Source: a virus (taxonomy: Duplodnaviria; Caudoviricetes). Taken from it: 64,000 bases of DNA. This document shows positions 1 to 64,000 of the stretch, piece after piece. The translations under genes and the position numbers were made by a program. The notes under the pieces were generated by a model. That model was not told the DNA's origin. It worked only from the letters and a program-made list of their open reading frames with translations, and searched no databases. Within the stretch, counting starts at the first letter, position 1, and the number at the start of each line of letters is the position of its first letter. The DNA lies in IMG/VR virus record IMGVR_UViG_3300031867_005677, positions 11,990 through 75,989 of that record; one strand, given 5' to 3'.

Positions 1-1
1 C

Positions 2-2911
2 TATACTAATAATGGTGATTATAATTATTTAGCTGCTAACTATATTAAAGCACTTGCATGGTATACTTGTCATAATACATCTGATACAGATAATTCAAAA
101 ATAAGAATTATAGCACCTATTGATTTAACATTAATAAGTAGTAATGAACCACAAGAAACATATTATAATATCACATTTAATACTAATAATTGTACTGCAT
201 CAATTAGTAAATTAAGTGCAAAAGCTGGTGAAGTAGTAACTATTAGTGATATAACACCATATTCTGGTTATGTTTATAGTGGTACTTCATGGGATGTAAA
301 TGTGGAACAAATTGATGGTGGTATACCTAATGAAAATGGTATTGTTGAATCTTTAAGATTTACTATGCCTAATAGTGATGTAACAATTACATGTGTTTGT
401 ATATTAGAACAACAAGAAAATGAATATAATATTGTTTTAGATGCTAGAAATGGTACAGCAACATTAAGTAAATATACTGCAAGATATGGTGAACAAATTA
501 CAATATCTAATATTACACCAAATGAAGGTTATGAATTAAAAACATTATGTGTAATGGGTTCATCCTCAGGTCAAATACAAACAACAAATAATAATAACCC
601 AAATAATTTAAAGGTATATTTCAATATGCCTAATGAAGATGTTATTGTTGTTATTACCTTTGAAGAAATTGTACCTGAACTTTACCAAATTATATTACAT
701 CAAGATCATAGTACTGGTAGATTAAATAAAGATAGTGCTAGTAAAGATGAAGAAATAATTATTTCAAATATTGTACCTACAGAAGGATATGAAATATTAA
801 ATATATTTATTATCTTAAATAATCAAACAATAGAAGGTACATTTGAAAATAACTCATTTAGATTTATAATGCCTGATGGTAATTGTGATGTATATTTTGT
901 ATATAAAGAAATTACTCAACCAACAACAATTGTAGAATCTGATAATTTAAAAACAAATTCTGACCATAGTAATATTAATACAAAATTAAAAACAATATTC
1001 TTAGGACCTTATCAATATCTTTATGAATATTTAAAAAATGGTGAAGATTTTAATGATGTTGGTTGTAATGATAAATTTGTAATATTACGTAATTTTGAAA
1101 TAGTAAATAATATTGTTTATGATAAAGATATATTCTTTATTGAACAATCAATATATGATAAAATAATTAATAATTTAAGTACTGATTTAATTGCTTACCC
1201 ATTATATAAAAATGGTAGTTTATTCTTTAGTAATACTTATGGATTTTTTGCCACATACAATATTAGCTTAAAAGATATTACTTATAAAATTTATAATGAA
1301 TCAACTTTAAATAATGAAAATATTGCTAGTGATGCTAATATATTATGTGATAAATTACGTATATATAATCCTGTTATAAATAACAATTTAGATTTCATTG
1401 TATATGTGGATAACTATATTAATAATATCCATTTCCATTATTATTGTAATTTAAATAAGAATATAAAGAAGAAATATACTGGTGAAATTAAAGTAAATAA
1501 TAATCGTTACATAGAATATATCGAAATCAATATACCAAATATAAAGAAATTATTCTCTGAAAATAATAAGTATTTTATATTTGAAGATATTAATAAAGTA
1601 GCTTTTACAAAAAATTTCTCATTAGAAGAATTCTTTAAAAATTCTACTAAAAAATATGATAATAAACTTTATTTATCAAAAATAATTAAACCATTTATTA
1701 TTGATAAGATTAAAGAAAATGATAAAACTATTTATATTAAAACATATATAGATGATCAATATTTTAATTATAACAACAATTTTATTAATACTTCATTAAA
1801 TATTACATTATATCCTTATAAAAATATTTCTAATGGGTTATATTTGTTGCATGATCTTATTAATTCTTCATCATCATTTATATCTTATGAAAATTATTTT
1901 AGATTAAGTTCAAGATTAGGATTTGATAATGGTATTATTTCTCTTATTAATGAATTTGAATTTCCAAATAAAATTAAAAGAGATAATATTCAAAAAATAA
2001 AATATGATAATTCAATATCAGAATTCTTAAATGATAAAACTCATGAATTAGAAAATATTGAAGATAGACAAGTTACTGAATATTATAATACATATTATCT
2101 ACATGAAAATTTGGATGCATTAGAAGATTTAAGAGAAGAAGATGAATTTGATGAAGAATTAAATGTTGAAGCTATTCGTTCTACAGGATTTGTAATTCAA
2201 TTTGCAAATGATTTAAGTTTTAATGATATTATATTAGAATCCATTATTAATACTGATAATTTAGATAATGAAGGACAAACAAATAATGATAATTTTATAT
2301 ATGATTTTAGTTTTTCATTAAATGATATGGTAGATTCATGGAATCAATTAAATGATATATTAGTTGTTAGAGCTAAATTTATTGATAAGAAATTAAATAA
2401 TGTTATAATTGGTAATAATGTAGTAATTAATAAAGAATGGTTTAAATATTTTATAAATGATACATTAGATTATAATATACAATTTAATAAAACAAATAAT
2501 TTAATTACAAATAATTTTATGGATATTAATCAAGGATTTAATTTTATAGATAATATTAATTGTACTATAATTGAAGGAGAAAAAAATAATAATGTTAATA
2601 TGTCAAATAATAACATTATAAATACTAAATTGATTTATAAACCTATATTCTATAAAGTTCAGGATTTACAAACTATTAGACTTCGTCAAGGTATGACACA
2701 AAATATAGGTATCAATATGGGTGAATTTATGAATAAAGTAAATACATTTATATTGAATATTGGTGATCAAACAATTAAAGAATCTTCACGTAATGATGTA
2801 TTTGTAATTTTCCCTATTAATGCAAATAATATTGAAGATAATAGTGGATATTATAATATTATGAATGAAGATTATGAATATATTTCATCAGGTAATTTTA
2901 TTAAATATTAA
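2..2911 (+). CDS. Large virion structural protein, 5'-truncated; N-terminal divergent InlB B-repeat (Flg_new-like) domains
   Basis: Frame is open from base 2, so the GTG at 302 is internal. Three ~80-aa repeats of type Y.I...A..GE.(V/I)TIS.I.P..GY...F.MP..(D/N)(V/C)...; lies directly upstream of baseplate genes. Confidence 0.6.
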   Translation, partial: YTNNGDYNYLAANYIKALAWYTCHNTSDTDNSKIRIIAPIDLTLISSNEPQETYYNITFNTNNCTASISKLSAKAGEVVTISDITPYSGYVYSGTSWDVNVEQIDGGIPNENGIVESLRFTMPNSDVTITCVCILEQQENEYNIVLDARNGTATLSKYTARYGEQITISNITPNEGYELKTLCVMGSSSGQIQTTNNNNPNNLKVYFNMPNEDVIVVITFEEIVPELYQIILHQDHSTGRLNKDSASKDEEIIISNIVPTEGYEILNIFIILNNQTIEGTFENNSFRFIMPDGNCDVYFVYKEITQPTTIVESDNLKTNSDHSNINTKLKTIFLGPYQYLYEYLKNGEDFNDVGCNDKFVILRNFEIVNNIVYDKDIFFIEQSIYDKIINNLSTDLIAYPLYKNGSLFFSNTYGFFATYNISLKDITYKIYNESTLNNENIASDANILCDKLRIYNPVINNNLDFIVYVDNYINNIHFHYYCNLNKNIKKKYTGEIKVNNNRYIEYIEINIPNIKKLFSENNKYFIFEDINKVAFTKNFSLEEFFKNSTKKYDNKLYLSKIIKPFIIDKIKENDKTIYIKTYIDDQYFNYNNNFINTSLNITLYPYKNISNGLYLLHDLINSSSSFISYENYFRLSSRLGFDNGIISLINEFEFPNKIKRDNIQKIKYDNSISEFLNDKTHELENIEDRQVTEYYNTYYLHENLDALEDLREEDEFDEELNVEAIRSTGFVIQFANDLSFNDIILESIINTDNLDNEGQTNNDNFIYDFSFSLNDMVDSWNQLNDILVVRAKFIDKKLNNVIIGNNVVINKEWFKYFINDTLDYNIQFNKTNNLITNNFMDINQGFNFIDNINCTIIEGEKNNNVNMSNNNIINTKLIYKPIFYKVQDLQTIRLRQGMTQNIGINMGEFMNKVNTFILNIGDQTIKESSRNDVFVIFPINANNIEDNSGYYNIMNEDYEYISSGNFIKY

Positions 2912-2913
2912 TT

Positions 2914-3255
2914 ATGATAGACTTAGCATTAGATAATAGAGTATATATTAATAATGATTTAGATGAGGCATTACAAGAATTAGACATATTATTTGATACC
3001 GAATGTACTGAATTAATAGGTGATACTGAATTTGGTGTCAATATAGAACAATTCTTATGGACATTATCACCAATGACTGATTCTATAAAATCTTATATAT
3101 CTAATAAATTGCGTGATTGTGCATATTTACAAAAATTCAATTATACTATTGATGTACAATATTATGAAGGAGATTTTAGAAGTATGTATCATTTAATTAT
3201 TAATATATATTTAGATGAACACCAAAAAATTAAAAAAGAATATGATTTTAAGTAA
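2914..3255 (+). CDS. Baseplate wedge subunit, gp25-like
   Basis: 113 aa; L.T...E..G..EFG..I..FL pattern typical of gp25/GPW; precedes gp6-like gene. Confidence 0.7.
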   Translation: MIDLALDNRVYINNDLDEALQELDILFDTECTELIGDTEFGVNIEQFLWTLSPMTDSIKSYISNKLRDCAYLQKFNYTIDVQYYEGDFRSMYHLIINIYLDEHQKIKKEYDFK

Positions 3256-4937
3256 TGAAATTATTTAATTTAACTGAAACCAATTTTGAGAATTTTGATA
3301 ATACTATTAATAATTATCTCAATAAAGTGTTTATTGGGTTAGGTATACAAAATTCTAAATTCCAATTATTTACTATTATATTTAATGCAATTAAAGGTAT
3401 TATGCAAAATATAATGGTATATATTGAGGATGCATTTACTGAACAAAATATTGATACTGCTATTAGACAAAAATCAATATACTCTTTAGCTAAATTATCT
3501 GGGTATGAACCATTTTATGGTACCGCTGCTACAGGTATATTAAAAGTATCATTAATAAGTAGTACTAATTTATCACAAGAAATCAAGAAAATATATATCA
3601 ATAATCATTCAACAGTACAATGTTTAAATAATGATATGAATTATATATTATATCTACAAACAGATCGTTATGTTTTTGATATAGAAAAACCATTAGTTGA
3701 TTATGATTTTAGAATAATACAAGGATTCTTTAATGAATCAAACTATACTAGTCATGGTGATGAATTAGAAACTATTCATTTAACTATTAATGGTATGTTT
3801 GATAAGAATTATATAAAAGTTTTTGTAAATAATAAAGAATGGCAACCAGTTTCTAATTTATATGATATGACAGAAAATGGTGAAGAATATATTATTAGTG
3901 TTGGTTTTGATAATGAATTAGATATTACTTTTGGTAATGGTATTTATGGTAAAGTACCTAATAATGGTGATAATATTAAAGTAGAATATATAGTACATAG
4001 TGGTACCAATGGAAATATCAATAATTTATCTGATATTAAATTTAAGTTTATTACAAATGGTGTTGATTTTTATGGGAATTCTATAGATTTAAATAATTAT
4101 ATACATTTAGAATTAGAGAATTTTATAAGTGGTGGTACCAATTCTGATACTATTTATGATGTAAAGAAAATGATTGGTTATAATTCAAGAAGTAATGTTC
4201 TTGCTTCTGTTGATAATTATAAATTATTCTTAAAGCATTTCTCATTCTTAGGTAATTTTAATGTATGGGCAGAAGATAATTCAAATACATTAGTTATAAA
4301 TGGTATTACAAATGTTTTAAATGAAGTAACAAATATTAATGATTATAAGAATATAGATGATAAACAATTATTATTATCTGATGATCAAAAAGCTAATATA
4401 ATGACAGTATTAGAAAATTCATCGAATACTTTTGCCGGAGTAAATATTACTTTCTTAGATCCAATTATTTACAAATATGCTATTATGTATTATGTTCAAG
4501 CAGAAGATCCATTCTATAAAGATATTATAAAGAATAATTTAGAAATATATACATTAGAATATTTTTCTAAATACAATTTTAATGTAACATTTATTTCTAA
4601 ATCTGATATATTAAAATATATATTAGATAATATTCAACATATTAAATCTATTAATATAGAAATTATTTCAGCTGCTAACGAAAATGCATATGGAAGTGTG
4701 GATCATTCATATTATAAGTATAAAACATATGTTTATAACAATAAAGTAAATTATAAACAAATAAAATATTTTTATGAAGAAGGATTACATTTAGGATTAG
4801 ATGAATTAGGAAATATTTCATTGGATAATAATATATATATCCCATTACTTCAAGGAAATTTCAAATATTATCCTAATAAATCTAATAGTGATTATTCTAA
4901 TATAACAGTTGATGCAATAAATGTTATTTTTATATAA
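3255..4937 (+). CDS. Baseplate wedge protein, gp6/J-like
   Basis: A..EQNIDTA..QKSIYSLAKL.GY.P, ITFGNGIYGKVP, Y...SG..GN and SGG...DTI motifs match T4 gp6-type proteins. Confidence 0.8.
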   Translation: MKLFNLTETNFENFDNTINNYLNKVFIGLGIQNSKFQLFTIIFNAIKGIMQNIMVYIEDAFTEQNIDTAIRQKSIYSLAKLSGYEPFYGTAATGILKVSLISSTNLSQEIKKIYINNHSTVQCLNNDMNYILYLQTDRYVFDIEKPLVDYDFRIIQGFFNESNYTSHGDELETIHLTINGMFDKNYIKVFVNNKEWQPVSNLYDMTENGEEYIISVGFDNELDITFGNGIYGKVPNNGDNIKVEYIVHSGTNGNINNLSDIKFKFITNGVDFYGNSIDLNNYIHLELENFISGGTNSDTIYDVKKMIGYNSRSNVLASVDNYKLFLKHFSFLGNFNVWAEDNSNTLVINGITNVLNEVTNINDYKNIDDKQLLLSDDQKANIMTVLENSSNTFAGVNITFLDPIIYKYAIMYYVQAEDPFYKDIIKNNLEIYTLEYFSKYNFNVTFISKSDILKYILDNIQHIKSINIEIISAANENAYGSVDHSYYKYKTYVYNNKVNYKQIKYFYEEGLHLGLDELGNISLDNNIYIPLLQGNFKYYPNKSNSDYSNITVDAINVIFI

Positions 4938-4960
4938 GTAAATCAGTTTAATTTAATATA

Positions 4961-5374
4961 ATGAAACAATTAAATAAATTTATACAAGAAAAATTAAAAA
5001 TCAATTCTAAAACCCAAATTAATAATACCGAAGAAGTTTGTAAATATATCTATAATAATTTATGGGGTATTACAGATGAAGATAAAGAAATGTATAGTGC
5101 TATTGAAAAATGGGTAAAAGATAATGATGTAAATGAAGTAATTCCAATTGCCGACCAAGAATCTTTAAATGATGCATCAGAATTTATAGATGATGATATT
5201 ATCAAACAATATAAATCGGATATGAAATCAGTTGAAGATTGTGAAAGTGAATTAGAAAAGGCAGAAAATATTTACCATCATAGTAGTAGAGCAGAAAATA
5301 TAGATATTATGTGTACGGATAATATGATTGCAATATTGGGTTGGTATGGTACTTTATATTGTGTTAAAAAATAA
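4961..5374 (+). CDS. Putative internal head protein with EKLKI tag; acidic unknown domain
   Basis: N-terminus MKQLNKFIQEKLKINSKTQIN. Confidence 0.6.
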   Translation: MKQLNKFIQEKLKINSKTQINNTEEVCKYIYNNLWGITDEDKEMYSAIEKWVKDNDVNEVIPIADQESLNDASEFIDDDIIKQYKSDMKSVEDCESELEKAENIYHHSSRAENIDIMCTDNMIAILGWYGTLYCVKK

Positions 5375-5386
5375 TGATTAATATAT

Positions 5387-7003
5387 ATGAACTTTTTAGA
5401 GTTTGTTTCAAAAAGAAAAGAAAATGAACAAAATAGAGTTATTATCAAAGAAGGATTTAAAAATTCTGATTTAGGTAAAGCACAAAAACTTATATTAAAG
5501 ATGTTAAGAAAAAATACGGGTGAAACTATAATTTCACTTGGTAATTTTGAACTTGAAATAGGTAAAGAAGATTGTACATCTGAATTGTTTGTATGTGCTA
5601 AATCTAAAAATCCTATTTGTTTTACATTGAATTGGCTTAATGATGGTAAATCATCCCAAATATATTCTATTTCTTTCTTTAAGAATATGAATGTATTTTT
5701 TGATGGTCGCGGTAAATCTGACTTGACTATTGAATCATTTGGTTGTTCTATTGCTTATCTTATACCTATTATCTCTTATATAGTTAATACTGGAGATTTT
5801 AATCTTCAAAAGAATGATGCTACTAAATTTGTAAAAGCTTTATTTGGTGCTAAAGTTCAAGAAGGAAAAATGTATGAATGTTATATTGGTGCATTAAAGT
5901 ACTATATTATTGAAAATGTTAAAGAATCATTAATAAAAGAAACATTCATGCAAAATATTAAAGAAGGTTCATATGAAGATTTGTTAAAGTGGAAAAAAGA
6001 GAAAATGGCAGCTGCTAAAGAAGCCGATTCTCATAAAAAAGATTCTCCTGAAGCTAACCGATTAAGTAAAGATTTATGGAAAGAATATGAAGAGATAAAG
6101 AATGCTATTAAAGGTGGAGCTTCATCAGTAGAAGAAGTACAATTAGCATTACAAAAATCAGTTAATGTAGTGGTTAAAAATCTTGAAGGTGCAAGTAAAA
6201 TAGAAGAAGAAATTAATAAAATAAGGAAAGATCCTGAACAAGTATTTAAAGAAATGCGTAAATATGTAAAGATGGTTATAAAAGGAATTACACCATCTGT
6301 AATATTATGTGGTGCTCCTGGTGTTGGTAAAACATTTAAAGTAAAACAAGAGCTTAAAGCCGCAGGTTATCATGAAGGACATAATCTTTGCACTATTAAA
6401 GGTAAATGTACCCCACGTGTTCTTTATACTACATTATTGGATTATAAGAAAAAAGGTGATATTGTAGTAATTGATGATGCCGATGGGTTAGTAGGTCCTA
6501 AAGCACCAGAAGATTGTATTAATATATTAAAAGCTGCTTTAGATTCAACAGAAGATGATGAAGGACGTTTAGTATCTTATGGAGTATCTGGTATTATTAG
6601 AGATGATGAAGGTATGGAATTACCTAAGAAGTTCTATTATAATGGTGGATGTATTGTTATAACTAATTATAATGCTGGACAATTAGATACTGCATTAAGA
6701 GGACGTTCATTTATACAAGATATTCATTTTACTGTAGAAGAAGTGTTACAAATTATCAAGAAACTTTTACCAGAACTTGATCCTGAACATCTTTCACCTA
6801 AAGCAAAAATGCAAGCATATGATTATCTTGTAAAACTTAATGAACAAAAATCTAAGATGGAAATATCATTACGTACATTTGGTATTTGTGCGAAGATATT
6901 TGAAGCTTGTAATGATGATCCGGATTTTGATGATGCTGATGCTGAATCAATGGTAGAAGAACAAATGAAATTACAAGCTGATCGTGGTGGTAAAAAATAT
7001 TAA
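5387..7003 (+). CDS. AAA+ ATPase with N-terminal extension
   Basis: Walker A GAPGVGKT, Walker B VVIDDAD, sensor ITN, arginine finger ALRGR. Confidence 0.85.
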   Translation: MNFLEFVSKRKENEQNRVIIKEGFKNSDLGKAQKLILKMLRKNTGETIISLGNFELEIGKEDCTSELFVCAKSKNPICFTLNWLNDGKSSQIYSISFFKNMNVFFDGRGKSDLTIESFGCSIAYLIPIISYIVNTGDFNLQKNDATKFVKALFGAKVQEGKMYECYIGALKYYIIENVKESLIKETFMQNIKEGSYEDLLKWKKEKMAAAKEADSHKKDSPEANRLSKDLWKEYEEIKNAIKGGASSVEEVQLALQKSVNVVVKNLEGASKIEEEINKIRKDPEQVFKEMRKYVKMVIKGITPSVILCGAPGVGKTFKVKQELKAAGYHEGHNLCTIKGKCTPRVLYTTLLDYKKKGDIVVIDDADGLVGPKAPEDCINILKAALDSTEDDEGRLVSYGVSGIIRDDEGMELPKKFYYNGGCIVITNYNAGQLDTALRGRSFIQDIHFTVEEVLQIIKKLLPELDPEHLSPKAKMQAYDYLVKLNEQKSKMEISLRTFGICAKIFEACNDDPDFDDADAESMVEEQMKLQADRGGKKY

Positions 7004-7021
7004 AATAATTAAATAATATAT

Positions 7022-7840
7022 ATGAAAAGTTTAATACAATATATTAATGAAAATATAATTAAAGAATCATTTGAATCTAATTCTTTATCTGAATTTATAT
7101 CTTTATCAGATAAAAAAGAATATGAAGATTATTTTAAATATGGTTTTAGAGTAATTTCTAAAATTACAGATACATATAATTTTAGTAAAAAACAAATAGC
7201 TAAAGGTATGAGTTTAGCTAATTGGAAAGAAGATTGGTTCTATTCAAAAGATAATAAAAAAGTATTTAATCAAGAAGAATTTTGTAATATTTTAAGATTA
7301 TCAGATAAAGACCTTAATGAAGCTAAATTAAAAGAAGTTGCAATTAAACAAAAAACGTGTATTTTCTTATTTACTGAAAATAATAACAGCAAAATAAATA
7401 AAATTATTGCTGCAATGATATTAAATCCAAAATATGGAAATGAAGCTGCAACTTATTTAAAAGAAATGGCTAAAGAAAAAGAAATAAGACAAGATAATAA
7501 ATCTAATAATGATAAATTAAGTTCAACTTGGAAAATTGATAGAGCAAATAAAGTAATTAAAGAATATAATAATAAAGCTTCTAAAGAACAAATTGATTTA
7601 TTAAATGAAACTGTAAAGAAATTAATGAAATATACCAATAGAGGTAAAACTGCTAAAGAAGAAGCTAAAGAATTTAATAATTCTAAATGGTATAGTGAAG
7701 AACAAGCTAATATAACTTATTATTTAATTACTTCCGAAACCGGTGAAGATTTTCTTAAAGTATTTAGTTGGACTGATAATTTAAATAATAAACAAAAAGA
7801 TTATTTATCTGAAATAGTAGAAAAATTAAAAGTAAAATAA
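7022..7840 (+). CDS. Hypothetical protein, putative capsid-targeted
   Basis: 272-aa ORF; N-terminus MKSLIQYINE..IKE. Confidence 0.55.
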   Translation: MKSLIQYINENIIKESFESNSLSEFISLSDKKEYEDYFKYGFRVISKITDTYNFSKKQIAKGMSLANWKEDWFYSKDNKKVFNQEEFCNILRLSDKDLNEAKLKEVAIKQKTCIFLFTENNNSKINKIIAAMILNPKYGNEAATYLKEMAKEKEIRQDNKSNNDKLSSTWKIDRANKVIKEYNNKASKEQIDLLNETVKKLMKYTNRGKTAKEEAKEFNNSKWYSEEQANITYYLITSETGEDFLKVFSWTDNLNNKQKDYLSEIVEKLKVK

Positions 7841-7853
7841 TAATATAAATAAT

Positions 7854-9053
7854 ATGAAAAGTTTATCTCAACAAGTTAATGAAGATTCTTATATTTCATT
7901 AGGTAATGTTTCAATGATTAATGAAGCATGGGGAGCAAAAAAACATTATGCAGATGAATTAGAAAAAATATTTGCAAATTATGAAAAAAAGAAAAATCCT
8001 AAACCTAAAAAGGGTCCATTTGGGAGAGGAGGATTTAGACCAGGTCATTCCCCAGAAGAAGTACTTGCAAAATATCCAATGGAAATATTAATTGATAAAG
8101 CTGGATATGAACCAAAAGAAATTTCTAAAGAAGTTTGGGGTCCTAAAGGAAGAACCGAAAAGAAAGAATTTAGTAAAAATGATTATGGTTATTTTATTGC
8201 ACAATTAATAGCTAGTGGAGAACTTAATAAAGAAAAAATGCTTAAATGGTGGAATGAATATGAAGATAAGATAGCCAAAGCAAAATGGCATGATCCAAAA
8301 TTTATAGCTAAACAAATTGACCCGGTAAAATGTTGGAATCCATATTATCCTAAAGATGATTCTATTGTTAATTCATTTGAAAAAAATCCAGCTAATATGT
8401 CTTATTATTTAAAGAGTGGAAATGGTTTATCTTATGATGAAAAAAAAGAATTAAGAGCTTTCTTAGAAGATCCAGCAAATCTTGAAGAATTAAAGGTGGC
8501 TATTAAAGGTGTTAAAAATTCAATTTTAAAAGCACGTCCTACATTTAAGACAGGTGCTATTAATCATCTTAAAGATATTATTAAAAATTGTGATTATTCT
8601 GGTGGTAATCTTGAAGATTTAATGGAAAAGGAATATCGAGATAGCCATAAATCATATTATCAGGGTGGTAATGATAGAGATTGTGAAGCATCTGCAATAA
8701 TTGGTCTTATTATGAAAGTTATTAATAAGATTTATGGATTTGAAGTTTGGTCATCAATTACATCTGATAAAGATGAATATGAAAATGAAATTATTAGTGC
8801 CCATATTAATGGTTTAAATAAAGAAGATCAAACATATGAACAATTTGTTGATGATGCAGATATTCTTAAATTTAAAATTAAGAAATTAGGTGTATCAAAG
8901 AAAAAAGAATCATCATCAGTTCATAATTCTTCATTTACATCAAATTATAATTATGATTTTGAAGTAATTTGTACTAAAGGAGATGAAGAGATATTTCATG
9001 AAACAATAACTGATGTGACAATTGGTTCATATTTCTTCTCTGGTGGATGGTAA
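7854..9053 (+). CDS. Hypothetical protein, putative capsid-targeted; paralog-like to 12626-13795
   Basis: N-terminus MKSLSQQVNE...MINE; both proteins end with a C-terminal ...FEVI. segment. Confidence 0.55.
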   Translation: MKSLSQQVNEDSYISLGNVSMINEAWGAKKHYADELEKIFANYEKKKNPKPKKGPFGRGGFRPGHSPEEVLAKYPMEILIDKAGYEPKEISKEVWGPKGRTEKKEFSKNDYGYFIAQLIASGELNKEKMLKWWNEYEDKIAKAKWHDPKFIAKQIDPVKCWNPYYPKDDSIVNSFEKNPANMSYYLKSGNGLSYDEKKELRAFLEDPANLEELKVAIKGVKNSILKARPTFKTGAINHLKDIIKNCDYSGGNLEDLMEKEYRDSHKSYYQGGNDRDCEASAIIGLIMKVINKIYGFEVWSSITSDKDEYENEIISAHINGLNKEDQTYEQFVDDADILKFKIKKLGVSKKKESSSVHNSSFTSNYNYDFEVICTKGDEEIFHETITDVTIGSYFFSGGW

Positions 9054-9078
9054 AATATTTGTGGATTAAATAATATAT

Positions 9079-9106
9079 AAAAAGACCAATCTTATTGGCC
9101 TTTTTT
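9079..9106 (+). terminator. Rho-independent terminator
   Basis: aagaccaat-ctt-attggcctt followed by a T run. Confidence 0.6.
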
Positions 9107-9127
9107 ATATGTGGTCATTTTAAGATT

Positions 9128-9140
9128 TATTTTTAATAAA
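9128..9140 (+). promoter_or_regulatory. Candidate late promoter TATTTTTAATAAA
   Basis: Exact copies at 9128, 10050 and 42252, each upstream of a + strand gene. Confidence 0.45.
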
Positions 9141-9197
9141 TAAAATATACAAAATTTAGCATAAAACTAATAAATGATTCAAAACATATAATATATT

Positions 9198-10013
9198 ATG
9201 GATTTTAAAGGAATATTTCAAGTATTGATAGATAATTATGGTTTATATGGTTTAGTGATAGCTATATGTTTAGTAGCTATTTGTGTTGCCATACCTGTAA
9301 TGCTTAACAAACAAAGTAAGAAAATGTCAAATGATTTTAACAAATTAGGAATAGATTTATCAAATGCATTACAAAAACAAAATGATGGATTAATTAATAA
9401 ATTATCAGAAACACAAGATAAATTATTAGAAAGTAATTTAAATATTATTAATAATCTATTAGATCAAAAAAATAAAATACATGGCACAGGATTAAATTTA
9501 AGAGACCAAGTATCAATACCAATACAAAATAAAATCAATCATTTAAAAGATTTATATAGGGCAAATAGAGTTGGCGTGATAGAGTTCCATAATTCATTAG
9601 TAAATCTTAATGGTCTACCATTTTTATGGTATGATTTGATTTATGAAAGTATTATGAAAGGTACTAAATCAATTTCAATTGAAACTAAAAATATGCCATT
9701 TAATATTCTTACTCCAATTTTATTAGGAATTCAAAATGGTCGTGCAAAAGTATTTGATAATAAAGAAGTAGAAAAATTCTATAATCAATCATCTGTACTT
9801 TATGAATTCTGTGAAAGATTTGATGTACATGATCTTGTGATATGCCCATTATTAAATAGTGATAATGAATTAGTTGGATTACTTTCATTAGAATATTCTG
9901 ATAAATATCCTTTAAATCCAGAATTATTAGATATAAATGATATTGAGGATGAAGCAAAAATAATATCGGCTTTATTAGAATTGAATAAACAAAAAAATAA
10001 TGAAAATAAATAA
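9198..10013 (+). CDS. Putative holin (T4 gp t-like: single N-terminal TM plus GAF-like domain)
   Basis: TM segment YGLYGLVIAICLVAICVAIP, coiled coil, then RVGVIEFHN...LPFLWYDLIYE and LVGLLSLEY GAF-like strands. Confidence 0.55.
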   Translation: MDFKGIFQVLIDNYGLYGLVIAICLVAICVAIPVMLNKQSKKMSNDFNKLGIDLSNALQKQNDGLINKLSETQDKLLESNLNIINNLLDQKNKIHGTGLNLRDQVSIPIQNKINHLKDLYRANRVGVIEFHNSLVNLNGLPFLWYDLIYESIMKGTKSISIETKNMPFNILTPILLGIQNGRAKVFDNKEVEKFYNQSSVLYEFCERFDVHDLVICPLLNSDNELVGLLSLEYSDKYPLNPELLDINDIEDEAKIISALLELNKQKNNENK

Positions 10014-10017
10014 ACTT

Positions 10018-10050
10018 AAGGATCTAGTCAACTAGGTCCTTTTTATTTTT
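10018..10050 (+). terminator. Rho-independent terminator
   Basis: aaggatctag-tcaa-ctaggtcctt plus T tract, just after the stop at 10013. Confidence 0.8.
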
Positions 10051-10062
10051 ATTTTTAATAAA
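10050..10062 (+). promoter_or_regulatory. Candidate late promoter TATTTTTAATAAA
   Basis: Exact motif copy ending 17 nt before the ATG at 10080. Confidence 0.45.
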
Positions 10063-10079
10063 ATTATTTGTTTATTTAA

Positions 10080-10487
10080 ATGAAAAGTTTAGATACTTTT
10101 ATATGTGAAAATAATGAACAATCTTCATTAGGTAAGAAAATTCTTAAAGTAATAGATAATAATATTACACAAGCAATTATTAAAAGAACTGAAAATTGGG
10201 ATGCTAACAAATTTGAATGGTCACGTGATCCAATGTTCTTATTAATAACACCAGAAAAAACTAAAAAGGATAGTGAAGAAAAATTTAGAGATCTTGAATG
10301 GGCAAGAGATAAATACATTGATGCTTGGAGAGATAAAGTTAAAGGAACTATAGATAATTATAATGTTAAAAATGATGATGGTGATTATGAATATTGTGTA
10401 TTAGGTATATTTGTGGATAGACAATTCTTCCCGATATCTTCATTAGATAATATGAATAAAATCATAGATTTATTAATTCAAAAATAA
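10080..10487 (+). CDS. Hypothetical protein, putative capsid-targeted
   Basis: N-terminus MKSLDTFICE. Confidence 0.55.
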   Translation: MKSLDTFICENNEQSSLGKKILKVIDNNITQAIIKRTENWDANKFEWSRDPMFLLITPEKTKKDSEEKFRDLEWARDKYIDAWRDKVKGTIDNYNVKNDDGDYEYCVLGIFVDRQFFPISSLDNMNKIIDLLIQK

Positions 10488-10500
10488 TAGAGGCAATATT

Positions 10501-10932
10501 ATGGAAAGTTTAGAGAATATAAAGAACAATAATCAAGATTTATATGAGAAATTACAAAAATATAATTGTAAGATGACATATAATAATAAGGTTATCTATG
10601 AAGGTATTTATAAAGAAGATATTGATTATGGAAAATATAATCAATCAAATATTGTTTGTGAATTTAATATAAATGATAATAAGGTATTATTACTTCTTAA
10701 GAATAATGAAAATATAGATAAACTTAATAAACTTTTTGAAAATAAACAATTTAATGATATTTATAATGATGCTAAATTATTTAATAAAGCAATGAATTTA
10801 GCAAATAAACTCCCATTATATAATTTTGATAAAGAATTATTTGAAAATAATATCAATAAAGATATTAAGAAATATGGAATTAATTTCCAAAAAATTTATG
10901 AAAATTTAAACATCAATGAATACAATAAATAA
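10501..10932 (+). CDS. Hypothetical protein
   Basis: 143-aa ORF in a tight operon. Confidence 0.55.
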   Translation: MESLENIKNNNQDLYEKLQKYNCKMTYNNKVIYEGIYKEDIDYGKYNQSNIVCEFNINDNKVLLLLKNNENIDKLNKLFENKQFNDIYNDAKLFNKAMNLANKLPLYNFDKELFENNINKDIKKYGINFQKIYENLNINEYNK

Positions 10933-11287
10933 TTTTATAATAGAAAAACTTAAGGTTAATTCTAAATCAAAAATTCATGATGAAGAATTTTATGAAAAGA
11001 CTTCTACCGATTTATTAGTTGAGATTCAAAATGAAGTTGATAAAGATGGAGAATATCATACTTATAGTTTTAAAGATGGCCAAAAGAAATTCAAGAAAGG
11101 ATTTTTGACATTCAATGAAGATGGTGAATATTTAACTATTATAGCTTTTAATACAGCTGAAGATTTTGCTAATATGCTTGGAGCAGATGAAGATGCATAC
11201 AAACAATATGAAAATGTTAAAGTTGGTGGTTATATAGATTGGGGCGAAAATGATGGTTCAACTTCACAAATATTAAGAATTTGGTAA
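10916..11287 (+). CDS. Putative internal head protein with EKLKV tag
   Basis: MNTINNFIIEKLKVNSKSKIH; acidic remainder. Confidence 0.6.
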   Translation: MNTINNFIIEKLKVNSKSKIHDEEFYEKTSTDLLVEIQNEVDKDGEYHTYSFKDGQKKFKKGFLTFNEDGEYLTIIAFNTAEDFANMLGADEDAYKQYENVKVGGYIDWGENDGSTSQILRIW

Positions 11288-11288
11288 T

Positions 11289-11648
11289 ATGAAAGATATA
11301 GATTATTTTATACAAGAAAAGCTTAAAGTTAATTCTAAATCAAAAATTAATAAAAATGAACCTTTAGAAGCAGATGAAATTGAAGGTCCTGAAACTCCTG
11401 GTAAAGATTATTTTGATGAAGATGTAGTTATTATAGGTTGGCCATTTAAAGATAAAAATGACCAAAATTATAAAAAAACAAAAGAATATATTAGAAAAGA
11501 AGGATATTCAATTTATAATGATTTAGAAGATATCGAAGATAAAGATATGTGGGATTATTTCTGTTATGCACAACATCCTAATGATGGATTTGAAATAAAT
11601 TGTTATGTATATGGTTCTGAAGGAGTAGAAGGTTATAGTGAAAAATAA
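11289..11648 (+). CDS. Putative internal head protein with EKLKV tag
   Basis: MKDIDYFIQEKLKVNSKSKIN; strongly acidic remainder. Confidence 0.6.
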   Translation: MKDIDYFIQEKLKVNSKSKINKNEPLEADEIEGPETPGKDYFDEDVVIIGWPFKDKNDQNYKKTKEYIRKEGYSIYNDLEDIEDKDMWDYFCYAQHPNDGFEINCYVYGSEGVEGYSEK

Positions 11649-11662
11649 TATTAATTTATAAT

Positions 11663-11857
11663 ATGAAAGATATAGTTACAAAAATATATGAATCTAATGA
11701 ATGGAATCCTTCATTAAATTCTCATAAACAAGCATATAATAATTTTATCAAATGGTATGATAAATGCCTTAAACATATGAATAAAGAAGAAATACTTGAT
11801 TTAATTGAATCTGCTATAAAAGAGATTGAAGATGATTCATTAGATATAATTAAATAA
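11663..11857 (+). CDS. Small hypothetical protein, putative capsid-targeted
   Basis: MKDIVTKIYES. Confidence 0.5.
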   Translation: MKDIVTKIYESNEWNPSLNSHKQAYNNFIKWYDKCLKHMNKEEILDLIESAIKEIEDDSLDIIK

Positions 11858-11858
11858 T

Positions 11859-12302
11859 ATGAAAAAAATAAATGAATATATTTTAGAATCTAATAAATCT
11901 GTTAATATATTAATAGATAGAGAAAAAGTTAATAAATATAATTTTTCTCGTAAAGAATATGCATTAATTAAATATTTAATTGATAATAATGATTCTTTAA
12001 GATCAAGAATTTATGTAGTAGAAGGAAATAAAAAATCAAATATTGATGAAATCGAAGAATATAGAGATTTAATTCCTGAAGACGAAAGAGGTATATTGTT
12101 TGTTTATCAAGAATCTACTAGAATGGGAGCACCTAAAGAAGCTGTATTTTATAGTATTTCTAAAATAAAAGAAACTAAAGAAAAAGAAACTTTTGTATAT
12201 TCTTATCATACAGAAGGTAAATCTAAATATAAGTCTGCAATTATAACTATAACCGGTAATAATTCAGAATTAACTTTATCTGAAACAGATATTAAATATT
12301 AA
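11859..12302 (+). CDS. Hypothetical protein, putative capsid-targeted
   Basis: MKKINEYILES. Confidence 0.55.
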   Translation: MKKINEYILESNKSVNILIDREKVNKYNFSRKEYALIKYLIDNNDSLRSRIYVVEGNKKSNIDEIEEYRDLIPEDERGILFVYQESTRMGAPKEAVFYSISKIKETKEKETFVYSYHTEGKSKYKSAIITITGNNSELTLSETDIKY

Positions 12303-12322
12303 AGAATATAATATTAATAATT

Positions 12323-12607
12323 ATGGAGAATATAGATAAGTTTATTAATAATGATCAAATAACGGAAGAATTAACATATGATGATGTAATTCAAAAGTTA
12401 CAAGAGGCAAAAGAAGCTGGTACACCTATTGATGAAGGTATATTAGGTGCTATTGGAGGAGCTCTTCTTGGAGCATCATTTGGTCCTAAATTAGGTAATG
12501 CAATATGTGGGGCATTAGGTATTGATCCTAAAGGAGCTTTAGGTAGTCTTATGACTTCACGATTAGTTTTAGGATCTATTGGTGCTAAAATGGGATGGAA
12601 ATTATAA
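12323..12607 (+). CDS. Glycine-zipper membrane-active peptide precursor
   Basis: Acidic 38-aa N-terminus ending PIDE, followed by GILGAIGGALLGASFG...GALGSL...LGSIGAKMG. Confidence 0.6.
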   Translation: MENIDKFINNDQITEELTYDDVIQKLQEAKEAGTPIDEGILGAIGGALLGASFGPKLGNAICGALGIDPKGALGSLMTSRLVLGSIGAKMGWKL

Positions 12608-12625
12608 TATATTAAATACATAAAT

Positions 12626-13795
12626 ATGAAAAGTTTATTTAATTATTTTTTAGAATCAAAAGAAGATGGTAAATATTTAGATTTACCACAATCAATGAAT
12701 AAACCATTTTTCTATCCAGGCATACCTAAAAGTACAAAAGATGAAATGAAGAATAAATATAAAGAATATGAAGAGTCAGTAATTAAGATAAATACAGAGA
12801 ATTTTGAAATTCTTGTTGATAAACTTAAAACTGCAATGGCTTCTAAAAAAGGACATAATAACTTTATTCTTAATGCTCAAAATTGTACATTTGATAATTT
12901 CTATGGAAAAGATGAAAATGGTAATAAAGATTTCTTTGATTTTGTAGAAAAGGCTACAAAAGAAGCAAGAATTGCATTAGAAACAGATGATATAAAAGCT
13001 GCAAGTTTTACAAAAGCACGTCAACCAGAAAAAAGAAATTCATGGGATAAAGATGTTACATTATTTTGGTGGGATTCTCAAGGGTTTACATTTTCTATTT
13101 ATCTTGCATTAAGTGTTATTGCACAAGCTTATAATGTTAATATCCCTAAATTTAATGATAAATTTAATATTTTAAAAACTGATACCGTCGATAGTAAATA
13201 TCAACAAATGTGGGATCAAACATCTAAACCTAGCAATGATGAGAAAAGAGAAGCAAAATCAACTAAAGTTTATAAAAAGGCTGAAGAAGAATATGAAAAG
13301 GATTCTAAGAAAATAAAGAAATTACGTGAAGCATTTAGAAAAACAGATTTATATAAAGATATTATTGCAATATTAGATAAAGTTGAAGATGACTTAGAGG
13401 CAACAGAACAAAACTATAAGAAATGGGAAAAGATATTTGCAGAAAAAATAAAGAAAGATGATGAAGCTAAAAAACTAGCTGATGCTATTGAAAAGATTAA
13501 AGATGATGTTCAAAAGGTCTTAGAAAAATCATTCGGTAGTTATTCTCGAATATCTTGGGGTGTTGATAATCTTTATAAATTAGCTGCTAAAGCTTATTTA
13601 GAATCTGACAATAAAATGCCCGAAATTAAAGAATTATCTCATAATACTGGTAGTTGGCTTTCAGGAATGCATACAACATGTGAATTTGAAGTTATTGGGG
13701 CCAATGGAACATCTTATGGAAAAGTTAAATTACAAGATAAAGGATTAGATGGAGATGATGGCAAACCTGTAGATGGATTTGGCCCTTGGGATTAA
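12626..13795 (+). CDS. Hypothetical protein, putative capsid-targeted
   Basis: MKSLFNYFLES; K/E-rich helical middle. Confidence 0.55.
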   Translation: MKSLFNYFLESKEDGKYLDLPQSMNKPFFYPGIPKSTKDEMKNKYKEYEESVIKINTENFEILVDKLKTAMASKKGHNNFILNAQNCTFDNFYGKDENGNKDFFDFVEKATKEARIALETDDIKAASFTKARQPEKRNSWDKDVTLFWWDSQGFTFSIYLALSVIAQAYNVNIPKFNDKFNILKTDTVDSKYQQMWDQTSKPSNDEKREAKSTKVYKKAEEEYEKDSKKIKKLREAFRKTDLYKDIIAILDKVEDDLEATEQNYKKWEKIFAEKIKKDDEAKKLADAIEKIKDDVQKVLEKSFGSYSRISWGVDNLYKLAAKAYLESDNKMPEIKELSHNTGSWLSGMHTTCEFEVIGANGTSYGKVKLQDKGLDGDDGKPVDGFGPWD

Positions 13796-13858
13796 CTCTA
13801 GTTAAATTTCAAAAAAAATTACATAAATATTTATTCATAATAAAAATATTTATTATTA

Positions 13859-13866
13859 TATAAATA
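13859..13866 (+). promoter_or_regulatory. T4-type late promoter box TATAAATA
   Basis: Exact TATAAATA ending 53 nt before the ATG at 13920; a chance match is possible in AT-rich DNA. Confidence 0.4.
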
Positions 13867-13919
13867 ATTATGTTAATGCATAATTTATTATTAATAGAAA
13901 AATACCAAATAAAATAGAT

Positions 13920-15404
13920 ATGAACGTAAAATTACTTAAAGACCTGGATTTCGTAGCTAAGATTAATGAATGTCAAGCAGTTTCTGAAGCAGGTAAAGAA
14001 TTAGTAAAGAACTACAAGGCATATTTGTTTACAAATCCTGCATCTTGTGGTATCGTAAATGGCTTCGTACAAGAAGCACAAAAATATAGCTTCGATACAG
14101 GTTTAGCTAGTATTTTAGAGTCTGTATTAGGTTTTATAAAGGAAAATAATATTTCTTGGCAATTAGCAAGTGCTTGTGAATCAATTGAAAATAACAAGTC
14201 AACATATAATTATATTGCTAAGACAGGTGTAGAACAAGTAAGTAAACTTCTTGAAATGGATGAATCACAAGTTGTTTCTTATATTAAGAGTGGAGCTCTT
14301 AAAGGTGTTCAATATATTCCTGAATTCCGCCAAGTATGTAAACAAGTATTCAAATCGGCAATTACAGAAGCAATGGCTCCTAATTATACATTAGTTAATC
14401 CTATTTCTTATGTATATGAAAATGAAGAAGGAGATAAATATTTTGAAGTATTACATAAAACATATAAGACAAATAAAGAACAAACTAAAGTTTCTGAAGC
14501 TGTATGTGATGATGTAAAATTCAGAAATATCAATGCATTACTTGAATCTTTCACAAATGATGAAGGTACTCTTTCTTATGCTTGGAAATCTGGTTTTGAT
14601 GGTTGTCAAGTTGTAATTAAAGAAGCTGAAGATAAAACAACTCTTACATTCACTAAAGGACAAAAGATTAATGAAACATTTGAAGATGCAACAAAATTCA
14701 ATGAATATTGTGATACTCTTTCTAAAGCATTAGGTATGAATGAAAGATTACAATTCATGAATATTACAAATGCAATTGGTCAAGTATTTGAAGCTATGGA
14801 TCATGTATTCATTATGGATTGTGCAAAAGTTCTTAGAACATCTACCGGAGTTATTTGTACAATTGTTGAAAGTAAAGATAATGTTACCATGAGTGTTAAT
14901 GCTTCTATTCATAATGGTACATATACAAAGGATTTTGATTATATGACAGAAGCTCTTAAAGAAGTAACAGCTGTATCTGGTATTGATCTTAAGCATATTT
15001 ATGAAGAAAGAATTAATGAAGATGTTAAGAAACAAAACCCAGATGAATATAAGAATATTCAAGAAGAATTAGCTGCTCAAAAATCTCAACAAATGGATGC
15101 TCGTAAGAAGAAAATTGCTACATTAGCTGAACAATATAAGAATGATCCTGCTATTATTGCTGTTCTTAATAAAGCCGCTCGTGATTTAGCTCTTTTAGAA
15201 AATTCAGATAAGACTCACGAAGATGCAATGAAGAAACAACAAGAAGAAGCAGAAAAGAAAGCTAAAGAAGCTCAAGCTAAACAAGAGGAAGAAGCTAAGA
15301 AAGCTGAAGAAGAAGCTGCTAAGAAAGCTGAAGAAGAAAAGAAAAAACAAGAAGAAGCTGCTAAGAAAGCTGAAGAAGAAGCAAAGAAAGCGGCTCAAAA
15401 ATAA
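13920..15404 (+). CDS. Putative prohead core/scaffold protein
   Basis: Many (I/L/V)xE sites (KINE, ILES, ITEA, LLES, IVES, RINE); helical; K/E/A-rich tail. Confidence 0.4.
   Translation: MNVKLLKDLDFVAKINECQAVSEAGKELVKNYKAYLFTNPASCGIVNGFVQEAQKYSFDTGLASILESVLGFIKENNISWQLASACESIENNKSTYNYIAKTGVEQVSKLLEMDESQVVSYIKSGALKGVQYIPEFRQVCKQVFKSAITEAMAPNYTLVNPISYVYENEEGDKYFEVLHKTYKTNKEQTKVSEAVCDDVKFRNINALLESFTNDEGTLSYAWKSGFDGCQVVIKEAEDKTTLTFTKGQKINETFEDATKFNEYCDTLSKALGMNERLQFMNITNAIGQVFEAMDHVFIMDCAKVLRTSTGVICTIVESKDNVTMSVNASIHNGTYTKDFDYMTEALKEVTAVSGIDLKHIYEERINEDVKKQNPDEYKNIQEELAAQKSQQMDARKKKIATLAEQYKNDPAIIAVLNKAARDLALLENSDKTHEDAMKKQQEEAEKKAKEAQAKQEEEAKKAEEEAAKKAEEEKKKQEEAAKKAEEEAKKAAQK
15240..15400 (+). 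repeat. Low-complexity tandem repeat (aagaaagctgaagaagaa; AKKAEEE)
   Basis: Several near-identical units in the C-terminal coding region. Confidence 0.85.
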
Positions 15405-15436
15405 AATAATTAGCTACAGATAAATTTTAATATAAT

Positions 15437-15466
15437 AAAATGGAAAGCTTAAGCTTTCCATTTTTT
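15437..15466. terminator. Bidirectional terminator between convergent blocks
   Basis: aaaatggaaagc-ttaa-gctttccatttt is a perfect inverted repeat. Confidence 0.9.
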
Positions 15467-15494
15467 ATTTAAATATTGAATATATTTTCAAGTT

Positions 15495-15980
15495 TTAAAT
15501 ACACTCTTTAATAAATTCAAAGAAATATGGAGGATGGTACATGTATGTATTTGGATTTTCTTTTTCAAAATTTTCTGACCATTTACTGCATTTTTCTTTA
15601 TTGTTAATTAGTTTCCAGCCATTTGGCAAAACTGCTTTTCCGAAGCCTTCTGGTGTAGTTTTCCAATGTCCAATCCAAAATGCTAAGAAATCGTATAACT
15701 TAGAATGTAATGTTACATCATATTTTGTAATTCCCAAAAATGCTTCATCTCTAAACAATTTCAATTTCATATCAGTTGCATTTCTTATTGCTCCTGGATT
15801 TGTATTTTTATCGGTATCATATTGTATAAAGTTACATGCAGGTTCAAATTTATCACTAAAAATGCAACTATCATACTTTAAACAATTCTTATTATTATCA
15901 AGCGAGCATTGGCCACCTTCACCACTATTCCAATTTTCAAAGTGGATGCATTTTCTTTTCATTTCATTTGTTAATACCAT
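15495..15980 (-). CDS. Hypothetical protein with Cys-rich N-terminus
   Basis: 161-aa ORF collinear with the minus-strand block. Confidence 0.55.
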   Translation of the reverse strand: MVLTNEMKRKCIHFENWNSGEGGQCSLDNNKNCLKYDSCIFSDKFEPACNFIQYDTDKNTNPGAIRNATDMKLKLFRDEAFLGITKYDVTLHSKLYDFLAFWIGHWKTTPEGFGKAVLPNGWKLINNKEKCSKWSENFEKENPNTYMYHPPYFFEFIKECI

Positions 15981-15992
15981 AACATAATTTAT

Positions 15993-16964
15993 TTATAACC
16001 ATTTTGTATCTTTACCAAATTCTTCATCATCTGAAGCTTTATGTTTTACTTGATAATTGAATAATTCCATTTTATTACATTTCTTCCAATCATCATAATT
16101 TGTATATCCTAATATTGAACCTATAAATACAGAAGGACATTTAGAATATTCAATATTTGAATTTATTACTTCTTGTAATTCATCATCATTATATTTATTT
16201 TGTTCAAATGTCTCATTTAATTCTTTATATTGATCATTCTCTAAATGACGTTCTCTATATCGTTTTATCTGTATTGTTATAAATTGATTTATAAAATCCC
16301 AATTTCTATTTTTATTTCCATACACACAAAGCTTATGATTATTAGGTTGTTCATCAGGTACACATTTATACCAACCATGCTTATATCCTTTAATATAATC
16401 AAGATAATCTTTTCCTTGTTTTATCCAATAAGTATTAAGAATATTTCCTATTAACCAATCATCACATTTCTCTAAATATAAATAACTTAGTCCTTCAGTT
16501 AAAATAATATTAATTAATTTCTTAGATAGAATCATCCCATTACCACGCCCATATAGATAAAGTGGATAAGGACAAAATGAATTACTTAATGAATATAAAT
16601 CTGAAGTCCATAATATTTCATCATTATCTAATTGTTGTATAAATTGATTTAATAATACTACATTAATATAAGTTGATGTATTAGTTCTAAATATATAATC
16701 ATAATCATATATTTTATTAGCTAATTTAAAAGCATAATATGTTTTTTTGAATGTGTTCTTAATATCATCTTCACACCTTAAAGATAATAAATGTTGTTCC
16801 TTATCATATTTATGCTTAGGTATATTAGGATCTCCTCTATAAATTATATAATCTATATTATCAAATTGGTTTAATTGTTTTATCCATGTTTCTTTAATTA
16901 TTTGTTCTTGTCCAATAAAAAAATCATCATTACAAGACATCACAGTGATTAAAATTTTTTTCAT
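15993..16964 (-). CDS. Glycosyltransferase (GT31/galactosyltransferase-like, GT-A fold)
   Basis: ILITVMSC...IKETW, DDIKNTFKKTY, YDYIFRTNTSTYIN, GRGNGMILS, DDWLIG. Confidence 0.7.
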   Translation of the reverse strand: MKKILITVMSCNDDFFIGQEQIIKETWIKQLNQFDNIDYIIYRGDPNIPKHKYDKEQHLLSLRCEDDIKNTFKKTYYAFKLANKIYDYDYIFRTNTSTYINVVLLNQFIQQLDNDEILWTSDLYSLSNSFCPYPLYLYGRGNGMILSKKLINIILTEGLSYLYLEKCDDWLIGNILNTYWIKQGKDYLDYIKGYKHGWYKCVPDEQPNNHKLCVYGNKNRNWDFINQFITIQIKRYRERHLENDQYKELNETFEQNKYNDDELQEVINSNIEYSKCPSVFIGSILGYTNYDDWKKCNKMELFNYQVKHKASDDEEFGKDTKWL

Positions 16965-17014
16965 AATATATGTTTTATCATTTTTTATATTTAAATTAAC
17001 CTGTGGGCACAGGA

Positions 17015-17641
17015 TTAAACACAGGCATTATTATTTAGTTCTTTAAAATATGTACAAATCCAATAAGCATCAGCTATATCATCAATTTTAGGTAATAAGG
17101 CAATTTCTTTATAAGCAGTTTTAAATAATCCAACCATTACATCTTTAGAGCAATTACCATTTCCACTTGCAAATTTCTTTATTTCACCTGGTGTAAATAT
17201 TTTAAGTTCACCAACATTATCTTGGTGTGATTTAAATAATTTATATAATCTATAACGAATAAGTGTTGATAATCCGGCAAGATCTAATAATGATTTTGTT
17301 TGACTTGATTGATAAGAAACTCCTTCCATACCAATATAAACCCTATCTAATGGTGAAGATATACTTGATTTAACAATATTCAATATATTATCAGTTATCA
17401 AAATATTATTAAGTAATTTACCCCATTCAAATTCATCATTATTTTCAGATTCTGATTTTTCTTTCTTATCATAAAAAACATAATCAAAATTATCTAAAGT
17501 TTGTGAATAAACTAAAGCTTTTTTAGTAACTTTATTAGTGATAATATAAAAATGTTCTTTAATTAATTTATTATCTTCACATAATTTTACACATATACCA
17601 GTACTATTAATAGATTGGTCAATACCTATATAAATTTTCAC
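17015..17641 (-). CDS. ruvC: RuvC-like Holliday junction resolvase
   Basis: IGIDQSINSTG, IGMEG, P.EIKKFASGNGN.SK, DDIADAY; GTG start. Confidence 0.85.
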   Translation of the reverse strand: MKIYIGIDQSINSTGICVKLCEDNKLIKEHFYIITNKVTKKALVYSQTLDNFDYVFYDKKEKSESENNDEFEWGKLLNNILITDNILNIVKSSISSPLDRVYIGMEGVSYQSSQTKSLLDLAGLSTLIRYRLYKLFKSHQDNVGELKIFTPGEIKKFASGNGNCSKDVMVGLFKTAYKEIALLPKIDDIADAYWICTYFKELNNNACV

Positions 17642-17681
17642 TTTTTTATAAAAAAAATATATTTAATTTTTAAAATAGTAA

Positions 17682-17711
17682 AAGCCCAGTATACTATTTA
17701 CTGAGCCTTCT
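17682..17711 (-). terminator. Possible imperfect terminator hairpin
   Basis: aagcccagta...tactgagcctt, at the end of the 17698 gene. Confidence 0.35.
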
Positions 17712-18105
17712 TTTTATTATATGATTTTTTATATTGTGTTGGTTTAATATTTAACCCATATTTCATTAAAAACTCATTTGATGAATTTGAACATTTAATA
17801 GGGCCAAATCTATAAAGATTATAAAATATCTTATCTAATTTTTTCTTATATTCTATTCTTTGACGAGGTGTCCATTGATATTTTTCAAACCAATTATCAG
17901 TTTTACTTAATTTAATAATTTCTTTATCAGATATATCATTCTTAATATATCTAAACATTCCAATTATTAATGAATAAATTAAAGATTTAGAAACAATATC
18001 AATTTCTTCATCATCAAAATCTTTGGTCATTAAATCTTGTAAATTATAAGTCTTGGGATCTTTCATATTAATTAAGTTTACTATATTGTTCAGAAATACG
18101 TTCAA
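17698..18105 (-). CDS. Hypothetical protein
   Basis: 135-aa ORF. Confidence 0.55.
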   Translation of the reverse strand: MNVFLNNIVNLINMKDPKTYNLQDLMTKDFDDEEIDIVSKSLIYSLIIGMFRYIKNDISDKEIIKLSKTDNWFEKYQWTPRQRIEYKKKLDKIFYNLYRFGPIKCSNSSNEFLMKYGLNIKPTQYKKSYNKKKAQ

Positions 18106-18319
18106 GAAATTTATTACAATTTTCTATTAATAATTGCGCTTCATCCCTAATTTTAATTACATCATTAAAATCTTGTTCATAACATAAAGTATTGAAATAA
18201 TCATTAGTATTTATTCTTTCTTCAATTCGATATTTTATTAAATGTCTAAAATGCATTAAATTACTTAATGATTTATCAAATATTTTTTTAAGCCATTTAT
18301 CTACACAATTACCTTCCAT
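18068..18319 (-). CDS. Hypothetical protein
   Basis: 83-aa ORF; start coupled to the upstream stop. Confidence 0.5.
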   Translation of the reverse strand: MEGNCVDKWLKKIFDKSLSNLMHFRHLIKYRIEERINTNDYFNTLCYEQDFNDVIKIRDEAQLLIENCNKFLERISEQYSKLN

Positions 18320-18648
18320 TATTTCATATATAAAACTTCCTTACCATAAGTTTCAGCTGTAAATTTTTCAACCTTACAACCTTTTGAATTTTCCCATCCA
18401 GGACACATTAGAATTGCATCACATAATATTACTTGCTCAATATCTCTACCCATATAATATGCAGTACGTTCAATTGCTAAATGATTACCTAATGCTTCTT
18501 CATCAATTTGATTTGCATCTATTGGTGAAACATAATCATAATTATGATAATTTATTTGCAAATAAGTTTTAGCACATTCATTACGTTTATATACTGTATC
18601 TTCTTGAAATGCTATTGGTAATGATATATAAATCTTCTTTTTATTCAT
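18319..18648 (-). CDS. DUF4406 / nucleoside 2-deoxyribosyltransferase-like protein
   Basis: KIYISLPI ... CDAILMCPGWENSKGCKVE...A...GK. Confidence 0.75.
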   Translation of the reverse strand: MNKKKIYISLPIAFQEDTVYKRNECAKTYLQINYHNYDYVSPIDANQIDEEALGNHLAIERTAYYMGRDIEQVILCDAILMCPGWENSKGCKVEKFTAETYGKEVLYMK

Positions 18649-18869
18649 AGTTGACTATAACTTGATACTATTTTTTCAGGAATGTGTTTAAATAAACATT
18701 CTTCTTTCTTTGGACCCCATTCTTCTACCATTATATCATATGAAACATCAGAAGGATCTTCAAATGTCCCATAAGCATCTACAATATAAACTTTACCATG
18801 AAATAACCCTTCATTATCCAACATAAATTGGACCGAATCTCCAATTTTAAATTTTGGTTTACCTCTCAT
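18645..18869 (-). CDS. Small SH3-like hypothetical protein
   Basis: KPKFKIGDSV...G.V...YDI pattern. Confidence 0.55.
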   Translation of the reverse strand: MRGKPKFKIGDSVQFMLDNEGLFHGKVYIVDAYGTFEDPSDVSYDIMVEEWGPKKEECLFKHIPEKIVSSYSQL

Positions 18870-18874
18870 AATTA

Positions 18875-19102
18875 TTAAAATGAAAATATTGTTGAACCTA
18901 ATTTTATTTTTTGTACTTCTTTATTAATAACTTCATTATCATAAATAATTTCAGTTACTAATTCACCATCTACTAAAGAATGTGGCAAAGTAATAGTTGT
19001 CTTAATTTTTAAATTTTCTTTTATTTCCTTTTTTATTATATTTAGAATATATTGATTAATTTTAGGAGAAATTTCTCCATCATTATTTACAAAACTTAAC
19101 AC
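18875..19102 (-). CDS. Hypothetical protein
   Basis: 75-aa ORF, GTG start. Confidence 0.45.
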   Translation of the reverse strand: MLSFVNNDGEISPKINQYILNIIKKEIKENLKIKTTITLPHSLVDGELVTEIIYDNEVINKEVQKIKLGSTIFSF

Positions 19103-19198
19103 ACTATTATAACAAATATTTTTATTAAAATAGTTAAATTATAAAAATTTATTTATGCCTATTTAAGTTTGTTAACATTTCTATATAATTTTTATTAT

Positions 19199-19465
19199 CT
19201 AATTAGTAATAGGAGCCCAATCATATTCATTAAGGAAAAAATTAATTAAATCTTTATGTTTTCTATTAAGGATCCAATTATCTTCTTTCCAATTTATTTT
19301 AAATCTATCCTCATTAAAAAAGTATGTCCCAGTTAATTTACATACTTTTTTCTTATGGGCATTAATTCGATAAAGAGAACAACATAAATTATCCTCTTTA
19401 TCAAATTTTGTCGGCTGAAAAATATATTTACCTGACCTAATTGAATTTGTCTTACTTCTTATCAT
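19199..19465 (-). CDS. Hypothetical protein (ends in TAG)
   Basis: 88-aa ORF. Confidence 0.5.
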   Translation of the reverse strand: MIRSKTNSIRSGKYIFQPTKFDKEDNLCCSLYRINAHKKKVCKLTGTYFFNEDRFKINWKEDNWILNRKHKDLINFFLNEYDWAPITN

Positions 19466-19787
19466 AATCAGACATTTTAATAGTATATGTAGAATTCATA
19501 TAAGGATTAAGCATAGGACCAAAACACCAAATGTTATCTTTATAACCGACATAAAAAGTATTTCCGTTCTCATTATCAGTTACCTTAAATGCAATCTTGT
19601 TATCCATAAGATGCTTACCAGTAATCTTACGAGCTACATCAAGTACTGCTTCAAAAAATTCCTTTATTGAAGGATCTCCATGAGTTCCATTAAACCCATT
19701 AAGTTCATATTCATCTGTTCTATTGATTACACAACAAGGATATGAAAAAAATTCAAGTACTGTAAAACGATTTGGATCAAACTTCAT
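19452..19787 (-). CDS. Hypothetical protein
   Basis: 111-aa ORF just downstream of a promoter motif. Confidence 0.55.
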   Translation of the reverse strand: MKFDPNRFTVLEFFSYPCCVINRTDEYELNGFNGTHGDPSIKEFFEAVLDVARKITGKHLMDNKIAFKVTDNENGNTFYVGYKDNIWCFGPMLNPYMNSTYTIKMSDYDKK

Positions 19788-19806
19788 ATTTTTTCTATTT
19801 TTAATT

Positions 19807-19842
19807 ACATAAATAATATAGTAAATTTAATATAAAATTCAA
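19807..19842 (-). promoter_or_regulatory. Early/middle promoter TTGAAT-N16-TATATT(ATTTATG)
   Basis: Same spacing and boxes as five other minus-strand copies. Confidence 0.7.
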
Positions 19843-19884
19843 TTTATTATAGATAATTCTAATTTATTTATTATGATAAAATAA

Positions 19885-20880
19885 TTAAAATTTACCCCAC
19901 GGTGAACAAGCAGTAATCACTTCCATGGTTAATTTCTTTTTGTATACCTTTTCATATTTTGGTGCATAATATTCCATAATATATTTTAAGTCCTTTTCAC
20001 GTGCTTGTTGCATTGCTTCTTTATTATTTGAATATATGCGATGAGTATAAGCATCATTATACAAATAATGTTTCAATTTCTTAATAACATTATCAAAGCT
20101 TTGAGTATTAATAGCATTCTTATTCATACTACTTAAACAATAATCCGAATGGCTATCCCAATATGATTTCCCATCTGCATTACCTTTTCTTATAGTTTCA
20201 GATTTACTTTCAACTTTAACAACATTATTTGTGTTTCTATCAACATAGATATACTTTATAACTTTATCTAATTTTGATGCTGAATTACCCCATTGTGCAC
20301 CCCATTCATGATAATGATAAAAATACCCAGATATAATTATGTATCCTTTATCTTTTTGAAAATCAAATTTAATTGTATCTTTACTTGCAACTGGAATAAA
20401 TTCTTCTAATGAATTATCTTCTTTTAATACATAATAACAATCAAATTCTGTATCTTCAATAATGTCTGCAATTGTATTACATATTTCTTTACATTTATCT
20501 GATAATTCATTTTTTACTTTATTATATTCTTCAATTGTTAATGGTGGATTATAATCTTCCAAGTTCCGATTCTTATAACGATATGTATTTGTTTCTTCAT
20601 CAAATACATGAGATATCTTCTTATTATATCCTTTATCCATCAATTGGTGTTCAACAAAATTATTTGTCCAAATAAAATCAGAACTAAATTCAGTATGATT
20701 ACCTAAATATGATGGTCTTAAATTTCGTAATTGACTTGAGGTAAATAATTTTGAATTTACAAATGAAGCAAAGAAATCATTTACTTCCTTTAACATTTCT
20801 TGAGCTTTAAAATACTGTTCAATAAAGAAATCGGCATTTTTAAAGTTATCATAATTTGTTACAACTAATTTTTTATTCAT
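19885..20880 (-). CDS. TNYDNFK-family paralog 3
   Basis: MNKKLVVTNYDNFKNADFFIEQYFKA. Confidence 0.65.
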   Translation of the reverse strand: MNKKLVVTNYDNFKNADFFIEQYFKAQEMLKEVNDFFASFVNSKLFTSSQLRNLRPSYLGNHTEFSSDFIWTNNFVEHQLMDKGYNKKISHVFDEETNTYRYKNRNLEDYNPPLTIEEYNKVKNELSDKCKEICNTIADIIEDTEFDCYYVLKEDNSLEEFIPVASKDTIKFDFQKDKGYIIISGYFYHYHEWGAQWGNSASKLDKVIKYIYVDRNTNNVVKVESKSETIRKGNADGKSYWDSHSDYCLSSMNKNAINTQSFDNVIKKLKHYLYNDAYTHRIYSNNKEAMQQAREKDLKYIMEYYAPKYEKVYKKKLTMEVITACSPWGKF

Positions 20881-21961
20881 CTAAAATATATTTATGTGTA
20901 TTACTTCTGTACCATATAACTAATGGATATCTATTTTCAGGAATTTTACTCATTTTCTCATAGTCTTCATGACAGTCTGCTATATCTTTACAAGATTCTT
21001 TAATCGCATTCTCTCGTAAGTTTAATAAATAATTATATTTTAACAAATGTTCTTTTGTTAATTCAATTCCGAACATTTTCTTAAATATATCTTTATTATG
21101 ATCTATGATATCGTCATATATTGAATCTAATTCATCTTGGTCTTTTGCTAAATATGTTAACGTTCCACATGAACAAGATCCAGCAGTAAAATATTCTTTA
21201 CGAATATATCCTTTATAATAGTTAGCATATTTATCTTCAATATATTCCTTTATTCGTGTATAAGGATTAATATAATTAAATGTATCTAAAGTATGATAAT
21301 CATCCAATTCAACCCATGCATGAAAATGACATTCATGATGACCTAAATGTTTACCTATTTTTTTAGTTGATACATGTTTCTCTGATGTTTTTACATCTAA
21401 TACATTATTGTTTGATGGATCAATAATAATAGTCTTAATAACCTTTGTAACACTCTCTTCTGCTTGAGAAAACGAACCATTAGATTGAAACCCATAAAAA
21501 TAATACCCAGTAATAGATATAGACTTTTTGTCAAATGATATTTTTATTGTATCTTTTGCTGCGACTGGAATAAATTCATGAAGTAAATTATCCGAATCTA
21601 AAACATAATAACATGCCCATTCATTTCTTAATCGTATAGATATTTCATATAATATTTTATTTAAATTATTCATATCTATTGATTTAAGTTTTTTATAAGT
21701 ATGCCTATTATATGAATCTATATATAAATCATGACGTGTTATTTCTTTGAACCAGCTATGAGATCCAAAATTATAATCATCAAATATTACATATTTTGGT
21801 TTTAATTTATATACTTCTTCTGAAGATATTAATTTTGACATATAAAAGGATTGAAAGAACTCCTTGATATTCTTCATCCTTTCCTCAGCTTCAAAATATT
21901 GTTCAATAAAAAATTGAGCATCTTTGAAGTTATCATAATTTGTAATTGTTAGTTCATTCAT
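20873..21961 (-). CDS. TNYDNFK-family paralog 2
   Basis: MNELTITNYDNFKDAQFFIEQYFEA; also shares EFIPVA.KDTIK with paralog 3. Confidence 0.65.
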   Translation of the reverse strand: MNELTITNYDNFKDAQFFIEQYFEAEERMKNIKEFFQSFYMSKLISSEEVYKLKPKYVIFDDYNFGSHSWFKEITRHDLYIDSYNRHTYKKLKSIDMNNLNKILYEISIRLRNEWACYYVLDSDNLLHEFIPVAAKDTIKISFDKKSISITGYYFYGFQSNGSFSQAEESVTKVIKTIIIDPSNNNVLDVKTSEKHVSTKKIGKHLGHHECHFHAWVELDDYHTLDTFNYINPYTRIKEYIEDKYANYYKGYIRKEYFTAGSCSCGTLTYLAKDQDELDSIYDDIIDHNKDIFKKMFGIELTKEHLLKYNYLLNLRENAIKESCKDIADCHEDYEKMSKIPENRYPLVIWYRSNTHKYILDE

Positions 21962-21963
21962 AA

Positions 21964-22923
21964 TTAATCATCATCATAAGGGTGCCAACCATTGTGTACA
22001 TCTAATTCAATTTCCCAATCTTTAATCAAGTAATTTTTATTCTCTACAAAATTACCAGTATTGACATCAAACCAAAACTCATTATATCTTCTTCCTTTAT
22101 ATTCAAAAGTTTTCCATCTATCTTTACGAGTTCCACCATCATATGTTTCTGTATATACAATTAAATACTTATTATCAGGAGAAATCTTAAATAGATAGTT
22201 GTTTAATGTTTCGTCATTTCCGAAATATTCAAAATTACCCGTTATTGGGTTGATTATATAATATCCAGGATTTTCATATTTTCGAATATAATAAGCCAGT
22301 TTTGATTTATAGTTAGATTGTGACTTATAATTTTCTTCATTAGCTAAATAATCTAATTCATTATAAAGTTTATATCGTTCTTCCTGCTCACTTTTTTGTT
22401 TAAGTAGGTTTTTTAATTCTTCTTCAGTTTTACTATTAAAATAACCTCGTTTTATTGTACCATTACATTTAGAAATCTTTTCTTCAATAGATGAATTATA
22501 TTTAGAAACATAGCTTAAATCATATAGACTAATATAATATGGTCTATCAATATCATATTCAACATCATAAAATTTTTCTTTTTGATTCTTATCACATGCC
22601 CAATGACATTTATGTTCCTTTTCAACCTTAATCACAGTAAACCAATATCCATCTTTATCTTGAAGATGGGCACCTTTTACATAGTTATCATATTTAGGAT
22701 CATTACTTGTAATTAGATGATGTTCTTTTTTATTTTTAAATCTTTCTACAATAACTTTGCCTTGAAATTTGTCAATATCATAATTATATACCAACTTAGA
22801 CTTCAGGAATGATAGATAGAAGTTATTTACTTCCTCCATTATTTCTGAAGCCTTTTTATGTTGGTTTATAAAATATGACAAATCTTTAAAGTTATCATAG
22901 TTAGTAATAACTAGATCTGTCAT
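21964..22923 (-). CDS. TNYDNFK-family paralog 1
   Basis: Start reassigned to MTDLVITNYDNFKD at 22923 by paralog alignment; avoids overlap with the upstream gene. Confidence 0.65.
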   Translation of the reverse strand: MTDLVITNYDNFKDLSYFINQHKKASEIMEEVNNFYLSFLKSKLVYNYDIDKFQGKVIVERFKNKKEHHLITSNDPKYDNYVKGAHLQDKDGYWFTVIKVEKEHKCHWACDKNQKEKFYDVEYDIDRPYYISLYDLSYVSKYNSSIEEKISKCNGTIKRGYFNSKTEEELKNLLKQKSEQEERYKLYNELDYLANEENYKSQSNYKSKLAYYIRKYENPGYYIINPITGNFEYFGNDETLNNYLFKISPDNKYLIVYTETYDGGTRKDRWKTFEYKGRRYNEFWFDVNTGNFVENKNYLIKDWEIELDVHNGWHPYDDD

Positions 22924-22933
22924 ATTTATATAA

Positions 22934-23356
22934 TTATCCAAGCAAATCAGCAACCTTCTGCATATCCAAAGCAAACTTGTCGTCCTCAGAAAGGTTATTC
23001 TCAATAATTGTCTTAGCCTTCTTCAAATTAGCAATCTTAGCAATATTATCTAACTCAGCCTTACGAGTCTTAACATCCTCAATCCATTCACTTACCTTGT
23101 AACCACCCAAAGTAGGATCCACAACAGTATCAGTTACACCAAGCAACTTCTCTGCTTCACTAGTATTAGACTTCTGCCCAAGCAAATAAGTTGCAACTTC
23201 AACCAATTCTTTAAGAGTCTTTACTTTACTAATAATTGACCAACCTTGCAAATAACGTTCACCAGTTACATAATTGAACTTCTTATTAACACACTCATCA
23301 ATCTGCTCATTGATCTTGTTCAAACTCTCTACCAAATTCTTCTTTGTAATGTTCAT
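22934..23356 (-). CDS. Hypothetical protein (AAG/GAG-rich codons)
   Basis: 140-aa ORF. Confidence 0.6.
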   Translation of the reverse strand: MNITKKNLVESLNKINEQIDECVNKKFNYVTGERYLQGWSIISKVKTLKELVEVATYLLGQKSNTSEAEKLLGVTDTVVDPTLGGYKVSEWIEDVKTRKAELDNIAKIANLKKAKTIIENNLSEDDKFALDMQKVADLLG

Positions 23357-23389
23357 AATTTTACCTTATTTAAATGTTAAACTTATTAA

Positions 23390-23986
23390 TTATTCTTCTA
23401 TTTTATTCCAATCTCCACCACATTCACACCATTTCTTAGCTATTTCTTGTGCATAAGATTTATCATAAAATTTGTAATTACCCCATTTATCACCAATATC
23501 GATATTTCCAATCTTTACATACCAATGTCTTCCTTCTGGCCATTGGATAAATCTTACTTCATCATAATTATATTCAAATGGATAAATAAGTTCTTCCACC
23601 CATTTTTCCTCATCATAATTAGGATGTTCCTTAAATGGGCTATAAGCAAGACTATTTAAAAGATAAATAGGTTTACCAGAAAGAAATCTATCAATTCGAT
23701 CTCTATATGTTCTATCTTCAAGTGAACATGCCGCTTCAACCCAACTCTGATCTTTCATTTTCATCTCAATTTCAACAACATTACGCCAATGAGATGAAGA
23801 ATGATTTATACTATCAAGATAAGGTTTTCCATCAACAGAACTTTTGCGAATTCTTGTATTATCCCTAAAATCTTCAAATCCTTCTTTTATCTCACGACCA
23901 CAAATTTTATTGAAATGGTCAATTACATCCTGTAAACATTCGGGTTTGAGATACCAAGTTTTGTTGAATTTTACGAAGTGATACAT
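23390..23986 (-). CDS. Hypothetical protein
   Basis: Start likely MYHFVKF at 23986, immediately after the upstream stop. Confidence 0.55.
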   Translation of the reverse strand: MYHFVKFNKTWYLKPECLQDVIDHFNKICGREIKEGFEDFRDNTRIRKSSVDGKPYLDSINHSSSHWRNVVEIEMKMKDQSWVEAACSLEDRTYRDRIDRFLSGKPIYLLNSLAYSPFKEHPNYDEEKWVEELIYPFEYNYDEVRFIQWPEGRHWYVKIGNIDIGDKWGNYKFYDKSYAQEIAKKWCECGGDWNKIEE

Positions 23987-23987
23987 A

Positions 23988-24314
23988 TTATTTCTTTTTA
24001 GGTACAATTTTAAATGTATGTGGGCCTTGATTAATCTCTACATTAAGAATATCAAACATCTCAACAGGGAATTGATAACGATAAACTATATAATGCTTAT
24101 TATGACGATGCTTACCACGTTTAAATACCTCAATATTATATCCAAATACATATTTCTCTTTACCATGTCTTAGTCCATCAACCCAAGCAGTTCCAAATCT
24201 ACTTGAACAACAAAGGCACATTCCTCGATAAGAAGATCTAAATCTCTCCTTAGCATCTCTTGTTGTGCCGTAACCAGTAAGAATAGTAGGCTTAATTCCA
24301 ATAGTAAATTTCAT
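23988..24314 (-). CDS. Basic hypothetical protein
   Basis: 108-aa ORF downstream of a promoter. Confidence 0.55.
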   Translation of the reverse strand: MKFTIGIKPTILTGYGTTRDAKERFRSSYRGMCLCCSSRFGTAWVDGLRHGKEKYVFGYNIEVFKRGKHRHNKHYIVYRYQFPVEMFDILNVEINQGPHTFKIVPKKK

Positions 24315-24335
24315 ATCTTTATTATTTAATTATTA

Positions 24336-24367
24336 CAAATATAATATAGTATTTTACTTACACCAAA
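24336..24367 (-). promoter_or_regulatory. Bacteroidota-type promoter TTTG-N20-TATATTTG
   Basis: Minus strand reads TTTG gtgtaagtaaaatactatat TATATTTG, matching the Bacteroides -33/-7 consensus. Confidence 0.6.
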
Positions 24368-24593
24368 TGGTCATCTTATTCTCAAGATAATCAATAAATA
24401 TTGATTTAACACATAAATAAACATCTAAATGAGTATTCTTATCTCTAACTCGAATACAATCTCCTTTTCGTGGAATCCATGTAGAAAATTTCTCAAGCAT
24501 ATCATCATCCATATAGGTATGATAAGATGCAATATACTTCAAACGAGTTGCAAACCAATTATCCTTAATGATTTCTACTTCCTTAAACTTCAT
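24354..24593 (-). CDS. Hypothetical protein
   Basis: Start likely MKFKEVE; WIPRKGD motif. Confidence 0.5.
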   Translation of the reverse strand: MKFKEVEIIKDNWFATRLKYIASYHTYMDDDMLEKFSTWIPRKGDCIRVRDKNTHLDVYLCVKSIFIDYLENKMTIWCK

Positions 24594-24594
24594 A

Positions 24595-24963
24595 TTAATT
24601 CTGTTTATTTTCAAAATACTTATTAATATTCTTTATATAATTAGCATCATCATCAATTTCTTTATCACCAATATATATATCAACCATATTGAAACCAAAT
24701 ATACTTAATTCATTACGAAGATCAACATATATATCTTGTAACAATCTAAATGTTTGATAATAGATTTCATCAATAGTTATATATCTAACATTATAACGAA
24801 CAGCATGTTCAATTATATTTTCAATTGTTAATTTCATTTGTCCATCAATATTTTTAATAGAATCATCTTTAGGACAAATTTTAATCGTCAATGGAATATA
24901 AACCGTAAGTGATTGGTCATCCAAACATGTATAAGTTTTTTCGAATTTAAAAATTTTTTTCAT
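24595..24963 (-). CDS. Hypothetical protein
   Basis: Start likely MKKIFKF, downstream of the promoter. Confidence 0.5.
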   Translation of the reverse strand: MKKIFKFEKTYTCLDDQSLTVYIPLTIKICPKDDSIKNIDGQMKLTIENIIEHAVRYNVRYITIDEIYYQTFRLLQDIYVDLRNELSIFGFNMVDIYIGDKEIDDDANYIKNINKYFENKQN

Positions 24964-24979
24964 ATATTTAATTAATTGA

Positions 24980-25014
24980 CAATTATAATATAGAATCAAT
25001 TATATAAATTTCAA
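24980..25014 (-). promoter_or_regulatory. Promoter TTGAAA-N16-TATATT(ATAATTG)
   Basis: Conserved motif and spacing. Confidence 0.7.
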
Positions 25015-25024
25015 TATTTAAATG

Positions 25025-25120
25025 TTAATTATTGATAAAATGCTTGTTAATATAAAGATGTGGCTAATACCATTTATCATTAATTTTCAAATCCTTTGGA
25101 AGAAGTTCAATTTTATTCAT
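25025..25120 (-). other. Small ORF with in-frame TAG: MNKIELLPKDLKINDKWY*PHLYINKHFINN
   Basis: Hand-translated; TAG at 25064-25066; start overlaps the upstream stop. Confidence 0.35.
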
Positions 25121-25241
25121 ATGCGACATAAATTTCTTTTATATGTTTTAAATCAATTATATCTACTTTATTATAATATAATTGGAGTTGTTCTTTATAA
25201 TTTTTTGCAAATTCAATATTTGGACATTTTCTATATTTCAT
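25113..25241 (-). CDS. Small hypothetical protein (42 aa, not in ORF track)
   Basis: MKYRKCPNIEFAKNYKEQLQLYYNKVDIIDLKHIKEIYVAYE; starts 3 nt after the upstream stop. Confidence 0.5.
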   Translation of the reverse strand: MKYRKCPNIEFAKNYKEQLQLYYNKVDIIDLKHIKEIYVAYE

Positions 25242-25243
25242 AA

Positions 25244-25561
25244 TTAATCATTATAAGGAAATTTGATTTTATATTTAATATATTTTTCTCTTTCAATTTT
25301 TATCTTATTCCACTCAGCTTCTCTATATTTTATTACATCCCCAATTGTTTCAAGTTTACTAAGACCATCCCAATAATCTACTGGATAAAAATAAGGATTC
25401 CATTTATCATCACAAGCATGTTCAAGTTGTTGCCATGAGTTATGAAATAATCTATTCCACCACGATAGTTGTTTTGGTTGAATTCTCCAGTAATAACTTC
25501 TAAGCTTACTAGTCTCTTGATTCCAAAACAATTCAATTTTCAAATTTTCATCATATTTCAT
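25244..25561 (-). CDS. Trp-rich hypothetical protein
   Basis: 105-aa ORF. Confidence 0.55.
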   Translation of the reverse strand: MKYDENLKIELFWNQETSKLRSYYWRIQPKQLSWWNRLFHNSWQQLEHACDDKWNPYFYPVDYWDGLSKLETIGDVIKYREAEWNKIKIEREKYIKYKIKFPYND

Positions 25562-25563
25562 AA

Positions 25564-26133
25564 TTAATCCAATCTTGAAATTATTTCCATCTCAATTCCT
25601 TTTGACTTTGCAAACTCACGAACGGTATGATAATAGGACAGCTGCATATTCTGGTCCTGAGTCCAAATTGCCTCAAGTGGACAACCAATATTCTTATAAT
25701 AATTACGCTCTTTAATAGTAAACTTCTTTAAGAACATTTTCTCAATTTCTCTCGAACGAAATTTTGATTGAGCTTTATCAATTTCCTCAGCTCGTTTATT
25801 ATTTTTTCGATATTTAAAATATGTAAATCCACAACCAAAACCAATCATTGCAAAACGTTTTTTCTTATCAGCAGGAACATGATCATCATCTTCAACAACC
25901 GATTTTAATGAAAGCGACTTAACAGCTCCAGCAAACATCTCATCAAAATGTTCCTTCAGATAATCAAGAAGTTCAGCAGAAAGACTCTTGTTTGACTTCT
26001 TCTTATAATCAGGATTTCCAAGCTCCTGAATTAGCTTAGCTGCTTCTTCTTTTGAAAGAATCTCATTACGATAATCTTTCTTGGTGATGCAATAAAGAGC
26101 CCATCTTTGTCTTGGTGTTGCCGAATTTTCCAT
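25564..26133 (-). CDS. Hypothetical early protein (AT.RQ..AL...LSK.EA..LI..L motif)
   Basis: 189 aa; has its own promoter. Confidence 0.6.
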   Translation of the reverse strand: MENSATPRQRWALYCITKKDYRNEILSKEEAAKLIQELGNPDYKKKSNKSLSAELLDYLKEHFDEMFAGAVKSLSLKSVVEDDDHVPADKKKRFAMIGFGCGFTYFKYRKNNKRAEEIDKAQSKFRSREIEKMFLKKFTIKERNYYKNIGCPLEAIWTQDQNMQLSYYHTVREFAKSKGIEMEIISRLD

Positions 26134-26152
26134 TTAATAACTTATTTAAATT

Positions 26153-26188
26153 ACATAAATAATATAGACAATTGATAAAAAAATTCAA
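26153..26188 (-). promoter_or_regulatory. Promoter TTGAAT-N16-TATATT(ATTTATG)
   Basis: Conserved motif and spacing. Confidence 0.7.
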
Positions 26189-26198
26189 TTTAAATAAA

Positions 26199-26228
26199 TA
26201 AAAAATGGGAATTCTTAAAAATTCCCAT
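26199..26228 (-). terminator. Rho-independent terminator
   Basis: atgggaatt/aattcccat stem with a T tract on the minus strand. Confidence 0.75.
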
Positions 26229-26233
26229 ATCTA

Positions 26234-27013
26234 TTATGCTTCATTTTTTATTTGTTTATCTTTAAAGAAATCTAAAACATAATCACATAAATTATTTATA
26301 TCTTCTTTATTAAATCTTAAAATATCATCATTATTTAATTGATCTTCATATGATTTAATTATTTCATTTTTATTAATAATATCTAATTCTATTTCTTTAT
26401 ATTTAGTAAGTAATGAATCATAATCAGCTTGAGCTGCAAATTTTTCATTTTCACAATCATCATAAAGATGATTTAATTTTTTTATTTTTGCTTCTAATTC
26501 TTCAACTTGCCCTAATAATTCAGCTTCCTTTTCTTTAGATGCCTGATCTTTTGATTCAATTTTATGGTTTAGATTTTCAATTTCTTTATCTCTATCAATA
26601 CAAGTATTTTCTACTTCTTTTAATCTTTTTTCTAATTCTGGAACTTTTTTATTAATTACTTCAGTTTCAAATTTTTCTTGTTCCTTATATTGTGTTTCTA
26701 ATTTACGATATTTTTCAATCCATTCATCACGGGCAACAGTTACCTTTTTAACTTCTTCATTAGATTGGTTAAATTGTGCTAGTAATGTTTCAACTTTTTC
26801 ACTTAAAGTTTCCTTTTCAGTAACTAATTTATTCCATTTTTCTGTATCAATTACTTCTTCTTGTGGAGTTCTACTAATTTGATCTTTTAATTCTTCATTC
26901 TCTTTTGTCAATGTTTCTATTTGAGCTTTTTGCTCTCTAAAAAATTTCGCTGCATTATTAAGTCTTTCATTTAATTTTGCATTATCCTGTTTTAATTGTT
27001 CAATGTTATCCAT
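26234..27013 (-). CDS. Long coiled-coil protein
   Basis: Heptad, E/K-rich over ~240 aa. Confidence 0.65.
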   Translation of the reverse strand: MDNIEQLKQDNAKLNERLNNAAKFFREQKAQIETLTKENEELKDQISRTPQEEVIDTEKWNKLVTEKETLSEKVETLLAQFNQSNEEVKKVTVARDEWIEKYRKLETQYKEQEKFETEVINKKVPELEKRLKEVENTCIDRDKEIENLNHKIESKDQASKEKEAELLGQVEELEAKIKKLNHLYDDCENEKFAAQADYDSLLTKYKEIELDIINKNEIIKSYEDQLNNDDILRFNKEDINNLCDYVLDFFKDKQIKNEA

Positions 27014-27038
27014 ATATATGTAATATATAATTTTATTT

Positions 27039-27074
27039 AAAATAGAAAAAGGAACTGAACTAATTCAATTCCTT
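27039..27074 (-). terminator. Terminator hairpin overlapping a promoter (TTGAAT-N18-TATTTT)
   Basis: Minus strand AAGGAATTGAA-TTAG-TTCAGTTCCTT-TTT; TTGAAT starts in the 5' arm. Confidence 0.65.
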
Positions 27075-27423
27075 ATAGATATACATATTTGTTTTTATTA
27101 CATTTTTGTTCTTGTTTTAAATTTAAAACTCTTTTATATTCATCATAATTAACTAATTTCCAATCTTCTTGCCCTTCATAATAATTTACCCAATCCAAAC
27201 ATTCTTTTAAAAATCTTTGTAATTCATATTCATTATGTGGTGAAATTGATGTAAGTTTATATGATGTTGAAAATGTTTTATAATTTACCGCATATACTTG
27301 TTCCCATTGATATGAATCACCAAATAACCACGAATTGTTTTTTCTTTTTATTTCTGGGTGATACCAATATTTTCCATCTACATTATAAGATGATTTGCAT
27401 AAACGAATATGTTCTTTATCCAT
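27073..27423 (-). CDS. Hypothetical protein
   Basis: 116-aa ORF. Confidence 0.55.
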   Translation of the reverse strand: MDKEHIRLCKSSYNVDGKYWYHPEIKRKNNSWLFGDSYQWEQVYAVNYKTFSTSYKLTSISPHNEYELQRFLKECLDWVNYYEGQEDWKLVNYDEYKRVLNLKQEQKCNKNKYVYL

Positions 27424-28252
27424 TATTTTCTTTTAAATTATTTAATATTTCATTTTCTATATCATCAAAATATCCATATCCATATTTCTTACAAAGTCTA
27501 TATACCATCAAGAAATTTTCGGCCATCTTTTCCCAACGTTTATCTTGACCTTGGAATCTCTTATCTTCATCACCTGTATAGTATTTGTAATCAACTAATT
27601 TCTTATATCTTTCATAAGACAAATCACCACCACTTACATATTCAGCTAAAGCTGCATATTCTTTATATTGAGGCCAAAGTTTCTCATCAAGATATTTTCT
27701 AGCTTTAGCACATGATTGTACAATCTCTTTAAACTTCTTATTATTAGTTGAATATTTAATCTTTGGAAATATTATATTCTCTGGTGTCTCAACAATAGCA
27801 AAATCATTAAACTCAATAAATTGATTATAAAATACTCTTTTGAAATTAATATTAAAAACACTTTCATCAATTTCTTTAAGCATTTTCTTAGTCAACTTTG
27901 AATCATCAATATTCTCATTATCTTGGTGGGCACATACAAACTTAACGATATTGACAAAATCATCTTTAGTAATATTTCTATTTACTTGGGACTTAACTGA
28001 ATTAAAACCAGTAATAGTAATTTTATCAGCAGTTGTACCAATAACACTCATTAGTTCAACACCCATATCTACTATAGATTGAATCTTATCAATCATAGAC
28101 AAACTATCATTAATAAAACCATATTCGACATATTGGTCATACAATATTTTCAATGAATCAAGTCTTTTAAGATAATGGTCATATTCTGCCTTTGTCATCC
28201 ATTTTTGAGTACCACTCTTTAATGTAACTAGAATTTTTCCTTTTCTTTCCAT
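27416..28252 (-). CDS. Hypothetical protein
   Basis: 278-aa ORF after a promoter. Confidence 0.6.
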   Translation of the reverse strand: MERKGKILVTLKSGTQKWMTKAEYDHYLKRLDSLKILYDQYVEYGFINDSLSMIDKIQSIVDMGVELMSVIGTTADKITITGFNSVKSQVNRNITKDDFVNIVKFVCAHQDNENIDDSKLTKKMLKEIDESVFNINFKRVFYNQFIEFNDFAIVETPENIIFPKIKYSTNNKKFKEIVQSCAKARKYLDEKLWPQYKEYAALAEYVSGGDLSYERYKKLVDYKYYTGDEDKRFQGQDKRWEKMAENFLMVYRLCKKYGYGYFDDIENEILNNLKENNG

Positions 28253-28273
28253 ACTATATATCTATTTAACATT

Positions 28274-28308
28274 CAAATATAATATAGTATCAAATATATT
28301 AGATTCAA
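28274..28308 (-). promoter_or_regulatory. Promoter TTGAAT-N16-TATATT(ATATTTG)
   Basis: Conserved motif; includes TAnnTTTG. Confidence 0.7.
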
Positions 28309-30180
28309 TTAAATAATGTTAATACGTTCTTGTAATTCTTTAGAATATTGTTCTTTTGTAGACATATAAAGATTCCAAAAACAAGCATCAAATATATATG
28401 TTACACACCAATCACCATCATATCTAACTCCTCTACCAATACCTTGGATAATCTCATTAGATGTTGTTGAATTATACCACAATGGATAGAATTTGATTTT
28501 TTCTTTAACATATCTATCACCAAGACTTGGGTATGGAACTTTCATAATGATAATAAATCTACATTCATCACCAGGTAAATCAATACCTTCAGCCAAGGTT
28601 GGACCAACTAATATTGTATTACTTGATATTTGGTGTAGCTTAATCATATTATTCTTTTCTCTTGATCCATTATAAACTAACATTCTTTGTTTAACTTCAA
28701 ATGGTGCTTCCTCATATAATCTTTTTGCTATATCATAAGACCCAGTTTGAATAATACCACGTTGATCTTGAAATTTAGTCTTACAAATAGAATAGATAAT
28801 TGTCTTTAAATGATTAAATGATATATCTCGTTCTTTAAGAGACATCTTGAACTTGTTCAAAAAATGAACAGGTGACTCAGTAAAATCAAATGTAGAAGGA
28901 ATAACTTCCATTATCGATTTCTGATCTTGTGTATATGAGAATCCCATATTTTCATCGAATGCTTCGTGACCACCTATAGTTGCCGACAGCATCACTCTGA
29001 ATTGGGCCTTGTTCAATAAATACTTATAGACTAAATAATCTTCTTTCAAACATCTAAACGTACATACAGGGCCTTCCTCCTTTCTATTATTAGGTGCTAT
29101 CTCTTTTAATTGATAATCTTTTCCACAAAATTCAATAAGATCACAATATTCACCAAACTCAAGGGCATAATCCCAAAACCAATTAGATATACTAAACATA
29201 TGTAAATCTTCTTTAGTGATATTCTCTTTATTGTTTTTTGCTAAAGTTATCTTATTACGAATATCATCACATACTGGAACGAATTTTTGAATTAAATGGT
29301 CATATTTCTCCCTATAAATCATATCTTCATCTTTTCGTGTTTCTGGATTACTTAATACTTTCCAACATTCATTAAATTGATTTATAATATCTTTTCTGGA
29401 AATATTCTTTAAAGCATTAGATGATCCATCCTCACCAAAAGTATCATTAAATAGATCTAATTCTGGTTTATTTACATAATCATAAATCTCTAATAATATA
29501 TCTAAATCTTTTTCTTTAATATGGGCATGTACTCTTTGCTCAACTATACCTGGAATATTATGACACTCATCACAGAATATCACATCTCTATATTTAAATT
29601 GATAAGGATTATTATCATCTGGATTAATCATCTTAAAAGTTTGTATAAATAACTGATATGTCATTAAACAAACCTTAGACTTAATTGCTTTTTTACGAGA
29701 TTTAACATATTGGCATGTATGGGCACAATCATATCCATATTTTTGAATAGTATTTAAATTATACATAGATGCCCACGATAAACCGGCTAAAGTACAATCG
29801 GCTAAAGTAATATCTTCCCCATTCAACATACATTTATAATTACCAATCTTTCCTTTAAGCATAGCAATACCAGTTCTTTTATGTTTATTCAAAAAATCAG
29901 AATATTGCTCCCAAAGGAATAAATCACTAACTAAAATATATGAAGTAATATCAAAATAATCTGCTAATACACCCGCTGATATAATATTTATTAATGATTT
30001 ACCAGATCCAGTTGGTGCTTCTACAACATAATTATGATTACCATGTGAAAGTATATTATCAATTATATTGACAATACATTCTAATTGGTATTGTCTAAAT
30101 TCAAAATTTATACTAATCTTATCTTTTACCCATTCTTTAACATATGACGTGATTTGTTCTTTATTATATTTAATTTCCAT
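28309..30180 (-). CDS. DinG/YoaA/Rad3-family SF2 helicase
   Basis: Q-motif FRQYQ, EAPTGSGKS, Fe-S-type Cys (YKC..DCT..CAHTCQY), DECH, LSAT, EGIDLPGDECRFIIIMKVPYP, QGIGRGVR. Confidence 0.9.
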   Translation of the reverse strand: MEIKYNKEQITSYVKEWVKDKISINFEFRQYQLECIVNIIDNILSHGNHNYVVEAPTGSGKSLINIISAGVLADYFDITSYILVSDLFLWEQYSDFLNKHKRTGIAMLKGKIGNYKCMLNGEDITLADCTLAGLSWASMYNLNTIQKYGYDCAHTCQYVKSRKKAIKSKVCLMTYQLFIQTFKMINPDDNNPYQFKYRDVIFCDECHNIPGIVEQRVHAHIKEKDLDILLEIYDYVNKPELDLFNDTFGEDGSSNALKNISRKDIINQFNECWKVLSNPETRKDEDMIYREKYDHLIQKFVPVCDDIRNKITLAKNNKENITKEDLHMFSISNWFWDYALEFGEYCDLIEFCGKDYQLKEIAPNNRKEEGPVCTFRCLKEDYLVYKYLLNKAQFRVMLSATIGGHEAFDENMGFSYTQDQKSIMEVIPSTFDFTESPVHFLNKFKMSLKERDISFNHLKTIIYSICKTKFQDQRGIIQTGSYDIAKRLYEEAPFEVKQRMLVYNGSREKNNMIKLHQISSNTILVGPTLAEGIDLPGDECRFIIIMKVPYPSLGDRYVKEKIKFYPLWYNSTTSNEIIQGIGRGVRYDGDWCVTYIFDACFWNLYMSTKEQYSKELQERINII

Positions 30181-30190
30181 AAATAAAAAA

Positions 30191-30220
30191 AATTACTATA
30201 TTATTGTTAATATAGTAATT
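30191..30220. repeat. Perfect 13-bp inverted repeat; each arm carries the CTATATTA promoter box
   Basis: aattactatatta-ttgt-taatatagtaatt; A tract at 30181-30190. Confidence 0.8.
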
Positions 30221-30238
30221 TCTAATCATTTATATTAT

Positions 30239-30349
30239 TTAATTCTTATGTAAAATTGCAGCTATTTCACTTAATATAACTACTATCATAAGAAATAAAA
30301 AGAATGTTGTCCAAGGATATTCATTTATTACTTCATAAAATTCTCTCAT
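30239..30349 (-). CDS. Small single-TM protein (36 aa, not in ORF track)
   Basis: MREFYEVINEYPWTTFFLFLMIVVILSEIAAILHKN; ATGA coupling to the upstream gene. Confidence 0.55.
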   Translation of the reverse strand: MREFYEVINEYPWTTFFLFLMIVVILSEIAAILHKN

Positions 30350-30975
30350 TTCTTTGGTACATTATATACGGTATCTACTTTCTTTTCACCACAATCCCAG
30401 GAATCCCAATATTCACCATTAATAACAGTTACTTGGTGTTGACGTACATGAAGAATATAAGTGCCATAAGGATGAGACATAGCAAATTCATTTACTGTAA
30501 TACGATCCTTACCCTTAATATTTTTCTTATTGTACTTCTCATCAACCCAACAATTAAATTCCTCTGTAAGAACTTTCTCCGATACATATTGAATCATTGA
30601 AGAATTTTCTTTAGCTACCTTTGATGCAATATCAAATGCTTTATCCCAAGAAATTCCAAATGCTGCACAATATGAACGAAGTGTGCAATCTCCAATATTA
30701 CGTGATTTTGGATTAGGATTAAATTCATGCCAACGCTTATTACCTGCCATAAGTTTTACACAAGTAAGTTCATTATCCTTAATAAACTTAATAACCCCTT
30801 CATAATCCTTATGGAATTTTATTTCTGGTTGGCCATTCTCAAAATATACAGTTACATTTTCTTCATTAATAACCAATGTAGCTTTATTTTCAAAATCACT
30901 ATTAACTAATGAATATACTCCACTCTCAGAAAAATCAATAGCCGAATTTACATAAAAAGTTGTTTCTTTATTCAT
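30346..30975 (-). CDS. Putative papain-like (C39-type) cysteine peptidase domain protein
   Basis: GDCTLRS...GISW ... YILHVRQH.VTV.NG.YWDSWD suggests a Cys/His/Asp triad. Confidence 0.45.
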   Translation of the reverse strand: MNKETTFYVNSAIDFSESGVYSLVNSDFENKATLVINEENVTVYFENGQPEIKFHKDYEGVIKFIKDNELTCVKLMAGNKRWHEFNPNPKSRNIGDCTLRSYCAAFGISWDKAFDIASKVAKENSSMIQYVSEKVLTEEFNCWVDEKYNKKNIKGKDRITVNEFAMSHPYGTYILHVRQHQVTVINGEYWDSWDCGEKKVDTVYNVPKK

Positions 30976-30977
30976 AA

Positions 30978-31223
30978 TTATCTATTTATCATTTTATTAT
31001 ACTTATCACAAATTTTCTTACTTACTCTCCACATATCCATTAAAAAACATATAGGCCAAAATATAATTATAGATAACATTAAATCACATGCCATCCCTTC
31101 TTCAACTTCACCTTTTAATTTTAATTTCTTATAGTCAGCTTTATAATATTTATACCAATAATAAATACAATAAATTATACCAACAATAAAATAAATTAAT
31201 GCAATTAAATTTTTTGTACTCAT
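30978..31223 (-). CDS. Small membrane protein
   Basis: Two hydrophobic segments; IIFWP motif. Confidence 0.6.
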   Translation of the reverse strand: MSTKNLIALIYFIVGIIYCIYYWYKYYKADYKKLKLKGEVEEGMACDLMLSIIIFWPICFLMDMWRVSKKICDKYNKMINR

Positions 31224-31307
31224 GCTATTATAAAATTTAATATAAACATTTTAATATTATATAATATAGTTATAATTGATCTAATAAATTTAACTATCCA
31301 AAATTCA

Positions 31308-31931
31308 TTATTCTAAATATAATTTATTATCTATAATATATCTTTTAACTTCCTGATTAGTATAATCTAATACTTGAAGATTACCATTTTTATATTTTTC
31401 TCTAATATCACTTGAATGGTAATCAAAATTTCCTTTGAGTTTAATTATTTTTGAATATTTACAATGTTTAGATAATTCATTTATATATTTTGAATTATCT
31501 TTAGAAGACATCAGTATTAAGAATTTATTGTTTTTTAATAGTTGTTCGGAATTTACCCAAGCATTATTAACAATTTCTTCTAAAGTTTCACCAGTTATAA
31601 TCCACCAAAAATCATCTTTAATATAATCATCTTCATTAGAATGAAAATAATCGATTATCTCATATGTATAATTATGTTCAATACCATTTTCTATATCATC
31701 AATTAAAACTTGATTTTTATTTACTAAATTCATAAACATTAATTTACACATCTGATATCTATGATTAAATGGCGTTGATTTAGTTTTATTTGGATTTTGA
31801 CTTGTTGGAATTACATGAATTTTATCTATTCCAAATTTATCCATTAACTTTGAATCAATAACCGACTTAACACATTTATAATGACCTAAATGTGGTGGAT
31901 CAAATGTTCCTAAAAATATTGCTTTACTCAT
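31308..31931 (-). CDS. nadD: Nicotinate/nicotinamide-nucleotide adenylyltransferase
   Basis: GTFDPPHLGH (HxGH), NPNK, HRYQM, YTYE, ITG.T...W, HSSDIRE. Confidence 0.85.
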   Translation of the reverse strand: MSKAIFLGTFDPPHLGHYKCVKSVIDSKLMDKFGIDKIHVIPTSQNPNKTKSTPFNHRYQMCKLMFMNLVNKNQVLIDDIENGIEHNYTYEIIDYFHSNEDDYIKDDFWWIITGETLEEIVNNAWVNSEQLLKNNKFLILMSSKDNSKYINELSKHCKYSKIIKLKGNFDYHSSDIREKYKNGNLQVLDYTNQEVKRYIIDNKLYLE

Positions 31932-32199
31932 CTTTCATCGTTTGTTTTATATCTTCAATTATTTTACTTTTTATATTTGTATAAAGCATATTGTCTTTAA
32001 AAAATAATTTATCTGTTATAAAATTACATACTTTTTTTATCATTTCTTCTCTCTCAATCTCCACAGCCCTTCTTGCCTGGTCAGGAGTGAGCCAATCATA
32101 GAAAATGTGGTTATGATTACATGTTTTATTATGGCAGTAACCTATTTCATTGCTACAATTCCTTGTACAGTCCTGTATGAATTTCTCTGCTCTACTCAT
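31924..32199 (-). CDS. Hypothetical protein
   Basis: 91-aa ORF; WLTPDQARRAVEIERE. Confidence 0.55.
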   Translation of the reverse strand: MSRAEKFIQDCTRNCSNEIGYCHNKTCNHNHIFYDWLTPDQARRAVEIEREEMIKKVCNFITDKLFFKDNMLYTNIKSKIIEDIKQTMKDE

Positions 32200-32336
32200 C
32201 TTATATTAATTGAATTACTCTTTATATCAAATTGAATGACAGTTGCTTTAACCTTATTATTTGCAAATGTAACTTCACAATCAGGATAAATCTCTGCAAA
32301 TGTATTCATTAATTTTGCTACATCTTTAATATTCAT
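32196..32336 (-). CDS. Small hypothetical protein (46 aa, not in ORF track)
   Basis: MNIKDVAKLMNTFAEIYPDCEVTF...; ATGA coupling. Confidence 0.5.
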   Translation of the reverse strand: MNIKDVAKLMNTFAEIYPDCEVTFANNKVKATVIQFDIKSNSINIR

Positions 32337-32339
32337 AAC

Positions 32340-32738
32340 TTAATCATTTAATGCTTCATCAATTATTTCTTTAGTCTCTTTCTTGAATTTAAATCTTCGT
32401 TTCCCATTCTGAACTTTACGATCATATGTCAACATAGGCATACGTCTATGTTTTACACATCTATTATCAAAGCAATCACCATATTCACCATTAAAATCAA
32501 CACCATACTTCTTAAATTCTCTTGTTAAATTATGGCGAACTGTTTTGTTAGGGTGCCTACTAAATTGCCTATTTAATTTATTATGATCATCCTCATTTTC
32601 TGTTGTATGTGAATAATCATAATTATAATTTTCTGTAGAATTCATTTCACCAAATATTGAATCTTTATACCCATTTGGAAATTCAATATTCTTATTAGCT
32701 TTTGTAATTTTATATTTTGAAAAATAACTTTTACTCAT
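32340..32738 (-). CDS. Hypothetical protein
   Basis: 132-aa ORF. Confidence 0.55.
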   Translation of the reverse strand: MSKSYFSKYKITKANKNIEFPNGYKDSIFGEMNSTENYNYDYSHTTENEDDHNKLNRQFSRHPNKTVRHNLTREFKKYGVDFNGEYGDCFDNRCVKHRRMPMLTYDRKVQNGKRRFKFKKETKEIIDEALND

Positions 32739-32740
32739 AA

Positions 32741-32992
32741 TTAAGAATTACAATAATAATTAATATCTTCTGCAAATCTTATAAATGCATCTTCATTCCC
32801 ATGACAAATATCATAAATTAAATCATCAACATTATCTTTATCAAATTCCATAATATCTGTATAGAAATTTTCTACAGAACGATTAAATCCCCTATCTCGT
32901 TCATAACATACTTCAATTATGTTTACTAATTGTTGATGTGTAAATTGATGAGTTAATTTACTATTTAAGTCAATTATATCTATGATATTCAT
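32741..32992 (-). CDS. Acidic hypothetical protein
   Basis: 83-aa ORF. Confidence 0.5.
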   Translation of the reverse strand: MNIIDIIDLNSKLTHQFTHQQLVNIIEVCYERDRGFNRSVENFYTDIMEFDKDNVDDLIYDICHGNEDAFIRFAEDINYYCNS

Positions 32993-33197
32993 AATCTAAT
33001 AATTCGTCTTCTAATTCCTTTTGTAATTGTTTACGTAATTTATTTTGACCTGCCTTACGAACATGACCAGATTTACGAGCTCTTCGATTACCATAAGGCT
33101 TATTCTCATCTCCCCATGAACCTCCTACAGGATATAATGAACCTTGCTTATAATTACAAGGCATACAATTATTTAATAATCTCTTCCCTGTTGACAT
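32970..33197 (-). CDS. Basic hypothetical protein
   Basis: 75-aa ORF. Confidence 0.5.
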   Translation of the reverse strand: MSTGKRLLNNCMPCNYKQGSLYPVGGSWGDENKPYGNRRARKSGHVRKAGQNKLRKQLQKELEDELLDYEYHRYN

Positions 33198-33522
33198 TTT
33201 CTTTTAATTTCTTTACTTCATTTTTTAAATAATCAATTTCATTCTTAAACCATTTAATCCAAGCATATGCAATACCAAGGATAATAGCTCCACAAACCCA
33301 TCTAAATTCAACCAATTTATCTTTACTAATAAATGATGTAATAAGAATTGTTGAACTAATAAAACCTATTACAAAATCCCAAAATATACTAAATAAATAC
33401 TATTTCTTCCTTTCATAGACTTTTATATATTTTTTATTTTGTTCTTGTCTTTTATTGGCTCCCCACATACTTTCTTGGGTATGTCTTAATGTTGAAGCAG
33501 AAAATGAAATTATAGCTCTCAT
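33169..33522 (-). other. TAG-interrupted or frameshifted 2-TM membrane protein gene (117 aa if TAG is read)
   Basis: 40 codons, TAG at 33400-33402, then 76 more open codons with two TM segments and no ATG. Confidence 0.55.
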
Positions 33523-33543
33523 AGTTATCCTAAATTATTTTTA

Positions 33544-34209
33544 TTACATCAAATTATCAGTATACTTTGAATTAAATTCTTTAAAATTATTATACCAGAA
33601 TTCAATCAACTTACGCTTCCATTTTACAGGAGCATAAAGCTTTGTGGTCTTAGCATGATTAAATGCCCATTTATAATTATCAAATTCATCAACAGGAATC
33701 CATTTTACTAAATCAACTTCATTCTCCTCACCACCTTCTTTCTTTACATAATGAGGAATAATCTTACCAAGGAAAGCTGTATGACGAATTGTTACATTTC
33801 CGTTATTACATTCCTCAGGTTCAGTCTCAACATGTACAACTTTTAAATCATCGGTATCAATTTGGAATCCACATTCTTCAAGCATTTCACGAGCTATACC
33901 TTCCTTTGAATTCTCATATCTCTCGAGGAATCCACAAACAGCATTCCAACATCCTTGATAATCTGGTGTACCAGGTCCTCGTAAATTAGCAAGAATTGAA
34001 TATTTACCATTTACAATAGCATATACAAATCCCGATACTGCACAAAAACGACCACTAAAAACTGTCTTAGGTTTGCCTTTACAAGTATAATGAACATAAT
34101 CATTTTCATTACTTGTGGTGTCAATAACATCTGCTGGTAGCCAAGCCTTATATGGGAAATTTTTACCGTACTTTTCCAAACGTTCTTTATTAGGTCCTGT
34201 AAAAATCAT
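33544..34209 (-). CDS. NUDIX hydrolase
   Basis: Nudix box GFLERYENSKEGIAREMLEECG; WAFNH. Confidence 0.9.
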   Translation of the reverse strand: MIFTGPNKERLEKYGKNFPYKAWLPADVIDTTSNENDYVHYTCKGKPKTVFSGRFCAVSGFVYAIVNGKYSILANLRGPGTPDYQGCWNAVCGFLERYENSKEGIAREMLEECGFQIDTDDLKVVHVETEPEECNNGNVTIRHTAFLGKIIPHYVKKEGGEENEVDLVKWIPVDEFDNYKWAFNHAKTTKLYAPVKWKRKLIEFWYNNFKEFNSKYTDNLM

Positions 34210-34251
34210 ATTTTTATTATATTTTATTTATTCAATATTTAATATAGTTAA

Positions 34252-35220
34252 TTACTTAGAATATTTTTCACGTGGAATAACAACTGGCAATCCTTTACGT
34301 TTATATTCAGTCCTCTTAATTCTATTAATAACATCATTAACAGTATGATAAGTTACTTCATTATTATCAATATCATATTTGTCTCGAAGTTCCTGAATTA
34401 TCTTATCACGTTCATCTGGGAACTGTGTAACTGCATGAAGATATGTCTGAATAATATCATCTACCTTTGTATAAGCATCAACATTCTTGTCATGAACAAA
34501 TGCAGGAGCAATCTGACCCATATCACCAAAATCATTTACACCGTTACCATCAGTTGGACGAATACCAAGTGCATGATCCAAAGCCTTAATTTTATTACTG
34601 ATATTCTCCATTGCAACCTTGTCATCCATATAGTCAAAAGAATCTGGACTCATTGGATAATGATGTAAATCATGTTCATACTTATCACGAATATATTTTG
34701 CCAAACCATAAATCTCATGTTTCCAAAGACCTCCAATAGGATTCAAATCACAAACATCTCCATGAATTGTAAAGAAACCAAGATAATGTTCAGTAAGATT
34801 ATCCGTGTCCATTACAAGACCTTTAGTATAATTTGCTAGGTCATAAAGATACATCATACGGAGACGAGCTTTAATATTACCAAGACCAATTGTCGTTGGA
34901 GAATGACGCTGAGAAAAACTAGCTTTCATAAATAAAAACTCCTTTTGAAGATTCTCAGTCCAATACTGTCCTTCCTTACAAAATGCTTTCATACAAGCGG
35001 TCGCAGAATTATTTTCATCTATTGTATTTGATGTACAAGGAAGACTTATTCCATAGAACTTAAGTTCAGGATTTCTCTTCTCAACCTCATGACATATTGC
35101 CGCTGTCACAGTAGAATCAATACCACCAGAAATACCAAGAATCATAGCCCATACATTATTTGACTCCATGTAATTCTGAGTCTCCTTAATCATCGTATCA
35201 AAAATCTTTGCGTAATCCAT
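34252..35220 (-). CDS. nadE: NH3-dependent NAD+ synthetase
   Basis: LGISGGIDS, NIKARLRM, TDNLTE, GFFTIHGD, NPIGGLWKHEIY, PTDG; no glutaminase domain. Confidence 0.92.
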   Translation of the reverse strand: MDYAKIFDTMIKETQNYMESNNVWAMILGISGGIDSTVTAAICHEVEKRNPELKFYGISLPCTSNTIDENNSATACMKAFCKEGQYWTENLQKEFLFMKASFSQRHSPTTIGLGNIKARLRMMYLYDLANYTKGLVMDTDNLTEHYLGFFTIHGDVCDLNPIGGLWKHEIYGLAKYIRDKYEHDLHHYPMSPDSFDYMDDKVAMENISNKIKALDHALGIRPTDGNGVNDFGDMGQIAPAFVHDKNVDAYTKVDDIIQTYLHAVTQFPDERDKIIQELRDKYDIDNNEVTYHTVNDVINRIKRTEYKRKGLPVVIPREKYSK

Positions 35221-35255
35221 TTTTATTGTCTTTTATTTTCTTTTATTGTTCTTTA

Positions 35256-35456
35256 TTATTTAAATTGTGGGAGTTTATCATATAGTTCTTTAATACAATC
35301 TTTAATTGAATCTGCGAAATATTTGTTAAACTTGGGATAAATATATTTAATGGTATCATAAGTATAATATTCTTGGGTATCACACCCATCATAATATGCA
35401 CCTAAAAAGAAATTATCACAAGTTAAAATGTACCAAATTGCTTTTAATCGTTTCAT
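35256..35456 (-). CDS. Hypothetical protein
   Basis: 66-aa ORF. Confidence 0.5.
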   Translation of the reverse strand: MKRLKAIWYILTCDNFFLGAYYDGCDTQEYYTYDTIKYIYPKFNKYFADSIKDCIKELYDKLPQFK

Positions 35457-35746
35457 AACTTAATGATTTTACCAGTCGACCAATCTGTTTCAACCTCATT
35501 AGGAAAATTTTCATCATGCATAGTACTTAGACTAAACAATGCTTTTCCAACTTCTGGGTGATATATACCTTCCTTATTAAACCAAGGGTCATTTATTGTA
35601 AACTTAATATATTTGAAATGATAATTACCACAAGGAGTACCTTTAGTTTCTTTATCATCTTTAATATACTGTTCAATTGCATCTCTCATATATTTTTTAT
35701 TAGAGAAGATACCAAAAACCATTGAAGCACGAATTACTAAATACAT
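35453..35746 (-). CDS. Hypothetical protein
   Basis: 97-aa ORF. Confidence 0.5.
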   Translation of the reverse strand: MYLVIRASMVFGIFSNKKYMRDAIEQYIKDDKETKGTPCGNYHFKYIKFTINDPWFNKEGIYHPEVGKALFSLSTMHDENFPNEVETDWSTGKIIKL

Positions 35747-35757
35747 AATAATTTATT

Positions 35758-35895
35758 TTAACGAAATTTCCAAAACTTAAATGTATAACTTGTAGTGGAT
35801 TCACCCATTTTATGAAAATACCTATCACCTTCACTATCTCTTTTGAGGAGTTCTTCAAGAATTTCAATTGTTGAAATTTTAGACCAATCTATCAT
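35758..35895 (-). CDS. Small hypothetical protein (45 aa, not in ORF track)
   Basis: MIDWSKISTIEILEELLKRD...; fills the gap, starting 3 nt after the upstream stop. Confidence 0.5.
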   Translation of the reverse strand: MIDWSKISTIEILEELLKRDSEGDRYFHKMGESTTSYTFKFWKFR

Positions 35896-35897
35896 AA

Positions 35898-36233
35898 TTA
35901 AATTAATTTAAGTTCAACTTCTTTCCAACCAAAACTATCACAAAAATAATATTTATTATCAATTTTAACAATATCACTTACAGAAAGAGAATGTCCATGA
36001 AAATCTTCTGGATGATTAAGATTAAAAATCTTAAATATTTCTTCCAAAACTTCAATTATATCAGTAAAATTCTTAGTATTAATATCACCAGAATAAACTG
36101 ATTTATAATTTTCAATATGAACATATTCACCTCTTTTCTTTAGTCTGTCAAGAGAAGTAAATGCATACTTACAATAGATTTCTTCTTCCTTTTTGTTATT
36201 AGGGAATGGGATTTGATAAATTGTATATTTCAT
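35898..36233 (-). CDS. YodL-like protein
   Basis: Y.IYQ...NY..VY.G...LEEIF.IFN..HPEDFHGHSLSVSDIV....YFCDSFGW. Confidence 0.8.
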   Translation of the reverse strand: MKYTIYQIPFPNNKKEEEIYCKYAFTSLDRLKKRGEYVHIENYKSVYSGDINTKNFTDIIEVLEEIFKIFNLNHPEDFHGHSLSVSDIVKIDNKYYFCDSFGWKEVELKLI

Positions 36234-36249
36234 ATTATTTCATTATTTA

Positions 36250-36295
36250 CATATATAATATAGAAAATGTCCTTAAAAATTCAATTTTAAGGACA
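36250..36295 (-). promoter_or_regulatory. Promoter TTGAAT-N16-TATATT whose -35 box is the loop of the upstream terminator
   Basis: Stem tgtccttaaaa/ttttaaggaca; loop 36279-36284 = TTGAAT on the minus strand. Confidence 0.75.
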
Positions 36296-36301
36296 ATATT
36301 T

Positions 36302-37642
36302 TTATTTATTTACTGCATGTATTTCTGAAATACTATTAACAATTAATGTTGGTTTACCAATAAAATCATCTAAATCAAAACAATTACAATATGACATTGC
36401 CGATTGTAAATAACTTATCATATTTTCTACCCAACCAGCTAACGTATATTTAACAGGAAGCCATTTAGTAATTCCTTCAGCTGTTTTTGTTTTCTTTCCA
36501 TTTATAGATTTCTGTCCATCGGCGGAAGCCATACCAAAGAACTTAACATCAATAAGCCCAATACATTTTTCTTCTGTTAATATTTTTTTACGTTCATTAT
36601 ATTTTCTTAATGCTTCAATATATTCTTTAGATGTTGTTCCAAGAGATAATTCAAAGTTATTTAATTCTTTAAACCAAGGTTCTAATAAATGGATCCAATA
36701 AGATTCTTTATAATACCCATATACATTTCCTTTTGAATCAACTCTAAAGTTTTCATATTTATCTATTGGTAACTTGATATAAGTTTTTTGATTAATTGTT
36801 TTATTAACTTTATCACCAGCAGATTCTATACATTGAGCAAATACACTACCAATCATTACATAATCAGCACCTAATGCTAATGCTTTAATAACATGATCAT
36901 AATTACGAATTCCACCATCTGCAATAATTTTTGGTAATTCATAATCATACATTGGTGCGGTATAAGGAATAGTTTTTATTGGCTTCTTTTCTTTAATTAA
37001 TTTTTGTTTAACTTGATAACATTCATCAATAAGAGATGCTTGTGGGTAATGGATAGAAACATTAGATGAAGTTATGCACCCGGCCCCAGCACCGATACCA
37101 ACTCTAATATAATCAACTGCACATTTCTTTTTACCATTTTTATCATAATATATAGCATTATCACAAATCCATTCATAAGTTTTAGAATTTGCTATATTAC
37201 CTGTCATAATTGTTAATTTATAATCATATTTATCTGCTAATAGTTTTGCTGCTCTACAAGTTTCATATAATGATTTCATATGACCATTTGCAATATCAAT
37301 AACTACAAAATATGCTGTTCTAAAATCATCAGCCATTTTTTCTGCATTATCTATAAATAATTCGTTAAACTCTTTTAATGATAATGCTACCCAAGTTTGA
37401 TCTTTTAAATGTAACTTACGAATTTCAAAATTAATATTTCTTGGTAAAATAGGAATTATACCATTATTTATAAACTGATCTAAATTTTCTACTCCTACCA
37501 CACTTGCCATTGGTGCTGTAAATATTGGTAACCATTTATTTGAAACAAATGGATTACATCTTGAACGAGATGAAACATTAGAAATTATTTCTGGTACTAA
37601 TGTCAAATCATTATAAGAATATCCTTTTATATTTTGTATCAT
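36302..37642 (-). CDS. guaC: GMP reductase (IMPDH/GMPR family) with a large insertion
   Basis: DIANGH, GNIA, RVGIGAGAGCIT, IIADGGI, KALALGADYVMIG, FFGMAS, TAEG; no CBS domains. The motifs look closer to GuaC than GuaB. Confidence 0.75.
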   Translation of the reverse strand: MIQNIKGYSYNDLTLVPEIISNVSSRSRCNPFVSNKWLPIFTAPMASVVGVENLDQFINNGIIPILPRNINFEIRKLHLKDQTWVALSLKEFNELFIDNAEKMADDFRTAYFVVIDIANGHMKSLYETCRAAKLLADKYDYKLTIMTGNIANSKTYEWICDNAIYYDKNGKKKCAVDYIRVGIGAGAGCITSSNVSIHYPQASLIDECYQVKQKLIKEKKPIKTIPYTAPMYDYELPKIIADGGIRNYDHVIKALALGADYVMIGSVFAQCIESAGDKVNKTINQKTYIKLPIDKYENFRVDSKGNVYGYYKESYWIHLLEPWFKELNNFELSLGTTSKEYIEALRKYNERKKILTEEKCIGLIDVKFFGMASADGQKSINGKKTKTAEGITKWLPVKYTLAGWVENMISYLQSAMSYCNCFDLDDFIGKPTLIVNSISEIHAVNK

Positions 37643-37664
37643 CCTCTATTATATATAAATATAT

Positions 37665-37946
37665 TTAATCATAATATCTCCAACAATCATGTTCTGTATT
37701 TAATATATAATCAAAATGTTCCATTAACTCTTCTTCTGTATCAAAAGGATCCATTTGATCATACCCATCACATATTATACAATAAAATTCTTCTTTATTT
37801 ATTTCATTATTAAAATATGTAAAACCAAGTTTAACTTTAGTTCCTTTAATGAAATATTCACAATAATTCTTTATATCTTGTTTATCATAATATTCAGGCC
37901 AAGTTCCTGGTTGTTTATCAATTATTTTTGCTATTTTATTTTTCAT
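37665..37946 (-). CDS. Hypothetical protein
   Basis: Start likely MKNKIAK. Confidence 0.5.
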   Translation of the reverse strand: MKNKIAKIIDKQPGTWPEYYDKQDIKNYCEYFIKGTKVKLGFTYFNNEINKEEFYCIICDGYDQMDPFDTEEELMEHFDYILNTEHDCWRYYD

Positions 37947-37951
37947 ATTTT

Positions 37952-38533
37952 TTACCAATTTGATGTATCTGTTATTTCATATTTAAAATCACTTGTTTGA
38001 ACACTAATAATATACCCAAGCCCGGTTCCCATAAAACTAACTTCTATTTGTTCACCTTTATCTACAACATATTTTTCCCATATTGCATTAAATCTATAAA
38101 ATTCTACTTTATTAAATGATGGACCATATTTACAGAATTTTTCATAATCTTTTTGAAGTTTATCCTCAGGAATATCTAATTTAATATCTGTATCTTCAAG
38201 ATTTTCTTTGATATTACAACCATGACATCTTATTAATTTATCAAATATATCCCATTTATTATTCGATTTATATGTAATAGATGTTCCTCCTCCAATAGTA
38301 CCAAATTTATTAAATCCTGTTGTTTTATCAATTCGACAATCTTTATGATCTTCAACAAATTTAAGATAATGTTTATATTGATTAAATGTCAACTTAAACA
38401 TATCTTGATGAAATCCATAAACCCTTTCTAATTCTTCAGTTTTATATTCGTTTAATGTATCATTATTAATATAATCATATAAAACTTTGATAGAACTATC
38501 ATCATTAAATTTATATAATTTATCTTGTGCCAT
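37952..38533 (-). CDS. Hypothetical protein with two internal repeats (F.K.E..RF..F/W...H; G.IGGG / GTGLG)
   Basis: 193-aa ORF. Confidence 0.55.
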   Translation of the reverse strand: MAQDKLYKFNDDSSIKVLYDYINNDTLNEYKTEELERVYGFHQDMFKLTFNQYKHYLKFVEDHKDCRIDKTTGFNKFGTIGGGTSITYKSNNKWDIFDKLIRCHGCNIKENLEDTDIKLDIPEDKLQKDYEKFCKYGPSFNKVEFYRFNAIWEKYVVDKGEQIEVSFMGTGLGYIISVQTSDFKYEITDTSNW

Positions 38534-38547
38534 AATCTAGTTTGTAT

Positions 38548-41500
38548 TTAAAATGGTATTTCTTCATTTTCAAATTCGTTAAATTGAATTGGTAATGATT
38601 CATTTTTATTTATCTTATTATCTTTATTCTCTTCTTGTGGTGTTAAATAAGAGAATAATTGATCTCTCATTTGATTAGTATTTTCTTGCTTACGCATAAA
38701 TCTATCATTAGACTTATCTAACTCACTATAATTGAAATAATCAAATTCTTTATGGATTATTTCTGGTAATTCATTAATAACATCTTCTAACTTAACCTTT
38801 TCATTATGTTCAAATTCAGGAACAATTTCTTCTTCCTCTTCTTTATTATCATCTTCTTTCATATCATCCATAAGTTGTTGTAAGAAGAATGTTTGTGTAT
38901 TCCAATCCCCATAGATATTATTCAATTGTTGTTTATTTTTCCAAATTAACTCAAATGGTTGAATTGTAATAGTTCCATTCTTTGGTTTTGAATGTACAAT
39001 AATAATATCCCAATATTCTTTTACTAATTCAAACATTGTTTCAGCATATTGTAAATCATCAACAATAAGATTCTTAATTGAGTTACACCATTTACATGTC
39101 CATTCAGCTAAGAAAACTTCAATATCATGTTTTGTAACTTGAGGATTTTCTGATGCCCAGTTTTGTGAATCTTTAATAAATTTTAAAACTGGAAAATCAA
39201 GTCTCTTCTTTTTTCTAGATGATTCTATATTTACGAATCTTTGTATTCTCCTAAGTTTTGTAAAATTCAATCTATTATTCTTATAATCTATGCAATACTC
39301 ATAAATATCTGAAATTGTTTCGCAATCATAATGTTTATAAAGACTTAATATAACTGGAATATGTTTTTCCAATATCTCAATATCTTCAACATATAGATCA
39401 TTTTCTTGTCGTATCTTTGCATTTTCTAAATCTTTATCTTTAAATATTGAATAATTACCACGAAGTAATTCTCGATACATATCAATATTACCATCAGTAA
39501 TATGATTCAATAATGTTCTAACTTTAATTGTATCTTGATTAAATTTGATATTACGACAAGCTTTCATAAATTCATTAATATTTTCTTTAATAGAATCATC
39601 AACTGCTTTATCACTTGTTATACATTTGACATTATATCCATAATAACGCATTCCTTCCATCATTACATCTAATTGCTTAGAATAATCAGAATATCGTTCC
39701 TCAAATATCTTTAATTTATATGTTGTCTCATCAATATAATATTTACAATCATTCTCATCATATTTAAGATATTTATTTGCACTTAATAATGAACTAATTA
39801 ATGGGTTATATTTTGATTCTTCTTCATTACGTTCCAACATATCATTACAAGTCTTTACTAAATCCCTCGCAAACATCAAATCCTTTTGATTAAAATTCAA
39901 ATCTAATGGTTGTGTATAGTAATAATTAATTGAAGATCCATTATTATCATGTAATGGTAAATATATCTTGATATATAAATCATTATTTCTTAATCTATTT
40001 GCAAATTGTTCTATATCTTGTGGAATCCATGTCTCATTAAAATATACTGAAAATGGTAATCTATCACAAATATCCACACCTACAGAAAGATATGTTGAAC
40101 AAAATACTATATCATTATCACCAACTGTCTTATTTATATTTATATTATCCATTGATTCTTCACCATATTGAGACTTCTTATAATAAAATGCCTTAATTGG
40201 TCTTGTATAGTTTCTTTCATTTAATATCTTTGTGATAATTCCTATTACTTGATCAAAATAAAGATTACCATTATTTGTTGGAAATAATATCTTTCTATTT
40301 TCTTGAATATCAGTTGCCATTGAATTACACATATCAAGTAATTGTTCTGTTGGTGAAGGCACTAAATTAACAATACATTCTTTAATACGAATATCTTCCT
40401 TTTTTACTTTAATATGTTTGATATTAGGAAAGAACAGCATTTCACCTGTTGGTGTACCAGTCATCATGATAATCTTAGCCTTACAATTTGCGAGACGTTG
40501 AATTGTTGGGCCCATTACATCTCTATATGAACTAGTAAACAAAAGATGTGACTCATCAATTACGATATATTCAAATTTAGCGGTATCTAATTCAAATACA
40601 TTTAATCTAGAAAACTTATCAATTGTCATTGACATATTTTGACTACCAAGAATATCTACTAATGTTGGTCTTTTATTACCATAATAATATAACCAATCTG
40701 AAGTCTTCTCATCCGCTTCTACTTTTGCTTTAATAGTTGATGTAAATGGTAAAATCAATAATGTTTTCGCTTTTAATGATTTGATCATTTCTGTCTTACC
40801 ATAACCAGCACCAGCTTCTAACAAAGTTATATGTTCAAGATTCTTAATAATATCATCTTTAATATCACTTAAATATTGATCTTTACGAAGATATAATATT
40901 GTTTGACTAGATTTGCTATTTAATATATGAATAGGATCTGTCTTAGTAGAAGCATTAGTTAATTCTTCTTTAAGTTCTTCTACTTTTTCTTCTTCATCAT
41001 TATCTTTGACTTTAATATTAAATCCATGATAATTATTCAATTCATTTATAGCCCATACACTTATTGGTTTATTATGAATAGCTGCCGTCTTAACATCTCC
41101 TCGTAATTCTCGTGGACTAGTATCTTTACATATACCAACTAATAGATTAAATGCTTTTTGTTCACCGAAAATTGAAGTAAGAGTATTTGCTAATTGCCAA
41201 CGTTGAGCATGCTTATAGTGTTTCTTACCTTTAGATTTAGATAAGTCATATTCATTAACATTATCAATATTAGATATTTCTATATTTTGTGATTTACTAA
41301 AATTATCATTAATAAACCACTCTAATTTTGAAAAAACTTGAACTAAATCGGGATGACTAATCCAATTAATACTTTCAATTCCTGTATTGAATGCACTTTC
41401 AAAATTCACATCTAAACGAACATCATTGAAATTTGTACTCATCATAGCATCATCAGATGATATGAAAATACCTTGTTGTGGTTTAGCCATTGCCATATCC

Positions 41501-42189
41501 ATATACCCAAATATATTCTCTTTAGTATATCCATACTTTTCCATATATTTAGATAATATAATATAAACATATGAATATTTATGTCTGAAATTACAAAGAT
41601 ATTCTACTTTACGATTCTTGAAATCTACTGATATTGGTGTTATCTTAGTCCAAACATGTAATGATTTTTTAGATGCTGACTTACAAATACCAATAAACCA
41701 ATGAAACTTACTTAATTCATTAAATAAATCATTTTTTAATCCATTAGCTATTTTCTCATCTTTAATATCAAGGTCTATAATCTGTAATCCATTCCAAATT
41801 TGAAATGATACATCACCAATAGGACGATTATTTGTAGAAGTTGAATAAACAACTTTACGATTAGCTTTTTCTACTTTTGCATACTCTTCATCATAAAGTA
41901 AATCATAAATTTGTTTCCAGTTCCAAACAATACCTGCCTTTTCATAAACACTATTCAATACAAGACATTCTATCATCTGTAATTGGTCTTCAAAAAATGA
42001 TTGCTTTTCCTCTTCTGTACAATCTGAATATAATATATGTGAATATTTATTTAATTGGATCTGATTTTCTATTTCATTATATTCTTTACTAATACAGCTA
42101 AATGATTCAAGAATATCTGTCAATGATTGTTTCTCTTTATTCTTGTAAATCTCATTTACCTGTTTGATTCTATTAAAGTTATTTAACAT
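38548..42189 (-). CDS. AEP-type primase/VirE-N-like domain fused to an SF2 helicase (origin-binding-protein-like)
   Basis: N-terminal IIDLD and SAS..SLH; central EAGAGYGKT, VIDESH, MTGTP, STYLSVGVDI, QFANRLR. Confidence 0.7.
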   Translation of the reverse strand: MLNNFNRIKQVNEIYKNKEKQSLTDILESFSCISKEYNEIENQIQLNKYSHILYSDCTEEEKQSFFEDQLQMIECLVLNSVYEKAGIVWNWKQIYDLLYDEEYAKVEKANRKVVYSTSTNNRPIGDVSFQIWNGLQIIDLDIKDEKIANGLKNDLFNELSKFHWFIGICKSASKKSLHVWTKITPISVDFKNRKVEYLCNFRHKYSYVYIILSKYMEKYGYTKENIFGYMDMAMAKPQQGIFISSDDAMMSTNFNDVRLDVNFESAFNTGIESINWISHPDLVQVFSKLEWFINDNFSKSQNIEISNIDNVNEYDLSKSKGKKHYKHAQRWQLANTLTSIFGEQKAFNLLVGICKDTSPRELRGDVKTAAIHNKPISVWAINELNNYHGFNIKVKDNDEEEKVEELKEELTNASTKTDPIHILNSKSSQTILYLRKDQYLSDIKDDIIKNLEHITLLEAGAGYGKTEMIKSLKAKTLLILPFTSTIKAKVEADEKTSDWLYYYGNKRPTLVDILGSQNMSMTIDKFSRLNVFELDTAKFEYIVIDESHLLFTSSYRDVMGPTIQRLANCKAKIIMMTGTPTGEMLFFPNIKHIKVKKEDIRIKECIVNLVPSPTEQLLDMCNSMATDIQENRKILFPTNNGNLYFDQVIGIITKILNERNYTRPIKAFYYKKSQYGEESMDNININKTVGDNDIVFCSTYLSVGVDICDRLPFSVYFNETWIPQDIEQFANRLRNNDLYIKIYLPLHDNNGSSINYYYTQPLDLNFNQKDLMFARDLVKTCNDMLERNEEESKYNPLISSLLSANKYLKYDENDCKYYIDETTYKLKIFEERYSDYSKQLDVMMEGMRYYGYNVKCITSDKAVDDSIKENINEFMKACRNIKFNQDTIKVRTLLNHITDGNIDMYRELLRGNYSIFKDKDLENAKIRQENDLYVEDIEILEKHIPVILSLYKHYDCETISDIYEYCIDYKNNRLNFTKLRRIQRFVNIESSRKKKRLDFPVLKFIKDSQNWASENPQVTKHDIEVFLAEWTCKWCNSIKNLIVDDLQYAETMFELVKEYWDIIIVHSKPKNGTITIQPFELIWKNKQQLNNIYGDWNTQTFFLQQLMDDMKEDDNKEEEEEIVPEFEHNEKVKLEDVINELPEIIHKEFDYFNYSELDKSNDRFMRKQENTNQMRDQLFSYLTPQEENKDNKINKNESLPIQFNEFENEEIPF

Positions 42190-42251
42190 TCATTAGTAAA
42201 TATATTTTTTATTAATTTAATATAGATTAACAATTGATTCAAATTCATTTT

Positions 42252-42264
42252 TATTTTTAATAAA
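42252..42264 (+). promoter_or_regulatory. Candidate late promoter TATTTTTAATAAA
   Basis: Exact motif copy upstream of the neck gene. Confidence 0.45.
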
Positions 42265-42294
42265 CCTAAACTTAATTAATTATAAAATTTAATT

Positions 42295-43170
42295 ATGAAT
42301 AATTGTAATTTAAATCCAAGTTCAAATATTAATATAGAACAAACAGCTAATAATTCTTCCCAATCAATGGAAGAATATTTAAAGAATAAACAATTACAAG
42401 AAGATCAAGTTGATTATCAATTCATACAAAGAATTATACAAGAATTAACTCAATCTTGTGCATTACCATTACCTATTCCAGCAGCTTCTATTCCACCACT
42501 TATTATTCAAGCAGCTCAATGGTTTTGGCAAAATTGTGATTTTTGTTTAGAAGAACGTATTTATCTTCTTAAGAATTCTGAATTTAAAAGATGTTGTAAT
42601 AACAAATTGATTAAATTACCACCGCAAATAATGTCGGTATTTGGTGTTTATAAAGTTAATCCAAATTATTACTATGGAGCTATGGGGGATTTCTCACTTG
42701 AACGTATGGTAATCAATAATACTGTATTAGCTAGTGGTGCTGGCGGAAGTTTATCAGATACTTATGGAAATGGTTCTGGATATAATTTATCAGATATGAT
42801 GGCTGGACTTTATGAAATATCAACATTCAAATCTATGTTTGATGTTCCATTAACTTATAATTATAATGAATTTTCTAATTACTTAAATATTATCGGTGAT
42901 TTAGGTCCATCTGATGTAGTTCTAAATACGATGGTCAGATGCAAAATACAAGATTTATATAAGAATTATTATTTCTTTAGATTATGTGTTTGCTTTGGGC
43001 TTAGGAGTATGGCTACGATAATGGGAGCATTCACATTTAGATTACCTGGTGGGAGTGAAATCAACTATCAAGTATTTAGAGATATGGCTAATGAAGAAAT
43101 CCAAAAAATAGAAGAATGGGTACAAAAGAATCATTCAGCTGATTATTTCATAATGAGTAATACAGTTTAA
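42295..43170 (+). CDS. Neck protein, gp13-like
   Basis: C-terminal F.F.LPGG.EINY......A.EE...IE.W matches the T4 gp13-type LPGG motif. Confidence 0.7.
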   Translation: MNNCNLNPSSNINIEQTANNSSQSMEEYLKNKQLQEDQVDYQFIQRIIQELTQSCALPLPIPAASIPPLIIQAAQWFWQNCDFCLEERIYLLKNSEFKRCCNNKLIKLPPQIMSVFGVYKVNPNYYYGAMGDFSLERMVINNTVLASGAGGSLSDTYGNGSGYNLSDMMAGLYEISTFKSMFDVPLTYNYNEFSNYLNIIGDLGPSDVVLNTMVRCKIQDLYKNYYFFRLCVCFGLRSMATIMGAFTFRLPGGSEINYQVFRDMANEEIQKIEEWVQKNHSADYFIMSNTV

Positions 43171-43180
43171 TATATGCAAT

Positions 43181-43209
43181 AATGGAGAACTCGTAAGTTC
43201 TCCATTTTT
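43181..43209. terminator. Terminator between convergent genes
   Basis: aatggagaact-cgta-agttctccatt plus T run. Confidence 0.85.
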
Positions 43210-43215
43210 ATTTAA

Positions 43216-46200
43216 TTATTCTTCAATTCTAATATATGGGAATGACCTCCAAGATGTTGATTTACTTAATGGGTGTGCATGTTGTGATGGGTGGATTTCC
43301 CACATTTGTGATGAACTATATTCTGTAGTTGTCCATAATGCATTAGAACCTAAACTAGTAAGTAAATCTACTTTACAATCTTCTGGATATCTATTTGCAA
43401 TATCACTAAATAAATTAGTAAGACGTTGGAAATTATAACTTAAGAAGAATACCTCGGCAAATGCTGGTATATACCAATCACCATAATTAGTTGATTTAGT
43501 CTTATATTTATATGCACAAGCACACATTGGTGAAAATCTTAAATTAGTATTATTTATAATATTTCCTGATTCATTAAACCAATTTGATATATTATGTTCA
43601 TCTATATTACCATTTTCATCCATAATACTATATTGTTCACCAAATGCTTTAATAATATTCATTGTATTTTCCCAACCATTCCAATCAGAAACAGAACTAT
43701 TTTCATCTATTAAATTACTATTAAATGTATCATCATCATTCAATAGATTAACATTATATATATTTCCTGATGCTGATGCAGGATCATAATACCATCCTCT
43801 ATCATTAGGAGCAGGCCATTTGAATTGTCCAGCTAAAGTTGCATCACCATAATTATTTGGATAAGAATTTTGGTAATTATGATAATCGGTTTGAGGATAT
43901 ATCATATTTTTAGTTAATGTATGTCCTTCATCACTATAACATATATATGGATAATTCTTTAATGTTGGTATATCAATATTATAGAATCCAAATGCTGGAA
44001 CACTATTAGAACTTTGTGAACCACTATTACTAAACTTGAATTCCCCATTATTATCTTTTACCGTTGATAACATTTTAAGGCCAATGTAAATAGAATACTT
44101 TTGTTCTGGTCCAAAATATCCATTGTTCAATATCTTAATTCCAATAGGTCTCCAACCTAAAGAAGGATCAACAATTTCTTTTGATTTAAATCTTTGTCCA
44201 TTTTCATTTTCATAAAGAATAGTAAAGTCAGAAATTGTATCTTTAATATCAAATGTTTCTTCTTCAATAATAGGTTCAATAATTTCAGGGTATTTAATAT
44301 CTTGATATTTATCTAATATTCTATATTGTGCTATAGCATTATGTAGTATATTATTTAATCCATTAATAGTATATTGTAATTTAATATTATAATATCCTGG
44401 AGCATATAAATTATCAATATTATCATTTGTGATAATTGTCAAGTTAGTATTTGAATTAACATCATAAACACTATTAATATCATATATTCTTGATACTGTC
44501 CATTTATTATTCAAATCAATATTGAATTGATAATCATTATTATTGACTCCAACAATAACTAAATCATCTTTATTGAATTGATTATACCCATTAGCTTTCT
44601 TAATAACCATTCTATTAATTAAGAACTTATCAACACTATAATCATTATATACAATACGATATCCACCAATTATATGTTCTTTATCATGAATATTCAATAA
44701 ATCAGCATCAGGATAAGATGCAATTGGGTATTGGGATATTGCTACTATATACCATTCTTTATCATCATGCATCAAATAATAATCATAAATAACATTATTT
44801 TCTTTTAATTGGTATTTGTAAGATAAATCAGAGTTAAAAAATGTTTGATATAATGATGTATAATCTGCATTAGGATCATATTGCATTTTACCATTATTTT
44901 TTAATGGAGCAGTTTGTGTGGTATTTATTTGATTTATAGAATACCAATATAAATCTACGGTAGTATGATCTACTCGGGTATTACCAAGTTTAGTATATAA
45001 ATATTTGAATGCACGTCCATTATAACGATATAATGTATCAATTACTTCACCATTATTTATAATATCAAATTTGTTAATACTTCCTTCAATATCATCTAAA
45101 ATTGGTAAATCATATTCAATACCTTCATAAACCATATGATAATGAATTAATAAATTATTAATATTCATAGGTTCTAAAGGTATATTATCTCTATAAAATC
45201 TTATAGTTGAATCAGGGTATTCTTCTACTATATCCCCTAAATAATTTCTCCAACCTTTGATTATATTATTTATTCCACCATTATAAGGAGACCATTCTTC
45301 CCAACTTTGGCCAATTGATAAACTATAATCTTCTAATTTTATAATATAATCTATACCACCCCATTCTTCAACATATATATCAAATATATGAATTCTATTA
45401 TAATATTTAGTATTATATGGAACTTTTAAAATGTTTGAATAATATTTCTTATAGAATTCATACATCTTATGTTGATCAGGGTTATTTGTACCATCATCAG
45501 TCTCTAATAACTTATCTATAAATGTCAATAATTTATCATTATCTTCACTATCTTTACCTTTAAATAATGTATTAATTGTAACTAAATCTGGTTCATAGAT
45601 AAATGAATTGAATTTTAATGGAGACAATGATCTTAATTGTTTAAATGGATAATAAACACTATCATCTTTTGTAATTTCATATTTATATTCCAATCTACCT
45701 AAATCTAGATAAATATTTGGAGTAACAATTCTAAAATCATAATTAAACCATTTATCATTTACCATTAAACTTAATCTAAAATATGCCTTTTCATAATCAA
45801 TATTATTATTTAATAACCTTGGTATTAATATAAAATTCATATAATATTGATTACTATTTTGGTAATAATTAAAGTTATTATCATCTACTAAATAAATAGT
45901 TTGAATATCATATCTATCTTTAGAATCTATCCTTATATATTTATCATAATATTTAATATAATTTTCATTAGATAAATCATCAGATTCCGAAAAATCAGAT
46001 TTATAGAATTTTTCTTTATAAATATATCTATCTCCTAATTTAATATAATGACCTGATGGATCTTGATTAATTGTTGTAGCTGTTAATATAAGCTTACAAT
46101 TAAAATAATATTCAGAAATTTTTAAATAACGATTATCAATATAATCAGATAAATCTTGAATATCTTCATTCTTAACTATACTAAAATGAGTAGCATCAAA

Positions 46201-48816
46201 TCTATTAGATAATTTACCAGAATTTTCTCCAATCAATTCATAGAAATAATTCATTTTAACATAATTACCATATTTATCAATGAAATAATCACCTTTATCA
46301 TTTTTTGAATAAAGTTTAGAATATCTATTATATCTATTATCATATGATAATGGTTTTAAATTTTTATATCTTTCAAAACTATAAAAATTTGCATTATCAT
46401 AATCATCAGTTAATTCTACTATAGTACTATTATTCTTATATTTATAGAAGTAATTTATTTTAACATATTCTCCATCAATATATAAATATAAACCATTTGA
46501 TTTCTTTTCATATTCATAATCATCATATGTTATTGTAATAGGTATAGTTACACAATTTTCATTAACATAATACAAATCTTCTATATTAGATGCATTATAA
46601 TTACTAAATTCATTAAATTTATCATCTATAATATGATTACTTTGCATAAATAATAGTCTATTTGTATCAGGGAATATAACACGGATATTATCTGATATTC
46701 TAGGTATATAAATTGGATTATCTACAATTGTTGTAAATCCAATCGTAGACAATTTAGTAGTATTAGCATAGACTTTATGTGCTATAGAAGCTCGATTAAT
46801 ATTAATATGAACAGGTAAGAAATATTGTTGATAATAATATTTAAGACAATCTAATTTAAGTGCCAATTCATTAAATATAAAATTATAATAAGGTTTATAG
46901 AATGTAATATCATCTTTAACTACTTCTACATTCTTACTAAATAAATCTTCTAATTTTGGTTTACCTTCACCAATAAAAACATTATCATAATTTTGTTGAT
47001 AGTTTTCATTAATTTCTTTATTATCTAAAACTGTTAAAGATATATTATTCGTCTTATTGAAATATTTAAATGTTTCTTTAATATCATTATTAATATCAAA
47101 ATAATCTAATACAAATTGATTTTGGAATTCATTATCTGTTTTTATAAGTTGACTAATGGCAATATGGTTTTTCCAACCAAACCATTTTAATGAATTCATC
47201 ATTGATTTAAAATTACCAGTTTCGCCTTTAATATTCATATAATTTAAAAGCAATTCTTTTAACTTATTCTTCAATAATTTTTCATCTGCATTTTTTGAAT
47301 AAAATGATGAACTATAAATAGCTTTAAGAATTTCTTTAGGTAAACGTATACCCATATTCTTACCATTTATAATTAATTCTTCACATTCATCTATAAATGT
47401 ACAACCAACAGTGATTGGTGTAAATATATTTGCTAATTCATACTCTGTTGTTGTAATTGTCTTACCTTCAGTATTTTCAGCAATTTGTCTATTATCTACA
47501 TCTAACCAAAAATCACGAGTTTTCCCCAAATAAACTGGTGTTTGCCTAATAGTATAACCAATAATATTACCTTTAGAATCACGATAATTATAAGGTTTCC
47601 AAATATAATTTGTTTCACCATTAATTGTTTGAGGTTCATATTGTGCATTAATTTCTAATAAGTGTTGAACATGATATTTATCTTCATTATTTACATATTG
47701 TTCATCTCCTGGATAAGTACTTTGGCAAAATTCATAATAATCAGAACCATATTCTGTTTCATCATCATCATCCATTTCTATATAACCTTCATGGTTAGTA
47801 CATAAAACAGATCCACAATAGTTACACCCATCATATATTTCACCTTCAAATACATACCAACCGGCAGGAAGTTCATTCTCTAATCTATAAATATAATGGT
47901 ATGAATCAGTAAACATATTACCAAATAATTGCCAATTACCATTATTATCTTGTGACAAGAAATTCCTTATACGTTTATATTGATTTGCTTGTTCTGGAGC
48001 ATCTTTATCATATGCTGTTGATAGAATATTATTTGTTCTTACATATTGTACATAAGGATCTCCACTATATAATATTTCATGTTTATTAAATCCAGCATTA
48101 AGCCCTTGTGTATATTTTTCATTATTAAAACCTACATTAATTACTAATACTGGTGATGATGACTTTGTTTGAGTAGCAATATCATAACTATAAATTTTAA
48201 TAGGGCTTAATGATTGTTTAATTATATAATCATAATATTCTTCACGAGTATAATGTTTAGTAATAATTTTTGAAGTTTCTTTTTGATATGTATACTTAAT
48301 AGTAATATTATTTAAAAATGTACCTTCTATTTCAGAAAACCCAACAACATAAAATGGAAACATATAGAATTTATTATTAGTGGTATTTGAAGAAACTACA
48401 AGATTAATATTATCTTCATTGGAATTAGCTCCTTCAATATCAAAATAAAAATCATCTAAGGTCAACTTATCTACAAATTGAGACTTATCTAAACCTACTG
48501 GCTTAGAAATACTATCTGATTGTTCTAATTGAGATTGTAAATATTTAGGACTTATAAGTTTATAGAATTGAGAACTATTCGAAATCTCTAATGAAAAATA
48601 TGATTTAATTTCATCGTTATCATCAGTATATATACTATCTTTTATAAATTTTGCATCTAATAAAAATCTAACTGGTTTAATATAATAATTATTTATTGAT
48701 ACTGATGAATCTTTTAACCAGAATATATAATCTCCTTCAACATATTCTAAGTTAATAGGTTTATCTTCATAAGAAGGTAAGCTAAAAATATGACCTGTAC
48801 TGTCTATAAATTCCAT
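43216..48816 (-). CDS. Large virion protein: gp7-like baseplate wedge region plus C-terminal DUF1566-like (C-type lectin fold) domain
   Basis: NIKGETGNFKSMMNSLKWFGW resembles the gp7-type KGT..S..F segment; C-terminal NGWENT...WYIPAFAE...LWTTTEYSSSQMW. Confidence 0.5.
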   Translation of the reverse strand: MEFIDSTGHIFSLPSYEDKPINLEYVEGDYIFWLKDSSVSINNYYIKPVRFLLDAKFIKDSIYTDDNDEIKSYFSLEISNSSQFYKLISPKYLQSQLEQSDSISKPVGLDKSQFVDKLTLDDFYFDIEGANSNEDNINLVVSSNTTNNKFYMFPFYVVGFSEIEGTFLNNITIKYTYQKETSKIITKHYTREEYYDYIIKQSLSPIKIYSYDIATQTKSSSPVLVINVGFNNEKYTQGLNAGFNKHEILYSGDPYVQYVRTNNILSTAYDKDAPEQANQYKRIRNFLSQDNNGNWQLFGNMFTDSYHYIYRLENELPAGWYVFEGEIYDGCNYCGSVLCTNHEGYIEMDDDDETEYGSDYYEFCQSTYPGDEQYVNNEDKYHVQHLLEINAQYEPQTINGETNYIWKPYNYRDSKGNIIGYTIRQTPVYLGKTRDFWLDVDNRQIAENTEGKTITTTEYELANIFTPITVGCTFIDECEELIINGKNMGIRLPKEILKAIYSSSFYSKNADEKLLKNKLKELLLNYMNIKGETGNFKSMMNSLKWFGWKNHIAISQLIKTDNEFQNQFVLDYFDINNDIKETFKYFNKTNNISLTVLDNKEINENYQQNYDNVFIGEGKPKLEDLFSKNVEVVKDDITFYKPYYNFIFNELALKLDCLKYYYQQYFLPVHININRASIAHKVYANTTKLSTIGFTTIVDNPIYIPRISDNIRVIFPDTNRLLFMQSNHIIDDKFNEFSNYNASNIEDLYYVNENCVTIPITITYDDYEYEKKSNGLYLYIDGEYVKINYFYKYKNNSTIVELTDDYDNANFYSFERYKNLKPLSYDNRYNRYSKLYSKNDKGDYFIDKYGNYVKMNYFYELIGENSGKLSNRFDATHFSIVKNEDIQDLSDYIDNRYLKISEYYFNCKLILTATTINQDPSGHYIKLGDRYIYKEKFYKSDFSESDDLSNENYIKYYDKYIRIDSKDRYDIQTIYLVDDNNFNYYQNSNQYYMNFILIPRLLNNNIDYEKAYFRLSLMVNDKWFNYDFRIVTPNIYLDLGRLEYKYEITKDDSVYYPFKQLRSLSPLKFNSFIYEPDLVTINTLFKGKDSEDNDKLLTFIDKLLETDDGTNNPDQHKMYEFYKKYYSNILKVPYNTKYYNRIHIFDIYVEEWGGIDYIIKLEDYSLSIGQSWEEWSPYNGGINNIIKGWRNYLGDIVEEYPDSTIRFYRDNIPLEPMNINNLLIHYHMVYEGIEYDLPILDDIEGSINKFDIINNGEVIDTLYRYNGRAFKYLYTKLGNTRVDHTTVDLYWYSINQINTTQTAPLKNNGKMQYDPNADYTSLYQTFFNSDLSYKYQLKENNVIYDYYLMHDDKEWYIVAISQYPIASYPDADLLNIHDKEHIIGGYRIVYNDYSVDKFLINRMVIKKANGYNQFNKDDLVIVGVNNNDYQFNIDLNNKWTVSRIYDINSVYDVNSNTNLTIITNDNIDNLYAPGYYNIKLQYTINGLNNILHNAIAQYRILDKYQDIKYPEIIEPIIEEETFDIKDTISDFTILYENENGQRFKSKEIVDPSLGWRPIGIKILNNGYFGPEQKYSIYIGLKMLSTVKDNNGEFKFSNSGSQSSNSVPAFGFYNIDIPTLKNYPYICYSDEGHTLTKNMIYPQTDYHNYQNSYPNNYGDATLAGQFKWPAPNDRGWYYDPASASGNIYNVNLLNDDDTFNSNLIDENSSVSDWNGWENTMNIIKAFGEQYSIMDENGNIDEHNISNWFNESGNIINNTNLRFSPMCACAYKYKTKSTNYGDWYIPAFAEVFFLSYNFQRLTNLFSDIANRYPEDCKVDLLTSLGSNALWTTTEYSSSQMWEIHPSQHAHPLSKSTSWRSFPYIRIEE

Positions 48817-48834
48817 TAAATTTACATATGTTTA

Positions 48835-48885
48835 TTTAATAAAAATAAGACTATAAAATTATTTTTAAATATAAATTGATAATAA
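48835..48885. promoter_or_regulatory. Divergent pair of candidate late-promoter motifs
   Basis: TATTTTTATTAAA on - (48835-48847) and TATTTTTAAATATAAA on + (48870-48885). Confidence 0.35.
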
Positions 48886-48891
48886 TATTTT

Positions 48892-49806
48892 ATGAAAAGC
48901 TTCAAACAAACATATTTTGTTGAAAATGTTAATACTATAAATGGTTTTGTTATTCTAAAACCAGAATTTCTAGATCATGAAGAAGACTTTCTAAAACTTC
49001 TTAAAAATAATGGATGGGATATTATTCAAAAACAAAAAAGAACTCTATCTAATGATGAAGCAGCAGAACTTTATAAAATGCATAAGGATAAAGATTTCTA
49101 TAAGCCTTTATGCAAATATATGAGTTCTGGTGATTGTCTTTGTTGTATGTGTCATAAAGATTGTAATGATCCTATTAAAGATATGGATGCTATTAAAGAC
49201 AAGGTTCGTAAGACATGGGGAAAAGATGAAATGAAAAATGGTATGCATTCATCAGATAGCTTAGATAATGTCAATCGTGAATCTAAACTTATATTTGAAA
49301 AGAAAGTTGTAGAATCTGAAAGTGATGATTTGCAAATAAAAATGGAAGCATCAGAAATCAAAACATTAGTAGAAATGTTAAAGAATGCATTAGCTGAAGA
49401 AATATTAGCTTGGTATCATTATACAATATGTGCTCCATTCTTGACAGGTAAAATGCGTCCGGATGTGGAGAAACTATTTATAGAAACTGCTAAAGATGAA
49501 TTTGAAGATCATGCTTGTTGGTTAATGGAAAGACTTCGTCAATTGGGAGAAGATCCAGGAGAATTATTAGATCCAAATCAGATGAATACTATTGCAAAAC
49601 ATAAATATATCATGCCTTCATTTGATACTAAGAAAGCTATTCAAAATAATATTGAAGCGGAAAAGGGAGCTATAGAGACTTATACAGAATTAGAAACATT
49701 CACTAAAGACAAAGATATAGTAACACATGCTAAAATAGAAGAGATATTAGCTGATGAACAAGAACATCTTAAATTATTAAATAAATTAGCTGAAGATATA
49801 AAATGA
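48892..49806 (+). CDS. ndk: Nucleoside diphosphate kinase fused to a ferritin-like (bacterioferritin/DPSL-type) domain; capsid-targeting N-terminus
   Basis: NDK: ILKPE, FYKPLCKYMSSG, KNGMHSSDS. Ferritin: ALAEE..AWYHY, DE..DH..WL.ERL.QLG, EAEKGAI..Y, ILADEQEH. N-terminus MKSFKQTYFVE. Confidence 0.85.
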   Translation: MKSFKQTYFVENVNTINGFVILKPEFLDHEEDFLKLLKNNGWDIIQKQKRTLSNDEAAELYKMHKDKDFYKPLCKYMSSGDCLCCMCHKDCNDPIKDMDAIKDKVRKTWGKDEMKNGMHSSDSLDNVNRESKLIFEKKVVESESDDLQIKMEASEIKTLVEMLKNALAEEILAWYHYTICAPFLTGKMRPDVEKLFIETAKDEFEDHACWLMERLRQLGEDPGELLDPNQMNTIAKHKYIMPSFDTKKAIQNNIEAEKGAIETYTELETFTKDKDIVTHAKIEEILADEQEHLKLLNKLAEDIK

Positions 49807-50336
49807 AAAATCTAAAAGATATAATTATTGAGAAGTTAAAAATCAATTCTAATTCTAAAGTTAATAATAAATTTGACCCAGAAAGATTAACTGATCATAG
49901 ATTTGTTTTATATGATTCTCAATCTTATGAAAATGAAGATGATGAAGCGGTTGATTGGAAAGATTGTGAAGATTCTTTAATGTCTTATAATGACCAAGCC
50001 GCTGGTTTTATTACATGTGATAACCCAATATCTAAAATTAAAAATTATAGTAAAGATATAAGTTTAATTGATGAGGATTTATTGTCATTAAGAGAAAGAA
50101 TTATTACCGGTAAAGATCTTGGTTATGAAATTAGATATGAATATGGGCATTTAGAATTTGATTGTATTAATTCTGGTTCTAGACGTACATTCTATATTTA
50201 TGGATTACCCAAAAATGCTTATGATAAAATAATTACTTGGTGGGAATCTCCAGATGAATTAGAAGGAGACACTGATGAAGAAAAATTAGCTTTCTTATTT
50301 GAAGAAGGAAATATAATAGCAATTGAAGATAAATGA
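49803..50336 (+). CDS. Putative internal head protein with EKLKI tag; acidic domain
   Basis: MKNLKDIIIEKLKINSNSKVN. Confidence 0.6.
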   Translation: MKNLKDIIIEKLKINSNSKVNNKFDPERLTDHRFVLYDSQSYENEDDEAVDWKDCEDSLMSYNDQAAGFITCDNPISKIKNYSKDISLIDEDLLSLRERIITGKDLGYEIRYEYGHLEFDCINSGSRRTFYIYGLPKNAYDKIITWWESPDELEGDTDEEKLAFLFEEGNIIAIEDK

Positions 50337-51208
50337 AAACTTTAAAAGAAATTATTTTAATATCTAAAAAGCCATCATCTATAGATAATTATATACAAGA
50401 AAAACTCAAAATTGGATCAAAGACAAAGGTAAATATGTATACTTGTCAACCAAAAGATAAAAATGAACTTAAAAGTATAATAAAAGAACGTCTAGATAAA
50501 GATAAGAATGCTGACTTAAATGATATAGATGTATCTAAAATAAATGATATGTCTACTTTATTTAATCAATTAGATCCTCACAATATAGACTTAAGTGAAT
50601 GGGATGTATCTAATGTTATTGATATGAATGAAATGTTTTTAGGATGTGATAATTTTAATTGTGATTTATCTAAATGGGATATATCAAAAGTCAAATGTAT
50701 GATAAGTATGTTTAGATACTGTGAAAATTTTAATGGTGATATATCTAAATGGGATGTATCTAATGTTACTGATATGAGTAATATATTTAATAATTGTGAA
50801 AAATTTAATTGTGATTTATCTAAGTGGGATGTATCAAATGTTACTAATATGAAATGTATGTTTTTCCATTGTAATAATTTCAATTTTGACTTAAGTGAAT
50901 GGGATGTATCTAATGTTACTGATATGAATGAAATGTTTTTTGGGTGTAATAATTTTAATTCAGATTTAAGTGAATGGGATGTATCTAATGTTACTAATAT
51001 GAGTGATATGTTTGGTAATTGTGAAAAATTTAATTGTGATTTATCTAAGTGGGATGTATCAAATGTTACTAATATGAAATGTATGTTTTATAATTGTAAT
51101 AATTTTAATTCTGACTTAAGTAATTGGGATGTTTCAAATGTTAAAAATATGTATTTTATGTTTGATGGGTGTAAATCACTAAAAAATAAACCAAGTTGGT
51201 ACAAATGA
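50333..51208 (+). CDS. DUF285/BspA-type repeat protein with EKLKI tag
   Basis: IQEKLKIGSKTKVN; eight 25-aa WDVSNV..M..MF..C..FN.DLS. units. Confidence 0.85.
   Translation: MKTLKEIILISKKPSSIDNYIQEKLKIGSKTKVNMYTCQPKDKNELKSIIKERLDKDKNADLNDIDVSKINDMSTLFNQLDPHNIDLSEWDVSNVIDMNEMFLGCDNFNCDLSKWDISKVKCMISMFRYCENFNGDISKWDVSNVTDMSNIFNNCEKFNCDLSKWDVSNVTNMKCMFFHCNNFNFDLSEWDVSNVTDMNEMFFGCNNFNSDLSEWDVSNVTNMSDMFGNCEKFNCDLSKWDVSNVTNMKCMFYNCNNFNSDLSNWDVSNVKNMYFMFDGCKSLKNKPSWYK
50590..51175 (+). repeat. 75-bp tandem repeats encoding DUF285 units
   Basis: tgggat(g/a)t starts at 50600, 50675, 50750 ... 51125. Confidence 0.9.
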
Positions 51209-51669
51209 AAACTTTAAAAGAAATAATCATTGAAAAATTAAAAATTTCTTCTAATTCTAAAGTTATTGGTGAATTAGATAATTTTGATAATTTTGCCAAA
51301 GAATATGATGGTGAATATTCTGAAGGAGTAATTTTATTTAATGAAGATAGTCTTTTTTATAAGAAAGCTATAGATATTATATCAAAAAGATATAGTGGAT
51401 TTAAATCAAGATTAATTTGTGATAGAATAGCAGGTAATTCAATGACAAAAAAATATAGATATTATGTTTCAATATTCACATCACAAAGAATAAATGTATC
51501 ATGTGTTGACAGAGGTCAGGCAAAATCAGTATCATTTATGATGATTCAAAATATGGAATCCGATAAACAAATTAAATTAACTTATGGTGTTAACGATCCT
51601 GATGAATCTATAGAGAAAACCTATGTAAATATAATACTTAATAATATCATCAATGGAAAATTTGATTAA
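51205..51669 (+). CDS. Putative internal head protein with EKLKI tag
   Basis: Start reassigned to MKTLKEIIIEKLKISSNSKVI (ATGA coupling). Confidence 0.6.
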   Translation: MKTLKEIIIEKLKISSNSKVIGELDNFDNFAKEYDGEYSEGVILFNEDSLFYKKAIDIISKRYSGFKSRLICDRIAGNSMTKKYRYYVSIFTSQRINVSCVDRGQAKSVSFMMIQNMESDKQIKLTYGVNDPDESIEKTYVNIILNNIINGKFD

Positions 51670-52147
51670 TATAATTGAAAAATTAAAAATTAGTTCAAAA
51701 ACAAAAGTATCTACAGAAATAGAAATGGAAACAATAGATGATTTATGTAAAAAATATAATTGTGAATTCCATCATGATTCAACTAATGATACTTTTAATT
51801 ATAATTATTTAACTCATGATAATAAACAAATAACACTTATAATTGAAGATATAATAAAATATTCATGGACAGCTTGGAAACAATTAATTCAAAATACCGA
51901 AAAATATATTGATAAATTTAATGATAACCAAAAATATCAATTAAAGATTAGAAAAAACAATGATGCTAAATTAATTGTTATTGATTGTGAAGGAAAATTA
52001 AATAATAAATATCACTTATTTGGATCTATAACATTAGCTACAAATAACAATATTTCAGAAACTATTGATAAAAAGAATGATACAAAAAATGTAGAAATGT
52101 TATTAGTTAAAATTGCGGATTATATATTAAGTATTTGGGATAAATAA
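51653..52147 (+). CDS. Putative internal head protein with EKLKI tag
   Basis: MENLINIIEKLKISSKTKVS. Confidence 0.6.
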   Translation: MENLINIIEKLKISSKTKVSTEIEMETIDDLCKKYNCEFHHDSTNDTFNYNYLTHDNKQITLIIEDIIKYSWTAWKQLIQNTEKYIDKFNDNQKYQLKIRKNNDAKLIVIDCEGKLNNKYHLFGSITLATNNNISETIDKKNDTKNVEMLLVKIADYILSIWDK

Positions 52148-52148
52148 T

Positions 52149-52841
52149 ATGAAAACATTAAAAGAAATTATACAAGAAAAACTCAAAATTGGTTCTAAAT
52201 CAAAAATTAATCAATATCATTATTTTCCTAAAAATTATGATGAACTAAAAAATATAATTGATAAACTTATTGCTGAACGTGGAAATGAAGCTGATTTAAA
52301 TGATATTGATATATCAAAAATATATAAATTAAATAGCTTATTTACCGGTAAAGATTTTAATGGTGATATATCAGAATGGGACACAAGCAATGTGGAAAGT
52401 ATAGCAGCAATATTTCAACGTTCATCATTTAATGGTGATTTATCCAAATGGGATGTATCAAAAGTTAAAAATATGTCATGGGCTTTTGCAGGATCTAAAT
52501 TTAATAATAATAGTATTTGTAAATGGGACACAAGCAATGTGGAAAATATGGAGGCAATGTTTAGTGCAGCAGTAGAATTTAATCAAGATTTATCTGAATG
52601 GAATGTTAGTAAGGTTGAAGACATGAATATGTTATTTAGAAAAACATCTTTTAATAAAGACATATCTAATTGGGATGTTAGTAAAGTTAAGATTATGCAT
52701 GATATGTTTGCCGATTGCCCATTTAACCACAAAATAGATAATTGGAAAGTTAATAATGATTGTTCATTATATGATATGTTTTATAAATGTCCACTAAAAA
52801 AACATCCACCTAAATGGTATAAAGAAGATGAAGAAGATTAA
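52149..52841 (+). CDS. DUF285/BspA-type repeat protein with EKLKI tag
   Basis: MKTLKEIIQEKLKIGSKSKIN; ADLNDIDISK; WD(T/V)S.V repeats. Confidence 0.85.
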   Translation: MKTLKEIIQEKLKIGSKSKINQYHYFPKNYDELKNIIDKLIAERGNEADLNDIDISKIYKLNSLFTGKDFNGDISEWDTSNVESIAAIFQRSSFNGDLSKWDVSKVKNMSWAFAGSKFNNNSICKWDTSNVENMEAMFSAAVEFNQDLSEWNVSKVEDMNMLFRKTSFNKDISNWDVSKVKIMHDMFADCPFNHKIDNWKVNNDCSLYDMFYKCPLKKHPPKWYKEDEED

Positions 52842-53370
52842 TAATTTTATAATAGAAAAACTCAAAATTGGTTCTAAATCAAAAGTAAATGAGAAAATAA
52901 AACCTGAAGATGCTGCTGCTCTTAAAAGAGAAGTTCTTAAAAAGATAATTAATAAAGAAACTGATTTTAATGATATAGATATTTCGGCAGTAAAGGATTT
53001 ATCTCATTTATTTGAAGACCAAGATATTTCTGAAATTGATATATCTGAATGGGATGTATCTCATGTTGAATCTATGAGAGCTATGTTTCAAAATTGTAGG
53101 TATCTTAAAACATGTGGAGATTTAGGAAAATGGGATGTTGGAAATGTTTTAGATATGTCTTGGATGTTCAATGGGTGTCAATGTTTAAAAGATATTGGTG
53201 ATTTACAAAATTGGGAGATTAATGACACGAAAATGAAATGTGCATTTCAAGGATGTAAAAGATTAAAAAGTTTAGGATATATAAAACATTGGAGGCCAAA
53301 AGAACCTAATTATGATATATTTACTGGTACTGATATACCTTATAAAGATTTACCATTTAAAAAAATATAA
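52828..53370 (+). CDS. DUF285/BspA-type repeat protein with EKLKI tag
   Basis: MKKINNFIIEKLKIGSKSKVN; DFNDIDIS; WDVSHVESM, WDVGNVLDM. Confidence 0.8.
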   Translation: MKKINNFIIEKLKIGSKSKVNEKIKPEDAAALKREVLKKIINKETDFNDIDISAVKDLSHLFEDQDISEIDISEWDVSHVESMRAMFQNCRYLKTCGDLGKWDVGNVLDMSWMFNGCQCLKDIGDLQNWEINDTKMKCAFQGCKRLKSLGYIKHWRPKEPNYDIFTGTDIPYKDLPFKKI

Positions 53371-53373
53371 AAC

Positions 53374-53400
53374 AATGGGTGGCTTTAAAGCCACCCATTT
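53374..53400. terminator. Bidirectional terminator between convergent blocks
   Basis: aatgggtggc-tttaaa-gccacccatt. Confidence 0.85.
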
Positions 53401-53401
53401 A

Positions 53402-53812
53402 TCATAAATTAACCAAGTCTAATCCAACCGGTTCTCGATGATACATATAATTTGTCTTAATATGTTCATTAATAAACTTTGCTTTATTCTTTGCATTTAC
53501 CAAATTATTATATACAAGTTTATGTACATCATGATAGAAATAACCAAATGGTTCTGGACGCATTCCCAATTCAAATCCTTCCACTGACTTTGCCATACAC
53601 TTATATTGAACAAACAAGGTTCCAGTCTCCTTAATGTAACCAATTCCATCTACATTGGAATTTTCATTAATTGTCATAATTGGAAACATATGTTTATTCA
53701 TTTCTATATACATATCCAAAGCTGTCTCTTCTTCTGGGTTATATTCAACAACTTTATTCTTCTTTAAAACCTTTTTATCTTTATCCATACTTTTAAATAT
53801 TATTTTCGTCAT
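53402..53812 (-). CDS. KTSC-domain protein
   Basis: SNVDGIGY....TLFVQY...Y.Y.DV...VYN.LVNAKNKAKFINEHIK. Confidence 0.7.
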   Translation of the reverse strand: MTKIIFKSMDKDKKVLKKNKVVEYNPEEETALDMYIEMNKHMFPIMTINENSNVDGIGYIKETGTLFVQYKCMAKSVEGFELGMRPEPFGYFYHDVHKLVYNNLVNAKNKAKFINEHIKTNYMYHREPVGLDLVNL

Positions 53813-54128
53813 AATTGCGTATTTCTTGCTTAGCTTCTTGTCTTTTCTTTTTATTCAATAAACGTCTTTCATATTTAGTCCAATAACTTTTATTATAGAC
53901 TGTTCTAGTATTCTTGTACATATAAGCCCATGTGGAGTTTTGTTTTAAATCCTTCCAAGATTCGGCATCTTTCCAATGATGCTTATTTATCTTATAATAT
54001 TTCTTTTCATGATCAGGTAATTCCTCTTCATTATCACATGGAATTCTTTTATCACCTAATCTATAAAATGTCTTAATTCTTTTATACCAATACTTAAGTT
54101 TTAGTTTTCTTCTTAAAGCTCTATTCAT
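53793..54128 (-). CDS. Basic hypothetical protein
   Basis: 111-aa K/R-rich ORF. Confidence 0.55.
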   Translation of the reverse strand: MNRALRRKLKLKYWYKRIKTFYRLGDKRIPCDNEEELPDHEKKYYKINKHHWKDAESWKDLKQNSTWAYMYKNTRTVYNKSYWTKYERRLLNKKKRQEAKQEIRNYDENNI

Positions 54129-54591
54129 AAATTTTATCTGAATTATTTTTTAGTATAATATAAAGAACATTATCATTATCATACCAATATCTGGTCCATT
54201 TTGATTTATCCTTTATATTATCTTGAATATATTTCTTTGCTTCCTCATCATTATAAAGAAATTCCTTATCCTTCTCTTCTACTTTTACTTGTCCTTTTTT
54301 ATTCAAAGTTTTAATATATCCTTTCAAATCTTCATCTGTAAATTTCTTTGGTCTACCCTTTGGGCGTCTCATTCTAGGTTGCCTAAACAAAGTCTCATCT
54401 ACATATTCATATTTATATTCATGTTTACACTTAGTAATTTTATCTGCTTGATCTGAAAATTCATATAATTCTTTAATACGTGCTTTTACTTCTTCTTCAT
54501 TCTTATATACTTTATCAAATTTAAAGAACTTAGTAAATTCTTTACCATTCTTAGTCCAATGTTCGTATCTACAAAAAATTGCGTAAACCAT
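54121..54591 (-). CDS. Hypothetical protein with an AT-hook-like PKGRPKK (ends in TAG)
   Basis: 156-aa ORF after a promoter. Confidence 0.55.
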   Translation of the reverse strand: MVYAIFCRYEHWTKNGKEFTKFFKFDKVYKNEEEVKARIKELYEFSDQADKITKCKHEYKYEYVDETLFRQPRMRRPKGRPKKFTDEDLKGYIKTLNKKGQVKVEEKDKEFLYNDEEAKKYIQDNIKDKSKWTRYWYDNDNVLYIILKNNSDKIYE

Positions 54592-54617
54592 TATTTTTTT
54601 ATTTAATTTATTATCTA

Positions 54618-54652
54618 CAAATATAAAATAGAAACATTCTGTAAAAATTCAA
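54618..54652 (-). promoter_or_regulatory. Promoter TTGAAT-N16-TATTTT(ATATTTG)
   Basis: Conserved motif; includes TAnnTTTG; back-to-back with TATTTTTATATAA (+, 54657). Confidence 0.7.
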
Positions 54653-54690
54653 TTTTTATTTTTATATAAGTTAATTTATATATTATTTTA

Positions 54691-57600
54691 ATGGCAAGAA
54701 CAATTGGTACAAAAAAAGCTAAAGATCGTAAAGAAGAACCTGGTATTAATACTGCTGGTCAACTGGATTATTCTGAACTTATTAAAACAAGTTTAGAAAA
54801 TTTTTCTGTTACCCAGGCTATGCAAATGGCTGCATTTTTTACAGGTAAAGGTACAGAAGTAAAGACAGCTAAACAAGCACAAAATAAAGCTAGCCAAGCA
54901 CAACCATCTGTATTAGGTAAAACAAATTCTATTTATCAAACATTACAATCTTTACGTAATAGTATAAAAACATCATTAAGTATAAATGATAAAGGTATAG
55001 GGGGAAAAATTAAATTAATCTCTAATAAAACAGAATCAATAGAAGATTTATTTAATATCTTAAATAATAAAATTTTAATAAATCTAAATAATGAATTAAT
55101 TAATCTTAATAATAAAATTGATGATGTACTTATAAAAAATACTAATAAAGATAATAATTTAAAAGATATTAAATTTCCTGAAGATATTGCCATAAATAAT
55201 TTATCGGAAATAAAAATACCAGAATTTCCTAAATCAATTGATATAAACAATTTATCAGAAATAAAAATACCAGAATTTCCTGAAGATATTGCTATAAGTA
55301 ATTTATCAGAAATAAAAATACCAGAATTTCCAGAATTTCCTGAATCAATTGCTATAAACAATTTATCAGATATAATACAACAGTTAGATAATAAAAATTT
55401 GGATAATATACTTAAATGTATATCTGAATTACCAAAACCAGAAATAAAAATACCAGAATTTCCAAAAGATATTGCTATAAGTAATTTATCAGAAATAAAA
55501 ATACCAGAATCAATTGCTATAAACAATTTATCAGATATAATGCAGCAGTTAGATGATAAAAATTTGGACAATATACTTAAACGTATATCTGAATTACAAA
55601 ATTATAATGAAAATTTATCAGAAAAGTTAACAATATCTTTAGAATCTGGGGATCGTATTCATAAAAGTTTTGAAGATACCGCAAAAAAGAATCAAGAAAA
55701 TATTCAAAAAATAATAGATTCTTATACAGAACAAATTAATACATATAAAGATTATAATAAAGAAGAATTACAAAATCTAATTAATACATTTATCACCCAT
55801 AGTAATCAAAATATAGAAAATATTAAGGAAGAAATTCATAAAGATAAATCCGATATTGTAAGAGGAAAACTTTTGTTAACTATTGGTGGTATTGATAATC
55901 TAACAATAGATACATTAATTAAATTCTCTGATTTGAACTTAGATAAATTAGATCAAAATGCTCAAAGTCTTATTATATTTTTTAAATCATTAAAGACATT
56001 AGAAAAATTCAATATAAAAAAATCATTAAATGTTGTATCTGATTTAGATCAATTATTATTTTCTATTACTACAAGTTTAGGAATTTTAAAATTTACTAGT
56101 ATTGATGAAAGTATAATTGATAAAATACAATCATTAAATACCATATTAAATAGTTTTGATAGTCTATTTATAACATTAAAAACTTTATCAGATAAAAAAG
56201 TAGATGCTAAAAATGTGCTTAATGGCATTATTGGTATTAATGGAATACTAATGACATTAACAATTAGTGCTCCAATGTTTTTAATGGTTAATGAAATGTA
56301 TGGTAAGCATAAAATAGGAAAATGGAGTATCGGTATAATAAATTTAAATGATACTACAAAAATATTTAAATCATTTGGAGAGTTATTTAAAGAATTAGAT
56401 AATATTAAAACATCAAATAACATAAAACAATTAGTTGGATCATTTGGATCATTGTTCATAATGTTAGAATCAATAATGATTTTAACACCATTATTAGGAT
56501 CAATTAATTTAATGTATAATTCAGAAGTTAAAAATGGAGATAAATTCGGAATTAACCTTCAAAAAACATCAGAAATATTAATAGATTTTAATAGTTTAAT
56601 ATTTGATGTTATTAATAATATGTCATCAATAAATAATGGTCTTAAAATACTAAAATCATTTATGGTATTTCCTTTAATTGCTGGTGGATTGAAAACATCA
56701 TTATTAACAATTTCAACATTAAAATTAGGTGATTTGGATAATAAAAAATTATTTATGACATCAGTTGCATTAAAAAACATATCTATTGTTTTTGACATCA
56801 TTAATAAGATGAAAACTTTAGATAAAGATGCTAAGAAAAAAATTGATGATGTTGCAAGATTATTTGGAGATCCTAAAACAAATAAAAAAGGCCAATATAA
56901 TAAATATATTAATACATCATTAGTTAAAATTTTAGAAAATATCAGTAAGACGGAAATCCCAGAAAATACATCATTAACAGGAATATCTAATTTTATTACC
57001 GATATTAAAACAATTATTGATAGCTTAAATTCTATTAATATATCTAAAAATACTGATGAAATTGGAGAAAATCTAGATAATTATATTAAATTAATAGAAG
57101 AAAGTTATAAGAAGTTCCAAGAAAAATTTGACCAAATAATAGCTACTGGTGATACAGCTGAAAAGATAAAGGCGGCTAATGAAAAGATAGCTAATGCAAT
57201 GGAAAGCATTGATGAAACTATCGTAAAGACATCAGCTAATGAAAAAGATATTAAGAAGTCTGTTATTGCTATGGAAGGAATTACAGAATTCATGATTAGT
57301 GCCGCATTAGTTATGTCCATTGGTGCTCTTATTGTTATGTGGGGTGGTGGTAAATTTGTTAAAGCAGCATTAGAATTTGGAATCGTTTTATCTATTTTTG
57401 AAGGATTAGTTTTATTACCTGCTTTAATGTTTTATCAACAACAAGAAAGTGCCATGAAAGGTATTGAAGGTTTTAATTCTTTCATTATTACCTGTACAAT
57501 TACCATGGGTATTGGTGCATTATTTATGGCTCTTGGTGGAGGTAAATTTGTAAAGAGATCTTTAGAATTTGGAGTTTTATTATTTATGTTTGAAACATTA

Positions 57601-60600
57601 ACAGTTATGCCAATGTTAATGTTTTTAGATCATAAAACTGATATATTTAATTCAATGGCCGACTTTTCAAAATTCGTTATTATTGCGACAATAGTAATGA
57701 GTGTTGGGTCATTGTTTGTTTCTTTAGGTGGAGGTAAATTCGTTAGAAATGCGTTGAAATTTGGTGTTGCATTAGCTGAATTTGAATTTATGGTTGTTGC
57801 ACCATTCTTATTATTTAGACTTATTGGTGATAAAGCATCTGAAGGAGTAAAAGAATTTACATCATTATTAATTACAACTACAATATTGTTCTTAATAGGT
57901 TCTGGTATTATGGCATTATCTGGTGGTAAGATGGTAAAATATTCAATGATGTTTGCAGAAACATTAATGAAATTTGAAGCTATGATTATTGCTCCGTTCT
58001 TAATATTTAATTTTTTAAAGAAATCAGTATTTGATGGATTAAAAGCATTTACATCAGTTCTAATAGTTTGTACAACTACATTATTAATTGGTGCTATGTT
58101 TATGAATATGAAAGGTGGGGTTTATCAACTATCAGCAATGGAATTTGCTTGGTTATTGTTAAAATTTGAAGCTATGATTATTGCACCATTCTTGTTATTC
58201 AATATTATACAAAAACAAGTATTTAAAGGTTTAAGAGATTTTGCCGTAGTTGTATTTGTAGCAACCACAACATTATTAATTGGTGCATTATTTATGTCAA
58301 TGAATAATGGAATGAATGGTTGGTATGCTATAGAATTTGCTGGTGTATTATTAATATTTGAAACAGCATTATTAGCACCAATTATGGGATTTGGTAAATT
58401 AGGTGGTAAACCTTTAAAAAATGCTAGAGAATTTGGATTATTTGTTGCATTATGTTCATTCTCATTAATTATTGGGGCTGCATTTATCAATCAATATGGG
58501 GCCGAACCTGCGGTAAAATTTGCTGTATTATTAGGAACATTTATTGGTGGAATGTCTTGGGTAGTAATGTGGCTTTCTGAAAAATTTAAAGATCGTAAAA
58601 CAATTAAAAAGGCACAAGAATTTGGTATATTTGTTTTATTATGTAGTACAGCATTAATAATAGGTGCTACATTTGTAAATAAATATGGCGTTGGTCCTGT
58701 TTTAGCATTTGGAACAGTACTTGTTACCTTTGTTGGATTAATGAGTGCTGTAGTATTTGGTTTAAATAAAATGTTTGAATCCACGGGTGGTGTTGAAAAA
58801 CCAATAGCATTAATGGTAGCAATGGGAACATTCTTAATGCTTGCTACAGGATCATTAGCATTAGGTGCCTGGGTAGTTGATACATATGGATGGAAAGCAT
58901 TAGCATTTGTCCCATTACTCATGACATTTGTTGTTGGTGTTGGTGCTATATTTGCATTAATTGGATTACCACCATTCTTTGCATTAATCGGATTAGGAGC
59001 AATTGCCGCTACTGCTATGGGTGTTGCATTATTAGCATTAACTGGTTCAATAATGGTTGTCAACTTATTGTTTGAATTAGATCCAGGTGGTAAAAAAACA
59101 AGAAAGAATATTGAAACATTAAATAATGATGTATTGGCAGGTGGAGTAATATGGACATTTACTTTATTAGGATTGTTATCTCCATTAATTATTCCTGGTG
59201 GATTAGCCGCTATTGCTATGGGTGTAGCTATGATGGCACTTGGTGGATCTTTATTAATTATCAATACATGTGTTGATAAAGTTAAAGATACAATTTTAGG
59301 AAATATTGGAACATTATCTTTAACAATTGGAGCTATTGGACTATTAGGTCTTGAATTACTTGCAATGACAGTTCCATTAGCATTAGGTTTGCCTGGATTA
59401 GCATTATTAAATGTATTCTCATTAGGTTTAACCACATCTATATTAATGATGTATGGCTCTATAAAAGCTATGCAATCAGTTGGTGGTGATTTAACACAAC
59501 AAATTGATTTAATAACTAAAAACTTACAAGCATTTATAGATATACCTAATAAAATATCTTTAGGTGGTAAAAATAGTATACCATTTTTAGGAGCTGTTTG
59601 GAATGGTGGTAAATTATTTGCACTTAATCTTATGATGAGTGATATCGCTGGTATTGTTAAAAATGCAGCCTATGCAATTAGAGAAATCCAATCATTAAAA
59701 TTTAATGAAAATTTTGATCAAATTCAAAAAAAGATATTTGAAATATTAACAACAATGCCTCAATCATTTTTAGATGTATATGATGGTAAAGATGGAGGTA
59801 AAGGATTAAAAGATATAGGTCAATATAAACTTGATAGAGTAATAACATTTAGTGAGAATATTGGTAAAGTAATTGCAAGTGTTGCTGAAGGAGTTGGTAA
59901 TATGGCTAAATTACAAATTCCTATTGGATGGGACAAAAATGGTAACCCAATTAGTTTTAGAAGATTAAATGATAAAGATTTTACTTTAGCTGGAGATAAT
60001 GTTGCAAAAATATTGACAACAATGGCTGCTGCTCTTGGACATTTATGGAATAATGAAGTTAAAGTTAAAATTGGTGATTTTGATTATACATTAAATGGGG
60101 GATTGCAAGAATTATTAGAAGATAAGGATAGTTCATTCTTTAATATGATTTCATTTAGTAAACAAATTGGTGAAGTCATATCTGGTGTAGCTGAAGGTGT
60201 TGCATCAATGGCTAAATTGAAAATACCAACAAGTTGGGATATGAATGGTAAACCAACTGGATATAAATCATTAAAAGATAAAGACTTTATTGATGCCTCA
60301 TTTAATACCCAATTGATTCTATCAACTATAATTACCTCAATGGCTGGATTATATGAAAGTCATAGAAATGATCCAGGCGGAAATATATTTGATATGGAAG
60401 ACAATTGGTTTACTGAAGATAGCCCATCTCCAATTATGAAAGTTATCGAAACATCATTTAAGATTAGTGAATTGCTTGGTAATTTGGGTGGAGGAATCAA
60501 ATCAATTGCAACATTACAAATACCAACAAAATGGGATAGTAATGGAAAACCTATTTGGTATGAAAAATTAAATATAACTGATTTCACCAATGCCGGACAA

Positions 60601-63156
60601 GCTGTTGGCCAAATTGTTACTTGTTTAATTGATGCATTAAATAAAGAAAGTTATATTAATAATGCCGATGATATTAAAAAGGTTTTAGACTCTGTTATGC
60701 CAGTTTCTGAATTAATATCAGATATGGCTGATGGAATTATTAAATTATCTTCAGGATTAGTAGCTGATGAATGGAATGATCCTAAAAATCCAGGAAAAGC
60801 AACTCATTATAAGAGATTAGAAAAAGCAGATTATGTAAGATCTGGTCAAGCAATTGCCAGAATTGTTACATGTATCACAAATGCATTAATTAAAGCATAT
60901 AATGGTGAAGAAGGTAAAAATAATGGTTTAAAAAGTATATTAGAATCTGATTCATTTAAAGAAATAGTAGAATCAGTTGCTAGTACTGGTGATTTAATAT
61001 CAAATATTGCTGATTCTATTATAAAAATTGGTTCTGCACAAATCCCAATATATAAAAATGGTAAGATAGATCATTATGATCCAATAAATATACCAGAAGC
61101 AAAAAACAATTTAAGGGATATTGTTAGAGAAATAATGTTAGCAACTGTTAATTCTATTATTGATGTATATAATGGAATAGATGGTAAAGATGGTCTTAAA
61201 CTATTACTTAATGATGAAAATAGTCCATTCTTACAAGCAACTAAAGGAATTAATGAAATAATGCAATCAGTTTCAACTATAACTGATAGTATTATTAAAT
61301 TAGGTTCTGCCCAAATCCCAGTGTATATAAATGGTAAATTAGATCATTATAAAGCAATAAGTGTTAAAGATACAGTTACAAATATCAAGGAAATATTTGA
61401 AGGAGAAAATGGAAATGGTTTATTAACTATATTATGTTCTTCAATTAAAGATATTGCTAATCAATATTTTAATCCTAATGATGAAAACAAGAATATTTCT
61501 GGAGCCGTATCATCTGTCTACAATGGAATACACCAAATAACTGAAATTATTAAAGATACATCAGATATAGTTACTAATATTGGTAATATGAAATTCCCAA
61601 CTGGATTTGATAATGATGGTAAACCAACTGGGTATGATACTGTTGATAAAACAGTTATGGAAAAGGCAAAAAATAATATTGTTGAAGTAATGACATCAAT
61701 ATTATCTATATTTGATATTAACTCTACAGATTCTACAGATCCTAAAAAACCTAATCTAAACCGTTATTTAACAGGAGATATTATATCTGATGATAATAAA
61801 AATAAAATTATAAAGAATTTAAATAATACTAAAGATATTATTAGTTCATTATTTGTTATTATTAAAGATTTTAATACATATGGAGCTGAATTTACAAAGA
61901 TTTTAAAATATAAAGGTTCTGGTATTAAAGCAGATAAAAATATTTCATTACCTATATTAAATGATGCTTATATAATTATTAATGCATTTGATGAATTTAA
62001 TTCTGCATTTACAAAAGATATTGGTGAAAATCAAAATCTATCAAAAATAGCCGGTAGTATTGAATCTATTGGTTCGAATATTACAAGAATAATTACTAAG
62101 GTATCTGAAATTTCTAAAGTTATTGTTGAAAATAAATTATCAGAAATTAGTAAAAATTTTGATGGAAATTCATTAGCAACATCATTATCAACTATTATAA
62201 ATGGATTTAACGTTATTTATAAAACAATAACTAGTCCGGCAAAAAGTGATAATGGAAAATATGTACTTATTGGTAGTCTAGATCAAAATACTATTAATCA
62301 AGTAGGTTTAAATATTAGTACTATTTCATCATTAGCAAACACTTTAATCGATAATTATATTAAGAATTCAGAAAAAATTGAAAATATAAATATAATTACT
62401 GGTTATGATAAGAAATTAGAAGGTATTAAAGATTTTTATGTAAAAGTAATTAGTGTTATCCAAGGTATTAATGATGAATTATTGAATAATATAAAAATAC
62501 AAGTTAAAGAAGGAGATAATACTAATCAAATGATGCGTTCTATTTCAGATTTTATCTCAAGTGGTATTAACCCATTTGATTCTGAAATGTTTGATAAATT
62601 TGATCATCTAAATACTTCAATTAATGATATATATGAAACAATTGCTAGACAAGAAGATCATTCTAAATCATTTAATAAGAATACAAATGCATTACAAACT
62701 TATATAAAAGCTATCAATGGTGTTGACCTCAAGAAAGTTAGTTCATTATCAACACTTGTGGATGGATTAAATAAATTAGCTGGTCAACTTGGTAATTTAG
62801 ATAGATTAACAGATACTATAGCTAATAATTTAGCAGAAGTATTAAAAGATCTTGTTGATTCACTTGATGAAGCTAAGAAAACTATTACAAGTGCACATGA
62901 ATTACAAGAATTCAGAGCTAAACAAATAGATAAAGCAATTACAAATGTTAAGTCACTTATGAAAGCTCCATTAAATGTAAATATCCAATCTGCTAATCAA
63001 ATGTCTAATAATGGTGGAATATCTACTACAAATGATGAAGATAAAGATAAAAACACAACTACTGTAAATGTGTATGGTGGTGATAGTGGAGGCAAGACAC
63101 CTAGTGCAACAACCTCACAAAATACTGGTAAGGGATCCCGTAAAACCGTAAAATAA
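54691..63156 (+). CDS. Tape-measure-like protein with a multi-TM repeat region
   Basis: 2821 aa, mostly helical; long hydrophobic repeat segment; next to a tail-tube-like gene. Confidence 0.7.
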   Translation: MARTIGTKKAKDRKEEPGINTAGQLDYSELIKTSLENFSVTQAMQMAAFFTGKGTEVKTAKQAQNKASQAQPSVLGKTNSIYQTLQSLRNSIKTSLSINDKGIGGKIKLISNKTESIEDLFNILNNKILINLNNELINLNNKIDDVLIKNTNKDNNLKDIKFPEDIAINNLSEIKIPEFPKSIDINNLSEIKIPEFPEDIAISNLSEIKIPEFPEFPESIAINNLSDIIQQLDNKNLDNILKCISELPKPEIKIPEFPKDIAISNLSEIKIPESIAINNLSDIMQQLDDKNLDNILKRISELQNYNENLSEKLTISLESGDRIHKSFEDTAKKNQENIQKIIDSYTEQINTYKDYNKEELQNLINTFITHSNQNIENIKEEIHKDKSDIVRGKLLLTIGGIDNLTIDTLIKFSDLNLDKLDQNAQSLIIFFKSLKTLEKFNIKKSLNVVSDLDQLLFSITTSLGILKFTSIDESIIDKIQSLNTILNSFDSLFITLKTLSDKKVDAKNVLNGIIGINGILMTLTISAPMFLMVNEMYGKHKIGKWSIGIINLNDTTKIFKSFGELFKELDNIKTSNNIKQLVGSFGSLFIMLESIMILTPLLGSINLMYNSEVKNGDKFGINLQKTSEILIDFNSLIFDVINNMSSINNGLKILKSFMVFPLIAGGLKTSLLTISTLKLGDLDNKKLFMTSVALKNISIVFDIINKMKTLDKDAKKKIDDVARLFGDPKTNKKGQYNKYINTSLVKILENISKTEIPENTSLTGISNFITDIKTIIDSLNSINISKNTDEIGENLDNYIKLIEESYKKFQEKFDQIIATGDTAEKIKAANEKIANAMESIDETIVKTSANEKDIKKSVIAMEGITEFMISAALVMSIGALIVMWGGGKFVKAALEFGIVLSIFEGLVLLPALMFYQQQESAMKGIEGFNSFIITCTITMGIGALFMALGGGKFVKRSLEFGVLLFMFETLTVMPMLMFLDHKTDIFNSMADFSKFVIIATIVMSVGSLFVSLGGGKFVRNALKFGVALAEFEFMVVAPFLLFRLIGDKASEGVKEFTSLLITTTILFLIGSGIMALSGGKMVKYSMMFAETLMKFEAMIIAPFLIFNFLKKSVFDGLKAFTSVLIVCTTTLLIGAMFMNMKGGVYQLSAMEFAWLLLKFEAMIIAPFLLFNIIQKQVFKGLRDFAVVVFVATTTLLIGALFMSMNNGMNGWYAIEFAGVLLIFETALLAPIMGFGKLGGKPLKNAREFGLFVALCSFSLIIGAAFINQYGAEPAVKFAVLLGTFIGGMSWVVMWLSEKFKDRKTIKKAQEFGIFVLLCSTALIIGATFVNKYGVGPVLAFGTVLVTFVGLMSAVVFGLNKMFESTGGVEKPIALMVAMGTFLMLATGSLALGAWVVDTYGWKALAFVPLLMTFVVGVGAIFALIGLPPFFALIGLGAIAATAMGVALLALTGSIMVVNLLFELDPGGKKTRKNIETLNNDVLAGGVIWTFTLLGLLSPLIIPGGLAAIAMGVAMMALGGSLLIINTCVDKVKDTILGNIGTLSLTIGAIGLLGLELLAMTVPLALGLPGLALLNVFSLGLTTSILMMYGSIKAMQSVGGDLTQQIDLITKNLQAFIDIPNKISLGGKNSIPFLGAVWNGGKLFALNLMMSDIAGIVKNAAYAIREIQSLKFNENFDQIQKKIFEILTTMPQSFLDVYDGKDGGKGLKDIGQYKLDRVITFSENIGKVIASVAEGVGNMAKLQIPIGWDKNGNPISFRRLNDKDFTLAGDNVAKILTTMAAALGHLWNNEVKVKIGDFDYTLNGGLQELLEDKDSSFFNMISFSKQIGEVISGVAEGVASMAKLKIPTSWDMNGKPTGYKSLKDKDFIDASFNTQLILSTIITSMAGLYESHRNDPGGNIFDMEDNWFTEDSPSPIMKVIETSFKISELLGNLGGGIKSIATLQIPTKWDSNGKPIWYEKLNITDFTNAGQAVGQIVTCLIDALNKESYINNADDIKKVLDSVMPVSELISDMADGIIKLSSGLVADEWNDPKNPGKATHYKRLEKADYVRSGQAIARIVTCITNALIKAYNGEEGKNNGLKSILESDSFKEIVESVASTGDLISNIADSIIKIGSAQIPIYKNGKIDHYDPINIPEAKNNLRDIVREIMLATVNSIIDVYNGIDGKDGLKLLLNDENSPFLQATKGINEIMQSVSTITDSIIKLGSAQIPVYINGKLDHYKAISVKDTVTNIKEIFEGENGNGLLTILCSSIKDIANQYFNPNDENKNISGAVSSVYNGIHQITEIIKDTSDIVTNIGNMKFPTGFDNDGKPTGYDTVDKTVMEKAKNNIVEVMTSILSIFDINSTDSTDPKKPNLNRYLTGDIISDDNKNKIIKNLNNTKDIISSLFVIIKDFNTYGAEFTKILKYKGSGIKADKNISLPILNDAYIIINAFDEFNSAFTKDIGENQNLSKIAGSIESIGSNITRIITKVSEISKVIVENKLSEISKNFDGNSLATSLSTIINGFNVIYKTITSPAKSDNGKYVLIGSLDQNTINQVGLNISTISSLANTLIDNYIKNSEKIENINIITGYDKKLEGIKDFYVKVISVIQGINDELLNNIKIQVKEGDNTNQMMRSISDFISSGINPFDSEMFDKFDHLNTSINDIYETIARQEDHSKSFNKNTNALQTYIKAINGVDLKKVSSLSTLVDGLNKLAGQLGNLDRLTDTIANNLAEVLKDLVDSLDEAKKTITSAHELQEFRAKQIDKAITNVKSLMKAPLNVNIQSANQMSNNGGISTTNDEDKDKNTTTVNVYGGDSGGKTPSATTSQNTGKGSRKTVK
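55165..55600 (+). repeat. Intragenic tandem repeats (IPEFPE/DIAINNLSEIK) with a higher-order 165-bp duplication
   Basis: Repeated ...aatttatcagaaataaaaataccagaa...; gaatcaattgctataaac at 55342 and 55507. Confidence 0.9.
57343..58500 (+). repeat. 64-aa hydrophobic repeats
   Basis: GGGKF/SGGKM units start at 57343, 57535, 57727 and 57919 (exact 192-nt period), followed by degenerate units. Confidence 0.85.
59880..61660 (+). repeat. About seven 80-100-aa repeats (..G...(M/I)..L.IP..WD.NG.P..Y..L)
   Basis: LQIPIGWDKNGNP, LKIPTSWDMNGKP, LQIPTKWDSNGKP, AQIPIYKNGKIDHY, AQIPVYINGKLDHY, MKFPTGFDNDGKP. Confidence 0.8.
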
Positions 63157-63168
63157 TTAATTTATATT

Positions 63169-63339
63169 ATGAAGAATTTCAATATATATTATGGCTACAA
63201 TAAGATTAATTCAAGACCTTTAAATGAAGATGATGTTAATAATATTATGAATCAAAAGTATATTTATAAGACTATTGATAATCAAAATATTAAAATCAAA
63301 ACTTCTGATGTAAAAATAATAAAATGTACAATTATTTAA
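63169..63339 (+). CDS. Small hypothetical protein (56 aa, not in ORF track)
   Basis: MKNFNIYYGYNKINSRPL...; ends 1 nt before the next ATG. Confidence 0.55.
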   Translation: MKNFNIYYGYNKINSRPLNEDDVNNIMNQKYIYKTIDNQNIKIKTSDVKIIKCTII

Positions 63340-63340
63340 T

Positions 63341-63973
63341 ATGTTTACACTAAATGCAAGACAAGACTTATTTAGATTAACTCTCCCGGATGATTTTATT
63401 GCTAAGGAGATTAATGAGAAATACTCAAAAATTATTAATGATAATAAGAGTTTTATTAGAAGACCAATAGATTTTCTTAATGAAACTATTCAATCCGTTC
63501 AAGTATTAGGGTTTATAGAAGGTACAGTTCAACAACAACAATCCGGACAAGGGAATCCTATAATAAACTATAATAGACAATTGGAAAATAATTTTATGCA
63601 TACTTCAACTGACTATAATTATCGTTCAGAGAAAAACCCATTAGCATTAATTGATAAGACATTGAATATATTCTTTAGACATACATTAGGTTTTTTGAAT
63701 TATTTCTTGATGTTTGAAAATTTCTTCTATCTCTATAGTCGTGATAGGAAATATAATGAAATGCCTGATCAAATACCAATTGATATAATAAATAATCGTG
63801 GAGAAATCTATTCAAGAATTATAATCATGGATCCAGTAATTAATGGTATTGATATGCTTGACTTGAACTATAATGCACCTAATGAAACTATGTCAACATT
63901 CAAAGTAGAATTCAAATATAGCAATATAGATTATCAATTTATAAATCTAGATAATGAAGAAGGAGAAGCTTAA
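63341..63973 (+). CDS. Tail tube / tube-initiator-like protein (gp19/gp54-like)
   Basis: FRL.LP...I, ETIQSV.V.GF, C-terminal L...LDLNY......TFKVEFKY; follows the tape measure. Confidence 0.5.
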   Translation: MFTLNARQDLFRLTLPDDFIAKEINEKYSKIINDNKSFIRRPIDFLNETIQSVQVLGFIEGTVQQQQSGQGNPIINYNRQLENNFMHTSTDYNYRSEKNPLALIDKTLNIFFRHTLGFLNYFLMFENFFYLYSRDRKYNEMPDQIPIDIINNRGEIYSRIIIMDPVINGIDMLDLNYNAPNETMSTFKVEFKYSNIDYQFINLDNEEGEA

Positions 63974-63984
63974 GCTTCTCCTTT
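63960..63984 (+). terminator. Rho-independent terminator overlapping the stop codon
   Basis: aaggagaagc-ttaa-gcttctcctt. Confidence 0.85.
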
Positions 63985-64000
63985 ATTCATCATAAATTTC

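What the first reader, a model, noticed from the sequence alone, without database searches (positions are those of the whole stretch)
4961..52890. Shared N-terminal tag xxE-KLK(I/V)xS(K/N)(S/T)K(I/V)N on nine cargo proteins: candidate modular packaging/injection system
Seen: ORFs at 4961, 10916, 11289, 49803, 50333, 51205, 51653, 52149 and 52828 carry MKx(L/I)xx(F/I)IxE followed by KLK(I/V)(N/G/S)S(K/N)(S/T)K(I/V)x. They then diverge into acidic unknown domains or DUF285 repeats. The tag is also conserved in DNA (gaaaaactcaaaattggttctaaatcaaaa at ~52178 and ~52856). Known: the T4 internal-protein capsid-targeting sequence is MKTYQEFIAE, removed by the gp21 protease after (I/L)xE, and T4 IPI* inhibits the GmrSD nuclease. 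Inference: cleavage would expose the same basic ~10-mer on each cargo, a possible second signal (DNA tethering or ejection order). The DNA copies could also act as recombination anchors for cassette shuffling. I do not know a described system with this extension.
Basis: partly seen in the sequence, partly recalled or inferred. Interest (0 to 1): 0.85.

Follow-up and report, generated by a model that had tools for sequence, protein, structure and literature searches.

The report
Extended capsid-targeting-like leader on megaphage proteins
Nine small, unrelated proteins of an uncultivated giant phage begin with the same 21-residue tag, whose first ten residues look like the phage T4 signal that loads proteins into the capsid and whose second half is a conserved, undescribed add-on, so the phage probably packages and delivers a large, shuffling set of proteins, though no packaging or cleavage has been measured.

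Summary
Exactly nine ORFs in the 76-kb record carry the tag, always at the N-terminus. There are 14 more in three related IMG/VR contigs and about 200 protein clusters in public metagenomes.

The tag is selected at protein level: invariant Leu and Ser use several codon families. AlphaFold models show a short helix plus a flexible linker in front of folded cargo. The cargo falls into at least 13 unrelated families and is mostly acidic, and Pfam names only DUF285.

Residues 1-10 conserve the positions that matter in the T4 capsid targeting sequence: 4 and 7 for targeting, 8 and 10 for cutting. The window contig lacks the head genes. Both near-complete relatives encode a T4 gp21-type protease fused to a scaffold, next to a T4-type capsid gene. 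In a further, more distant contig of the family, a gene with a shorter form of the tag (EKLKI core) lies between protease and capsid genes.

The extension (KLKIxSKSKI here, KFRLSKDNL in a relative) is as constrained as the head. Its role is untested.

Strain comparisons show cassette gain, loss and chimeras with breakpoints inside or at the leader.

Verdict: a new variant of a known kind. The scan noted similar leaders before on other DNA. Packaging and cleavage are inferred, not shown.

The parts
4961..5374 (+). Tagged ORF (137 aa); tag 4961-5023; acidic cargo of unknown family. It is inserted between the baseplate wedge gene and the AAA ATPase gene, which are adjacent in relatives G005, G006 and G007.
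10916..11287 (+). Tagged ORF (123 aa); tag 10916-10978. The cargo homologue in G004 has a head-only leader. In close relative L024 it is fused in frame to the upstream gene, so the tag is internal.
11289..11648 (+). Tagged ORF (119 aa); tag 11289-11351; acidic cargo.
49803..50336 (+). Tagged ORF (177 aa); tag 49803-49865. The cargo folds as an alpha/beta domain with no PDB match.
50333..51208 (+). Tagged DUF285 protein (291 aa) with a doubled leader: partial head 50333-50359, full unit 50372-50434.
51205..51669 (+). Tagged ORF (154 aa); tag 51205-51267; orthologue in G003 is 84% identical.
51653..52147 (+). Tagged ORF (164 aa); 20-residue tag 51653-51712. In G003 this tag is joined to the cargo of the next gene (chimera).
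52149..52841 (+). Tagged DUF285 protein (230 aa); tag 52149-52211. AF2 model: helix 4-11, low-confidence linker 11-20, LRR-like solenoid from residue 21.
52828..53370 (+). Tagged DUF285 protein (180 aa); tag 52828-52890.
7022..13795 (+). Block of ORFs that includes those with the 10-residue head only: 7022, 7854, 10080, 11663, 11859, 12626. They have the same head as the tag but no KLKI extension. Cassette content differs from close relative L024.
3255..4937 (+). Baseplate wedge protein (context; used to find relatives).
5387..7003 (+). AAA ATPase (phrog_1250, function unknown), conserved directly after the wedge gene in relatives (context).
48892..49806 (+). NDK-ferritin fusion heading the tagged array, with a leader-like N-terminus. 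The G004 NDK carries a head-only leader.

Best explanation
The 21-residue tag is a two-part leader. Residues 1-10 (M-K-x-L/I-x-x-F/Y/I-I-x-E) act like the T4 capsid targeting sequence. They would dock the protein to the prohead core and end in the I-x-E site of a T4 gp21-type protease that is fused to the scaffold in this phage family. Residues 11-21 (K-L-K-I/V-x-S-K/N-S/T-K-I/V-N) are a lineage-specific flexible module under residue-by-residue selection. It most likely forms the primed side of the cleavage site and a spacer that lets any folded cargo be presented. It would stay as the basic N-terminus of the mature, mostly acidic cargo. The leader marks a large, fast-changing set of small accessory proteins (DUF285 LRR-like binders and many unknown folds) for packaging with the DNA and probably for delivery into the host. 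The conserved leader DNA and its upstream spacer also serve as crossover points for gaining, losing and re-pairing cargo cassettes.

Shown: the tag, its distribution, protein-level selection, modular architecture, a head-gene link in relatives, and breakpoints at leaders. Inferred: docking, cleavage after E10, packaging, ejection, and the role of the extension.
For: Specificity:
- There are nine N-terminal matches and none elsewhere in six frames.
- In the complete relative G004 the head motif is on 83 of 529 ORFs, against 0.7 expected.

Protein-level selection:
- In the window lineage, invariant Leu12 uses TTA/CTT/CTC/CTA and Ser16 uses TCT/TCA/AGT.
- In 44 G004 paralogues, invariant Arg13 uses AGA/AGG/CGT. 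Tag identity is 85% against 59% for cargo.

Modularity:
- Cargo falls in at least 13 unrelated families.
- 201 clusters match the tag profile, nearly all at residue 1.
- Only DUF285 (29 of 150) is recognised by Pfam, and the tag hits no family.
- AF2 puts a helix at 4-11 or 4-16, a low-confidence linker, and then a confident domain.

Likeness to the T4 CTS:
- The T4 CTS is MKTYQEFIAE (PMC8442874).
- Mutagenesis maps targeting to residues 4 and 7 and processing to 8 and 10 (PMC9026906). These are the conserved positions here.

Protease and head genes:
- G004 (97% complete) and G007 (98%) each have a Peptidase_S77 domain above cut-off in a 537-565-aa ORF. Its C-terminal part carries W-I/V-x-E-E-F-A-P repeats. 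A Gp23-family capsid gene follows.
- About 25 head-only genes lie directly upstream in G004.
- In contig 3300012979_000140, six genes bearing the head plus an EK-L-K/R-I/V core (a different linker follows, not xSKSKI) lie about 5.6-8.7 kb upstream of the protease gene. A seventh lies between the protease and capsid genes.

Same pathway for both leader classes:
- The cargo of 10916 has a head-only leader in G004.

Recombination:
- There is a chimeric junction inside the tag in G003.
- The 7022 cassette indel is bounded by spacer-plus-leader repeats.
Against: - No protease, scaffold or capsid gene lies on the window's own 76-kb contig, or on the three contigs with the exact tag. The link therefore rests on relatives.
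- No proteomic or biochemical data exist for any tagged protein.
- P1' is Lys in the extended class but mostly Ser in the head-only class, so the extended class might be cut differently or not at all.
- Leaders on 16% of ORFs, with more than 40 LRR paralogues in one genome, is far more than the T4 precedent.
- DUF285/BspA repeats are usually surface proteins.
- T4 internal proteins are basic, whereas this cargo is acidic.
- The distant cultured relatives PAU and PTm1, and the uncultured Lak-A1, lack the extended tag. A reading of ORF starts around the PAU and PTm1 baseplate genes showed no such leader either.
Confidence: 0.6

Rival explanations
1. The tag is a docking peptide that fixes a library of small binder domains (LRR-like DUF285 and others) to the outside of the virion, on the capsid, tail or fibres, much as short N-terminal anchors hold fibres or decoration proteins. 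It is not a signal for internal packaging.
For: DUF285/BspA repeats are typical surface or adhesion modules, and the model is an LRR-like solenoid. Distant cultured relatives (PAU, PTm1) carry capsid decoration or head-fibre proteins according to their records. Three tagged genes lie in the baseplate-side block.
Against: The conserved positions match the T4 internal-protein leader, not any known anchor (PMC9026906). Enzymes such as NDK and a HAD phosphatase carry the head in relatives. The unit also works internally or duplicated, which fits a processing site better than a terminal anchor. Tagged genes sit by the protease and capsid genes, not the fibre genes, in L107.
Confidence: 0.12
2. The tag is an intracellular handle that is not packaged. 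A shared peptide would be recognised by one phage or host hub, such as the conserved AAA ATPase, a host AAA+ protease or a modifying enzyme. The variable domains would then bring targets to that hub, like F-box or PRANC repeat families of large eukaryotic viruses, or the tag would be that enzyme's modification site.
For: The paralogue expansion of a binder domain with a short invariant motif resembles adaptor families. An AAA ATPase gene adjoins 4961. An invariant Ser and Lys-rich stretch could be a modification site. An earlier scan note (e1-127136) found a shared phage tag better explained by a partner enzyme.
Against: 4961 is an insertion next to an ATPase that belongs to the baseplate block in relatives without it. 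I saw no enzyme recurring beside the tagged arrays I read in the window, G004 and L107, though this was not counted systematically. The head-only form clusters upstream of the protease and capsid genes. This rival does not explain the T4-like I-x-E pattern.
Confidence: 0.13
3. The shared N-terminus has no targeting role. It would be the ancestral start of one paralogue family, spread by gene conversion, or a DNA/RNA-level element for translation start, promoter function or recombination.
For: Identical 30-nt copies occur in neighbouring genes. Breakpoints at leaders show DNA-level exchange. AAA-rich starts favour translation in SD-poor hosts (own knowledge).
Against: Synonymous and six-fold codon switching at invariant residues shows selection on the peptide. 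The tag heads at least 13 unrelated cargo families. It is kept when internal. The tag stays 85% identical while cargo drifts to 59%.
Confidence: 0.05

Closest known systems
[quoted passage not shown]
   Same: Both are 10-residue N-terminal leaders starting M-K with F/Y-I-x-E at 7-10. Conservation falls on positions 4, 7, 8 and 10. The leader is shared by otherwise unrelated small proteins. A gp21-family protease and a gp23-family capsid protein are present in the phage family. The cargo loci are variable.
   Different: Here a further 11 residues are conserved and under selection. P1' is Lys. Cargo is mostly acidic, not basic. Tens of tagged genes occur per genome (83 of 529 ORFs in G004) against three or four in T4. 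LRR-like repeat proteins dominate in relatives. The protease is fused to a repeat-bearing scaffold. Nothing has been shown experimentally.
Propeptides of giant-phage head and ejection proteins cut by S80/S77-type proteases (phiKZ gp175, SPN3US gp245; for example the SPN3US paralogues gp53 and gp54 with identical 15-residue N-termini; PMC5694885)
   Same: These are giant phages with dozens of head proteins. Cleavage is after Glu in a short motif. Diverged paralogues share an N-terminal propeptide.
   Different: Their motif is S/A/G-x-E. The propeptides are long and not a portable 10-mer. They are not spread over many unrelated families.
DUF285 / BspA-like (PARCEL) repeat protein expansions, for example 38 DUF285 proteins in Aureococcus virus (PMC10720644) and a jumbo Vibrio phage (PMC7765460)
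   Same: The same Pfam family (PF03382) is expanded as paralogue arrays in a large virus genome.
   Different: Here the repeats are short (150-300 aa) and carry a capsid-targeting-like leader instead of a secretion or lipoprotein signal.

Membership tests
T4-type capsid targeting sequence (CTS) leader | About 10-residue leader at the extreme N-terminus of the protein | tested here: met
   All nine window tags and nearly all of the 150 listed profile hits (of 201 at E<=0.001) start at residue 1.
T4-type capsid targeting sequence (CTS) leader | Determinants at residues 4 and 7 (targeting) and 8 and 10 (processing, I/L-x-E), with other positions free (PMC9026906) | tested here: met
   Alignments A1 and A3: I8 and E10 are invariant or nearly so, L/I4 and F/Y/I7 are conserved, and positions 3, 5, 6 and 9 are variable.
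T4-type capsid targeting sequence (CTS) leader | The same genome encodes a gp21-type (Peptidase_S77) prohead protease | tested here: inconclusive
   There is none on the window's 76-kb fragment or on the three fragments with the exact tag. It is present above cut-off in both near-complete relatives, and on contig 3300012979_000140 together with EKLKI-core-tagged genes.
T4-type capsid targeting sequence (CTS) leader | Leader shared by otherwise unrelated small proteins | tested here: met
   At least 13 cargo families show no detectable similarity to each other. 121 of 150 representatives have no Pfam family at E<=0.001 or only a single sporadic weak hit.
T4-type capsid targeting sequence (CTS) leader | Tagged proteins are inside the capsid and the leader is cut off in mature virions | not testable with these tools
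   There is no cultured member and no proteome.
T4-type capsid targeting sequence (CTS) leader | The leader alone suffices to package a foreign protein | not testable with these tools
   This needs a packaging experiment.
DUF285 (PF03382) repeat proteins | Pfam match above the gathering score | tested here: met
   50333 scores 308.7 bits, 52149 scores 159.4 bits and 52828 scores 71.4 bits, against a cut-off of 25.
eCIS/PVC N-terminal cargo-loading signal with Pvc15-type ATPase | Cargo genes follow a contractile-injection operon without head genes, and are loaded by a dedicated AAA+ ATPase | tested here: not met
   The family has T4-type capsid and prohead protease genes, and a homologue of the PTm1 portal is present in G004. 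The ATPase is a conserved baseplate-block gene also present where no tagged gene adjoins it.

The most novel reading that the evidence does not exclude
The 11-residue extension is a second, lineage-specific address. After the CTS-like head is cut off, it would stay on the cargo as a basic handle that co-evolves with one partner (scaffold repeats, DNA or portal). It would sort a diversifying library of LRR-like binders and acidic proteins for DNA-coupled, ordered ejection. That would be a programmable two-signal protein-delivery code used by a whole clade of gut and rumen megaphages.
Probability: 0.2. Interest if true: 0.8.

Novelty: new variant of a known kind. Interest (0 to 1): 0.62.

Why it matters
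If the reading holds, a large and abundant clade of gut and rumen megaphages (over 2,200 protease-scaffold homologues, on contigs up to 474 kb) labels its injected proteome with a readable sequence tag. The set of proteins delivered with the DNA could then be listed from sequence alone. These proteins are likely early host-takeover and anti-defence factors, most of them of unknown fold. The extension and the duplicated or internal units would give new information on how T4-type prohead proteases and cores recognise cargo. The cassette exchange at leaders shows how such an arsenal diversifies. The tag could also serve as a portable packaging signal for engineering.

Tried and rejected
- tblastn of the 24-residue tag against cultured phages found nothing, probably because the query is too short or was filtered.
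- The tag pattern is absent from PAU, PTm1, pT24, Lak-A1 and LR756500, and from G004-G007 in its exact form.
- A k-mer search for a shared promoter upstream of tagged genes in G004 recovered only the conserved C-terminal coding sequence of the preceding paralogue.
- I looked for co-variation between the extension and the scaffold repeats W-I/V-x-E-E-F-A-P. The repeats are nearly the same in the 120 family members examined, so this gives no test.
- ESM Atlas look-ups of 4961 and 49803 gave nothing usable.
- Foldseek against the PDB gave only weak LRR rows for 52149 and nothing for 49803.
- The genome search could not reach the ENA contigs that hold the closest relatives, including a 364-kb contig with the 4961 orthologue.
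- An eCIS-type loading signal was considered and rejected (see membership test).
- Signal peptide and lipoprotein readings were rejected by reading the tag, which has no hydrophobic stretch and no Cys.
Full report
**What the window is.** The window is 64 kb of a 76-kb IMG/VR virus record with 25% G+C that CheckV rates 27% complete. It encodes a baseplate wedge protein (phrog_219) and helicases. Their nearest named relatives are Sphingomonas phage PAU, Tenacibaculum phages PTm1 and pT24, and the Lak megaphages, at 24-40% identity. Closer uncultivated relatives found through the wedge protein include two near-complete genomes. G004 is 410 kb and 97% complete, with 57% identity. G007 is 376 kb and 98% complete. 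The window is largely collinear with G004 positions 184-229 kb, and shared proteins are mostly 40-88% identical. One close relative (L024) comes from a sample labelled STEW19, which I take from memory to be a rumen metagenome set.

**The observation.**
- A back-translated DNA pattern gives 6 hits against 0.00 in shuffles.
- Details to correct: 51205 is an ATG inside a listed TTG ORF, 51653 has a 9-residue head, and 50333 carries a partial extra head before the full unit.
- The same 10-residue head without the extension is on 7022, 7854, 10080, 11663, 11859 and 12626, and on no minus-strand gene.

**Distribution.**
- The exact tag occurs on 14 more ORFs in three other IMG/VR fragments.
- A profile of 23 tags, searched against 1.84 billion representative proteins, finds 201 clusters at E<=0.001. 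Nearly all match from residue 1, and lengths of the 150 listed are 36-319 aa.
- A looser DNA pattern finds further contigs where the head plus E-K-L-K-I/V is followed by other linkers, such as N-K-D-S or S-K-x-T. One 29.5-kb contig has 20 profile hits.
- G005 uses K-L-Q-I-G-S-x-T-K-L. G004 uses K-F-R-L-S-K-D-N-L on 44 genes.
- PAU, PTm1, pT24, Lak-A1 and LR756500 have none.

**The tag is a peptide signal, not a DNA or RNA element.**
- Invariant Leu12 is encoded by TTA, CTT, CTC and CTA.
- Invariant Ser16 is encoded by TCT, TCA and AGT.
- In G004, invariant Arg13 uses AGA, AGG and CGT, and Phe12 uses both codons.
- G004 tags are 85% identical while the attached cargo is 59% identical.
- The extension is therefore as constrained as the head, which argues against a passive linker.

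**The tag is modular.**
- With the tag removed, the 23 proteins fall into at least 13 families with no detectable similarity.
- Of 150 representatives, 29 have DUF285, and the rest have no Pfam family at E<=0.001 apart from five single sporadic weak hits. No Pfam or PHROG model covers the tag.
- AlphaFold2 models of 52149 (pLDDT 92.6) and 49803 (86.4) show a short N-terminal helix, a low-confidence stretch over residues 10-22, and then a confident domain.
- Cargo is acidic: median pI is 5.15, against 6.3 for other small ORFs.

**Comparison with T4.**
- The T4 CTS is MKTYQEFIAE (PMC8442874).
- It attaches internal proteins to the prohead core and is removed by gp21, which cuts after Glu (PMC5694885).
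- Suppressor mutagenesis mapped targeting to residues 4 and 7 and processing to residues 8 and 10 (PMC9026906).
- The diverse internal proteins of T-even phages share only the CTS (PMC3012670).
- In my alignments the conserved head positions are M1, K2, L/I4, F/Y/I7, I8 and E10, while positions 3, 5, 6 and 9 vary.

**Protease and head genes.**
- The window's contig and the three contigs with the exact tag have no Peptidase_S77 match.
- G004 and G007 each have one above the curated cut-off (46.8 and 45.9 bits against 27), in ORFs of 565 and 537 aa. The C-terminal halves carry an acidic stretch, a coiled coil and six to eight W-I/V-x-E-E-F-A-P repeats.
- A Gp23-family capsid gene follows directly.
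- This protease-scaffold family has over 2,200 homologues on contigs up to 474 kb. Cultured relatives annotate it as prohead core scaffolding protein and protease.
- In G004, 83 of 529 ORFs carry the head (0.7 expected), and about 25 head-only genes lie directly upstream of the protease gene.
- Contig 3300012979_000140, whose protease-scaffold is about 52% identical to G004's, gives the most direct link available. Six genes bearing the head plus an EK-L-K/R-I/V core lie about 5.6-8.7 kb upstream of the protease-scaffold gene. A seventh (110 aa) lies between the protease-scaffold gene and the capsid gene. Their linker after the core differs from the window's xSKSKI.

**The two leader classes belong together.**
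- The cargo of 10916 has a head-only leader in G004.
- The unit F-I-x-E-K-L-K-I occurs duplicated in nine clusters and after a first head in 50333 and in three G004 genes.
- In L024 the orthologues of 10501 and 10916 are one reading frame, with I-Q-E-K-L-K-I-N-S-K-S-K-I inside it.
- A unit that is kept when internal or repeated fits a processing or recognition site.

**Recombination.**
- G003 gene 1568 equals the upstream region and tag of 51653 joined to the cargo of 52149, with the switch inside the 3' half of the tag.
- Against L024 (92% nucleotide identity in the best-conserved flanking blocks), the 7022 cassette is an indel bounded by repeats of the spacer plus ATGAAAAGTTTA.
- In the same comparison the 11663 cassette is replaced and 12626 is absent.

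**What remains inferred.** Docking to the core, cleavage after E10, packaging, ejection and the function of the extension have not been measured. Points against the reading:
- P1' is Lys in the extended class but mostly Ser in the head-only class.
- The number of tagged genes is far larger than in T4.
- DUF285 repeats are usually surface modules.

The rivals are an external docking peptide, an intracellular hub or enzyme-recognition tag, and a non-functional family N-terminus. I rate them at 0.12, 0.13 and 0.05.

**Earlier notes of this scan.** These notes describe the same kind of leader on other DNA (e1-1066390, e1-4715349, e1-3862018) and DUF285 arrays in a rumen jumbo phage (e1-5755384). 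They are AI notes, not independent evidence. One (e1-127136) warns that a shared phage tag can instead be an enzyme's recognition site. I saw no recurrent partner enzyme beside the arrays I read, but did not count this systematically.

Noticed in passing
L082:2910-4607 (G004 82910-84607); L023:1423-3036 (G007): The prohead protease is fused to a scaffold-like C-terminal half. That half has an acidic low-complexity stretch, a coiled coil and six to eight W-I/V-x-E-E-F-A-P repeats, each holding an I/V-x-E motif. The repeats are nearly the same in the 120 family members examined.
   Followed up: partly
window 48892-49806; G004 199928-200335: The window has an NDK-ferritin fusion with a leader-like N-terminus heading the tagged array. 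In G004 the NDK is alone and carries a head-only leader. A HAD phosphatase (PNK-like) also carries the head in G004 and L107, which suggests packaged enzymes.
   Followed up: partly
L024:14732-15505 versus window 10501-11287: In a 92%-identical relative, the untagged gene and the tagged gene are one frame with the tag unit internal. This is either a polyprotein-like arrangement or a frameshift in one of the assemblies.
   Followed up: partly
G004 whole genome (L078-L098): 44 genes carry the strict K-F-R-L/I-S extension, and a looser pattern gives 47. By their N-terminal consensus most look like DUF285 paralogues. They lie in eight or more arrays on both strands. Leaders of either class are on 16% of all ORFs.
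   Followed up: partly
L018:11684-11854; L020:17615-17803; L021:2943-3116: Small head-tagged proteins share a motif A/T-T-P-x-N-T-x-G-M-G-N/D-V after the leader. I know of no family for it.
   Followed up: no
window 5387-7003: An AAA ATPase (phrog_1250, function unknown) follows the baseplate wedge gene directly in G005, G006 and G007. In the window, 4961 is inserted between them.
   Followed up: partly
window 13920-15404: A conserved 494-aa protein has a C-terminal Lys/Glu/Ala-rich tail of about 60 residues. There are no family hits except a weak tape-measure PHROG. It is present at the same place in all relatives.
   Followed up: no
G004 84744-86540; L107:12108-13520: The capsid proteins share I-H-E-I-H-E near residue 36-41, a possible propeptide cut site of the I-x-E type.
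   Followed up: no
L060, L065, L070 (IMGVR_UViG_3300031993_000442): A 29.5-kb contig has 20 profile hits to the tag, so most of its genes are tagged small ORFs in tandem.
   Followed up: partly
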